Assembly (NCBI GenBank): GCA_038496445.1
Contig: JALMLS010000105.1
Coordinates: forward strand, 1-64,000
DNA from: Trichosphaerium sp. ATCC 40318
Taxonomy: Eukaryota > Protista > Tubulinea
Reading direction: 5' to 3'
DNA: 64,000 nucleotides
This document shows, one piece after another, positions 1-64,000 of this stretch. How positions within the stretch are numbered: position 1 is the stretch's first letter; every line of letters begins with the position of its first letter. Below the pieces are notes generated by a model. It worked only from the letters and a program-made list of their open reading frames with translations. It was not told where the DNA came from and made no database searches. The position numbers and the translations under genes are program-made.

Positions 1-37
1 CAGTCTTAGGTCATGTAAACATATGTCGAATATGAAA

Positions 38-61
38 TACCTGTTAAGGCATGTTTTGGTT
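38..61 (+). promoter_or_regulatory. 24-nt element conserved upstream of Rab paralogs 1 and 4
   Basis: TACCTGTTAAGGCATGTTTTGGTT at 38-61 equals the reverse complement of 53862-53885. Confidence 0.5.
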
Positions 62-105
62 TGTTGAAAGTTAAATATATAGATAGGTTAAACGAAAAAA
101 CTACT

Positions 106-1071
106 ATGGGTGGTAAAAGCAGCAAAGCGAGTAACAACAAACGAGAAAAAAAAGGTGAGAACTGTTAAACTTGATTTCTCCGTATATTTTGCTCTGAACT
201 CTACAAAAGACTTCCACAACCCCTTTTACAACTACTTTGCGAAGTCTTCTTTTTTACAAGCGTTTCTACCTTCTAGTGAGTAACTGATACACTCACATTA
301 GCCTTGAAAGTTGAAACGCCCATACAAGACTAGTACATTCCTCTTTGGCTTTCCGATTTTTCTTGACCACGTGTTTTTAGTGGTTATGAATACAAAATTA
401 TTACCTTTGGAGATCCTGGTGTTGGAAAAAGCAGTGCTATACGTAGATTTGTTGATGATACATATTCAGAACCATTCATCCCTACAGTCAGTGTTAACTT
501 TGTATGACACTTTGGTACTTTAAAATGCACGTGTTAACAAGATGTAGAGAGAGAAATACATACAAGTATTTGAGAAAACCATCAAGCTACAAATTTGGGA
601 TCAGTTTTGTGAGTGTTGATTGAGATTATTACATTAAATTATTTCGTTTTAATAGGTGATGAAAAATACGCAAGATATGGCAGGTACTTTCGACGTTCCA
701 ATGGTGCTTTGATAATGTATGATACTACAAACTTAGAGACGTTTCAAAATATCAAAAGGTGGGCACAAGAAGTTGAAAGATATGCACCAGATGAAATCCA
801 AGCAATACTTGTTGGAACAAAGAGTGATCTCATTGAAGAACATGCTGTTGATACTGATATTGCCCAGGTATAACAATAGTTTCATTTTTATTGGTTTGTT
901 AATTAAATTTAGGAATTTGCTGATGAACATGAGATGGAGTTTATTGAAATATCTTCCAAAGATGCAATCAATGGTATGTGTAGGTCTGTAAGCAAAATGG
1001 CTAACTTTATTTTCATAGTAAATGAAATGTTTATTTTGCTATCAGCCGCGATACTCGAGAATGATGAATAA
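106..1071 (+). CDS. Rab1-like small GTPase, N-myristoylation type, no C-terminal Cys (paralog 1; about 7 exons)
   Basis: Spliced by eye: MGGKSSKASNNKREK|ALKVETPIQDY|GYEYKIITFGDPGVGKSSAIRRFVDDTYSEPFIPTVSVNF|REKYIQVFEKTIKLQIWDQF|CDEKYARYGRYFRRSNGALIMYDTT...LVGTKSDL...|[20 protein letters not shown]|VNEMFILLSAAILENDE*; GT-AG introns. Confidence 0.85.
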
Positions 1072-1232
1072 CAACTAACTCTACCAGCAACTAATTAGTC
1101 ATTGTTGAGTAAATAAAGACATACCATGTTATCTTGCATCAGTCTGATTACTTTTTTTTCTAGTATGAAACACGTCCTTAGGTGAACAGAATTACTTAGT
1201 AAAGTGCACTTTCAGATCTTAGTTTTGATTCA

Positions 1233-1880
1233 ATGGCCAATGAAGCCGAGCCAAGAAAAGACTGCAGGACTTTCATCATTCCACCTTTTGATGCAGTAGT
1301 TTTAGTAGCACTGTGTGAATATAAGACACAGCTTGGTGTACTTGCCAGGCTGATAATCGACAAGAAAACAAAAAGTTGTTGTATTACAAGCCATATACAT
1401 TGTGTAATCCTTTTCAAAAATGTGTCACAGACGTTCTTACAGAACATGGGTTTTTTGAAAACTGTGATCTAAATGTAGGTATATCATCCTTGATTTTAGC
1501 TACGTCCTTTCTCCAACGTTCAGCTTACCTTTTCTTGTTGTACGTCTATTTGAGACATTTTATTATTGTTTCTGTGTTATGAAACGACAGGCTGATTAAT
1601 ACTTAGAACGGTTGTACTTTCGGCTTTGACTTTTGTGTATCCGGTTGTATTGGCTTTTTTTCACTCTCCCAAAAGAGGTAACACGTGATTTCTTTAACAA
1701 TTCTATTTTATTTCTTCAACAAACCACCTTTTTTGCTAGGATACATCATTGCAGTTTGACGACATTGACAATTTTGATGGTTTCTTTATCATTTTCCGGT
1801 AGGTTCCAATGCATGTGAAGTGGTGAAACGTTTTGACACAACACAAGCTCAGGATCTGTTAGATCTGTTAAACTGAGTGT
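1233..1880 (+). pseudogene. Degenerate paralog of the membrane-protein gene at 3786-4850
   Basis: Shares blocks such as CCAACGTTCAGCTTACCTTTTCTTG and TAGAACGGTTGTA..TTCGGCTTTGA with 4066-4475; a 2-nt indel relative to that copy shifts the frame. Confidence 0.4.
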
Positions 1881-2618
1881 CTTGTAAACTTTCAATTTGT
1901 AAGCTTGCTGTCATCAACTTTGCAATATTGTTTCCAAGAGCGTTCGATAAACTCAAGCTCACAAATACTATTACTTTTTACTTGGTCTTAATCCTGGATA
2001 TTAGGGCGTGTATTACTTGTTGACATACCCGTTGGGTATCCTCACAGAACACTTTGTGGCGCTAAACATGTTGATTTACTTACTAGCCGGACTTTTATAG
2101 TGACTAATCCGCTTATGAACCTTTACAGGGATATGGAAGAGTTGGTGCTATCTACAACAGCTCATTCGGTTCTATATGTTGCACTAGGTGGAGGCCGTTT
2201 TACTTTGTCTCATTGTTACTTAGCTGTGATAGATCTGAGTTACTGCATTTATTGATTACACTTTAAAAAACGAGTCTAATCACTGTCAAAGACACCACAA
2301 TAAATACTCGAGTGTCTAAGACTAGGCTCGTCTGGTCAAGAGAATCCGTCCAGCGGATAGAAATGTACTGACCTGTTTGTAACCTTAGAAGCTAATACAC
2401 GCTTGTCAGCCTCAACAGAAAAAATGCCTGAGGTTGCTTTGCTGCTTGAAATACGACTCTTTATTGTTATTTCAATACAAAGGTTTACATTAGTATGGAT
2501 ACCAGAATTAAGAGCACAGCCAAAGCGCATTGTTCTAGAATTGTATGAGAAACAAGATAAAAGTTCAAAGAGTGGCAATAACAACCGCTCATCCAGGAAT
2601 AAACTACACTTGTAATTG

Positions 2619-3592
2619 CTATTGGCTTTCTTCATCAATTTGATTAACCAACATTGCTGTTAACAGAATAAAGGCTTCTTTAACTACAACAATAAAGTCA
2701 GATGCTTGTATGTGTTGATGTAAACATACCATTGATTGCATCTTTGGAAGATATTTCAATAAACTCCATCTCATGTTCATCAGCAAACTCCTGATGTAAT
2801 TAACAAACCAACAAAAATGGAACTATTGTTAATACCTGGGCAATATCAGTATCAACAGCACGTTCTTCAATGAGATCAGATATCCTCTGGTGCATATATA
2901 TCAAGGTTAAGAACCCACGTTTTCGCGTATTCAAAAGTATGTTGGTTTGTAGTATCATACATTATCAAAGCACCATTGGAACCTCGATAATACCTGTCAC
3001 TACTTTTTTTTCGGAATTTCTCTGTATCTAAAAACAAATCTGTTGTTAACATACAATACAGCTTACAAAAAAAGCTGACGAGAAATGTCGCAAACTCGTA
3101 GTTTGACATCCTTGTCATACACTCTGATTGTTTTTACTTTCTAAACACTATAAACATGTGATACATTATTATAGAACTGGTTTCTATTGTGGCTGTGTGC
3201 AACTTTCTGTGATAGAAGAGTTATCACGTGTATTGTTACGTACAAAGTCAAAAGCCAATGTGGTCATGACAGACTCTGAGAAAGTATCATCAGAAAATCT
3301 AAGTGTTTTTCCAACACCAAATTCACCCATCATAATTATTTTGAATTCATAATCACTAAAACACGTGATCAAGAAATGTAATTAGCGAAGAGGAATGTAC
3401 TAGTCTCGTTTTGAGTTTTTTATATCCTTTGCAGCTAATACCGGCTTGTCAGTCACACAATGGATTAAAACTCGAAAAAGTAGTTTGATGGGGGTTGTAG
3501 AACTCTTTTGTAGAGGTTGAAAGCAAAACACAAATAAACAACATCACCTTTTTTTTGTGGTTTTACGCATGTGTACTGCTTTTAACACCCAT
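2619..3592 (-). pseudogene. Rab1-like GTPase pseudogene (paralog 2)
   Basis: Same exon layout as paralog 1, but exon 1 reads MGVKSSTHA*; residues are missing after the P-loop (GVGKTLRF); a 26-nt deletion removes the LVGTKS G4 segment and gives APEDI*. Confidence 0.85.
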
Positions 3593-3785
3593 TGCGTGTA
3601 GTATGGTGTAAGACTCTATTTTCAATGAAATTGAAGTGCGAGCGTTTAAACAAAAACTGTGTTATAGGTAGTGCTTAACACGTGTTAAAGCACTTGGGTT
3701 TTTTTGAAATACCACACCAAACAAAACCCAAGTCAATCAAGATCCGTATTCGTTTTTTGATTTTTTACTAGTAAGCAACAACACT

Positions 3786-4850
3786 ATGAACCTCACCGAA
3801 CGCATTGATGACCTTGTCAAAAAATCAGGCTGGATAATAATGATACAAGCCGAACGCATACCAAACCTCACCAAACTGTGTACAGTAATACAGCGATACA
3901 TTTTTTTCTTCACCAATCCCAATGAGTTTTGTTAAATCTCTTAGGCACTCTCGGCTGTTTCTCAAGTTATGTCATTTGTAGCATATTATATGGGACCACA
4001 CTCTCGCTTATTTTTTATTACGTGGTACTGATACACGTGATGTAAACTTCTGATGTGATTGTAGGTACTTCATACTTGGCTTTAGCTACTATATTTCTCG
4101 CCAACGTTCAGCTTACCTTTTCTTGGTTGTACGTCAGTTGAGTAATTATTGTCTGTCGCAAGCAAGCACGAAAAATCAGAGCAAAATATGCAAACTGTTA
4201 TTCGTTCAAAAGTCAAGATCTAGCACAACGTATAAAGTTTTGTCAGAACTGTAATATCTGTCACCTTTAAGCGAAGCTTTTACACATCAACAGCTTCAGT
4301 TATGACAGTTCTGTTACAAGTTGGACAACCTTGTAGATCTGTCAAACCTGTCAAATCTCAAACTGTGCCTGCAGATCTGTACATTCTTAGTTTTTTCGGC
4401 AACCTTGCTTGCGACGGACAAATAACCACAGTGCAAACTAATAATGCTAGAACGGTTGTATTCATTCGGCTTTGATGATCTTTTATGCTTACCTGTTGGC
4501 TTTTGCACTCCGATGCTGGATAGTATACGCCATCGCTTCGTGGCTTATCGCAGTTCTACAAATATTGAGCATTATGTGTAGCTTCAGGCTTTACAAGTGG
4601 ATCCAAGAGGAGGTACCAGGGTTGCTTTTAATTATGTTGTTTATTTGTAGTTCAACTTTTTACATTCTTTTCTTCAAGGGTAAATCAGTAGAAGAGCCTT
4701 CATCAAACCAGGAAGTGTATCAAGAAACAAAGGTACACGTCACTTTTTTAAAGCAGTAGTTCGCTAACTACTTTTTAGGTTCCTCAACCAGGAGTAGCAC
4801 AAGGTGTTTCGTTGGAGCCAACTGGATATTATATGTTGTCAAACCTGTAA
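3786..4850 (+). CDS. Hypothetical multi-pass membrane protein (intron-containing)
   Basis: Hydrophobic exons (ORF 4472-4759) bounded by GT-AG sites; last exon VPQPGVAQGVSLEPTGYYMLSNL*; exon structure uncertain. Confidence 0.4.
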
Positions 4851-5489
4851 GCTGAATTTGTCTTGCCTCATTTGTCGATCAAAATGTCAATACACGTCAA
4901 AGCCTTTCTAATTTCGATGAAAAAAAAGCAAAGTTTCGCTTTTTCTCAAGAGCCTTGGTTTTCCACTTGGGGTGTTTGCGGGTGGGTTTGGCATGAAGTT
5001 TACGTGGAGGCTTTACCACCAGTCGATCTACACGCAGTTGGCTTTGTACGGGCCATTACAAGAAGTGTTTTAGTAAATAAGTGTAGTTAACTAAACACTT
5101 AACATGCCAGTTATCCCAAAGTAGCGGTGTAGTAGAGCAATACCCAAATACCAGTTATTGGAAGCTAAACAAGTTTCCTGCCAGCTAACGTCATTCAATA
5201 AGAATAATGTGGCATGCCACTTATCAATCATATGAATCCAATAATTTTTCAATCAACCTGATTGATTACATGATTGATTACTCGCATCTTTGATTTGAAA
5301 TACACAAGAAAAGATCGCCTTACGAACAAATAGTTAACCAATCTATCAGTAGATTGATACAAATTCATGATTAAGTTGTACCTAATCAATCAGTTGCCTT
5401 AGCTCTTTTTTTTCAATCAACGTTTTTTTATTCATTTTTTAAACAACTCAACAACTATCAACACACCTCCCAACAACAATAAAATCACC

Positions 5490-6343
5490 ATGAACTCAAC
5501 TACACAAAACAACCAACTGTCATATGGTATTGATACACGTCCAAAAAAAAGAAGAAAAATAACTGGCGGCCCTTTTTACCAGATATCATGCTTAACGCTG
5601 CCACTCCTGAAAAAAGATAACATGTTTGTAACCTCTATGCAAATAACTTTAAAAAACACTGTTCTTCTAAGGAGAATAAGTTAACAACGCAAGATGTGAC
5701 TTGTTTCTTTAAACAAATTCAATCAAATTTCAATCAACAAACTAGAGCTCGAAATATTATCATTCAAAATCAAACAGCAAAACTACAACACCTACAATCT
5801 TGTTACAAAAATGCACAGAAACAAATTATGAGTAACAATGAAGTACATGCAACAGAGGCTGTAAAAAAAGAACTGAAGAAAAAACAAGAGGATATTGCAA
5901 TTATCAAGAAAAATCTCTCTCATGCAACTGCTGTCCTTGAAGCACATGAAAAACAGCACAATGAACTTATGAGAATGTATAGCAAACAGAAACGTGTTCT
6001 AGAAGAATGTATCCTCAGCTCACGTGATGATATAAGAAAAATAAAGGAACAAGGACAATTGATATTGAATGAAGAACAGATACTTGAAGACCGCTACAAA
6101 CAAGCTTTAGAACCATGTATAATACAAAGTATACATGCAAAAACAGAAGTGATACATTCAGAAAACGTGCTAGAACAGGTTAAAAGAGAGCTATTTGCGT
6201 TGGAAACACATAACCCTGAAAAAGTTCAATTTCAAGCATTCTTAAAGAAGATGGCAATGCAGCTTGAAATAGATCCTGATCTCGAGTTATCTGTCCTAGC
6301 AGCTACTATAGAAAAGTTTATCAGAAGTAAAGCTATGAAATAA
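5490..6343 (+). CDS. Hypothetical coiled-coil protein with NLS-like PKKRRK
   Basis: 215-aa heptad-rich ORF 5696-6343, preceded by ATG ORF 5490-5684 in good context; junction unresolved; AATAAA-like signal at the stop. Confidence 0.55.
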
Positions 6344-6906
6344 ACCATTATATTAAAATCGCACTCACAAGTTTGTTTTCCATGGAAACCCGTAGTCTCT
6401 TCTTTAGTGTAAAGCATGTTGTTAGCCTTTGTAACTTGCTCTTGATTTGTACACTAAAAAGAGACAAGGAAAAACCATACTAATATGTGCAACTTTTCTT
6501 TAGCATCTACTAGAGCAGGTGGCTGGACGGTAGGAGCTATTTGAAGCCATCTTCTTAAAGAGTTTCGATAATGCGAAAAATGAAACAGAGCATTTAATTT
6601 GTTTTATTTTTATCACGTGTCTCGCCAAACTATTGTAAAGAGGTATGTACCTGGCGAAGATTGTTCGTACTGATTGTTGGCATTGTAACTCTTGTTTAAA
6701 GTTAAAATTCTCTTTTTAGTTACAAGCTACAAGTTCACCTGTGCTAAATGTTCACACGGACACGCAGGTTCACCCGAAGCAGGGTCTTGATGGCGTGATC
6801 ATCATTAAGGTCACTCTAAGTCATGACTCCACTACGAATAAATACATTTTCGTGGTCTCTACTACACAGGATCTACCATACAACCTACATCTCTTTTAGA
6901 TACAAA

Positions 6907-7974
6907 ATGAATTCAAACAGCACGTTCTTTGATGAGATTCCTGTGGAAGTCATTATTTACATTCTACAGTTTGTTTCTAAGTTAACTATGCATTCGGTAG
7001 TACGTACTTCAAAATTATTAAAAATTGTCGCAATACAACACATGGGATACATAAACAGAAGAGAGATTGTCATCACATCAAAACAATCACTCAAAAAACT
7101 GTACAAAACAATGCCTCATCTAATTAAAACAAGCACGATAACCATCAAGTTCCCTATCAAACAGAAACAATTACAGTATCTTCAAGGAGTGTACTGCCTT
7201 AGACTTTGTAATAATAACATCAAGAAAATAGATTTCACGGACTTAAAAGCTGAAAGCATAGACTTTAGTTGGTATATTACTGATGATCACCTCATACAAC
7301 TTTCTGGAATCAAAAGAATAGATTTATTTAACATGCGCCAATTGACAGATACAGGTATCAAGGCGTTGGCTGGTGTACATACAATCGATGTTTCATTCAC
7401 ACGTGTTACTGATGAAGGCATTAAACCATTAGCTGGTGTTCATACTATCAATCTAGCACATACATGTGTGACTGATGAAGGCATTAAATCATTGGCTGGC
7501 GTTCACAAAATTAATCTTAGCAGTTGTAGAAAAGTAACCAATCACGGTATTAAGGCTTTGGTTGGTGTTCATACAATTAACCTTCATAACACAAGAGTGA
7601 CGAATAGTGGTGTAAAGGCTTTAGTTGGAGTTCATGATATTAATCTGAGTAGAACTTCAGTAACTAACAAAGGTATTAAGGCATTAGCTGGCGTACATAC
7701 AATTAATTTAAAGCGCTGTTGGAAAGTCACTGATGATGGTATCAAGGCACTGGCTGGGGTTTATAGAATTAACCTTTCTAATACTAATGTAACAGACACA
7801 AGCCTCAAAGAATTAGGTGGTGTTCATACAATATATCTTAACAACACAATAGTAACTGATGAAGGTATTAAAGCACTTACTGGAGTTCATACTATTAGCC
7901 TGCGTGGCTGTAAGAAAGTAACGAATGAAGGTGTTAAACAACTGGCCGGAGTTCATAGTCTTTTTTTGGATTAA
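6907..7974 (+). CDS. F-box / leucine-rich-repeat protein (intronless)
   Basis: F-box-like FDEIPVEVIIYILQFV, then more than 10 repeats of about 22 aa, LAGVHTINLSxTxVTDEGIK. Confidence 0.9.
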   Translation: MNSNSTFFDEIPVEVIIYILQFVSKLTMHSVVRTSKLLKIVAIQHMGYINRREIVITSKQSLKKLYKTMPHLIKTSTITIKFPIKQKQLQYLQGVYCLRLCNNNIKKIDFTDLKAESIDFSWYITDDHLIQLSGIKRIDLFNMRQLTDTGIKALAGVHTIDVSFTRVTDEGIKPLAGVHTINLAHTCVTDEGIKSLAGVHKINLSSCRKVTNHGIKALVGVHTINLHNTRVTNSGVKALVGVHDINLSRTSVTNKGIKALAGVHTINLKRCWKVTDDGIKALAGVYRINLSNTNVTDTSLKELGGVHTIYLNNTIVTDEGIKALTGVHTISLRGCKKVTNEGVKQLAGVHSLFLD

Positions 7975-8520
7975 AAGTGCCAAGTTGTACATCACTATGA
8001 TAGTAATCAATAAAAGCCATAGCCCACGTACCTTTTCTTGTGACAATGTCGCCGGCCATAAAGGTTCTAATCATTTTTGAGTTTACTTTGCTTAACAGTA
8101 CTGATATCACGTTCCCATGTGGAGTACTTTCTACACTTTCACTACAAGTCACACGCTAAGCATAAAAGACGTTGCTTAGAAGATACATGGTAGCATTAAG
8201 TAATGCTTGGTGTCACATCTCACTAAACAAACACAATCGATCAAGCGGAAAAAACTATCATACTGAAACTTACAGCTCCCGAAGGAGTGCACTCCCTCAG
8301 ACTTGAGACCGTTTGGATAAAGATACTCAAAAGCTTGTTTCCAACTGAGGGAATGCTGTAGGAGTGAACGCCAACATGTGGCTGTATATAAAGCCAGATA
8401 AACATACTATTGCCTTCAAGTACGGTATTAGCTTTTACTCAAAGCACCAATGGTATAAAACTTGAATACGTGACTGTTTATTGAGTTGTGTACAACCTTA
8501 TGCTTGTGTAGATTGTGCTT

Positions 8521-8841
8521 CTACACCCATTCCCACCTCGGTTGGAAGACCTGTATATCTGTGTCAATACAAATAAAACAAAATCTATGTACCATGTACA
8601 AACGCTCACAGGTCAACTTTTGTGTTAACAACAAGCACTTTCTCCGTTTATTGTACTCACTTGGAGTAATAAAACCAACTTCAACAAGACTGGATAAACC
8701 ATTGAGTTCTCTGGTAATCTGCTCATCATCTGCTATTAGGATAGGGCTGAAACTAAAAAGGGTGTCAAATAATGACATTTTTTTTTTGGATTCTTCTGTA
8801 CTTTGATTGCTGCTTGGCGAAGTCAACTGGATCGTGTTCAA
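8521..8841 (-). other. Possible gene fragment with a SHOCT-like helix pair
   Basis: ELNGLSSLVEVGFITPSEYNKRRKCLL resembles the SHOCT consensus (L..L...G.IT.EEY...K..LL); no clear full gene. Confidence 0.3.
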
Positions 8842-9340
8842 CAGGATTTATACTTAATTAACAAGTTAGTCAGTTATAACTTTTAAAATCACGTGAAGCT
8901 TATTAAGATGTATAGAAGGGAAGCGTACTTGTTTGTTGAACTGTAATTTGTCTCAATTTTATTTGGTTTATTCACACGTGGTTCATTTCGTGTTTGGTTA
9001 TCCGTAGGCATTTGTTGCATTTGTCTGTATGAGATTTCAGGTAAAATAAGGTTGTCAGGTATGAATGCCATCCGTGAGGGCTTTAGCCCCGATGTACTGC
9101 GTCTACAGTTGGCCATATGCAAATAAGGTTGAGACCACTATTTGAGGAGTTTTAGGAGATAAAATGGCTACAAGTGATAATAGTCCAAAAAAGTCGTCAT
9201 ATTCTTTTCGCTACTGCCAGTTTACAACAGCAAGTGCAACATTAAATTCTAGTTACTCAACTTAACACTTGCTTGTGACAGACTACATCTTGCTTAAACT
9301 TGTATGTCACTGTAATAAAAGGACACAAAAGTGCAAGAAG

Positions 9341-9535
9341 TGAAGAAGAACATCACTTATTTCCCTCCTGAAATCATTTCAAATATTCTACATCATGTGG
9401 ATGACAAAGATTTTTCCTGTTGCTCAATCATGTCATTTTATGGCTGATATTGTTAATGATATTGTTGGATACAGACAGGTTTACCTCGATAGATACAATT
9501 TTAATGCTACATCAAGTATAAAATCTATTGGATGA
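9341..9535 (+). pseudogene. F-box fragment of the F-box/LRR family
   Basis: KKNITYFPPEIISNILHHVDDKDF / frameshift / VAQSCHFMADIVNDIVGYRQVY; truncated, no LRRs. Confidence 0.55.
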
Positions 9536-9648
9536 GCCATTTCAATTTGAGTCCGTAGAGAGGCTACGAGAAGCAGGAGTGAACGCAAGTGGATGACTTA
9601 CAATGGTGAAGCACAGGCTTTGTATAGCCTCATTGACAATTCATATAT

Positions 9649-10495
9649 TTAAAGATTCGCAGTGGAGTGCTTAGTTTGATTCGAGAATATTGATGTCGTT
9701 ACACGACACTTGTGAACGCTTTTGAGAGTTTTTATACTTATATCGGTTGCACAAGTATAGCTAAGATCTATTATATGCACACCTTTAAGGGCACTTACAC
9801 CGTAATCTGATACGCTGGTGCATGTTAAATTAATATTGTGTACACCAGCAAGTGCGATCACTCCTGCATCCTGTGCGTGAGTATAACTAAGATCTATCTC
9901 GTATACGCCTTTGAGTTCTTTTATTCCTTCATCTGTTATACCAGGCACTTGGCTAAGGTGGATAGTATGAACTCCTTTTAATTTTTTTATGCCCTCATTT
10001 GTAACAAAGGTTTGGTTTAGGTAGATTGTATGAACACCAGCAAGGCATGAGATGCCAACATCTGTTATGTTCCTGACCTTGTTGAGGTTGATCGTATGAA
10101 CACCTGCAAGACATGAAATACCGTCATCGGTTACATCTGTCTCTTCAAGGTTAATACTTTGAACTCCTGAAAGTAGTTTGATTATTTCATCTGCGGAATC
10201 TGATTTCACTGTGATTGCTGTGTTCTTTAGAACAGCTTTGTGCCTTCTTATTAATTGTGCTTGTTGCACGTTCGTAATTGTCAAGGTATCGTACCAATTA
10301 CGTCGCGATTCATTGAAGCAAACAATGAACAACTTTTCGCTACAGAAACGCTGGTTTTAGGCGTTTGCGAGAGTATTTTTGTTAGAATCTCTGTTGGTAG
10401 GTCTAGAAGCTCCGTATTGCGGCTAAGTATAGGTCAAATGTTTGCGCTTCGCGTTATAACTGATTAAACCGGTACCTGCTTGGTTCTGTCGACAT
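9649..10495 (-). pseudogene. F-box / LRR gene with a 1-nt frameshift (pseudogene or assembly error)
   Basis: MSTEPS|intron|RNTELLDLPTEILTKIL...RDVIG, frameshift near 10290, then YDTLTITN and LAGVHTINL-type repeats. Confidence 0.75.
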
Positions 10496-10928
10496 GGTTG
10501 TAAAGTTTAAAAGCTTGACTTATCCGTGGTTACCTAATTCAACACAATTTTTTTTGTTGTTTTTGTTAGTGTAAACGACAAGTCATTCTTAGTCTTGAGT
10601 ATTTCATAAATATTGCTAATTAGCAAAGATACAAGGCGCACAAACTATTGAAAGTGCCAGAAGAAATACATCTTCGTTAACAGTTAACACAATAAAACAA
10701 TTTCACAGAACGAGAACAAGTTGTAAACAATCACTAAGTGTAAAAACGTGACGTACTACAATTAGGTATAAGATGGAGTTACAATAAAAAAGATGTTCTT
10801 GCAACATTTTCCTTGGTTGCCTTACTTACAAATCTAAGGACGTGGAGAAACAACAAAAAGACTATTGCGGTAAGGTGCCTTAACACAAGTACACTTATAG
10901 CAAACGATCCTATTGTACTGTACAACGT

Positions 10929-12548
10929 ATGGAAAAGTTCGTACGGTGGTCTGATGGATATACAGGCATTCAACCGTTTATCCCTGCGCGTGTACGCATT
11001 TTTAACGTTATAATTACGCAGTATGGCTTTAACAATCTAATTGAAGCGTTAATAGGGTAAAAACGTATCATTTATGAGCAAATTGTGTAAATACGGCGTT
11101 TATGGTTTGATATTACTTCTCATTCGTTTACCAATACTATTGGCGTTGGTTTTAATACTTTTACCAGTAGTTCTGCTTCAAAAACTGGTATGAACCTCTC
11201 AAAGCACTATAACTAACTGCGTAAAGCTTTTTATATCATTCCTACAGCGTATAATCTTTTTCCTGTTGATAAAACCGCTTCTTCGCTTAATTCTCTTTGT
11301 AATGGTACGCAATAACGATATATACGCGTAAAATGTATAAACAATTGACATACACGTCACAAAATCAAAGTCAGCATATCAGCTTTTGATTTTCCTCAAA
11401 AGTCAAAATTGGATTCACCACTTTGGGGTTATCTCAGAAAAAATAGTCTCACACCGTTCTTTTGTAGGGATTTTACTGGATAACGTATAAATCAAGAGGA
11501 GTAGAAAAGGTCAGCAATAGTAAGAAGCCACCACTTCTAATTGCAAATCATGTATCGTACCTGGACGTCATTTTCTTGTGTAAGTGCAATTCTTTCATTT
11601 TTTTTTTCTGGTTCGTCAAGCGCACGTGACTTTTGAAAATTGGGTTTTTGTACACTCAATTTTTTACCCTGTAATTTCTATCTCGTACCTTCACTTTTGA
11701 TTGGCGTGAACAAAGAAAACAATAGTTCAAGCCTTTTATAAACTAAGTCAGTGATCCACTAATAATTGTCCCTTAGACTACTTAACAGGAGGTCGCTTTG
11801 TTGTTGGTCCAAATGATAAACAATCACCAGACTGTATTACTCAGTCATGTATGCCAGCAATATTTCAATCCATTTATGATTACCCATTACCTGCATCAAA
11901 GGTAAAACCCAAAAAAAAAATGCCGATTTGTGAACAAAAAAACTTGAGTTGTTGACTTTATTATTAGTGTCAGTCATTCGAAGATATACTCAAAAAAGAG
12001 TCTTGTCCTCTTGTCTTATTCCCAGAATCTACAACAACAAATGGTGAATGCTTGCTTGGAACCTCTGATGCACTTCGAACAGGATTGGATCTTGCAGGAA
12101 GACAAATGCGTCTTGTTGCTATTAAATATCCCACAAATAATTCATTCAGTCCTTCATTCACAGTAGGCAATGTATACCTCCATTTCATAAAGCTTTTGAT
12201 GCAGGTACATACCAAGAAACAAGCCAATATCGACTTAAGAAATCACATCATTTTTTTTCTGAAAACTTTTTCATGGTTGTCTTTTGATGACGTCTGAGCA
12301 CGACAGTCGTCATAAATTCGTAATCACGTGGTTTTTTACTTATGTTATTTGTATAGCCAAGTAATACGCTTAAAGTGACGTTCATCCCTCACCAACAAGT
12401 ACCTTCTGTATCAGCTAAAAACTTTACAGAAAAAACATATGAGTTGCTTGCAAGTACGCTTAATGTAAAATGTGCAAAGATAACTGTAACGAGAAAACTT
12501 GAATTTAAGGAGTATTACTACAACTATAAAAAACTAAAAAGCAATTAA
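10929..12548 (+). CDS. Lysophospholipid acyltransferase, LOA1/VPS66-like (PlsC fold)
   Basis: N-terminus MEKFVRWSDGYTGIQPFIP; motif I LIANHVSYLD; motif III LFPESTTTNG; C-terminal KKLKSN (KxKxx ER-retrieval). Confidence 0.85.
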
Positions 12549-12731
12549 ACACACGTGCCAATTGTCAAACAGCTGAAAAAAAAATAAAATTTCAAAAAAA
12601 GCAAATTGTCGACTTCCCTTAATGTTTACACTTCCACCACGCCCTTTACATGCATGAAACTATTTGAATGCATTTCATTGACTACTTTGACAGTTTATTC
12701 AATTCACAAGATTCGCAACTTGTGGCTTCAT

Positions 12732-13306
12732 TTATGATAACTTCTTGCGTCTTTTTTTTGGAAAACAAGGCAGCCGTCCAGTTAGTACATCATACCACAT
12801 AACAAAATCACCTGCATATTAAAACTGAGCACGTGATATCTAACTAATAAAGAAATTATATACCTGCAAGACTGTATAGAGGGTACGTAAAAGTTGCAGG
12901 ACGATTCTTTTCAACAAAGAAATGGCCCACCCAAGCAAAAGAGTATCTAAAAAAAACAACCAAATTAGCAGGATCTGCCAAAAAAAAAAAAGAAAAAATA
13001 TAATCGTCTCTTACCCCAGAAGCGGTAAAACATATATACGATGAAACTGTAGCGTGAAGATGATATATAGAGCGAATAAAATTACAAGAGAAGTACCAAC
13101 AACGTGAAGGAGCCTAGAAATTTTGGTAATGTCAGAAATTGGATTTGGTTCCAAATTACCAAGAAGAAAGTACCTGTTAAGACCATTTTTATGCTCTGAA
13201 AGGTAGAAAGGATAAAATCTACGAAATGACTCGAATTTCTTTGCTCTAATGAACAACGTTACTAAGGTTTAAGCTTTGACATGTAGTACGGCTTGGTAGA
13301 TGACAT
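12732..13306 (-). CDS. Mpo1/DUF962 family membrane protein
   Basis: FESFRRFYPFYLSEHKNGLNR|LLHVVGTSL...GYSFAWVGHFFVEKNRPATFTYPLYSLAG|DFVMWYDVLTGRL. Confidence 0.9.
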
Positions 13307-13460
13307 TGACCACTTATCTCTTATGTAATTAACCGTTTACGCTATAAACCACGTGATGACGTGCAAGTAAATTTGATGACGCTAAGGTAATAGCATTTAG
13401 CCGAGAATACCAGCCAAGAAAGTCAACTGAAGTGTTTTTACAAAAAATCAGTTGAGCACC

Positions 13461-13956
13461 ATGAGCAACCCTGCAATGTACGTTATTCTTTGTTATTAAA
13501 TATGCTTATAAGTATACGAAGTGTACCATCACTAGCACGGCTTCGTGAGATGGAACAAGTAAGTAATACGTTAATACGCTCTGTAAAAGTACTGCAGAGG
13601 CTTACTTTGGCGTAGAAAGTGCAACAACTGCTTCAAATAGCAGGTAATACCTGCCAAGCGCTTCAAGAAGCAATACCACCTTCCAAGTACGATATTGAGG
13701 CCAGTAGAGCCAAAATAGAAGGATACAACGCCCAATACCTTCAAACAATACAAGTACATCAAAATTATATTACAACTTCTTTATTCTCACAACTGTGGCT
13801 CACCAGGAGATACGTGGTGGTATGTCTAACGCAATTCAATCGATCAACATCCTCAACAATCCCACACGCCACTCTGTCTCGGCGTACGGGCCTCGTATTG
13901 ATAGCGAGATAGAGACACTGTCGCGACACGCACAAATCGACTCTACCAACCTGTAA
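13461..13956 (+). CDS. MED11: Mediator complex subunit 11-like
   Basis: Spliced about 110 aa: RLREMEQ..VQQLLQIAGNTCQAL...YLQTIQ|EIRGGMSNAIQSI...HSVSAYGPRIDSEI, matching the Med11 helical pattern. Confidence 0.7.
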
Positions 13957-14044
13957 CGCCAACTTGTAGAGCGTACTGGCCGCGGTTTATTTGAAAGCAC
14001 AAAAGGGAACTTAACACTTTTTTTTTGCAAATCTGTTGTCTACC

Positions 14045-16491
14045 TTAAGTCCCTTCAAACTCATAAAACTAAACGACCATAAACGCAATGCTTTGGAATA
14101 TTTGATAAATACGTACAAGGAGATATGGAGAAGCCTCTATAACTTCATCTGTATCCACCAACTCGACCCTAATGGAGTTTAAGTTAAACGCGTAAATGTA
14201 ACATTAAAAATAAAAAATTGTCAAAAAAAAAAAAGAAAAACCAAAACCTACTTGGAGTCATTGTAGTGATACCACGTCTCTTCTGTAACATCTGCATCAC
14301 TTGTAGTGTCAACTTCATCATTAGCACAATATGACGTGTAATGACCAGAAGAGAGGCGATTACCATGGTGCACAACAACACCCTTTAATCTGTAAGAATT
14401 TGGCTCTTCTGACTCTTCCATATCATCATCTTCCTCAACTTCGATGTAAGGCGCCATATCTAGTTTCATAGGGAAAGAAACATTCGTTTCAATCTTGCGT
14501 AGTCCCAGCTCCGTCCTATACAACATAAATTTCTTCGAAACATGACTTAAAATAGTTAAGTACCAGCAAAACCTCTTTATTACAATGACAAGTATCTACG
14601 CGAAACAAGATTAGTACCAATCACCTCCAGGACAGTTTTAGTATACATACCTTTGGTAGTTGTTGAATGGCGAACTGTTTCTTGGCGTCCGTTCCTATTT
14701 TACATTTTTCGCATTTGTAAGACCCAGATTCTAGGTCTTCGCTTTGTACATAGTCACCTAGTAACCTATCCAATTCAACTGTTGGTATGGGCTCTACAGG
14801 TTTTTTACGGCGCCTCCTTGACCTCCCAGCAGCTAGTTTACGCTTCTCAATGGGGATGTCTAACACAAGCTCTGTGTGGAAGACCAATTAGTTCTAGAGT
14901 CCAATTAATTGTGATTTGCGTACCCCTAAATGGTTCTTCTGTTGTGGAAGTATTTTCACAACTGACACACTCAATCTAGTCAAATCAGTAAACTGAATGG
15001 CGGCAGAATTTAATTGTTTTTTGAAGAACAACAAAAGTAAAAAAGTTGAGTACTCACTTTACTAGCCATTGCTCCTTGGAATAAACGGTCTATTGGACTC
15101 ACATTAAGAACCTCAGTTTCTGATGTTGTACTTTCAGAATTCTCTTCATCACGTAATTCACAATCAAGTTGTTCAAGTAACGAACACAAAAACTCCTGAA
15201 CAGAAAAAAAAAAATGAGTTCCTTTTTCTAAAAAACAGGAAAAAAAAATTCTTGTCGTGGCCCCCTTACCTGACAATCTTGTTGCTCGTGGTTTCTAAAC
15301 TTTGGTACTGCACACCAAATAGCTAGTAAAAAAGTGAGAACACAAGTAGTCCAAGATCCTGAAGGAAACGAAGCGTACATTGTAGTAATGAATACGGTGT
15401 AACCACGCTATACTTTCCGCTCCATATTATCCGCATCAGATCATGTAACGCAGCTGAGACTGGTATTTTTCCTTTTGTCTTACGTTTACGTGTCATACTC
15501 TTGAAGCAATCTATTGTAGCACGCCTTCTAAATGTTCTATTCGTTTGTGTACTTTCTTCAGGTAAATTCAATATTAACTCTCTAAAACACTTTGTATTGC
15601 TTAGAGACTGTATAACACTGTTCATAAAGCAAGTATTCCCAAGATTCCTTAACCCAGTTTCCCCTGGTGTGAAACTACGCGCACGCGTAAACAAAAAATG
15701 TAGGCAAAAATAAATTCTGTGTACCTTACTACAAGCCGTTTCTTTCCCGTCGCAGCTTTCTTTTTGCATGCTCTTGGTTTTTTAGCTTTGGTCACTTTTC
15801 TCTTTGTGTTCTTTCTAACTATAACCACCTTCTTCTTCGCGCGTCCAGTCTTTTGTCGCTTTGCTGGAGGAGCTATTTCTTCGCTAGCATCACTATCTTC
15901 ACTCTCACTCGGAACTTCGTCTATTTCTTGCCGTTTCCTTTTCCTTACTAATACTGGTGGTTCTGCAGTGGATGATTCTGACTCTGCATCGGCTGATGCG
16001 TCTTCCATTGAAACATTATCATTATCCGCATCCGTTTCTTCCATTGAAACGTCGCTATCTTCTTGAAATATCCTCGTTGTGAGCCTTTTTATGAGTGCTG
16101 GTTTTATCCCTTCAGATGACAATTTGCGTTCTTTTAAACTAGTACAACACCTCTATTAGATACCTAGTACTAATACTAAACAATATAAACATACGCTGCA
16201 CGAAGTTGACCAACTGTTAGTCTGCTCAGCTTCCTTCTAGCATTATCGGCATCGGAACCAACAGACAACCACTTTGCAAACGCTTGCTTGAACCGTAGCT
16301 TCTTCCTGAAGGATGTTTGTAAAAAGGCCACCAAGTAACGTCCTCCGACCTCGCTATTTTCTATGAAAAAAAAAAAAAACGTACCAGTGGTCCAGGATAG
16401 TCTGTAATTTGTCCTGTGCGTCAAACTCCTCTTTGGGTATTTTAAATATTGCGGAATCTTTTAGCGATCGACGTGTATTCGTAGGAGTCAT
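14045..16491 (-). CDS. Ubiquitin-specific protease (USP44/49-like catalytic domain) with an N-terminal SAP-like motif
   Basis: Cys box TPGETGLRNLGNTCFMNSVIQSL; His box YRLKGVVVHHGNRLSSGHYTSY; WYHYNDSK; start codon uncertain. Confidence 0.9.
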
Positions 16492-17331
16492 CTGGAGCTT
16501 CTCTTGACCTGAAATAAATGTGAAAAAGACAAAACCATAAACTCCAAAAACAAAAAAAAAATCAATCGGATAAGTTGTGCATTGCAACAAGGGTAATTGA
16601 TAGTAACCAAAAACAAATAAATTTTTCTAGCACGTGCGTAGTCTATCACAAAGAGAGCGTAATGATGAATTGCACGAAACGTCAAACGTCTTCTCACACA
16701 CGTAACTAGAGAACTAATTTAAGCTTTTTCTTTAGTTTGGTCGTATTTTAGGGTACCAGTAACATTTTTCTTCGCTCAGTTCAAGGACGACATGGTGCTA
16801 ATAAGGTTGAGCGTAATGATACCAGTATAGGGAGTATTTAAACAAAATTGATTGGATGGTTTACGTTCGAGTTATCAGTGTAGTGGTTAGCGCTGCACTG
16901 CTCGCAACCGCCAAACCCACAGCTGAGACAAACTGAAACTTCCACAGTTGATTGGCATTCTAATTATGGTTAATATAATCAAGTCTACGCGCTAGCGTAC
17001 TGTCGCAACCCCAAGAACATGGATTTAATATTTTTGGTTTTGCTGCTCTTGCAATGCTGTTTGGGACATGACAACACGCCTCTGTCATAGTATTTAATCT
17101 TTAAAGTCGTCTTGCTACTATGCGTCACGTAATAACAATACCACTTAATATTCTCTGAAGAAATGTCTCGTACGAACGCAAAACGCGATTAAAGGTTTCC
17201 CTACCCTCTCTTTGCGTAGCAAATATCGATTTTCTGTACTTTGATCAGCAAAAAAATAACAGCAAAAACCAACAATGGTCAAACACCGAAAAAAATTCTT
17301 TTCAACAAACCTCCCCTGTTAAACGCACGTT

Positions 17332-19328
17332 ATGCAGGCTTTGAACTCCGTGCCATTGGTACCGCAAGCATCCATCTGTAAATGCTGCGCTACAAAACTG
17401 TGTGGGTGTTTTATCGGTCAGGTATTTAAAGCCTGTGGTAAGATAGCCAAGAACCCTGTGGTCGCTCGTATGATATACGCTGGTCAGTTATTGTTCGTGG
17501 CTGGTATGGCTTGGTTAATTTCTAATTTGCCGTACTGGTCCACTGGACAACGCGCTTGGCTCAAGAAACTACCTGGTATGTAGTAATTTTACAAAAGTGG
17601 CGGAATTTGCGTTTACAAATCGTGTAGGCCTTCGCCAATGTGACGAACAAGCAAGTACCGAATGCTACGGCGCTATGGGTGTTTACAGATTTATGTCCGC
17701 CATCTGTGTAAGTATTCATTATTTTGTCGCAACGCATTATTTTAAACATGTGTAAACGTCATATACATTTTCGTTTCGTTTTTTCATGCGTAACTTTTAA
17801 TCCCAATTTACCCGAGCATTAGGTATACCATTTGTTTTTCATGTTGACATTAATAAAAACAAAAACTATTGATGATTGCAGGTGCGTTTGAGTTTTTTTA
17901 CAAGTGGACCTCTACTCGCCTTCACGAAAATACGTAAACCGAAAATACAATACTAAACCTAGTATTTAGACACTCAATGCAACACTCTTGGTGGACTCTT
18001 AAAGCCGCTTTCTTGATTGGATTGATTGTACGTTCAAACGCCAAAAAACAAAAAAAAAAAACTGTTATTTGTTGCTTAATTACTTCTTAGGTTGCTGCTT
18101 TCTTTATTCCAAATTCATTCTACCATATTTTCGGCTACATCGCTCTTGGTGGATCATTTATTTTCATCCTCGTCCGTCTTCTACTCTTGATCGACTTTGC
18201 ACAACGCTGGAACGATTCATGGGTTCGCCGTTACGAAAAAAACAAGTGCTATGGTGCTCTTCTACTCGGTACCACTGGTATCCTCTACGCAATTGTTGTT
18301 GGTTTGTCAGTTGTCTTGTTGGTACGGCACAGAAAACAGAGAAAAAAAACTGTTTTTTTATTACAATTGTACTCAGGTTTTTTACTCACTTGCTCCCTTA
18401 GACTCTCTTCACAAACTTTGGTGTATCCCAGTGCACTTTGAATACAGTAACTCCATTTGTGAACTTGGGATTGATTGTACTCTTTTCTATCCTTTCTATC
18501 AGTTCTTGTGTCAGGAAGGCTGCTCCTCATGCTGGTCTCCTCCAATCTGCAGTTGTTGGTGCGTAGCATTTTAGATAACCTGGATAATTCCAACTACGTG
18601 CTCATCTTGCTTGTTAGCCTTGTATGCCACTTACCTCGTATGGAGTGCTATCAACAGTGAACCAAACGCCACCAGAGACGTATGCGGATCAATGACCACA
18701 CCATCAATTTCTGGACCTCACTTTTTCGCTGCTGGTTCCCAAATCTCCCTCATCATTGGTGTCGCATTCACAATGCTCGCTATTGCCTACGGTGCTTTCA
18801 GAGCTGGATCATCCTCCGAAAAACTCAAGGTACGCTAGCTCGCGTCTATATCCACTAGCGCCGCAACTCGCGCCGCAACTCCCTTACTTAATGGTTTTTA
18901 GGAGGAAGTACAAGGTTCTTTGTTGATGGACGATGAATTGGCTACTATTGCTGAAGGCAACATGCCACCTGCAACTAACATCCAAGAAGTTTTGGCGAAT
19001 CAACGTAAAGTCAAGTACAACTACGCGTTTTTCCATCTCATCTTTGCTACTGCTTCAATGTACCTTGCAATGATCCTAACGAACTGGCAAATCATTAAAC
19101 CATCGAATGCCGACCACAGCGTGTACGTGGTCTTTTTTCGCCCAACTGATTTTCGGGCTTTTTTTTTTTGATGGCTTTTCTTGCTCACAGTACTGTTTTA
19201 GCTATGATGTAGACAAAGGTAATGTTGTATCCGTATGGGTCAAGCTCGTATCATCATGGGTAACCGTTGGTATTTACTTGTGGACTCTTGTCGCTCCTCT
19301 CTTCTGTCCTAACCGTCAGTTTAACTAA
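17332..19328 (+). CDS. SERINC: Serine incorporator (SERINC/TDE/TMS1) membrane protein
   Basis: LLIDFAQRWNDSW, LYATYLVWSAINSEP, YNYAFFHLIFATASMYLAMILTNW, SVWVKLVSSW..YLWTLVAPLFCPNRQF. Confidence 0.95.
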
Positions 19329-19830
19329 CTAAAAGAAAAAAAAGCCTTGCATGTCCACTTAAATGCTGCTTTTTTTTTTATCTTGTTACCACGATAAAAG
19401 ATACCTTGTTCCTCCCTTTTCTTTATAGTTTAGAATAAAATCTTTGTTTTGTACAACTGCATCTGTTATTTGTTGTTGGTTTTTACTTTTTTTGATTCCC
19501 TTTTGTAAGTAAGAAAACGTGCTCATAAAAACAATACACGCAGTCAAGTGTCCTAACTAACAAGAACGACTATTTTTGGGAAGCTACGATTTCCCCTAAC
19601 TTACGTAACAAACCCACTCAGCATGGGTTAAACCCAAGTCTAACTGAATAGGTAAACACCCGTACCTAGTGTGTAGTTTAGGATTCATGCAGAATCACTT
19701 ACTGAGGCTCAACAGATAGTATGATAGAGTTCTGTCCGTAATCGATTTTGTAACAAATTTGATTTACACGTGATTAATGTGAATAGTGACAGGATGAAGA
19801 AACAATAAAATACGAAAATTTTACTTTTAA

Positions 19831-20661
19831 TCATGAGATAGTACATTTGTTTTGTTGTTGTATATCATTAACATACTTGCACTCTTCTAGTTTCTGGCCA
19901 TCTTTGTCCCACTTTGTGTATTCTCCATGGAGTCTACCATTTACATAATGACGTTTCTCTACCAATGTACCATTAAAATGCCACACCTTGAACTCACCAT
20001 CAAGTTTATTGTTTTTATAATAACACTCTTCAATCAATTTATTATGATGCCACTTCTTTGCAATACCTTCAGTTTTATCATTAATATAATTAAGCATCAC
20101 TTCTCGCTTTCCATATTCACTCCACTGTACATACTCTCCATGTAGCTTATGATTAACATAAAAACATTCTTCTAACAAAAGACCTTTTTCATACCAACTT
20201 TTGTATTCTCCTTCACGCTTACCATTTACATAATAACTTACCTCTCTAGGTCTGCTATTTTTATACCAACTTTTACACTCTCCGTGTTTCTTGCCATCAA
20301 CAAACAGAAAGTGATCCAACAACTGACCATTGTTACTCCACCTTTTGTATTCTCCATCGCACTTGTCATTGACATAATTACTTACCTCACGCGGCTTTCT
20401 GTCTTTAAACCAACTCTTGTATTCACCATTCTTCTCACCATGTGACCAATAGACTTGACATAGTGTAGCTGCACTGTAAACATGTCTTTTAAGCCATTTA
20501 CCTTGTTTTTTCAAGTTATCATCAAATCTAGTAGCTGTTGCTGTTTGTTTCGATAGTAAAGGCCATTTATAATACAATTCGTGGTCTAAATCAATGATAT
20601 CAAGTTGTAACTCTGCTGGTAACCGCTTTAAATGGCATATAGCTGATTGTGTATTGTTCAT
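19831..20661 (-). CDS. F-box-like / MORN-variant (MORN_2, YwqK-like) repeat protein, intronless
   Basis: LKRLPAELQLDII, then about 8 units of 24 aa, GEYKxWYxNGxLxExxYYVNGK. Confidence 0.9.
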   Translation of the reverse strand: MNNTQSAICHLKRLPAELQLDIIDLDHELYYKWPLLSKQTATATRFDDNLKKQGKWLKRHVYSAATLCQVYWSHGEKNGEYKSWFKDRKPREVSNYVNDKCDGEYKRWSNNGQLLDHFLFVDGKKHGECKSWYKNSRPREVSYYVNGKREGEYKSWYEKGLLLEECFYVNHKLHGEYVQWSEYGKREVMLNYINDKTEGIAKKWHHNKLIEECYYKNNKLDGEFKVWHFNGTLVEKRHYVNGRLHGEYTKWDKDGQKLEECKYVNDIQQQNKCTIS

Positions 20662-20781
20662 CTATTTGTACTGCTTGTTAGACGTAGTTCTAGCGAGGTG
20701 TACAGTAATTTTGCAGCCAATAAGTCAGGCCAATTAAGTTTGTCCAATACAACTTTAACAGTTTACGCGTTAGTTAATAAC

Positions 20782-23101
20782 ATGGACGCAGCAGAATTTA
20801 GAAAGCGTGGGCATGAGCTCATAGATTTTATAGCTGATTATTTGGAGAATACAGCTAAAAAGTTCCCAACACCGAAATCAAGCGTAAAACCTAATACAAT
20901 CGTAGATGCATTACCTAAAAACGCCCCAGAAGGTAGTTGTATTAATTTATCCGTATTCAAGCACTAACACAATCATTTTAGCGCCAGAACCATGGGAAAA
21001 CATACAAAAGGATATAGATAGTACGTATACGTAATTTCAGCTTATTTTTTCAAAGTGACACGTTAACCTTTTAAACGTACAGATTTGATCGTTCCTAATA
21101 TTACACACTGGCAACATCCACGATTTTTCGCTTTCTTCCCAGCAAATAACTCATACCCTGGTATTCTCGGAGATTTATTGTCCGCAGGCCTTGGTGTACA
21201 AGGGATGATATGGGCTACATCTCCTGCTTGTACAGAGTTAGAAACGGCAAGTCAACAAAAAAAAACCTCAAACGAAAACTTTTCTGCTCTTTTTTTTTTT
21301 TTGACGCACGTGCTTTTTCCACTTTTGGTGATTTAACTGACACTAGGTTGTTATGGATTGGCTTGGTAAAATGATGAATCTCCCAGACGCCTTTCTGAGC
21401 GCAGAATCTAAAGGCAAAGGCGGTGGTGTTATTCAAGGAACTGCTTCTGAGACAACTCTTGTTAATCTTAGTACGCATTAGCAACCTAAAATTATTGTGC
21501 TCTGGTGACACTTGTTAATGAAAATTCTAGTCGCTGCTCGCCACCGTACCTTGGAAGCAAATAAAGATAAAGCCACCCATAGCAATGTAATCGTTTACAC
21601 TTCCGACCAAGCGCATAGTTCTGTTAAAAAAGCATGTATGGTTGCAGGTGTGCACCTCGATAACCTTAGGTATTGATATCTCCCTTCTAAAACCTTTCTT
21701 TTGGCTTTAGAAATAAGCAACGTAGTGTCTAACACAAACTATAGAGTATTAGAGACTAATGAGCTTGGTCAACTTATGCCTGAAACCCTAGAGAAGGCAA
21801 TACTGGTACGTTGAAGTTACAACAGTTTTAAGTCAGTATGTTATTCACTTGGTTTTACAGGATGATAAGTCTAAAGGACTTTTCCCTTGTTATACTGTTG
21901 CTACGGTAGGCACTACTGGTGTGACTGCTAATGATCCCATCCGCGGGTTGGGTGAAATAAGTACGTTGAGTTCACGTGATAAGTAAAAAAGTAGTTACAC
22001 CTTTGTTCACAGCTCAAAAACATAACGTTTGGTTTCATGTTGATGCTGCTTTCTCTGGTGCTGCATGTATATTACCAGACTTTCGGTGTCTGTTGGATGG
22101 TATTGAACTTGCTGATAGTTTCAACTTTAACCCTCATAAATGGCTACTTGTCAATTTTGATTGCTCTGCGCATTGGTAACGTCATAAAACTGCGCAAGAC
22201 TTATACATGGTTATAGGGTCAAGGATAGAAACGCACTCATAGATTCTCTTTCTGTTACGCCAAGTTACTTGAGAAACGCAGCAACAGATTCTGGTGCAGT
22301 AAGCCATTCTTGTTTTTGTGAACATTTTTGCTTTATCACGTGATTTTTTTTGAAAATGAAGTCTATTTTTTTTCTTTTTGTCGGTTTTTGTCACGTGTTT
22401 ATGACTTTTAAGGTAATTGATTATCGTGATTGGCAAATACCACTTGGTAGAAGATTCAGAGCTCTTAAATTATGGTTTGTTCTTCGTACATATGGCGTAA
22501 AAGGACTTCAAGATTTTGTTAAAAAACACATTGACTGGGCAAAAAAAGTGGAAGAATGGGTTAAAAACGATGACAGATTTGAGATTGTAGTGCCAAGAAC
22601 TACTGCAATGGTTGTGTTTAAGATTAAAGGAGGTGATGATGATTTACAAAAAGCCCTTGTTGAACACGTGAACAATAGCGGATTCTACATAATAGGCACA
22701 AAATTTAAAGGTACAAAAAAATACAATCACCTTTTGTTAAACATTTTTAACCTTCAAAAAAAACCACTAATTTTATGCGCTCCTCTGTGTCCCACTTGAA
22801 AAAGAAAACCCCTCAAAACTCGTCTATGACACACTAAAAGTATACATGAAACATTGATTGTATACAATGCCGTCACTGATACCAATCGAACCTAATATCC
22901 GGTTACAAAAATCAAGTCAGATTCCTAAAACTTTTGCTTTTAGGTAATTGGGTTGTTAGATTTATGATTGGTACTAGATCCACAACTTATGAGGTATTCA
23001 TATCTTTATTTTGAACAACACTATATAAACTACATTTTTAGGATGTTGAAGCACTTTGGGATTGCATCCAAAAAGGAACTGAAAAGCTTCTTACAAAATA
23101 A
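20782..23101 (+). CDS. DDC: Aromatic-L-amino-acid decarboxylase (PLP group II)
   Basis: [57 protein letters not shown] (PLP lysine), [23 protein letters not shown]. Confidence 0.95.
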
Positions 23102-23379
23102 ATTTATTGTAGAAACGTTTTCGAAGAAAATAAACAGAAATCACGTGATTACTTTACTTCTTTATCTACACCCGTAAGTTTCGTGGCAGATTTCCAAAAT
23201 GTCAAGTAAAATCCTATGGATTACCGGTCAGCTGCCACGAAATTCACAGCACTCATTAGTAAATTTTACAAAAAAAAATTTATTTTTCTTTTACACCTGA
23301 TCTAATGTTGTTTTCACTGGGTTTTTTTTCCCTTTCATGGACTCTTCTGTGTTTATAAGCCTTTTGATTGTACGAAATG

Positions 23380-24429
23380 TTAATAATAAGCTTGTTGTTG
23401 CCAATTGTTCCCTTGATTTGCTTGTAAGCTTTCATGCATGTACACTATTGATGTTCTTTTATCATTGACATAAATAAAGTGCGATAACATATAACCTAAA
23501 TGATGCCATCTCCTATGTTGTCCTACCTTTTTACCATTAACATAATACCTTTGCTCTATTTGTCGTCCATACTCATGCCACTCCTTATACTCTCCATGAT
23601 TCTTACCACAAACAAGTGTGCTGGTTAACTCAAGCTTTCCATTTTCGAACCATTGCCTAATCTTTCCATGTCCTAACCCATTAACATATGTTTTAATTAC
23701 ATGAATTTGTCCATTCTTATGCCATTGTTTGTACTCTTTGTCAGGTTTATTGTGGACAAAATACCCATGTACCATTATTTGACCATTCTCATACCATTTC
23801 TTCATCTCACCATGTAGCTTACCATCCACATAGTTCTTTTGTAGCCACATTTGTCCATTTTCAAACCAAAGTTTGTAGCTTCCTTCATTTAGACCATTAA
23901 TGTATTGACTTTGTTCTTTTTGTTGTCCATTCTTATACCACTTCTTGCACTCTCCATCAAGTTTTTGATTGACGTAAGTCTCCTGTACCTTTATTTGACC
24001 GTTTTTATACCATCTCTTGTGCTCACCTTCACGCTTTCGATTGATAAAAGTACTGTGCTCTTTTAATTTCCCGTCGTTGTGCCATCTTTTATTCTCTCCA
24101 TGGCGTTTACCATTTTTCCAGTACTGTTGACGTACAATTGTTGTAACTTGTTTGTTTTTAGGGTTATAACTTCTCTTTAACCATTTACCCTGTTTTCTCA
24201 ATTTGTAATCAAACCTTGTTGTTGTTGCAGTGTACATTGATAGTATTGGCCATTTTAAATACGCTTCAAAGTCTAAATCGATAATTTCAAGTTGTAACTC
24301 CACTGGCAGGTGTAACAAGTACGAATCGAAAGTATCAAGCTATTTTAAGCGTTAGTAAAAGATATCTCTTGGTATACGAGTATTTACCTTTGTTGATGGA
24401 GTCGTACTGTTAATAGCCGTCTTTTCCAT
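23380..24429 (-). CDS. F-box-like / MORN-variant repeat protein (one short 5' intron)
   Basis: MEKTAINSTTPSTK|LDTFDSYLLHLPVELQLEII; about 10 units of 24 aa; paralog of 19831-20661. Confidence 0.88.
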
Positions 24430-24751
24430 CAATAGAACAAATAGTAAGCTGTTGTGGTTGATTTGTTTGAAGTAGTTTAAAGAAAAAGTCTTGACATTTC
24501 AGTACTGGGGAGATTTTTTCTGAAAACGATCCTAATCGGCCATGTGATTTTTTGGAAAACGAAATGCCTTTGGGTTTTTTTCCTTCGTAGCACCTTCTAT
24601 TGCTACAGGAATCCAATGTAGCAAAGACAATGCCAAAGAGAGTCAATGCATAGACAAGGTTGATTGATATCAACTTGTCAAGTTCATTTTGAAACATCAA
24701 AAACAATGATACATTTTCGCAATGTCCGTCAAAGTGTTTATTTTACATTTT

Positions 24752-25306
24752 TTATAAGTTTTTGGTGTGACCGTATATCCCGAAATGCAAAATAGCTGTC
24801 AACCTACCCCACTCACTATCTTCTTTTAGAGGTATTTGAAGGGCATTACAAATGCATTTTGAAACCAAAGGTGAGATATCTTTTGGCTTCCAATCACTTG
24901 GAGATTTTTTATTCATCTTATTTATTTCAACTAGCTCCTCAGCGCCTCGTCCTTTCTCAGCTTTTTCAACCACAGAAGGCCATGTTGATACAATGTGTCG
25001 AATAAGAAGCTCTTTTAGCATTGTTACCTTGGCTGGCTCATGCTCATCTGCCTCATCCTCATCTGATTCAGAATCTGGTTCATCGTTTTGAAAGAATATC
25101 GGAAGACCGAATTTTGGTGTTGTTGGAGGCACACGCTTCTCTACTTCTTTTAATTTCCGTATAAGAGCTGCCTTGCTAGAAACACCATAATGTCGGTTTA
25201 TTTTTGTCATGACAGTGCAACAAACATGTGAGTTTGGCTTCATACTGTATTTTGAGTCTGGAAAGACTTCCTTGTAAGCCTTTTTTGAAAAAATTACTTG
25301 ATTCAA
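24752..25306 (-). CDS. Hypothetical protein with an acidic linker
   Basis: 184-codon open frame with protein-like composition, followed by AATAAA; true 5' end unknown. Confidence 0.5.
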   Translation of the reverse strand: MNQVIFSKKAYKEVFPDSKYSMKPNSHVCCTVMTKINRHYGVSSKAALIRKLKEVEKRVPPTTPKFGLPIFFQNDEPDSESDEDEADEHEPAKVTMLKELLIRHIVSTWPSVVEKAEKGRGAEELVEINKMNKKSPSDWKPKDISPLVSKCICNALQIPLKEDSEWGRLTAILHFGIYGHTKNL

Positions 25307-26123
25307 TCACGTGGGGTCATAGGGAGTACGTACTTTATTCAAGAATGGGAATTCGTTTTCGCGTATACAATATAGTGTACTGCATCCTCTTGTTGGCCTA
25401 TGTACGCAGCACGTCCTCTTCTGTAACGACAAAAGTGAGCGCAACTTAACGAGAATTCAATGAAACAAGAAACAGATCTTTGAAATTGGCCAATTTCTTT
25501 ACAGAAAGCCACTTTTATGCGCCATTGTTACCGTATGTGACTGCACCGTAGTCATATTATTTATTACTGCAAGTTAAAGCTGAAACGAAAGGTTGTTGAC
25601 GTTATTTTACGCTCAGCGCACTTTTACAGCTTTATTCGGTATTTATGGTCATGTACAACGCGAGGGGAAACAAATGTAGCAATAACGAACCTTTTTACGT
25701 GACTTCACATACCCGACAGGCGGTAAATTTCGTATACGTCGAGATTGGCGTGTACCCTCCATCACAGTAAGAATTACAATATTTTGACAGGTATTGACCT
25801 TTTGCTCATCTACCTCCGCAACTTAAACAGCTACACGTGATCGCATAGTGAAAAAAACAAAGCGTTGTTCTTATAGCCAAACTTGGGTCAACGACGTTGT
25901 TGCCAACCTGAATATTGAGCTGGCACTTACCTGGATGGCATTGAAGAGTCTTTTGCTAGGCGAGAAAGTGTAACATGACACAGACGCTGTTGGTAGTTTT
26001 GGACATCCCTTGAACTTCAATAAACAAAAGCTGTTTTTTAACCTTGAGTACACATCAAATCAAGTTACGCAGGCCAAAAGCTGGTGTTTTAAATAGGTAC
26101 AATCCTGTTATACTCAACAATAG

Positions 26124-27155
26124 CTACTCAGTTGTTTCATCAATTTTCTTGATTATCATTGCTGCTAATAGAATAAAGGTTTCATTAACTACATATCAAG
26201 TTAGCCGGTTTTCTACATGCTATGTCATTACCATTGATTGCATCTTTCGAGGAAATTTCCATGTACTCCATCCCATGCTTATAAGCAAATACCTACACTA
26301 ATCAGCGTTTGACATCGCTAAATTGCAGTACCTGAGCAACATCATGATCAACAACACGTTCTTTCATGAGATCACTTTTTGTTCCAACAAGTATAGTTTG
26401 TACATTCTCTGGTGCATATCTTGCAACGTCTTGTGTCCACTTTTCGGTATTCTGAAAAGTCCCTTGGTTTGTAGTATCATACATCATCAACACGCCATGG
26501 ACACCTCGATATACATTTCCAATTGATCGGAATCTCTCTTGGTCTTAAACAAAACTTTTTTTAAAAAACCAGTCACTGGAATTCAAGGTCAAAAGAGCTC
26601 ACCACAAGTATCCCATATTTGTAACTTAACAGTTTTATCATGCACTTGTATGGTCTTCACTTTCTACATAATTTGGCATGTGTTAAAAACAAGAGGAAAA
26701 AAAGTAAAAGGTCAAAGGAACATGCTCATGTTTTTTTAAATTGTAGTTTTGATGTATTGAATTATCACGTGTATTGTGGACATAAAATCAAAGTGACGTA
26801 CAAAGTCAACACCAATTGTGGAGATGAATGAATCTGTGAATGTATCATCAACAAATCTAAGTACAGTACAACTTTTTCCAACACCAAGATCTCCAATTAG
26901 TTTTATTTTAAATAGATAATCACTAAAAAAAACTCGCGTCAGAAAATATAGGACTTGACAACAACAAAATGTACTAGTCTTGTGGATCCCTATTTGAGTC
27001 TAATGCAATGGTGTCAGTATCACTTTAAGAGTTTTTCCACTATTAAACCACAAAACAGCTCAAAAGTAGTTGTTTACGTGGAAATCAAGTTTTTAACAGT
27101 CGTCACCTTTTTTATTTCGTTTGCTATTACTCTCTTTACTGCTTTTACCACCCAT
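26124..27155 (-). CDS. Rab1-like small GTPase, N-myristoylation type (paralog 3)
   Basis: [16 protein letters not shown]|DSNRDPQDY|[40 protein letters not shown]|[20 protein letters not shown]|[17 protein letters not shown]...LVGTKSDL...EISSKDAIN|[21 protein letters not shown]. Confidence 0.9.
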
Positions 27156-27324
27156 TCTAGTTTTTTGTTTGTGTAAGTGAAAACCTAAACCGCAAAACTT
27201 CGTCTTGTAAAGTCAATTTTCGTCTTCACTTTTTGGAAGATAAAAAAAATCACGTGGAACATTGAACATGCTGTATAGTATGCACGCCACAATAGAGTAT
27301 CCAGATAGGCCATTAAACGATAAA

Positions 27325-28355
27325 ATGGACGAAAGTACAGATATATTAAATAGATTTGATCTATTAGACGTACCAACTGAGATAATCGCTCATTTGCTCG
27401 CGTTTGTTGATCGTTCTGGTCGATTTTCTGTTTCCGCAACCTGTAAACGGTTATTAGATATTATCCACTTTCACGTTGGATGCTACTCTATCAATGTTAA
27501 ATCAAGCGAGTGTTGTCGCCGGCTTTCAGGAAGTCCACTTCTCAAAAACACGAAAATATCTTTTGGCAATTTCCCAAAAGCATCAGACCATGACCTTGCC
27601 TTTCTTACTGGTATCAATGAACTGTCCCTTTTTGATAACGTTATAACAGACGAGGGATTGAAACAAATCATAGGTGTCCGTATTTTAAGAGTACAGTATT
27701 GTTCAAGAATAACAGACGCAGGGATAATACCACTTGTCAAAAACCTCAAAGAGATTTCATTGTGTAGATCCGCTGAAATCACTTCAAAAGGCCTTAAAGC
27801 ACTTTCTGGAATACCACGTGTTTATCTACCACACTTCTATCTTGAAGATGATGTAATGTTTTCTTTGGCTGGTGTACACACCATAGACTTACGTGAAACA
27901 TCATTAACAGATAAGGGTGTTTCAGCGTTAGCTGGAGTACATTCGATAAACTTGAGTTATACAAAAGTCACAGATGTAGGAATTTCAGCTTTGGCTGGTG
28001 TAGATACTATAGATTTGACTTATACGGCAGTTACAGATAAAGGAGTTATGGCATTGGTTGGTGTACATAAGATTAACTTGAGCTATACAAAAGTGACAGA
28101 CAGAGGTGTTTCAGCAGTTGCTTGTGTATACACAAAATACATCTTTCAGGCTGTAAAGGGATCACTGGGAAGTGTCTTAAAGACCTTGGAGGAGCACATA
28201 CTATTAATATATCGTATACAGATGCAACAGATGATTGGATTGTACATCTTTCTCGTGTACATGAACTAAGACTTTTTGGTTGTCAAAAACTTACAGGAGA
28301 ATGTATAAGTAACCTCAAACAAAAAGGGGTAACAATTCATTGGACAAATGATTAA
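27325..28355 (+). CDS. F-box / LRR protein with a frameshift near the C-terminus
   Basis: LLDVPTEIIAHLL F-box; LAGVHTIDL repeats; the repeat register continues in another frame (ORF 28122-28355) after about 28130. Confidence 0.8.
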
Positions 28356-28780
28356 ATACTGTAAACAACATTGTTCAAATAAAACCAGATTTCCTGACAT
28401 CACATACTTCATTTTCACTTTAGTTTAATACACGTGGAATAGACACAACAGCAATATTATCAGTTCTAAGCTTTTGCGTAACATCATCACAAACTACATG
28501 GTGCATTAGGAAACGCCAATAACGTAAACAGCCTGCTTGAAACTTAACTAAACCTAGTTCACTGGCGACTTTTGCACGACAAGAAATCTATCGTTGCCCA
28601 GCAATAAAGTTGCGATGTCAAGACTTAGAAGTACTTCTTGCAAATCAACCACAACTGCTTAGGTACTTTAGATAGTCTTGTCTTCACTAGACAGGGCTTA
28701 AAAAGAACAGCATTTGTGGAGATAAAATCGTGGAGACTCTTAATGATAGGCACGCAATAATGGCAATCTTTTAGACTTAG

Positions 28781-29374
28781 TTACAATACAGAACATTTAT
28801 TTTTTTTTACTCGTTTAAGCATAAAACTCTTCCTTTTTCTTTGACGTATCTTTTCTTGAGCTTCAGCGGCTATTATCATTCTAGCCAACTGAAAAAAAGT
28901 TTGTTGTACATTAACACGTTTTTTTGCTGATGTTTCAAAGAAAGGCGAAGAAAACTGTCGGGCAAAGTCTTGTCCTTTTGTCTTAGCTACTTGTCGACTT
29001 GCTTTAAGATCACTCTTATTTCCAGCTATAACTAACGGAGGAAAACGTTTTTCTCGACATTTTTTAATCGTATCCACAAAAGCTTCCAAAGAGTCAAAAG
29101 AATGACAGTCTGTTATGGAGTACACCAGTAAAATACCATCAGCATCTTTTATATACATATCTCTTAGCGCCGAATATTCTTGTAGACCAACAGTACCAGC
29201 TGTATCCAATATATCTAACACAGTCGATTTTCCATCAACAATTACAGCTTTTCTATAACCGTCTTCTATGGTTGGATCATATCCAACAATGAACTCGTTG
29301 TATAAGAACTGTATCGTTAATGATGATTTACCAGCACCACCTGATCCCATTACTACTATTTTATAGTTCGACAT
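28781..29374 (-). CDS. Ras-family GTPase, intronless, with a switch-II insertion
   Basis: GSGGAGKS, YDPTIEDGY, DTAGTVGLQEY, NKSD, ETSAK, polybasic tail and CaaX CSVL. Confidence 0.92.
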   Translation of the reverse strand: MSNYKIVVMGSGGAGKSSLTIQFLYNEFIVGYDPTIEDGYRKAVIVDGKSTVLDILDTAGTVGLQEYSALRDMYIKDADGILLVYSITDCHSFDSLEAFVDTIKKCREKRFPPLVIAGNKSDLKASRQVAKTKGQDFARQFSSPFFETSAKKRVNVQQTFFQLARMIIAAEAQEKIRQRKRKSFMLKRVKKNKCSVL

Positions 29375-30090
29375 GCTGCGTTACAGGCTTTGGTTGGGCG
29401 TTTTTTTTTCGGGAAGAACACAAGTATTCACCTAAACATAAAAAAAGGTTTTATTTTTCACAAAGGCAATAAATTCCATTCACCTAACAAACGGCAACGC
29501 GTACTATACTACAAGTCTTGACGGCATATCTACCTCGGTTTGTAGTTTTTGTGCGGTTTTTAAATCAAGTGCAGTACATGCCTGAACGATAAGATAATCA
29601 AGGATCTAGATTGTTGAATCTTTATTAACAATAGTCAGAAACGTTTAGCTAACACAAACACGTGAAACGCGTTAGAAAACACAGTTTAACAAGACCTTAC
29701 TTGTCTTTCGAACGTGTAAGAAAACCCATAATCACGTGACTGTAACCGCAATGACAACTAGCGCGTTTACACCGTACGTAATGTAACGCTACGGATCACA
29801 ACAACTTTTCCTTTGTAATTCAGGTAATGTCAATAAATGTTCAAAGTACCCAGTTTTAAGATGTTAACCGAGTCAGAAGTTCTGCCCAACAAACTCTACA
29901 CAGTGGCGCCCTTTAGCTGCGAAACAACATGCCTAACCGGCGCTCAACATTCAAATTCAAACAATGGGAACAAACGAGCAAGACGAGGTTACAACCAAAT
30001 AAATTCTAATTTTGTTTTTTGGCGTTTTGATTTTTTTTTTGAAACACAAACCTTTCTGGTTCTTTTGTTTTTTTTTTAAAATTACACGTT

Positions 30091-32577
30091 TTAACGGTCC
30101 ATTTGCTTTGTAGCTGTTTGCTTTTCAGGAGAAGGTTTTTCGGATACTGTTACAGGTGCTTCTAGTGATGCTTTTTCAGAAAGTTTTTCAAGCGAACAAG
30201 ACACATTAGGAGATGAAGGCGGTGATACTCCGTCTCCACTCTTTAACCTGCTTAATGCCCTAACTAGCATACAGGTATCATCGTCTAGGCCACTAGATGC
30301 ATTATCTTCTATATCATTTATGTACACGGCTGTCCTGCTCGTCAAGTATCCAGAAGATCCCATAGTCCGTCCATTAACTCTTTGAGCATTTGCTTGCCTT
30401 TCACAGTAGTTTTGAAGCGCCACTGGATACATTAATCGCATTATGGACTCTGGGAGTAAAATCTCTCGTCTGCCCTTCCATAATACTTTGTAAAAGGTCT
30501 CACCACGCTCTACCCTACAGCCTAATTGAAAGGATTTAGATCTTTTTGCTTGTTTTTTAGAAAAAAGTTAATGTCTACGCGTACTTAAAATGTTATGAAT
30601 ATCTTCTTCTTGGTTGCCGCTACCCTTTTAAAAGGCGTTAGAAGTGCTTAGGAAAATTATTAAGACTCACAGTTATATACACATCTGACGACATAACAGC
30701 AACAGCTTCTCTAAAATCGTCATCTAGGGGCTCCATCTCCAACTTATACTCCCATTTACCAGCGCTAACCATTTGTCTGCTAATTATTCTAGAAACTCCG
30801 TATTGATAAGACCCACGCCTTAGCGGCTTACTAAAGCATGATTTATCAGCAAGGATAAGAAAAAAAAACATTGACACCTACACGACCGAAATCGGTGCTC
30901 CCTGGCGTCAAAAGCGAAACCAAAACGTACTGTACAATTTTCCGTGGCCTACCACGTTTTTTTGGGGGACCTTTCTTAGTTACGCGTTTCTTAGGTCTAT
31001 ATGATTTTGAAGATGAAGAATCTTCATCATCTTCTCTCTTCCTCTTTCGCGTTTTTTGTGGTTGTGGTTTTAGCTTCTTTGCTAATTTTTTAGCAGCCTT
31101 AATATCAAGCCTAAACAACAACACTTTAGTACTACATAACAAAAAGGGTAAAAGAATCTTGAATGGTCATTTGTAATTTTTGTTCAAAACCATAAAACCA
31201 CGAGAAGCATGTTAATCTATCTCATCACTTACGCATAACAAAATATCTTCCCAAACGAAGCTTCAAGGGTGCGTTTATGTAAGATTAAAACATCAGGACC
31301 AGGTACTTTAATCAACCAAGCATTATCTTGAACATCACATCGTTGTATGGCATCTAACGTAATACTATTCTGTGCAGTAGCTCTAAAACAAAGGGAGAAA
31401 AAACCCCCAAGTCAGTATGGAAAAAAAAAAAAAAAAAAAGATCCATTTGTTGGGTTAAAAATGTAATGCTTAAACATGTTACTTACACCATTACTTTATT
31501 CCGTGCTGTATCTATTGTTTCATTTTGCAATCCCTTTTTTTTTTTTTTTGTAAGAACAAGAATTTTTTTTCAAACAATGAATGAATGAAAACAATCAAAA
31601 AAATACAGCAAGAGATCTTAACGTACCAGAACTAAAACAAGCTGAGGTACTTCTAATATAGCAACAGTATTACTTTCAATTATTTTTGAGCAAATTGCTT
31701 CATAATCAAGTTGTGTAGATGTCTTTGATTTTATAATAGCAACTTTTTTTGGTTTCACTGGTTTTGTTTTCTCTGGTGGCTTTTTTTCTGTAACAAGCTG
31801 GCTCAGTGACTTCTTACGTCTATCGGACTAATCTACTGTTAATATAGAAGCCATTCATTGGTATTAAATGTCGGACAGCCACTCACGTATGCTATTTTGC
31901 GCTTTGAAGTCTCTGTATTATTTTGTTGGCTCTTCTTTGCTGTTTCAGGCTGCTAAAGTGGAAAGAATGATTTAGAACGGCACTAGTGGCATTTGACTTT
32001 GTACTAAAATAGTTGATTATACCTTTGCCCAATAGGCATCCACAACCTCTTGGGAGTACATATTCGTTTCATTCTCCCATGTATTAAATCTCCTGTTGAA
32101 TCCTAACAAATGTCAGTCTGAGCGGATTATTGTGAAATCGCCTAAATAACGATGCAAGGAGTATGTACCTTTCCATTTTATGAAGTATTGAATAATATCT
32201 CCCTTTTGACGATGTTTTTCAATTTCTTCAACCTCGTACTCGACTAAATGCATAAATACAACGAATATAACAGAAAGTAATGTTTTAAATTGGTTTTAAA
32301 TCAGTTTTGAGCAATTTACCGTTAAATTTGCGGGAATACCATGACGTACCAGCCTTTGCGTTGTTCTCGAACGATTTTACTAGTTTAGAATGCCTGCCAA
32401 GTTTTTTTGCTTCTACCCACGATTTTGTCTTATTCTGCCATAAAACGCGGTACTGAAGCACTTGGCCATCCATTCGCTTGTCTAAAATATCGATAGGAGC
32501 CACATCTAACCACGTGAGCCCATAATCCTCTTTTTTTTGAAAACCCAAACGCGCTTACTCTTTTTCTTCTTGCTCAT
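30091..32577 (-). CDS. HP1-like multi-chromodomain protein with AT-hook and chromo-shadow-like C-terminal domain
   Basis: ILDKRMDGQVLQYRVLWQ; EYEVEEIEKHRQKGDIIQYFIKWKGF..NTWE; YGVSRIISRQMVSAGKWEY; KKRGRPRK; FYKVLWKG..MRLMYPVALQNYCE. Confidence 0.8.
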
Positions 32578-33150
32578 GGCTAATTACTGGCTTATAAAAT
32601 CAATTGATTCGTAAACAAAACAAAATAAAATATTACTATTGATTTTAAAGCGCTTTGACATGTGTTTTCGGTATGCTTTGTTGCACAACCATTTTAAGCG
32701 CTAAAATTGTAGCACAAAGAAAGTTGACGAAATTATGAAGCCGGAGTTGTTGTGAAATTGCTTAAATCCACTCACACAACAACCAAGTACTGCAAGAAGG
32801 CTGTAGTAATCCAAACTGAAACGTTTTATCGTGTCAAACGGCCGTTAATTCCTTATCGATAGTTTTCGGCATTTGCGTTTTTTGACTCGTAACATGGCTT
32901 TATATCTGGTTTCTAGCCTCTCTAGCCTATTTAAGATTCAATCTGTCGATGTGCTCTTTTTAAACCACTTACCTATTTTCGTACAATAGTAAAATTAGAG
33001 TCTACCCAACGGGTTCTAAAACACAGTGCTAAGCGTTTCCGATGAAACAAATCCAATTTAGGTTTAAAGTCGAAGTTAAGCCAATATACATGCACAAACT
33101 ACGCGTTTTCTTCCTTTATTGAACGTCCTCACCACTGATACATATTAACA

Positions 33151-35509
33151 ATGCACTGGCTCTTAATTATAATACTCACAGCAGGTACAATTCTACATGA
33201 AATATTTTTCCGCCCGTTGCCACCAGACAGCGTCATTGATGAATACAATGGTAACTGACCAATAAAACAAGGTGTTGTTGTATCGCAAGATTGGGCAGTA
33301 GATTTCCGCGTACCAGGCGTAGATATAGCAGTCGACAACAATATGGACAGTTTCCCCGACTTTCAAGAGAGAAACTCAAATGCTTTAAATATCACCGGTA
33401 AGAACAAAGAATAAGCCTCAAAACCTTTCTTTTTTAGAGATGCAACTAAAAACCTAATACCACATACACCATAAATATTTGTAGTTGCACACCTATTTCC
33501 ATATTAGTATTTTGTACCCGCATATGGATGAATTAGATTTAAAGCCAAAAAAACCTTACTAAACAACCTACATAGATGGTAATCTTGTTGTATTTGCCTA
33601 CGACGCAGTTGTTGATACAAACCCTATAAAGTATGTACTGTGCGACTATTTTTCGAACTTCAAAAATCTAGTCTCTATGGTGACCTAAATCTGTTTGTTT
33701 CTGATAAAAACGCCTAAGGCGTCTACCCCTTTTTGTGGATAATTTTTTTCAAACAATTTCAAAAGTCTCGCGTCATTTATCACTCATTTTTTTGTTTAGC
33801 AACTTTACAGAATCATTTCGTGTATGTGCCAGAGCCAGAGACTCCTCCGATTGTGGCAGTAATTCCGCAGCTAGTTCTACTTATGTAAGGTTTAAATCTG
33901 TGATTATTCAGTACTGATTTGTTTAAAACTAAAGGTAACATGGAACTACGATGGCACAGATATATACCAAACTATTATTTCAATCAAACGCAACTGTACC
34001 TTGACAGATACATACAATGTACAGATTATAGATGCTTGTCAACTACAGCCAAACTCAGACGTAGGAGTTATTATAGCAGAGAACCTAGTAGTATCCGTGG
34101 ACGGATATATAGACTACTGTGTACGCCAAACAGTTTTCAAACAACTTAACAGAAAAAAAAACAAAGAAAAAAAAGAGAAAGCTAACTTCATCTTGTAGGC
34201 TAATTTCTATCCTTCTTTGGGTGATGTGGATTTCCATGTACTAACAGATGGATCCTCAGGATCTACGTCTGGCAGTGTATCGTAAGTATACAGACAAAGA
34301 AGACCGTACAATGAAGTGGCTTACGTCTTTTTAGTTGCCCATTTGTACCAGGCAATCACCAATTGCGTGCCTCAATCTCAGGAAGAGGAGCTGGTTCCGT
34401 TGGTTTATTTACTTACTTCAACGTTGAATTCAACGCCACCATGGATCCTTATGTACCATACACACCTCCTCCAACAACAGCACCTCCTACTACTTCAGCT
34501 CCTACTACAACGGCACCAACGACACAACCGCCAACAACTCAGCCACCAACGACAGAAGCACCAACAACAGCTCCACCTACTACTGAAGCTCCAACAACCC
34601 AACCGCCAACGACAGAAGCTCCAACAACAGCTGCTCCAACAGCTCCACCAACTACTGAAGCGCCAACAACGCTTCCGCCAACTACAGCAACACCTACTAC
34701 TACAGCACCAACGACAGAACCTCCAACAACTCAACCGCCAACGACTGAAGCACCAACAACAGCTCCACCTACAACAGAGGCTCCAACAACACCTCCACCT
34801 ACTACTGAAGCTCCAACAACAGCTCCACCGACGACTGAAGCACCAACAACAACACCACCTACGACTGAAGCTCCTTTTGCAACAGATTGCCCAGGTGTAC
34901 AGCCAACGCCCACTACTTCATGTCGTCTTGGTACATGGACGTATGAGCCAGAGCCTAGAACAGTAACAGCGAACATAATTCTCCCAAAAGACCTTTTAGT
35001 AGAGGGTACGCAACCAGATTAAAGCTTCGAATGCTGTTTTTTTTGAATTGTCTAGTTTGACGACTTACTCGGTTTTTCTAGGTAATTTGACTCTGAGTGG
35101 AAGTTCTTCTATTACTATAAATAATCCAGAAACACAAATTATTGTAGAAGGGTGTCTTGATCTTCAATCTGAAGTTCTAAGAATCAAGCAAGCTAACACA
35201 GCCATTCCTGTTGATGACCTCGAGGTTATTATCCAGTGGAAGGGATTATGTGTTGTTAAAGTCACAAAAGCGATACTAGAGAGACCTAATGAAGAATGTG
35301 TTTCATCACCAGTGCCTTTAGGTATGTACAAGAAGCACATGTCTCGCTTTTTTATTGCAACTGTTTTTGCTAATTTTTTTTTCCTTTCAGCCAACATCCT
35401 CAAGATTGTTTGGAGTAAGGATGATTGTTCGCCAAGATCGCCTGCTATGAGGTTGAATGTTGTGAACGTATGGCTATTGCTAATTGTGTTTATTGCATTG
35501 ATACGTTGA
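33151..35509 (+). CDS. Secreted or GPI-anchored mucin-like surface protein
   Basis: Signal-like MHWLLIIILTA; about 135-aa Pro/Thr stalk; Cys-containing flanks; terminal hydrophobic VWLLLIVFIALIR*. Confidence 0.75.
34465..34875 (+). repeat. Coding PTTEAPTT(A/Q)P tandem repeats (about 30-nt unit)
   Basis: Visible in ORF 34363-35022. Confidence 0.9.
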
Positions 35510-36081
35510 CCATAAAAAATGTAACTATTTAAAAAATAATAATTCGAGAAATAAATGTATACTAATTCTTTACACTTGTGGCTCTTTGAACCAACCTATT
35601 TCGTCATTTACAACTTGTATTGTTACCAAAGAAAGTATGTACCATAGGCGTCTGTGCTTGGGGTTGTCCACGTGACATCATATTTTCCTTTTTGTACTTG
35701 AGAGCATAGAACTGTTGATATAAATGCTGTACAACATAAAATCAGGGTGTACTGAAACAGCATCTTAGCAGTGAAGGTGATTACCATTCTCAGTTCTACT
35801 GCCTACTGTATGAAACAGGGGGAGTAATATTACCGTTACAATAGAAAACAAGAACAAAAAAGAGGAGTTACAATCAGTTTATTGTGACAAAGTAAATAAA
35901 TGTTAAAAGCATTGTAGGTATACAATCTTGTTAGGGTTTTTGTGAGATGTTGTGTCACTTCAACAATTGTGTTTCTCCCTCCAAAAATTTCTTGACTAGT
36001 CTTTTTTTATTAACCACCAACACTACGTACTGGTGATAAGAGGAAGAGCCACAGCTCACATGTACAGCAAACGAGTACAAT

Positions 36082-39000
36082 CTAATCCTTAGTTTGCATA
36101 GATTGCTGCTTTTTAAGTGCCTAAGAAACAAAGCAGTCAGCAAAACATGTACGAATAGGACAAACAAATATTTGGGTTTAAGAACATACAGCAGCACCAA
36201 GGGATGCCATCAAACCTGCAGGAGGTACAGCCATATTGGTTTGTACGCTGGCTTGGACTGGTGTTGATTCTTCAGAAGCTTCAGAAGTCTTTGTACTGAC
36301 TTCACTGCGTTCAATCTCACCGTTGGCAATCTTCTCTTCACGTTCTAAAAACAATACAATCAACAAAACAACACTCTTTTAAGACTATTCAATGATACCT
36401 TTATGAAGTTTATCAGCTGGGTTTCCAGTTGTAGGTGGTCTTTTGTTTTCTTGTGTCAAGGCTCTGCTCTTATCTGTAAGTTTTGGTGTTCCAGGTAGGA
36501 GAGTAGAGCCATCCATATCGAGATCTGAGACGAGAGATTGAGAGTGTGAAAGTGGTGTTGGTTCTGCTCCGTCGTCTTGTTTTCTACACGAAAAAATTTA
36601 AGTATCAATGATGCAACAATGCAAAACGTACGGTTCTTCGCTTGCTTCAGGAGCAGCTTCGCCTTCATTTGCTTCTTCTACAGCTGGTTCTTCCTCAACC
36701 TTTTCAGGTTCTTCAGCTTTATCGTTTTCGGCTTCATCGGCTGCTTTGGCTTCATCCTCAGCTTTTTGGGCTTCCTCAGCTGCTTTAGCTTCTTCTTCAG
36801 CCTTTTTAGCTTCCTCGGCTGCTTTTTCTTCTTCTGCCTTTTTGGCGGCCTCCTCTTCAGCTTTTTTAGCTTCCTCAGCTGCTTTGGCTTCTTCCTCTGC
36901 CTTTTTGGCGGCCTCCTCTTCAGCTTTTTTGGCTTCTTCAGCTGCTTTGGCTTCTTCGGCTTTTTTGGCCTCCTCTTCAGCTTTTTTGGCTTCTTCAGCT
37001 ACTTTAGCTTCTTCAGCCTTTTTAGCTTCCTCAGCTGCTTTTTCTTCTTCTGCCTTTTTGGCGGCCTCCTCTTCAGCTTTTTGGGCTTCCTCAGCTGCCT
37101 TAGCTTCGGCTGCTTTAGCCTCTTCTTCAGCTTTCTTAGCTTCCTCAGCTGCCTTAGCTTCTTCCTCTGCCTTTTTGGCTTCTTCATCAACTGCATCATC
37201 ATTGGTAGGGGCAGCAGCACCAGGTAGCGCAACAGTAAATGGGCTTCCTGCAACGTGGTGGCCAGATATGACCAAAGACACGGTATATACAGCTAGAAAC
37301 AGTGTCAGATACAACCAAAAAAAAAAAAATCAAATTGTTGCTGAGGCTATTACGCACCAACAGCAGGAGGAGTGTACTCGATATCAAATGACGAGTTCTC
37401 ATTATCAAAAACTTCAGCTTCAACAGCACCATCTGGGCCAGTAATAGTAACAGATACATCATCAGTGGTTATACCAGTTCTCTTTGATCCCTAGATTGTA
37501 CGAATTAGTTTACAACAAAGCAAAAGAGATACCGTACGTCTTTATTCTCGCAGTACACAGTGAACAGAGCAAACTCTCCAGCAGCTAAGCGTTCACCTTC
37601 TAATCCCTTACCAGTGACACGGTCTCCATAAGGAGAGTCATTGCCAGTAGATGGCGCTGGTGTATCAACTTTAGCAGGGGCATCTTCGGCAGGTGCAACT
37701 TCTGCTTTAGGTTCTGGTTCTGGCTCAGCAACTGGCGTTTCTTCAACAGGTTCTGGTTCAGGTTTTGCTTCAACAGGCTCAGGTTCTGGTGTTGGTTCCT
37801 CTTTGACTGGTTTTGGTTCTGGTTCTGGCTCTGGCTCAGGCTCTGATGGTCTTGGTTGAATGGCAGGCGCTATTAATGGTGTGCCTGTAGGTGTGGATAC
37901 AGGTGTTTGCCCCAATTTGATTGTCCAAGGTGAACCTTGTACACGCTTGCCTTTAATTGTGGCTTTAATTACATAAGTACCTAATCTGTATTAGCGGTTT
38001 TCATTGCTACTATTAAAAATATGCGATTGCTTTAAAGCCACACTGCATGAAAACTTACCAGGCACCATTGGTGTCCATTCAACATCGTATGTGCAGTCCT
38101 CATTATCAAACCACTCCAACTCAGGTTGACCAGGTCCTGTTACTTCCAATACAACTCTGTCTTCAGGGATGAGGCATGCATTGCCCTAAAACAAAAAGTG
38201 TTTGTTTCAAGAACGCCATAATAAAAAAGTTGTTCGACAAAACAAAAACGTTTTTTCTTATTTACCTCAATATCGAATGTGTAAATAGTAAAGATACCAA
38301 AGTCTCCCAACACCATCTTTGACGCATCAAGTCCTTTACCTGAAGCCTTACACGGACCAACAGGAAGAATGAGCTCTTGCTCAACATGGGCGCGAATGGC
38401 TGCTTCTTCTTTGAGTTGCTTCTTTTGAAGTGCAATGCGAGCCAATCTTTCTTTTTCTTCCCTTTCTTCGCGAGCAACACGTGCCAATCTCTCTTCTTCG
38501 GCAATGCGTTTACGCTCAGCTTCCTCTGTACATCATATAAGTAAAGAATACACAACAAAGAGCACTGTACCGCGAAGCCACTTTTCTCTCTTTTCACGCA
38601 ACTCAACATCTCTGGAATCCTCAACCTTTCGGACTGGTTTTGGTTCATCTTTGGAGGAAGCAGCGGCTGGTTTCTTTCCTTTGAGCATAGCCATACGCTC
38701 TTTTAAGGACATACCACCGCGCTTGCGTTCAGCTTGCAAGGCTTTAGCTTCAGCATCTAACTTTTCTTTTGCTTCACGTTGGGTAGCATTGTTTGCTAAC
38801 TTCAACTTTTTCTTTTCTTCAGCTAAACGTTGGAGACGCTCTTCATCAGCTTTCTTCTCGCGCTCTAAGCGCGCTTGTCTGCTAGCCTCAGCTTGTGCTT
38901 TCTTCTCTTTCTCAGCTAAGTACAATGTTAGCTAAGTCATCCAATACAACCTGCTTTCGTTCTCCGAATGTACCTTTTAACCAAGCTTCACGTTTTGCTT

Positions 39001-40839
39001 TGAGCTCGTCATCCCTGGTGTCAACTGATTTTGTTGCTGCGCCAGCTGGGAGAGCTATAAAAAAGAGGTGTTAACACGACATACCATAATGCACTAACGT
39101 ACAAGAATCCTTGTTCTTGTATGCGTTCATTCTATCTTTGAGAGATACTCCACCTTTGCGCTCTTGGACTGAGGCATCTTTTAGTACAGCACCCTGAGCT
39201 AATAATCGCTCCTTCTCTTCTTTTGCGCGTTGAATATCCTGCTCCTTCAATCTCTTCTTTTCGGCTGCAATACGTGCCAACCTCTCTTCGTCAGCCTTTT
39301 TCTCGCGCTCTTGGCGTTCCAAACGTTCTTCTTCAGCCTTTTTCTTGCGTTCAGCCTCAGCTAAATACAAGTCTTAGTACCCTACATGCAGGAAGGTAAG
39401 TGTGGAAGCGAACCTTTTAACCAAGCTTTGCGCTTAAGAGCCAGGTCGTCGTCTTCATGCTGTTGATGTCTGACAACGGTCTTTGGAAGGTCTAAACACC
39501 AGTAAATTATCTTGATTGGGTAATATATGACGCCGTACCAGGTTCATTTGATACAGAACCAGGTCTAGCATACTTCTGGCTGCGTTTGCTTGCAAATCGC
39601 TTCAAGACACTGCCAACATTGCCTTTGACAGGCTTTGGAGATGCTGATCTACCTGCCTTTGCGCCTGTGCTCTTCGTTGCAGTAGTAGGCGTTTTTTTAT
39701 TTTGATTTTTCTCAGCGGCTCTTCGTGCTTTACGGACTGAAATACGCTCTCTACGCTTTGGTTTTGGAAGAGCGGAGGCGAATTTATTTTGCTTGATGAC
39801 TTTATCTTCATCTGCTCGAATGTCCACAAAATATGGTGCACCAGAAATAAGAGAATCATCAACTTTAATGTAAAAAATAAATTCGGCTATTGACAAGTTA
39901 GCAGGCGGTTTTTGACAGAAAAAAACAAATTAAAAATGGTGCTGACCTGCTTTTTCTGGTGTCCATTCAACGTCAAACGATCCATCCTCATTGTCATGTA
40001 TCTCAATGGTAGGCTTTGCTGGACAGTCAATTGTCAAACGATCTCTCTTTGCTGTAGCGTCGAGATTACCCTAAAAAAGCTAATTAGAAGACACAATCCC
40101 TACATGGTTTTTTTTGGCTTTTTTTTTAATCCTGTCACGACAAAAAGTGTACAGTACCTCACCGTCCTTGCAGTAAATTGTAAATACGTTGACGTCATTT
40201 AGGTTGATGCGAGTTTCATCAAGACCTACACCTGAAGCTGTTGTAGTAGCAGCAAGTCCTGTTGGTACTAAACGTTGTGAGTACTAGAGATCATCGCGAT
40301 TAGCGTTTTCGTACAAGGGAAACTGATTTTGAACGGACTTCCCTGTATTGGGTTGCCTTGCACGGCGACACTTATTTCGTAGTCACCAGGCTGTTTAAAA
40401 GTGTATTCAACATCATGTGTTCCATCGCCAACAGGATACACAGTGGCTGGTACTGCAGAAGGTCCAGTAACTTCGACTTTAATCTACGCCGTATTTAGGA
40501 AAAAATAGAAAGATATAAGCGGTACATCATCTTTTTTCAATGCGTTAAGAGGCTGATTTTCTGCATCTCGCGGGTAAACGGTCAACAGAGCGCATTTACC
40601 GAGAACGCAAGTTTTCTCATTCAAACCGCTGCCAAATGCCTTTGAATTTACCTAAAAGTATAGCGTGAATAATAACGGCCAATGTGATGCCTAATTGGTG
40701 CTTGTAGAAGCAAAAATATGCGCATAAAGTTCGAGAGAGCAGATCACGGCTAGCAACCCTCACAACGCTAAAACTAGCAAGGAAAACAAAAAACAAACTC
40801 CAAAACGGACGCAACAACCTAAACACGTACAACATCCAT
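36082..40839 (-). CDS. Filamin-type Ig-repeat protein with long charged helical and Pro/Glu linkers
   Basis: Several A.G.GL...G..A.FTV / D..DGT.DV.Y.P...G.Y.I.V...G..I.GSPF modules across exons; last exon ALKKQQSMQTKD*; start codon tentative. Confidence 0.8.
36760..37190 (-). repeat. Coding (K)KAEEEAKAAEEA low-complexity repeat
   Basis: ORF 36598-37314; explains the spurious antisense ORFs. Confidence 0.9.
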
Positions 40840-41050
40840 TGCGTTCTATCCACTAACTTAGTACGTCACTCTTGAAGCGTATAACTAAAAAGGGAATCAG
40901 CGTAGTCCAACACAAGTCAATCACGGTAACAACTCCAAAACCACAAAAAAAGCAAACACGCACAACGAGTATTGTGTATAGTTAATCTACAACATTTCGT
41001 GGTGATTTTATTCAAAAGCGTTTTGGCCTCCGATTTACAAAAAAAAAATC

Positions 41051-43584
41051 TTAACAGCCGTGTGTAGGCTTCTTCTTTTGCTTTCTACGGAATCGTGTCT
41101 CAACAGGATCGAAACCCTTCTCCTCTGCACCAAAAACAGCCCAATGTGGAGTTTCAGCCATGTAATCTTCGGCTGCAAACTCCTTTTTATTGTCCACTAG
41201 GGAGTGGAATTCGTCGTAGTCTATCCACGTGTGCCATTTCTAAAGAATAAGATAAGTACAAGGACACGAGCAAAAAAAGTCAAGAAAAATCTATTGTGTA
41301 TGACGTGTAAAAAAATTATTTCGCCACTTTTGGGCGAAAAAAAACCAAGGTGGACGACAAAAACCGTTTTTCTCAACATCTAGCAAATCTCAAATCCCGT
41401 ACGTTGTTTTTAAAGAATTTACTCTTACGTGCAACCAATACACAACAAGAGTGTTCATGTTCACTTGCAATAACATAATCATCGTGTCCTAGTGCCTCAG
41501 CAACAATATCACATAGTTTTTGTGTAAAACTGACAACTTCTGTGTGGTAAGGGACGTTTTTCATTGTCAATGGGTTTGTCTTCTGGTCGCCACAATATGT
41601 AACACCCTAGTTGATCATATCAATTAGCTGCTCCAAGAGGGTGGGATGTAACAAAATGACGCGTAGTCACTACACGACAAAATTGATGCGTACCTTGACC
41701 TCCAAGAAATCGGGTTGTCCAAGTTTTACTAGCTCAGCATAGCCCTTCATTTCCTAAAAAAAAGCTCTAAGCATTCCGAGAAAGTGATTGTTGCGACCGA
41801 CGAACCTCCATATTCCATTGTTTAATTAATGTAAGGCGGAAGACTGTCCTTTGTCCTTTAGTTGCCAACATCTTAATGGATGACAAGAATCGCTCCCAAA
41901 AATCACTAAATAATGGTCTATCGACTGCTTGCAACTTCTCTTTTGATGATGCATCAATAGACAAGTACATTTGTGTTACTGGCTTTAAGCTTGCTACCTT
42001 TTCTACAAAAGAATTTGTTAACGGCACAGTCTGCATCTTTGTAAGATTATTTACCTGGGAACTGAGCGTTTGTCACCATAAAAGATGAAATATGACGTTC
42101 GTGTAACATGTCAATATACTCGTTAATGTGTGGGTAAATAATTGGCTCTCTAAAGAAGCGGTAAGCTAAAACAACAACAACAAAAAAAACCAAAATTGCA
42201 ACAAGTTTGATTTTTTTGGTTAAGTTGACAAGAAAGAAAAACGAAAAACATCGATCAGTACCCGACTAGAGACAAAGCACAATGTTTGATTGTCTTTGCT
42301 TCCTCAAAACGTTCAGGTGAAACACCAGGTACACCACGTAAAGTCTTTATCATCTTCCTGTGTTTCTCAACAGCTTGCTCAATCAGAACTTGAGGAGAAT
42401 CAACCTTCCATTTCCATTCTTTTGCTACTGGATTCGTATGTGCTCTCCAACAGAATACACACTTATTCGCGCAAGCCAAAGACGGAGTCATTTCCATACA
42501 TTGGTATGAAGTAATACCATAAAACGTATGTTTATAGCAACCTCCACGACCACGTAACATTGCTTTTGTCCATCTACACAATTTGACGCCACTGTGGCTT
42601 CCAATCAGTTTGTATCCCTTAAAAAAAATGGCGTCAATTAAATAAAGCATATCTCTTGTATTGGTATTATACCTGCTTAGTTAATGAGGATCTAACTTTA
42701 GGTGTCAACATTTCAGCAGTTGTTTCTTCTTGTTCTTCTTCTTCTAAAACAATTTCTCCTTTGCGAGCTTTTAGGCGTTTTGCCATGAGCCCTAGATCTT
42801 CCAAATCAGTTACAGGATGCTCGCTCTCATCGTCTGAATCAGATTCGTATCCCTTTTATGTCAAGTATTAGACATCATGCACAGAACGGAGACAACCGTA
42901 CGTCAAGTCTACGAATTAAACTCTTGGACCAGGTAGAGAATTGTTTGTCCATTTTCCCTGAATCCTCGTCTCCAAGCCCGAGTTTGAGCGTTGAAGTGGC
43001 ACCAAGGGAACGTAATGATTCATCAATTTTTTTGGCAGCAGTATTGTAATGGTCAGAGTAGAGGGAGTTACCCAATCCGAATACTAAGTTGTGTTACAAT
43101 CAAAAATTTTCATTTATTGAGCTAATCGTACCTGAGTATTCAATGCCTTTTAGAAAGTGCGTGGGTACCCTGTGGTCATTTGCCATATCAACGAGCCAGT
43201 TGTGGAATGCTTGGCCGTTATCCGGTGGAGTTCCGTTGGAGTACGTTGAAATGATCAATGCCAAACGGCAGGATATTTGAGGTAGACGCGCATCAACGTC
43301 AAAAGAGGACATAGGCATTACATTTACCTTTTAACTGTAAGTTTAGTTTTGTAATTCCATGTTACCTTGAAATTAGCCTCTTTGAGGTCCTTTGTTAGTC
43401 CTTCGGCGTATTTTTGTGCTCTTCCTGCTTGGCTTGCATAGAGTACGAGAATGCTGTCGTCAGATGGTTTGGCCTTCTTACTAGGCGCTTTGGAAGCACT
43501 TGAGCTGGATTTACGCCATATTTTGTACAGAACAATGCACAGCGCAATACCAAAACAAACAAAAAACGCAGATAAAAATGCCAT
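41051..43584 (-). CDS. TYW1: tRNA 4-demethylwyosine synthase (flavodoxin + radical SAM)
   Basis: N-terminal TM; LYASQAGRA flavodoxin; GYKLIGSHSGVKLCRWTK; CANKCVFC radical-SAM motif; SEHEHSCC; TPHWAVFGAEEKGFDP. Confidence 0.97.
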
Positions 43585-43896
43585 AGAGCGTCCCCTCTTG
43601 CAGCAGAAAGCGTAGAGTCGTTTTGTCAAGGAAAAAAAGGAGAAATTTTAACGCAATATAACTGTATTGACTAAGCGTAATTAGAAATTGTACTACGTGG
43701 TGACACTATGCTATTGTGTTACAGCGTTGCTCCATGCAATTAAAACTGTAAACGACCTCGAAAATGTCAAAAACTGACATTTGATACTACAGAGCGTGAA
43801 AAGACAAGTGGAATGGGCCTATGTACCCAACCAAATTCAGAAAATACGCTTAAGTTACTGTGGCACTAAGGTTTTAAACCCGAAATACAACGCACA

Positions 43897-45157
43897 ATGC
43901 AAGGAGGCTACCCAGGACAACCAAAACGAGGAGGATACCCACCACAACAGGGCGGTTACCCGCCACAACAAGGAGGTTACCCACCACAACAGGGCGGTTA
44001 CCCACCACAGCAGGGCGGCTACCCTCCACAACAAGGAGGATACCCACCACAACAAGGAGGTTACCCACCGCAACAGGGCGGCTACCCACCGCAACAAGGA
44101 GGTTACCCACCACAACAACAACGTCCAGGAGGTTTACAAACGGCTCAGTCAACTCAGCTGACTGGTTGGGTATATTTTTAACTCAACTGCAATTTACTCG
44201 CTAATTCGCACTAGTATGCGCAATACTACCAACAAATTCCACCTCAGCAATTGCAACAGCTTCGTAGTTGGTTTGCTGGTATGGACAGAGACAGGTTCGT
44301 TAGCTTTTGTGCTGTTGAGCACTAAACGCGGTTTATAGATCTGGAAGTATCACCTCAACAGAATTAGCGAACGTGCAGGTAATAATTCTAAACATGATCG
44401 TTTTTAAACTTAATTTTGCTTTAGTTTGGCCAAAGACCACTAGGAGCACCAGCCGCAAAGAGTGCGGACAAGATCAAATCAATTTGACAAATTAACTGAT
44501 TTTCTCTAGAACTCGTAAAGGTTTTCGACAAAGATCACTCAGGTATGTAGTAATCGTCTAAACTTCAAATCTATTGTTTACATTTCCTTTTAGGAACCAT
44601 CGATTTTAAAGAATACGCTGCCTTGCATCAATTTATTACTACCATGCAAAACGCCTTCTTTCATGCTGATGGCGATAGAAGGTACGCGTAGAACCCTCAC
44701 AGAACGAAATTCATAAAACACAAAACTCTAAATAACGCTTAAGCGGTACATTGGACGCACGCGAGATTCATACTGCTTTGGTTGCTGCTAGCTTCCAATT
44801 GAGCCTACCAACAGTACAAGCGATTTGTAAAAAGTTTGGTAAAAAGCCAGCCGGAGGCCGTAGAGGTCAACGTCCTGCCCCTGCTGGACTCACTTTCCCA
44901 GACTTTATCATGTGTTGTGCTCACCTTGCTCACGTCCGTAGTATCTTCGAGGTACCGTTAACTTTTTTTTTTATTCACGTGCTTACGCTGTTATTTAGTG
45001 GAATGATACACAACGACAAGGCCGTGTCACCTTTACTTACGATCAACTCAGCCACGTCTCAAGTACGAATTTTTTTTCTTTTTAAGAAATTTGTGTTTTA
45101 TTTTTTTACTTTTTTTGTATTTGTCCTTATAAGCTTTTAGCTGAGCTCCTCGTATAA
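43897..45157 (+). CDS. Penta-EF-hand protein (peflin/ALG-2-like) with Gly/Pro/Tyr/Gln N-terminus
   Basis: [57 protein letters not shown]. Confidence 0.9.
43930..44118 (+). repeat. 9 x GGYPPQQ coding repeat (21-nt unit)
   Basis: Direct translation of ORF 43897-44181. Confidence 0.95.
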
Positions 45158-45237
45158 TAATATTCTTCTTGTTGTTATGAACAATAAATTTATTTGGTTC
45201 GTAAAAGTACTTGGTTTGGTGTTGGTTGCGTATCGGA

Positions 45238-45522
45238 TCAAAAACACCCGCGGCGGAGGAATGCATTTCTACTTCCGACGGTGTAACTGACGGGCCCTGT
45301 GGCTGCCATGTATCTACTAGAGTGATGTGAGGAGGAATTGTGTTTGGTTTTAGCGTACTTTTTCGGGGTGAAGCTTCGACTTCGGCTTCTTGTGGCTTTG
45401 GCGGTTGGGCTAGAACTTGAGGCATTTTTCTTTTTGGACATAGCGGCAGCTTCTATTATCTTAGTTTTAGAGTAGCTCCCATCGTGTGTCGACTTTCTTC
45501 TGTGCCTTCTCGTTGCTTCCAT
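45238..45522 (-). CDS. Small basic Ser/Arg/Lys-rich hypothetical protein
   Basis: ATG preceded by ACAACAAAACATC as in other genes here; 94 aa; convergent with the PEF gene. Confidence 0.5.
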   Translation of the reverse strand: MEATRRHRRKSTHDGSYSKTKIIEAAAMSKKKNASSSSPTAKATRSRSRSFTPKKYAKTKHNSSSHHSSRYMAATGPVSYTVGSRNAFLRRGCF

Positions 45523-45929
45523 GATGTTTTGTTGTTAAATATGGGCATGTAGTTATCAGTTACCGTAATTGCTGCGCAGCTTACCGCTCAGTTGTGGCGC
45601 AGTTGTGAAGCATTTTATGAGAGGCTTTTTTTTAACACATGGTTGACATGCGTCCGATTACACAGTAATAAGCGTACTTGCTACAATAAAGCATAAATTA
45701 CGCAGACATTGCAAGAAGACTGAAGTAAGTAATCTGTTGTTTTGTTACGGCAGGTAATTGAACAAAGCGCCCTTAAGTCGCATTCTCTTCCCTGAAGATT
45801 GTTCGATTCTGCCGTCAAGACTGAACGGTTAACAGCCTTAACCATTTTTCATGAAATTTCTGCGTCTAAGCGAAAGAATTTCACTTCAGCAAACAGAAAG
45901 CACCCTTTCCGTACATACGCTAAACAACA

Positions 45930-47394
45930 ATGGTAGTAATTAAAGCAAAGCTCGGCTCTGAGCTTCGGCGCTTTACTCTCCCGAACAGCTCTAATTTTGA
46001 GCATTTGCGCGGTTTCCTCATCCAGCTCTTCTCTCTCACTACTGAGTTTATAATAAAGGTACGTTAGCTGCAAACACGAAACACAAAAAACTTATTTTTT
46101 TTTAGTACAAGGATGATGAGGGCGATACAGTAATGATAGGAACAGACGATGAACTAGAGGAGGCTGTTCGCGTCTCGCAAGGATTAAAACCTGCAATTCT
46201 ACGTTTGTCGATAGAACGGACGAACCAACCCCTCGTGATGCCTACACAGCCATCGGTGGCCCAAAAACCAGAGCCCATTCAGCCGCGGCAGCAAATTTCC
46301 GAAAAGGCGCCAGCTCAGCAAAGCAGCTTCAATTCAGCTTACGATTTTATCTCCCGCGTACGTTCCCACTTCGCGGATTCACCATTAAAATACCACACTT
46401 TCTTGCGCACTCTACAAAGCTACCGCACCAAGAAGTACGTCATTTAACCATATAATCGTTTTATTAACGCGCGTAGAATGAGCTTGGATCAAGTTCACGC
46501 TCGGATTAGCGGACTCTTCTCTGACAATGCAGAGCTCCTTGAAGGTACGCTATTAAAGCAATAAAAACAAAACTAACCACCGCCTGTTTCTAGGATTTAA
46601 AACGTTCTTGCCACCAGGGTTCAAGGCTAAACCGCTACCTAACCGCAATTCAGGACCTTCAAAGAAACAAATGAGCCCAACACAGCTTCCTTCTGCTGCT
46701 CAATTGTCTTTCAGCATCCCAAAACTACATGCGACTCAATTGCCTTCGTTATCGTTAGTTATGCCTCAACAATCACCTTCACCAGTTGTCGACCCAAAAC
46801 CAGTCCAACCAGCTTGGAATCCAGCTCCTCAAGCGAACGCACAACCAAAACGTGTTGCTATCCCTCAATCACTTGGCAGGCTCGCCTCCCTTTGCGCTGA
46901 ATGCGGTGAGATTTCAAACAAATTGAACCAAGAACTAGCCAATTTGTCAATGTCTAGTGCTCTTATGAGCAAACAAATGTGCGATCAAACAACCGCACTC
47001 ACAGGTGATGTAATGCAAGAGTCAATGCTTAAATCACAAATCCGTACGTAGAGCCTGTCGCAACTTTTTTTCCATTTTTTTTTTCCTTGACTGATTGGTT
47101 TTTTTAGCGGACCAAGCCAATGAGCCTAATGAGTCTGCACTACAAAACCTTCATACCACAACATCTGACTTGACATTATCTGTACAACAAGACCTTCACA
47201 CAACACTACAAGCTCAAATGTTGGCTATCAATGAGGAGTCTAAAAAAGTCCAAGAAAGCCAACGTAATTTGGAGAACCAATGTCAAGAATTGTTCGAAAA
47301 GACCCTTCGTATGTGCTCTGACTTTTCTAAGAGTATCGCACAAACTACAGAACAAGTACACGATAAGACCGTTGGGGACATCCGCAACATGTAA
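45930..47394 (+). CDS. PB1 + PAH domain protein with C-terminal coiled coil
   Basis: MVVIKAKLGSELRRF...IK|YKDDEGDTVMIGTDDELEEA (PB1 Lys + OPCA); AYDFISRVRSHFADSPLKYHTFLRTLQSY..VHARISGLFSDNAELLEGFKTFLP (PAH). Confidence 0.85.
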
Positions 47395-47634
47395 TAACAC
47401 TGTTAAATAGAAATAAACACCCTCTGTAACCCTTCTACATATCAATCAAACAAAGTCTCAGTTCAACTCGTGTTACCTCCTTATTTTAAACCACACAGCC
47501 GTGATGTAACTAAAGCGTTATTGGTATATTGTATTTAGCAATGTGGTGCGTTTGAAGTGATTTGAGAGTTTAGATTTGCCCAAAACAAAAAACACAAAAA
47601 AGAGGATATTATATGGCCACATACTCAATACGTT

Positions 47635-47801
47635 CTTATGCCTCACAGCCGTACAGTCCCTCCCTAGAATCGAAGGATGCCGGGCGCTGCTCGCACAAGT
47701 CGGATTCACTCTTATGTGCCTCTACTATCAGTCTAACTTCTGCAAATGTCTAGGATATAGGTATAGCTATCCTGATAGTAGACGGAATCCATAAGTTTTT
47801 T
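47635..47801. ncRNA. Candidate structured non-coding element
   Basis: Nested inverted repeats GGATTC/GAATCC and TCTACTATCAG/CTGATAGTAGA, terminal CTTATG/CATAAG, T6 run at the 3' end; intergenic and GC-richer than the flanks. Confidence 0.35.
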
Positions 47802-48486
47802 ATGTGTCCCACCGTCGTATCACACTTTTATAGTGTGTTCCTTTTCATTATTGGAATAAATACTTATCGATTAAGTACAACTACTTACAACCAAAAAAAT
47901 AAATTGTGGTTACCCAATATACTCTGTACACGTGCGTAGGAGCTACAGAGCATGTTGTAATGTTTGTGAGTGAAAGACAAATATAAAAATCAATCATGTG
48001 ATCAAACTTTTTACTGTTCTCGTCGAAAGCCAGTTTAAAATACATCAGAGTGGTTATTTTCTGATTCAATACGGTATTTTAACTCTATTTCTTCAGTTGT
48101 AAATGATTGATTAATCAAACGAAATAATTTTTGGTTTGGTTTTTCTGAGTCAAAAAAAAAGTGAATCAAATTCAATTTTATTGAGCTTGTGAAGTGTTCG
48201 GAATTGTAATAATTTTTCTCCTTTTGGGTTTGTCCTCCCTCACAGCTCTGGTTACAAATCATGCAGACTGAAGTAGTCCTTCAATCTCAAGAGGAGACTG
48301 CCATTGACTAGTCGTTTTCCCGAATTCCGATTTCCGTTTTTGCTTTCTCAGAAAATGCATTTTAACAATTTGGTGGCGTATTCGATAATCCCACGGTTAT
48401 AAAAAATGTATGGAAGATGTTAGATTATTTTTTGGTTAAGGCTTGGCGCCGAAATTTGATTAGCATTTTTCCATCAACAAACTCAA

Positions 48487-51400
48487 ATGTCCGCAACTGT
48501 TACCTTATTAAAAAGCGGTCCAGACGGAGGACCAAACATGGTGGAGCTTTTTAGAGAAATGAAGTTAGAAAAGGTACAGCATAATGAAACTTTGAAAAAA
48601 AGAGCCGCTTTTTGGCTAATGCAGAGCAGGATCCAAGACTTTCAGGCTACAAACGCACCTTCAATCCAAAATTAGTTGGTACAACCATAAAATTTCCTTT
48701 TAAAACCAACTAACGGTTCCTACTATAGCTGCAGTCAATAAGAACGATACTGATAATGTGTACTTTGTCGTAAAGGTTAGTAAAGACCCTAATACAATTT
48801 TACGCTAAAAAATACCTAGCAAACAAAACCACGCGTGTCATTAGACCTGTTGATGGTAAATAGTCTTGGTTTCAAGTTCACAAAATTCAAGCTGTCATAT
48901 AGCAAAGCAGAAAAGTACGAGAAGATATATACGTTGTTCAAGGTGCGATTTATATGCTTGTTTCGTACAATTGCAGAAATATTTCTTGATGAAATGAACC
49001 ACATAAAAAAAAACTTTTTGATTAATTTTTATTACTCAGAATGAACCATTTTTCTTGTTTGATGGAATAGATAAACTATCGTTTAATAAACTCGGAAAAA
49101 AGCGACCTTGTTGCTCGTTTTGCATACAGATGGCTGGCCCTTTGCTTCTAGCACGGAGTCTACGCCAAAGTCCTACTGGACGTGCTAATAGGCGGTATAC
49201 AGTCGCTGCAGCAAGTACGTATTTTTATCAAGTTTACGAGGTTATTAAACGAAGCGCTAGATGACGAACACATTGAAGAAGCAAAAAGATTTTCATTCAC
49301 ATTTTATTCCAATGACACTGTACGTCCTATTGACAAACGCACGTGTTTTATTCAAATCATTTACTAGGGACAAGCGTTTAAATCACTAATGGAGCTACGA
49401 AATAGAACTCTAGGAGATGAAGATAGCTATTTTGAAGTTCATTCAGTGTCATCATCTGAAAGGAAAAAAAAGAAAAAAAGTAAAAGAAAATCAAAAAGAA
49501 GGAGACGCAGTAACAAAGCAAAGATATCAAAGTCTACTATTCTTGGTCTATCTGGAAGCGAATGTTTTGATACATTCACAAATGATAATTACTTTGATAC
49601 TGCAATGTCGGAGTAGCACGTGTAAAACAAAACAACAAATGTAACGTATAAATTTATATTGAAAATATCCTATTGTTGTTTAAGTACTGCTTATACTAAA
49701 AACGCTTGGATTACGATGCCAAGAAGCCAAAATCTTCAGTACAATTGTATTAGATCCAGAACCATCATTCAGCAATGTACTGATTCGTTGAATATAGCAA
49801 AGTGTTAAGGTTTGCAATGACTCAACTTTTGTTGCAAACGATACCATTGGCGGCAAAAAAGCGACATTTGTGCTAGCAAATTGTTGGATTTGATAGCGGC
49901 CAAGGTGCGTAGTACCATAAGTAAGTGATATCAGTACGTTCTGGTGTTCGTTGGCAGTAGCGAAAAAAAAACAGAAATCAAGTGTTTGTTGTAGGAAATC
50001 ACGTGAAGGTGATATTGTCCTTCGCAATACAAAATCAAAAGCTCCATCACCGTACACCAGTATTAATGAATACGCCAATTGGGACAGTGTATAGAATATT
50101 GCCGGAAGGGCATTAGTTGCTACGTATTTGCTCATTTTGTGCAATTGTTTAAATTGTGTTTCAGTAAGTGGTGCGCCTTGGTAATTGTAAGCCCTGAGGA
50201 CGACGTGATTGTCTATTCTAAGGCAATCAAACTTAAGTGGTTCTAGCCTAATCTGGTCATTTTATGGAACAACGAGTTGAGCAATGAACTTTTCGTTATG
50301 AGCGAAAAGAGCTCTCGCGAGCCTGATGAGAAGGTACTACAAAAAAGAAAACAAACTGTTTATGTATTTGTTTACTTACTTTAAAACTACTATAGCTATT
50401 AGCGAGTTATCCATTCTCTCGCGTTAATAACGATAACGTTAAAGTTGGCGTTCTAACAAAAAAAGGAGCTGTACGGAGGTAAGACTACATTAAGACACTC
50501 AAATAATAATCTAAAAACTGCAACCTGCCTTTTAAAACAAATTTATACGCTTCGTTCAAATTGAGCGCATAAAAGCGCTCCAATTAACGTTTATCGCCAC
50601 TACCCTAATAAACCGCGTTAGAAACTGGAAACAAAGGTTATTCGTGCTACACTATGAATATCTATTGTACTACAAGCCAATTGGAACATCAAATCGAACG
50701 GTTCGCTAGTTTTACGGCTAAAAATTGCGTTTTACTCAAATCAAGCTTGACGTTAAATTTAAATTCGTCTTCTTATCGTCTTGTACTGTAGCAAAGCGAT
50801 AAAGCTGATTTACCACTTGGAATGATACCTCTTCGAGAAGTACAAAATATTGGCATTTCTAAGCCAACCAATAAGGACACTGACTCTCATATATCCCTTA
50901 CACTACGATACGGTACGCTATTTAATACCACATTTTGTGAAAAATGGAAATACAAAAAAAAAAAAAGTGGCAATTGCAAAAAATTGATGATTTTGAAAAG
51001 ACTGTCTCCTTTCTTTGACCATTTATGATCCTCATCAAATTTTTTATTTAGGAAGGGTATTCTTAATGCAATCTAAAGACAATGAAGAGTTAGTATCATG
51101 GTTGAGCGCCCTAAAGACGCAGTCTACTCATGTCCAAGCTGCTTTAAAGTTCTTCGATTCTCAAGAGGAGTTTTCACAGCCACAACAAACACTTGATACA
51201 TTAATCTCATTGTATCCCATGTCGACAGCCTTACTCGTTACTGATAAGTACCCAGATGATCCACTAACGTGGTTGAAACATATAATATCAATGACACGTG
51301 GTACGACTAGTCAAGACCGCTCGAACAACAATTTTTTTCCCAATCTAATCTTTGTTTTATAGATTGGCTTCACCATAAGACTTTTTTGAAACACGTCAAG

Positions 51401-52553
51401 TATATATCGGCGTATTATACCTTAGATCCTTTACAAAGGTCTTGGATAAACTGGTTCTTAAAACCTTTCAATTCTCGTATGACAAACGCCAGGGTACGCA
51501 TGAGAACAACCATCACCTTTTTTTCTCTTTTTTTTTCTTCTTGTTCATTTTGGGTGATTGATTGTTTTCTTCTAGTCCTGTATTGCACAGTTGTATAACT
51601 GTCACTTGGCACATTTCCCTGTAATAGCAGAATCTCTTAGACGTCCTCCTAAAGGAGGACATATCCATGTAGATATAGGTATGCTTGAACAATGCAGCGC
51701 TGATGATATTAAGAAAAATTATAAAACGTGTCAAAAAATGGTGGCACTGTCATGGACATACACTACTGCCTTGACTCTACTTCAAGATATTTATGAGACA
51801 AGATTAGTATCAGTAGATACTACACCACTTATGTGGCATAACGATGTATCAGCATTACAACAAATCGCAACAAAGAAAAATGTTGTTTTGCCTCAAGATA
51901 TTACAATGTTTGATAATGAAATTATTGACGTTTTCGAACAAGAACAGCTTGTACACAAACCGAAAAAACAAAAGTCAACATTAAAGGTACGCTCACATAT
52001 AGTATATAGTTTAAATCGGCCATTGATTGATAAATATTTGTTGTAGAAGATAAGATCGTTGTCTATAATCAAGAAAAAGATAAAAAAAGGCAGCGCTCCG
52101 GTCAGCCCTAGTCGTCGTAAACAGGAGAAGACGGAATGCGTCATTCGCCTTCCTGATCCTAGTAGCAGGTTTCCTGAACTTGCTAGACTTGTTAGCCCTG
52201 GTTCAGAGTCCTCGTTTGGGAGTAGTCCAAACTCTCCCAGCTCTTTTGGATCACCAGGTCTACAGCGTACATCGAGAAGGGAGTCAAATGCCAGTACTGC
52301 CAGTCCTAGGGATCATATGCTAGCCATGACGCTTGATGAATTCGATACAATGGTATCACGTGATCTAGAGGCACTTTTGAGCGGTACCAGTACACCAAGA
52401 CCGTTCCAGCGTAGAACAATAGGAGAGGTGGGAAGAAGCGAGTCTGAGTTTATGCTGAGGACTGTAAATGCCACACTTGGCCATTTGTTTGAAGATACTG
52501 AATCTCCTTCTTCAACTAAAACGATTAAATCAGCTACATCGGTTGAAACTTAG
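48487..52553 (+). CDS. PH-domain protein with Ser/Pro-rich tail (multi-exon)
   Basis: VKVGVLTKKGAVR|RNWKQRLFVLHYEYLLYYK..PLGMIPLREVQ..GRVFLMQSKDNEELVSWLSALK; basic PH signature; 5' exon structure uncertain. Confidence 0.75.
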
Positions 52554-52757
52554 TAATAAGCTTTGATCTGAGTGTTTGAGGCGAAAGGAGCAAACAAACC
52601 TGTATTTTTAATATTAAAAGTTACCAACAAAAAAAACTGCATTGTTCACTTAGTTGTTTTACAAACATTGTTACAAGACATGTCCATGTTGTTGCTAGTA
52701 ATCAAAAATTTTTACTAAGGCTCTTTTATTGTAAATTCAAGAAACGGGTCAGTGTTG

Positions 52758-53832
52758 TTATTCATCAATTTTCTTGATTATCATGGCTGCTAATAGAATA
52801 AAGGTTTCATTAACTACAAATCAAGTTAGCCGGTTTTCTACATGCTATGTCATTACCATTGATTGCATCTTTTGATGAAATTTCAATGAACTCCATCCCA
52901 AACTTATTAGCAAATGCCTAAAGTCATTAACACTACAAAACAAACTAGGGTCGTTAAATTGCATACCTGTGCAATATCAGTATCAACAGCACGTTCTTCA
53001 ATGAGATCACTCTTTGTTCCAACAAGTATTTTGTGTACATTCTCTAGTGCATATCTTTCAATCTCTTGAAGCCATTTTACTATATTAAGAAATGTCTCTT
53101 GGTCTGTAGTGTCATACATCACCAAAAAACCATGGCAAACCCTATAGGTGCGGTAACTACCACCAGTGTATCGGAATCTCTGTTGAGCTTGAAACAAAAC
53201 TTAAAAAAAAAAGCTTCAACACAGGCGCACCACAAGTATCCCATATTTGTAACTTAACAGTTTTATCATACGCTTGTATGGTCTTCACTTTCTACATAAT
53301 TGGATATATTAAAAACGCGAATCCTTATTTGTTATAAGGTCAAAGAAAAAGCAAAAGTAAAAGGTCAAAGGAGCATGCTCATGTTTTTTAAATTGTAGTT
53401 TTGATGTATTGAATTATCACGTGTATTGTGGACATAAAATCAAAGTGACGTACAAAGTCAATACCAATTGTGGAGCTGAATGAATCTGTGAATGTATCAT
53501 CAACAAATCTAAGTATAGTACAACTTTTTCCAACACCAGAATCTCCAATTAGTTTTATTTTAAGTAGATAATCACTAAAAACTCATATCAGGAACTGGAA
53601 TAAGCCCATAGAAATGTACTAGTCTGGTGGAGGGCTATATGTAGCCTCTGAGCCTAATACAATGGTGTCAGCGTCACTTTACAAGTACAAACCATAAAAC
53701 AGCTTAACAGTAGTTGCAAAGGTTGTGGAGCTCTTTTGTAGAGTTTAGGGCAAAAATATTACAGGAAATCAATTTTTAACAGTCGCCACCTTTTGGTTTG
53801 CTGTTACTCCTTTTACTGCTTTTACCACCCAT
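52758..53832 (-). CDS. Rab1-like small GTPase, N-myristoylation type (paralog 4)
   Basis: [14 protein letters not shown]|[12 protein letters not shown]|[40 protein letters not shown]|...LQIWDTC|[20 protein letters not shown]...LVGTKSDL...EISSK...[18 protein letters not shown]. Confidence 0.9.
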
Positions 53833-54489
53833 TCTAGTCCTTGTTGTTATAACCGTCAAGGAACCAAAACATGCCTTAACAGGTACAGATAAAGACAGCC
53901 GTGTGTTAGTAAACCTTGGCTATAAAAATCAGATGCACAATCTACTTCTTTAGTAAGCCATGTTACAAAGCAGTGCTATAAGAATGATACCAGTGAAAAG
54001 GCGCTGCGTTGCCATTTTTGACTAATTAAGAACTACTAGCGTTACTTTTAGCAAACTACTTTTTTTGTACTGTACAGCTGTTGAGCATAGATAGCTACGT
54101 GGATATCCATGAAACTGACTACAGACTGCATAGAGCACCACTTACTTTTAACCTAACTTTCATCAAAGTACAAACAACAGCGGAGTAATTGTACGAGATT
54201 TGATGCATATTGGCCGCCCTCCCAGTAAATGCATCCTCAGTTTAGGATTACAAATTTACTATCAGCACCATTAGTGTAATTCTCAGTAAATACTCGTTTC
54301 AACTCCAGTGGAGTGGCGCAACGAATTCCATTCATGAATGAAACTAGGCCAAGGTTGTGTTTTAGAAACTACAACGTCGAGTCGTTTTACGTTTTTGTGG
54401 TTACTATGACGAGTACAGTGACGCGTTGTTTAAGTTATACTCCCTTACGTATAAACACGGGCAAATTTCTATTCACACAACACTGCAAT

Positions 54490-56176
<1,687 letters not shown>

Positions 56177-56284
56177 ATAAAGCATAATTTTTAAATGAAA
56201 ACCAAATGTTGTTGTACTCCATTTCGAACTGTTTTTGATTTTCGGTCACGCTCCTCGAAAGACATCTCCTTTATGTTGTCGTAA

Positions 56285-58185
56285 CTACGAGAATAAAGAC
56301 CAGAATGATAACAGAATATTGAGTATCAGCAAGCCAGTTGTTAACATCAATACGGTGGGTACCATCTAGCATCAAAACACGTAAGCAAAATTATAAAAAG
56401 AAACTACAATCAACATTTTTTTTATGAATCCGTACCGACTGGTGTCCAGGTAACACTAATGTTACGAATGCTTTTAGGGCATGTTCTCCATCAAAGTAAT
56501 ACACAGGCGCAGTGTTAATAACGGCAAGTGCACCAGAGAGTGACACCATGAACCACAAAAATCGTGAAAATTGATGAGGAAACCAGGCCGGAAACAACCA
56601 CAACCGAGGTACATAGTCACTAGCTACTAGCCCTGTAAAAACTGCATATGGATGCGATAGATATAGTATAGCTTCAGGCTTTCCTTCAATACGAATGATA
56701 GTGATGGATTCTGTTTGATCCGACCCCAAAACAGGCTTGATGCAAACCTCCTCGGATTCAGAGCACAGACTACCGCTAGAGCATTCGGGTATACTCACAT
56801 CATGCGATAAGAGCGCTCGTGGGGACATACAGTACGACTTTACTGTAGTAGGAGGTACCCTAAGGGAGATGGAATTTAGTTTCAAGCGAAACGAAAAATC
56901 CAAGTTGTAAAATGAAACAGAATTTTCAAAATGTACCCGACTTCAGTCCAACACAAGTTTTTGCTCTGTTCACTACTTGTGGCACAACAATCGCCTTCGT
57001 TTTTTATATTTTCCTGTTTTATACAGTATCCTGTTTGGCTGAAATCGTTATCATAGAGATTGATAAAAACATCTCTATATTCTTGAACCGAAGTGACGGC
57101 TTTACCATTAATATGTGTAATGATATCGCCTGTACTCACAACTTGACCCAACTGAGCATCAGCCACATGTCCTACCACGATACTACCTGACTGATAGGCA
57201 TACATTGGCGACAATAAAAACCTTAAAAGGATCAGTTTAAGTCAAGCCAGATGGCTTTTTAAGAAACCTAAACAACTGGACGTACGGTAATGAAACAATG
57301 AGTCCAAGGCACACTAAGACAAGGACAATATTATGCCATATCCCAGCTGAGAATATACGTAGTTGAGCCCAAGGAGATGCCTGGTACAATCCATGAGGCC
57401 CATCTGCTCTGATATCTACAAAAGCACCAGGGTATATACAAAATAGCATACCTCCAAAACCTTGAACGTGTACATGAGAACTAAAGAAATGTATGAGTCA
57501 TCATTGTGGTCTACGCGCTTTTTTCAATGAATCCTTCACAAACGCGTACACAACAGCTGCAATACCATGGCCAAACTCATGAAACACGGCTGCTATTACA
57601 AGTGTCAATAAGAATACCGGAATGTCAGACCAAGGCAGGTTCACGCCAGGCACCTATCCAATGATTAATCATCGTTGTTTTGCAAGCACGTACGAGTGGT
57701 GTCAGTACTTCTGTAGCCTTCTGTTCTGTCGCTGCTCGAAAAAATATGTTGCCAGCCACGGTAACAAGGTTATATGCGAGGATAGCCTCTGCTACTACCA
57801 TACCTACACTATGAAGAAAAGATTGTAAGTAATGACATGTGGTTATTGACGTACCAACACAGACACGCTCCAACGTCGAACCAACGACGTAGGAACGCAC
57901 CAAAACGCCCAAACCAATAAAATGTTGGATTTAAACGCTAATGCCACGTAAGCAGGTCCTAAATACGCTTTAACGTACCCGCGTGTACCACTGAATGCGC
58001 ATAAAATCTATTTTAACTGTTTGTGTTATCAACCAACGGCTGTAAGGCGCAAAGTACGCTATCTACTCCAATATTACATATTGTGCGTTTAACCGTCGCA
58101 CCAATAGCTTATGAACGCTCCAGAATAGCGCCCAAGGTAGTATTAAGTATAAAGCAAGCGCAGAAATGAAAGTAATCGCGTCCAT
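56285..58185 (-). CDS. MBTPS2: Site-2 protease (M50 metalloprotease with PDZ-like insert)
   Basis: VPGVNLP, HEFGH zinc motif, YPGAFV, SAGIWHN, NTAPVYYFDG. Confidence 0.93.
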
Positions 58186-58341
58186 GCTGCAAGAGACGTC
58201 CAAGTCGTTAAATTGACTGAATTGTTAAGTTGAAAACTCGCATATTTTGGACAGATTTATAGTGGCTCCCTGTACAACTATCCGTTCCGGCTGCAGTGAA
58301 ATACGCATTCAGAATACGTGCGTTATTGTACGAGGCGTCAA

Positions 58342-59454
58342 ATGCTCCGTCACAAAGGCCACGTATCAAGGAAGGTGAATTACCACGCCCTTTGCGCGTT
58401 GTGGCTTCATCGACTTCCACTAGTAACCTCTATATTGACTCTAGTATGCCTAGCATATATTGCATCTTCTAATAATGAACCAGTACGCACAATGCTTATA
58501 TAGCGGTTGGGACCACGTGTTACCTATTAATTGAGAATATCACGTGCTCTAGACACCTTTCTCCTTAGTATATTTCGTATGACGACCAATACACCTATAG
58601 GCAGCCAAGATATCGCGCTACCACCGCATTAACCCCGAAAAACAATACATGATGAAGACAATAGTGCTGGACCACGTGTTAGATAATGATAAAAGAACAG
58701 AGGACCTCTCCAACCTTCTATTAAGCTTCCCCAGAGTCAACGCGCTACAAATTGGCGCAAATGATGGCTCTCAAAATAATAGCGCGGATCCTCTTCAACA
58801 TCTCATTTCGAATATCCGGGTGACCGCTGTTTTGGTAGAGCCCGTGCCTTACTTGTACGCAGAACTAAAGACAAAAATGTCGAAGTATGGTGCGCGTGTC
58901 ACTACGATTAAGGCTGCCGTTTGCACCAAAGACGGTAAAGCATCGTTTTATTCAGTTGATAAGACGTACGGTGATAATAACCCTCGAATACCTCACTGGA
59001 AATCTCGGCAGATAGGGAGTTTGTACAAAACACATCTACAAAACTTTGGCATACCACCAAAGTACATAAAACCAATCAACGTAACTTGTATGTCTCCAAA
59101 GACTCTCTTGAAAAAAACTTTTCTAGCTGAGGAAGTCGACCTGTTGATGGTAGACGCGGAAGGTACAACCGGCTTTTAACTATTTTGGTTGATCATAGTA
59201 AAATAGGGTATGATGATAAGATTGTTCAAGGCTTGCTCTTGGTACAACGTTTCAGACCTTGCGTGATTATCTACGAACATCATCACTTGAAAGACAGAGA
59301 AGGAACAATTGGTTTCATGAGAGAACTTGGATACTATTCGTGGAGACATAAAACAAACACTTTTGGGCTTTATCTTGGTAAGAACGTAACACATATATTC
59401 TAGCCCTTAGCCATTTTAGGAAATTGTTGGCAACGATTCAAGGAATCGTACTAG
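58342..59454 (+). CDS. FkbM-family SAM-dependent methyltransferase with N-terminal membrane anchor
   Basis: LQIGANDG, VLVEPVP, VDLLMVDAEG|YD, IIYEH; type-II TM LPLVTSILTLVCLAYIA. Confidence 0.85.
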
Positions 59455-59637
59455 TGCCTAAAACTAACTGCCATGATCAATTTTGATGTACTTGTAAACA
59501 TAGAAGCCTGTCTTAACAATACTTGCTAAAATTTGAAGCAAAACTGACAGTAAGGGGTCATCCCATCACATTTTTTATAACTAAGTTAAAGGTCTATTTG
59601 TTCTTGTCACGTGATTGCTTAAATCAAGAAACTAGAT

Positions 59638-60722
59638 ATGAAACAGCATAAAACGGTGTATTGTGTTTAGCAGAAAACAAAGAACAAACGACTCGTGGGT
59701 TGGTTTTATGTCTAAAATGTTTTTGGGCGAAATTGAATATTTGACGAGTGAAGTTGATACGTTTCTATGAAAAGTGGTTGAATTTCTCCAAAAAAAAGTT
59801 GAAGAAATTTGATATTTACGCTATTTATTTTAAGCTGCAATGTTTGCGGAGCTCATCAACAAAACGAAAAAACAACGGGAGGAAGCCGAATTGTTCAGTG
59901 CTAGTCTTGGCAAAGTATTTGGCTTGGAGTTGACAGATACACAGAATGGTGAGCCTACACGCTTCTAAACACTGACTGATATAAATAGGAAACGAATACG
60001 CGATTCAGTGCCCAAAATGCGGCAAGTGGCTACAAATCAAGTCAAAAGCGCTCCAACAGAGCCAACTGGAAGAGCATATGCTATCGCATAGCTCTCTCGT
60101 TTGTCCAGGGCTTTACTTAGGTACACTTAACATTTCACGAACTTAAATGGACTCATGTCAATATGTAGGAAGTGAAGACAATTCAAAAGAAGACTTGCCG
60201 AGCCAAGGCATTACACACGTCGTTAATGCTGCATTACAATGTAAAAATATGTTTGAGGACAAACTGACCTATGTCAACTTTAGACTATACGTACGCTGAA
60301 TCTAACGTACTTGACGACCCCTCTAATAGCCTCAAAGGATATAGATGAACAACGTATACCTATTGCCGATGCAGTAGCCGCCATAGAAGACATAATAAGC
60401 AAGGTAGTCGAACAACAGCAAATTTTTAAAATGGACTGACATTCTTGTTTAGGATGGTATTGTATTTCTGCATTGTATTCAAGGTATTTCTAGAAGCGGA
60501 ACAATGGCTGTTGCATACGTCATGAAAAGCAAAGGAATAACACTTAAAGAAGCGCTTGCATATGTCCGAGAACGAAGGTCGATTGTAACACCAAATAGAG
60601 GGTTCTTATACCAACTGTGCCAATATGAAAAATCAATATACCCGGATAAAGAGCCATCCCTTAAAATGGTCAAGTACTGGAAAGGAGAAGCGCCAGTGTT
60701 CAAGGACCATCCGAATCCATAA
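59638..60722 (+). CDS. Dual-specificity protein phosphatase with Cys/His-rich N-terminus
   Basis: PGLYLGS, GITHVVN, HCIQGISRS, PNRGFLYQL; upstream CNVC and CPKC..EEHMLSH; start codon uncertain. Confidence 0.88.
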
Positions 60723-60773
60723 TACGCCTATCCAGAGAGTTGTTGTACATTAATAAAGATCCAATCCAAATCG

Positions 60774-62496
60774 CTACAGCGAGTATGTATCCAAAGAATA
60801 GTCATTGTGGTTCAAGCCCGGAATTTCCTCTGTTGCGCCTAGTTCTTCCACAGTATTGGTTTGTGTGGATTGCGTTGGTTCAGGATATGGTGATTGATTC
60901 GTATTTGGTTGTGGTGATCCATTCACGTTGGGTGGAACTTGCTCAGCAACAACTTTGTCGTTCTCCACACCAACCTTTACACCTAGTTTTTCAAGAATTG
61001 GATCTTTGATGACGCCGGCAGGCACCATCTTTGCGAAATATGCTTGATTATCAATATTGTTCTCACACAAGTTGCGAATACACAGAATAGCCCATTCACG
61101 ACCCACTTTAGTCGCAACAAGTCAGAGAAATTTTAATTAAAAATGGTTGTAAAACAATTTTCTAGAAAAGACTCAGAAACGCACGTGGATTATGTAATTG
61201 AAACGTCATATAGTTGAGCAGTACTGGGATAACACCAGTCTCACGAACACAGTTTTGACCATAAGAAAATCTAGCGACGAGCAGTGCTATGCATGCAGCA
61301 CAATCTCTACCAAGGCCATATTCTTTTTTGTGCGTTTCAGCCACATCTGATAACAACATCGTTAGCACCTCGCTGCATGACTGACTTTAAACCGCGTACG
61401 TTTGATTCTTTCCAATAAGAACCAATTGTCGATGGCCAACTTGCGGGTGGCGTTTGGTAGACCTGGTAAAAGAGAACGCAATATTGACAACGAGGCATAT
61501 AAAACATCAATGTGAGGGTTATCCTTCTCGTCTCTTGGTAAACATTGTGTGATGTACTTGGAAACAGAATCAGGTAGGATTACAGCTTCGTCTGTATCTG
61601 ATAACTCTTCAGACAAATCTTGAAGGATTAACGTCTTAAACGTGGGATACTGCTCCATCATGTGATGGAAATGTGTTTGTGCCAAATGCCCAATTAGAAA
61701 TTGCCTCTCGGAGGAAGCTTGGCAACCAAGGGCGTATTTTACGAGAAGTGGCGATGAGATGATGCCTTGAGTGATAGCATCACTACTTTTACACATGTAA
61801 AACAACAGCAATAAAAAAGGTGCATCCTGTCCGGCTACAAGACGAGGTTGTACAAGACTAATCCATGTGTCAGATGTACAACTTGCTTATTATCACGTGA
61901 CGTACTGTAACGCTTTTGGATATATGAGTTTGTATAAATACACAGCATTCTCTGAGTTGAAACCTAATAGAGCCATTAAAAAGCTTGGCAGCAAAGAAGC
62001 CGTACACGCAACAAAATTGCACCAAAGTTCAAGAGCAGTTTGAGTTATTTTGGATGCTAAAGAGTTCGATTAGTAACTGTAGTACAAATATAATGCCGTA
62101 CAATCTATGTCTTGGCGCCATAGTGACATTAAGGACTCAACAAGCACTGGCATGACTGAAATTGATCGCAGTACTGTTTGTGCCTCTTTCTACGCTGTGT
62201 AAGCACTTGGTTGTACTGTTAAATGTAAGCTACCGAATTACAAGCTCTACGAATCGACAACAGAATATCCTGCCATTCTTGCAACACTGTATCGCCTTTC
62301 CAGCTACGATAGCTTTATTAGCGAGGAAATGACTCGAAACACTTCAGAAAACATCAATACGCACTCTAATTCCGCTTTAAAAGCGTTACAAGAGGACTGG
62401 CGATAGCTAACATCAGCTAACAAAAAATTAAACGTGAAATTGTACAAAGTGGCACTCAAGTGTACCAATAACGCGTGTCCAGTCTATATTCTGCAT
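60774..62496 (-). CDS. ATXN10: Ataxin-10 / Ctr86-like ARM protein
   Basis: QNCVRETGVIPVLLNY..HNP..REWAILCIRNLCENNIDNQ; 5' exons tentative. Confidence 0.85.
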
Positions 62497-62596
62497 TCCA
62501 ACGACGTCAACGCTTATAGTATGTAGAATTATGCAGTTTGGGGCTAATCGCGACTTAAACGCTACAATAAAATTTGCATACGCAACTATTTTTGCA

Positions 62597-64000
<1,404 letters not shown>

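Follow-up and report, generated by a model that had tools for sequence, protein, structure and literature searches.

A tail-less Rab1-like GTPase family with a myristoylation-type N-terminus in the amoeba Trichosphaerium sp. ATCC 40318

RESULTS

Three intact genes and one pseudogene

The window analysed here, a stretch of 64,000 nucleotides of Trichosphaerium sp. ATCC 40318 DNA (assembly GCA_038496445.1, contig JALMLS010000105.1, positions 1 to 64,000), contains the four Rab1-type paralogs of the original prediction, of which three are intact (g1, g3 and g4) and one is a pseudogene (g2). When modelled with GT..AG introns, the intact genes have complete, in-frame coding sequences interrupted by introns of 39-174 nt, and the family has seven exons per gene with a first exon of 43-49 nt. 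On the plus strand, g1 (106..1071) encodes 186 amino acids in a coding sequence of 561 nt that ends in ENDE before the stop codon, with exons at 106-154, 329-332 (microexon), 381-501, 548-608, 656-867, 913-973 and 1019-1071 and with every intron of the GT..AG type (45-174 nt). The other copies lie on the minus strand. For g3 (26124..27155; 190 amino acids, coding sequence 573 nt, ending in ETTE), the exons are 27155-27107, 26978-26975 (microexon), 26922-26802, 26663-26603, 26543-26332, 26292-26232 and 26188-26124, and for the expressed gene g4 (52758..53832; 188 amino acids, coding sequence 567 nt, ending in KIDE) they are 53832-53790, 53623-53620 (microexon), 53574-53454, 53291-53231, 53187-52967, 52917-52857 and 52813-52758. 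In the pseudogene g2 (2619..3592), exon 1 carries an in-frame TAA at codon 10 and shows a net loss of 4 nt, the P-loop exon has lost 9 nt, and the TKSD (G4) motif has gone with a deletion of 26 nt, but the microexon block is retained at 3394-3406. The multi-copy nature of the family, pseudogene included, was thus correctly foreseen, and a tail-less Rab1-like GTPase family with a myristoylation-type N-terminus is confirmed as a real observation. On the best reading, the window holds four members of a Rab1-derived small GTPase family that has expanded in this lineage, three of them working and one dead.

RNA contigs from four runs in two studies place four of the six g4 introns as modelled (joints 53291>53454, 53187>53231, 52916>52966 and 52813>52857), and the exon junction that creates the altered g4 switch II (DTCAQQ) is itself RNA-verified. 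At the 5' end, a contig covering 53819-53941 and 54193-54388 shows a spliced leader (53833..54388, minus strand) that extends 14 nt into the g4 coding sequence; its ATG-carrying exon starts at 53941, upstream leader exons reach to about 54388, and the leader intron at 53990-53942 is 49 nt long with GT..AG ends on the minus strand. The leader contains about nine upstream ATGs with short open reading frames, and these may hold back translation from the ATG of MGGKSS. Exon 1 bases 53790-53818 are uncovered by these contigs, and the g4 contigs were seen to break in sequences common to the paralogs. A run search with g3 alone listed no RNA run.

The two protein ends

All four copies stop just past helix 5, as had been described, and among the last five residues of the g1, g3 and g4 proteins there is no cysteine and hence no CC, CxC or CaaX site. 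A further 3' exon encoding a cysteine-containing tail was considered a possible escape from this conclusion, but g4 has none: one RNA contig covers 52721-52813 and runs through the stop codon, with the stop and the 3'UTR contiguous. Given the missing C-terminal cysteine, geranylgeranylation is predicted not to occur, and tail-less proteins of this kind would not be clients of REP, RabGGTase or GDI. Prenylation as such is in use in this genome, where a neighbouring Ras-like gene ends with a basic stretch and CSVL.

At the other end, the first exon encodes MG(G/V)KSS in all four copies and a basic patch in the intact ones, in agreement with the original reading. The g1 protein begins MGGKSSKASNNKREKK, and the MGGKSSK start is kept in g1, g3 and g4, followed by a Lys/Arg-rich stretch from the same exon (in g3, a span of 16 residues has six Lys/Arg and a single Glu). 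N-myristoyltransferase substrates follow the rule M-G-{EDRKHPFYW}-x-x-[STAGCN]-{P}, and the MGGKSSK of the three intact genes fits this motif, as judged by the rule itself. After removal of the initiator Met, N-myristoyltransferase would acylate Gly2, and the myristate together with the adjoining basic patch would keep the protein attached to acidic membranes in the manner of Src or BASP1. Src, BASP1/NAP-22 and MARCKS likewise have an MGxKxSK start and then a cluster of Lys/Arg, signals that are weak singly and jointly bind acidic membranes; they are non-GTPases, however, and the likeness is limited to the anchor. The lipidation of the g1, g3 and g4 proteins, their independence from GDI and any function in trafficking or signalling are predictions from their sequences.

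A Rab1-type core with a degenerate switch II

The core of the proteins is of Rab1 type, as first proposed. Exons 2 and 4 of g3 match Pfam Ras (PF00071), and their best solved-structure matches are Rab1A, Rab1B and Ypt1 (Rab1A/B 70 and 64 bits, Ypt1 54-63 bits, next Rab family 52 and 49 bits), with Rab5 absent from the best 60 such matches of either exon. Canonical Rab1/Ypt1, the closest sequence match of each long exon, has in common with the window genes the YDYLFK start, the intron positions before DYLFK and after GVDF and, as far as g3 and g4 are concerned, RabF1 (IGVDF) and RabF2 (KLQIW); the corresponding Rab1 exons of other eukaryotes start with a single T ahead of GAT TAT and end at GVDF, exactly like those of the window. 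RabF1 and RabF2 are intact in g3 and g4 while F3-F5 are degenerate (RFRSIG, VYRGV and MMYDTT in place of RFRSIT, YYRGA and LVYDIT), and g1 is the more diverged in RabF motifs. Compared with Rab1/Ypt1, the window proteins are about 50% identical, sit on a long branch, have gained the myristoylation exon, lack a hypervariable tail, CC or CxC, and carry DTCDQ, DTCAQ or DQFCDE in place of DTAGQ.

The last of these differences lies in switch II. In g1, g3 and g4 the motifs G1 (GxxxxGKS), G4 (TKSD) and G5 (SSK) and the Thr of switch I are all present, and nucleotide binding is therefore plausible. In contrast to these motifs, G3 (DxxGQ) has become DTCDQ in g3, DTCAQ in g4 and DQFCDE in g1 (switch II WDTCDQERF, WDTCAQQRF and WDQFCDEKY, respectively). 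No intact copy has kept the G3 Gly: g3 has D and g4 has A in its place, and g1, where the segment is rearranged, is also without the catalytic Gln. Because of this replacement, switch II closure and GTP hydrolysis are probably impaired, and the loss in every intact copy argues, at the level of sequence, against a normal Rab cycle.

Relatives among cysteine-less Rab1 paralogs

The exchange of prenylation for N-acylation is no peculiarity of this family, since cysteine-less MGC or MGNC Rab1-like proteins occur in Arcella intermedia and other protists. We compared the window genes with two groups of these, group A (P0081, P0389 and Arcella intermedia P0390) and group B (P0396-P0402, P0508 and genes in L001 and L002). 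Like the window proteins, both groups have a Rab1-type core, an N-terminal Met-Gly extension and no C-terminal Cys, but their linker is 30-40 residues long, as opposed to a linker exon reduced to 4 nt in the window genes; they carry a palmitoylation site, Cys at position 3 or 4, instead of the basic patch; and their DTAGQERF is intact where the window switch II is degenerate. Only group B matches the window genes in the three-exon N-terminal layout and in the C-terminal end point. In the L001 and L002 genes, an MG exon ending in phase 1 is followed by a linker exon ending in GA(A/G) TA and then by the DYLFK exon, and the window genes differ in that the middle exon is merely 4 nt.

Did the swap from prenylation to N-myristoylation happen independently in the lineage of this amoeba, with the likeness to MGC-type proteins being convergent? 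The window genes form their own clade with support of 100/99 on a long branch (in a tree of Rab1-like sequences only) and join neither group in the best tree; the AU test marginally rejects their union with group A, the Arcella group (p-AU 0.039); and the N-terminal signals differ, with Gly3 and a basic patch in one case and Cys3 in the other. All of this would fit an independent origin, but union with group B is not rejected (p-AU 0.15), and in BLAST both g3 and g4 find their best matches within group B (54-56% identity). The extra N-terminal intron has the same phase in both, the linker exons end alike, and the proteins finish at the same aligned residue (KKIDE versus KEKLEE before the stop), with the last residue of g4 aligning to the last residue of P0397, P0398 and P0400. 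We therefore consider an independent swap possible but rather doubtful, and the window family is probably derived from a wider class of Rab1 paralogs of other protists that are N-acylated and cysteine-less, or at the least runs parallel to it. An exon 2 query for transcript-derived family members returned nothing but genomic Rab1 exons from other species, with identities of no more than 77%, a profile of the window exons on a Ypt1 scaffold was swamped by fungal Ypt1 matches, and an exon 4 search of the representative library found no relative above 56% identity.

A 4-nt microexon

Exon 1 ends in phase 1 and the GTPase exon has a single base ahead of its first codon. A direct splice between them is out of frame in every copy and runs into a stop after 6 more codons, so that a 4-nt microexon is needed. 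The join of the first exon to the GTPase exons in the original prediction, where the microexon went unnoticed, is not supported in that form: the direct splice is out of frame and no RNA contig shows the join. The frame is restored through a microexon, ACTA, at 329-332 (g1, plus strand), 3404-3401 (g2), 26978-26975 (g3) and 53623-53620 (g4, all three on the minus strand). ACTA supplies Asp-Tyr, restores the frame in three of three intact genes and recreates the Rab1 'DYDYLFK' start. It lies within the 13-mer AG-ACTA-GTACATT, which is identical in all four copies (at 327-339 in g1); each gene has a single exact copy of AGACTAGTACATT and the window has no fifth, where chance would give 0.15 matches to the 13-mer with up to one mismatch allowed. 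Of the intron columns, only 25% are the same across the four genes; the four-gene alignment has just one stretch of full identity longer than the 13-mer (19 nt), and the 13-mer equals the P-loop block in length (13 nt). The microexon flanks resemble RNA-verified splice sites of this genome, with an acceptor (ACAAG or CACCAG) that is without the T-rich tract typical of most verified acceptors. Other small exons were also considered, and candidates of 16 nt (g3) and 25 nt (g4) suit the frame but lack conservation among the copies.

A different reading is that the MGGKSS exon, although transcribed, fails to be spliced productively to the G domain, either because the microexon is skipped or because the 13-mer is some other intronic element, in which case the GTPase would begin at another site or the mRNA would represent a non-productive isoform with a premature stop. 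The weak microexon acceptor, the richness of the g4 leader in upstream ATGs, the early stop of the direct join and the absence of the exon 1-microexon-exon 2 junction from the RNA contigs are what such a reading would lead one to expect. It seems unlikely to us, however, given that exon 1 is 49, 49 and 43 nt long and in phase 1 throughout (g3 and g4 differing by 6 nt), that the 13-mer coincides exactly with an acceptor, the four bases and a donor and matches the P-loop in conservation, and that relatives with transcript or RefSeq protein models have the same three-exon layout. Nor does any other in-frame start or acceptor fit all copies: an upstream AG is in frame in g3, but in g1 and g4 exon 2 is preceded by a TGA at a distance of four to five codons.

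Constraint and decay

Exons are more similar than introns between the intact copies (87% versus 79% identity for g3 and g4; 76% versus 56-60% for g1), and indels between the coding sequences are all multiples of three while the introns carry 119-166 gap columns. With dN/dS between intact copies of 0.54-0.66 (NG86) or 0.66-0.99 (LWL85), the family is, to judge from these alignments, evolving fast under weak constraint. Ratios this high, together with the G3 glycine lost in every copy, the Gln lost in g1 and a g2 that is already dead, might suggest copies that are still transcribed but have no function, left over from a duplicated Rab1 paralog and on the way to becoming pseudogenes. We find this improbable because three copies keep seven open exons and intact splice sites over the time in which their introns gained those gaps, the exons are clearly the more conserved part, g4 is correctly spliced in all four RNA runs of both studies, and G1, G2, G4, G5 and the MGGKSSK start are conserved.

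DISCUSSION

The explanation that best accounts for the locus as a whole, and one that we hold to be reasonably likely, is an N-myristoylated, GDI-independent, Rab1-derived expanded family with an ACTA microexon and a degenerate switch II. A more specific role is conceivable at rather long odds: membrane-pinned Rab1 look-alikes with a disabled switch II may serve as decoys or sensors for Rab1-targeting factors, whether giant-virus proteins or the effectors of intracellular bacteria. On Rab1, such effectors modify switch II. Myristate and charge would hold the proteins on the plasma or phagosomal membrane, and an arms race would drive their diversification through gene birth and death; if true, this would account for the copy number, for the rapid evolution of the proteins and for the concentration of changes in switch II.

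By the textbook definition, Rabs are geranylgeranylated at the C-terminus and recycled by GDI, and to our knowledge the accepted exceptions to prenylation are Rab5-group proteins (ARA6 and Rab5B). In its predicted anchor, the window family is an N-acylated Rab of the kind known from ARA6 and PfRab5b; our literature search found no paper on N-acylated Rab1 paralogs. Plant ARA6/RabF1 and Plasmodium/Toxoplasma Rab5B likewise lack C-terminal prenylation cysteines, begin with Met-Gly in an N-myristoylation context and attach to membranes by the N-terminus, as is predicted for the window proteins (PMC3912013, PMC3871812). They differ in belonging to the Rab5 group rather than being of Rab1 type, in combining myristate with palmitate on a nearby Cys where the window proteins have a basic patch and no N-terminal Cys, and in retaining a normal DTAGQE switch II where the window proteins are without the G3 glycine (PMC3912013, PMC3871812). 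Among protist Rheb variants, which belong to the Ras superfamily like the window genes but to a different GTPase family, C-terminal prenylation has repeatedly been replaced or supplemented by N-terminal myristoylation or palmitoylation, with myristoylation shown experimentally for one N-acylated Rheb; the Rab example named in that study is only a Rab5-related paralog (PMC5869587).

A Rab1-derived lineage has thus made the same anchor move as the Rab5-group exceptions, and the window family together with the Rab1 paralogs of Arcella and other protists implies that replacement of the prenyl anchor has been more frequent, or earlier, than the searched literature records. To this the window family adds a second membrane signal changed from palmitate to a basic patch and the loss of the G3 glycine, and its 4-nt microexon is a concrete case of extreme exon shrinkage. 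It offers a natural test case of a Rab fold that would work without a GDI cycle or a normal switch.

Four Rab1-type loci and their gene models

The window DNA is AT-rich and eukaryotic, with short GT..AG introns. A six-frame motif scan of the window placed all four P-loop exons of the Rab type and all four MG(G/V)KSS mini-ORFs at the same loci, g1 (106-1071, +), g2 (2619-3592, -), g3 (26124-27155, -) and g4 (52758-53832, -), bearing out the original prediction of four Rab1-type loci with such starts; the scan otherwise yielded one unrelated Ras-like gene. Exon models for the intact g1, g3 and g4, made by hand and by script, comprise seven exons each, with GT..AG introns of 39-174 nt throughout, and predict proteins of 186, 190 and 188 residues, respectively. 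g2 is dead: its codon 10 reads TAA, the P-loop exon is short of 9 nt, and a 26-nt deletion takes out the G4 motif. Its exon 6 (2730-2790, -) matches that of g1 (913-973, +) at 60 of 61 positions and the end of exon 5 is near-identical, but its 5' half is far more diverged from g1, a pattern suggestive of a mosaic gene or of gene conversion.

Exons are better conserved than introns between g3 and g4 (87% vs 79% identity) and between g1 and either of them (76% vs 56-60%). There are 119-166 gap columns in the introns, and every indel in the intact coding sequences is a multiple of three. With dN/dS among the intact copies at 0.54-0.66 (NG86) or 0.66-0.99 (LWL85), selection looks like weak purifying selection or constraint mixed with diversification; housekeeping Rabs are expected to be under far tighter constraint.

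A predicted four-base exon restores the reading frame

The original prediction had a short MGGKSS exon spliced to the GTPase exons; the exon is present, but a direct join is out of frame and a microexon is needed. Exon 1 (49 nt in g1 and g3, 43 nt in g4) ends in phase 1 in all three genes and a single base precedes the first codon of exon 2, the P-loop exon starting DYLFK, so that joining them directly reads ...KK-V-I-I-Y-L-K-stop. One solution alone fits every copy: a 4-nt exon, ACTA, between AG and GTACATT. With it the junction becomes G|AC TA|T (Asp-Tyr) and the Rab1 N-terminal 'DYDYLFK' is restored. The 13-mer AG|ACTA|GTACATT occurs once in each of g1-g4 and nowhere else in the window; just one perfectly conserved block in their alignment is longer (19 nt) and the P-loop block is equally long (13 nt), whereas the four genes agree at only 25% of intron columns. 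The donor, GTACAT, resembles RNA-verified donors of the same genome such as GTACGT and GTACGA, and the downstream intron is of usual size (45-52 nt); the acceptor has fewer Ts than most RNA-verified acceptors. An AACTACT block in intron 1 (alignment column 127), some 100 nt 5' of the microexon, is also kept in g1-g4.

When the exon 2 region was used as a query, it matched genomic ORFs of ordinary Rab1 genes in other eukaryotes that span ...VFS|DYLFK to GVDF|VS. By these boundaries, two of the introns are old Rab1 introns: one that splits the Tyr codon (TA|T) ahead of DYLFK and one that follows GVDF. The microexon ends in exactly the TA that precedes the first of them.

RNA support for g4

Four usable RNA runs from two studies were available, all of which behave as RNA, given six GT..AG skips in contigs of the gene at 54459-56000 (+). 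For g4, four contig joints (53291>53454, 53187>53231, 52916>52966 and 52813>52857) match the model exactly, among them the exon 3/exon 4 junction that yields DTCAQQ. A single contig running from 52813 to 52721 passes the g4 stop (52758-52760), which rules out a hidden cysteine-bearing 3' exon in this gene, in line with the predicted end after helix 5. At the 5' end, a 436-nt contig covers 53819-53941 (a 109-nt stretch of leader, then the 14 nt that open the g4 coding sequence) and continues upstream to 54388; its gap at 53990-53942 (49 nt) is GT..AG on the minus strand, placing the leader on g4's strand. The contigs stop where paralogs share sequence, leaving 53790-53818 and the microexon junction outside them, and thus RNA confirms the g4 stop and four joints, with the passage from exon 1 through the microexon to exon 2 inferred.

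Short ORFs open at some nine upstream ATGs in the g4 leader. One of them, MFWF..., has its ATG in a 22-nt block that g1 (40-61, +) and g4 (53862-53883, -) share without a mismatch in their upstream sequence; in g4 this ORF stops two bases ahead of the main ATG, and it may be a conserved regulatory upstream ORF. RNA of at least three more Rab1-like paralogs, not encoded in the window, cross-maps on g4 exon 2 (53496-53561, -) as loose contig ends translating to ..STPKESDYYFK.., ..YDYLFKIVV.. and ..EFKIIM... The gene at 54459-56000 has at least seven exons and a contig word depth far above that of g4; its first exon begins some 70 nt beyond the distal end of the g4 leader, a spacing at which the two genes resemble a divergent pair with a common promoter region.

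GTPase type and membrane anchor

The predicted Rab1-type core is upheld by exons 2 and 4, whose best matches among solved structures are Rab1A, Rab1B and Ypt1, with Rab1A/B leading the next subfamily by about 15-19 bits. g1, g3 and g4 retain G1, the switch I Thr, G4 (TKSD) and G5 (SSK); a G4 with Thr instead of Asn is usual in Rho-family GTPases. The glycine of G3 (DxxGQ in switch II) is replaced in all three, and in g1 the catalytic Gln is gone as well. Ras G60 mutants show this glycine to be required for switch II closing on the gamma-phosphate, a precedent from which we would expect switching and hydrolysis to be impaired in the three proteins.

MGGKSSK fits the N-myristoyltransferase motif and is followed by a K/R-rich stretch with no Cys nearby (six Lys/Arg against one Glu within 16 residues in g3), which we take to be an anchor of the myristate-plus-basic type. 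At the other end, the last five residues of every window Rab protein are free of Cys, consistent with the predicted lack of C-terminal prenylation. Two kilobases from a Rab paralog, an intronless Ras/Rap-like gene of 197 aa (28781-29374, -; Pfam Ras, 162 bits) has a normal DTAG and a polybasic CaaX end, ..KRVKKNKCSVL; CaaX-type ends therefore exist here, and their absence is specific to the Rab paralogs. Head to head with g3 lies a long ORF with leucine-rich repeats (27262-28269, +; Pfam LRR_6).

Relatives and origin

Among cluster representatives we found no close relative, the best match being 56% identical. Their match list included P0081, a Rab1-like protein that starts MGNCFG and ends without Cys, and searching with it, followed by sequence inspection, gave two sets of such proteins from other protists: group A (P0081, P0389, P0392, P0521 and P0390 of Arcella intermedia) and group B (P0396-P0402, P0508, P0520 and others). 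Group B proteins start MGC or MGNC, have a linker of 30-40 residues, keep DTAGQERF, end ..KEKLEE and are of Rab1 type (291 bits for Rab1A vs 222 for Rab35). These N-acylated, cysteine-less relatives weaken the view of the window family as a unique, independent invention.

In a maximum-likelihood tree the window genes, group A and group B each form a well-supported clade, with the order among the three open; an AU test does not reject a union of the window clade with group B (p-AU 0.15) and marginally rejects one with group A (p-AU 0.039). g3 and g4 are 54-56% identical to group B, with slightly higher scores, vs 49-54% to canonical Rab1, and they align with group B proteins right to the final residue of both. 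Gene structure was compared at two loci of group B type, one from an ENA metagenome assembly and one from a Schistocerca gregaria assembly (GCA_023897955.2, JAKZLS010000614.1, 52438-59822), where the paralog is annotated as locust gene LOC126326081 on a GC-rich scaffold that looks like a protist contaminant. Both have an MG exon of 31-40 nt that ends in phase 1; the linker exon that follows measures 74-77 nt and ends GA(A/G) TA, and the DYLFK exon comes next. The window microexon takes the linker exon's place with equal entry and exit phases, and on exon layout it reads as that exon shrunk to four bases. We lean towards shared descent of the window genes with group B; that the likeness arose by convergence is possible, if somewhat doubtful.

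The N-acylated Rabs met in the literature searched belong to the Rab5 group, namely ARA6 and PfRab5B (PMC3912013, PMC3871812), and an account of N-acylated Rheb gives a Rab5-related paralog as its only Rab example (PMC5869587). We found no N-acylated Rab1 in this literature, though one could have been described before. A survey of Amoebozoa Rabs reportedly exists. Any function of the window's Rab1-like proteins would be a matter of inference; reading the family as an N-myristoylated, prenylation-free derivative of Rab1 has good support in silico and partial support from RNA.
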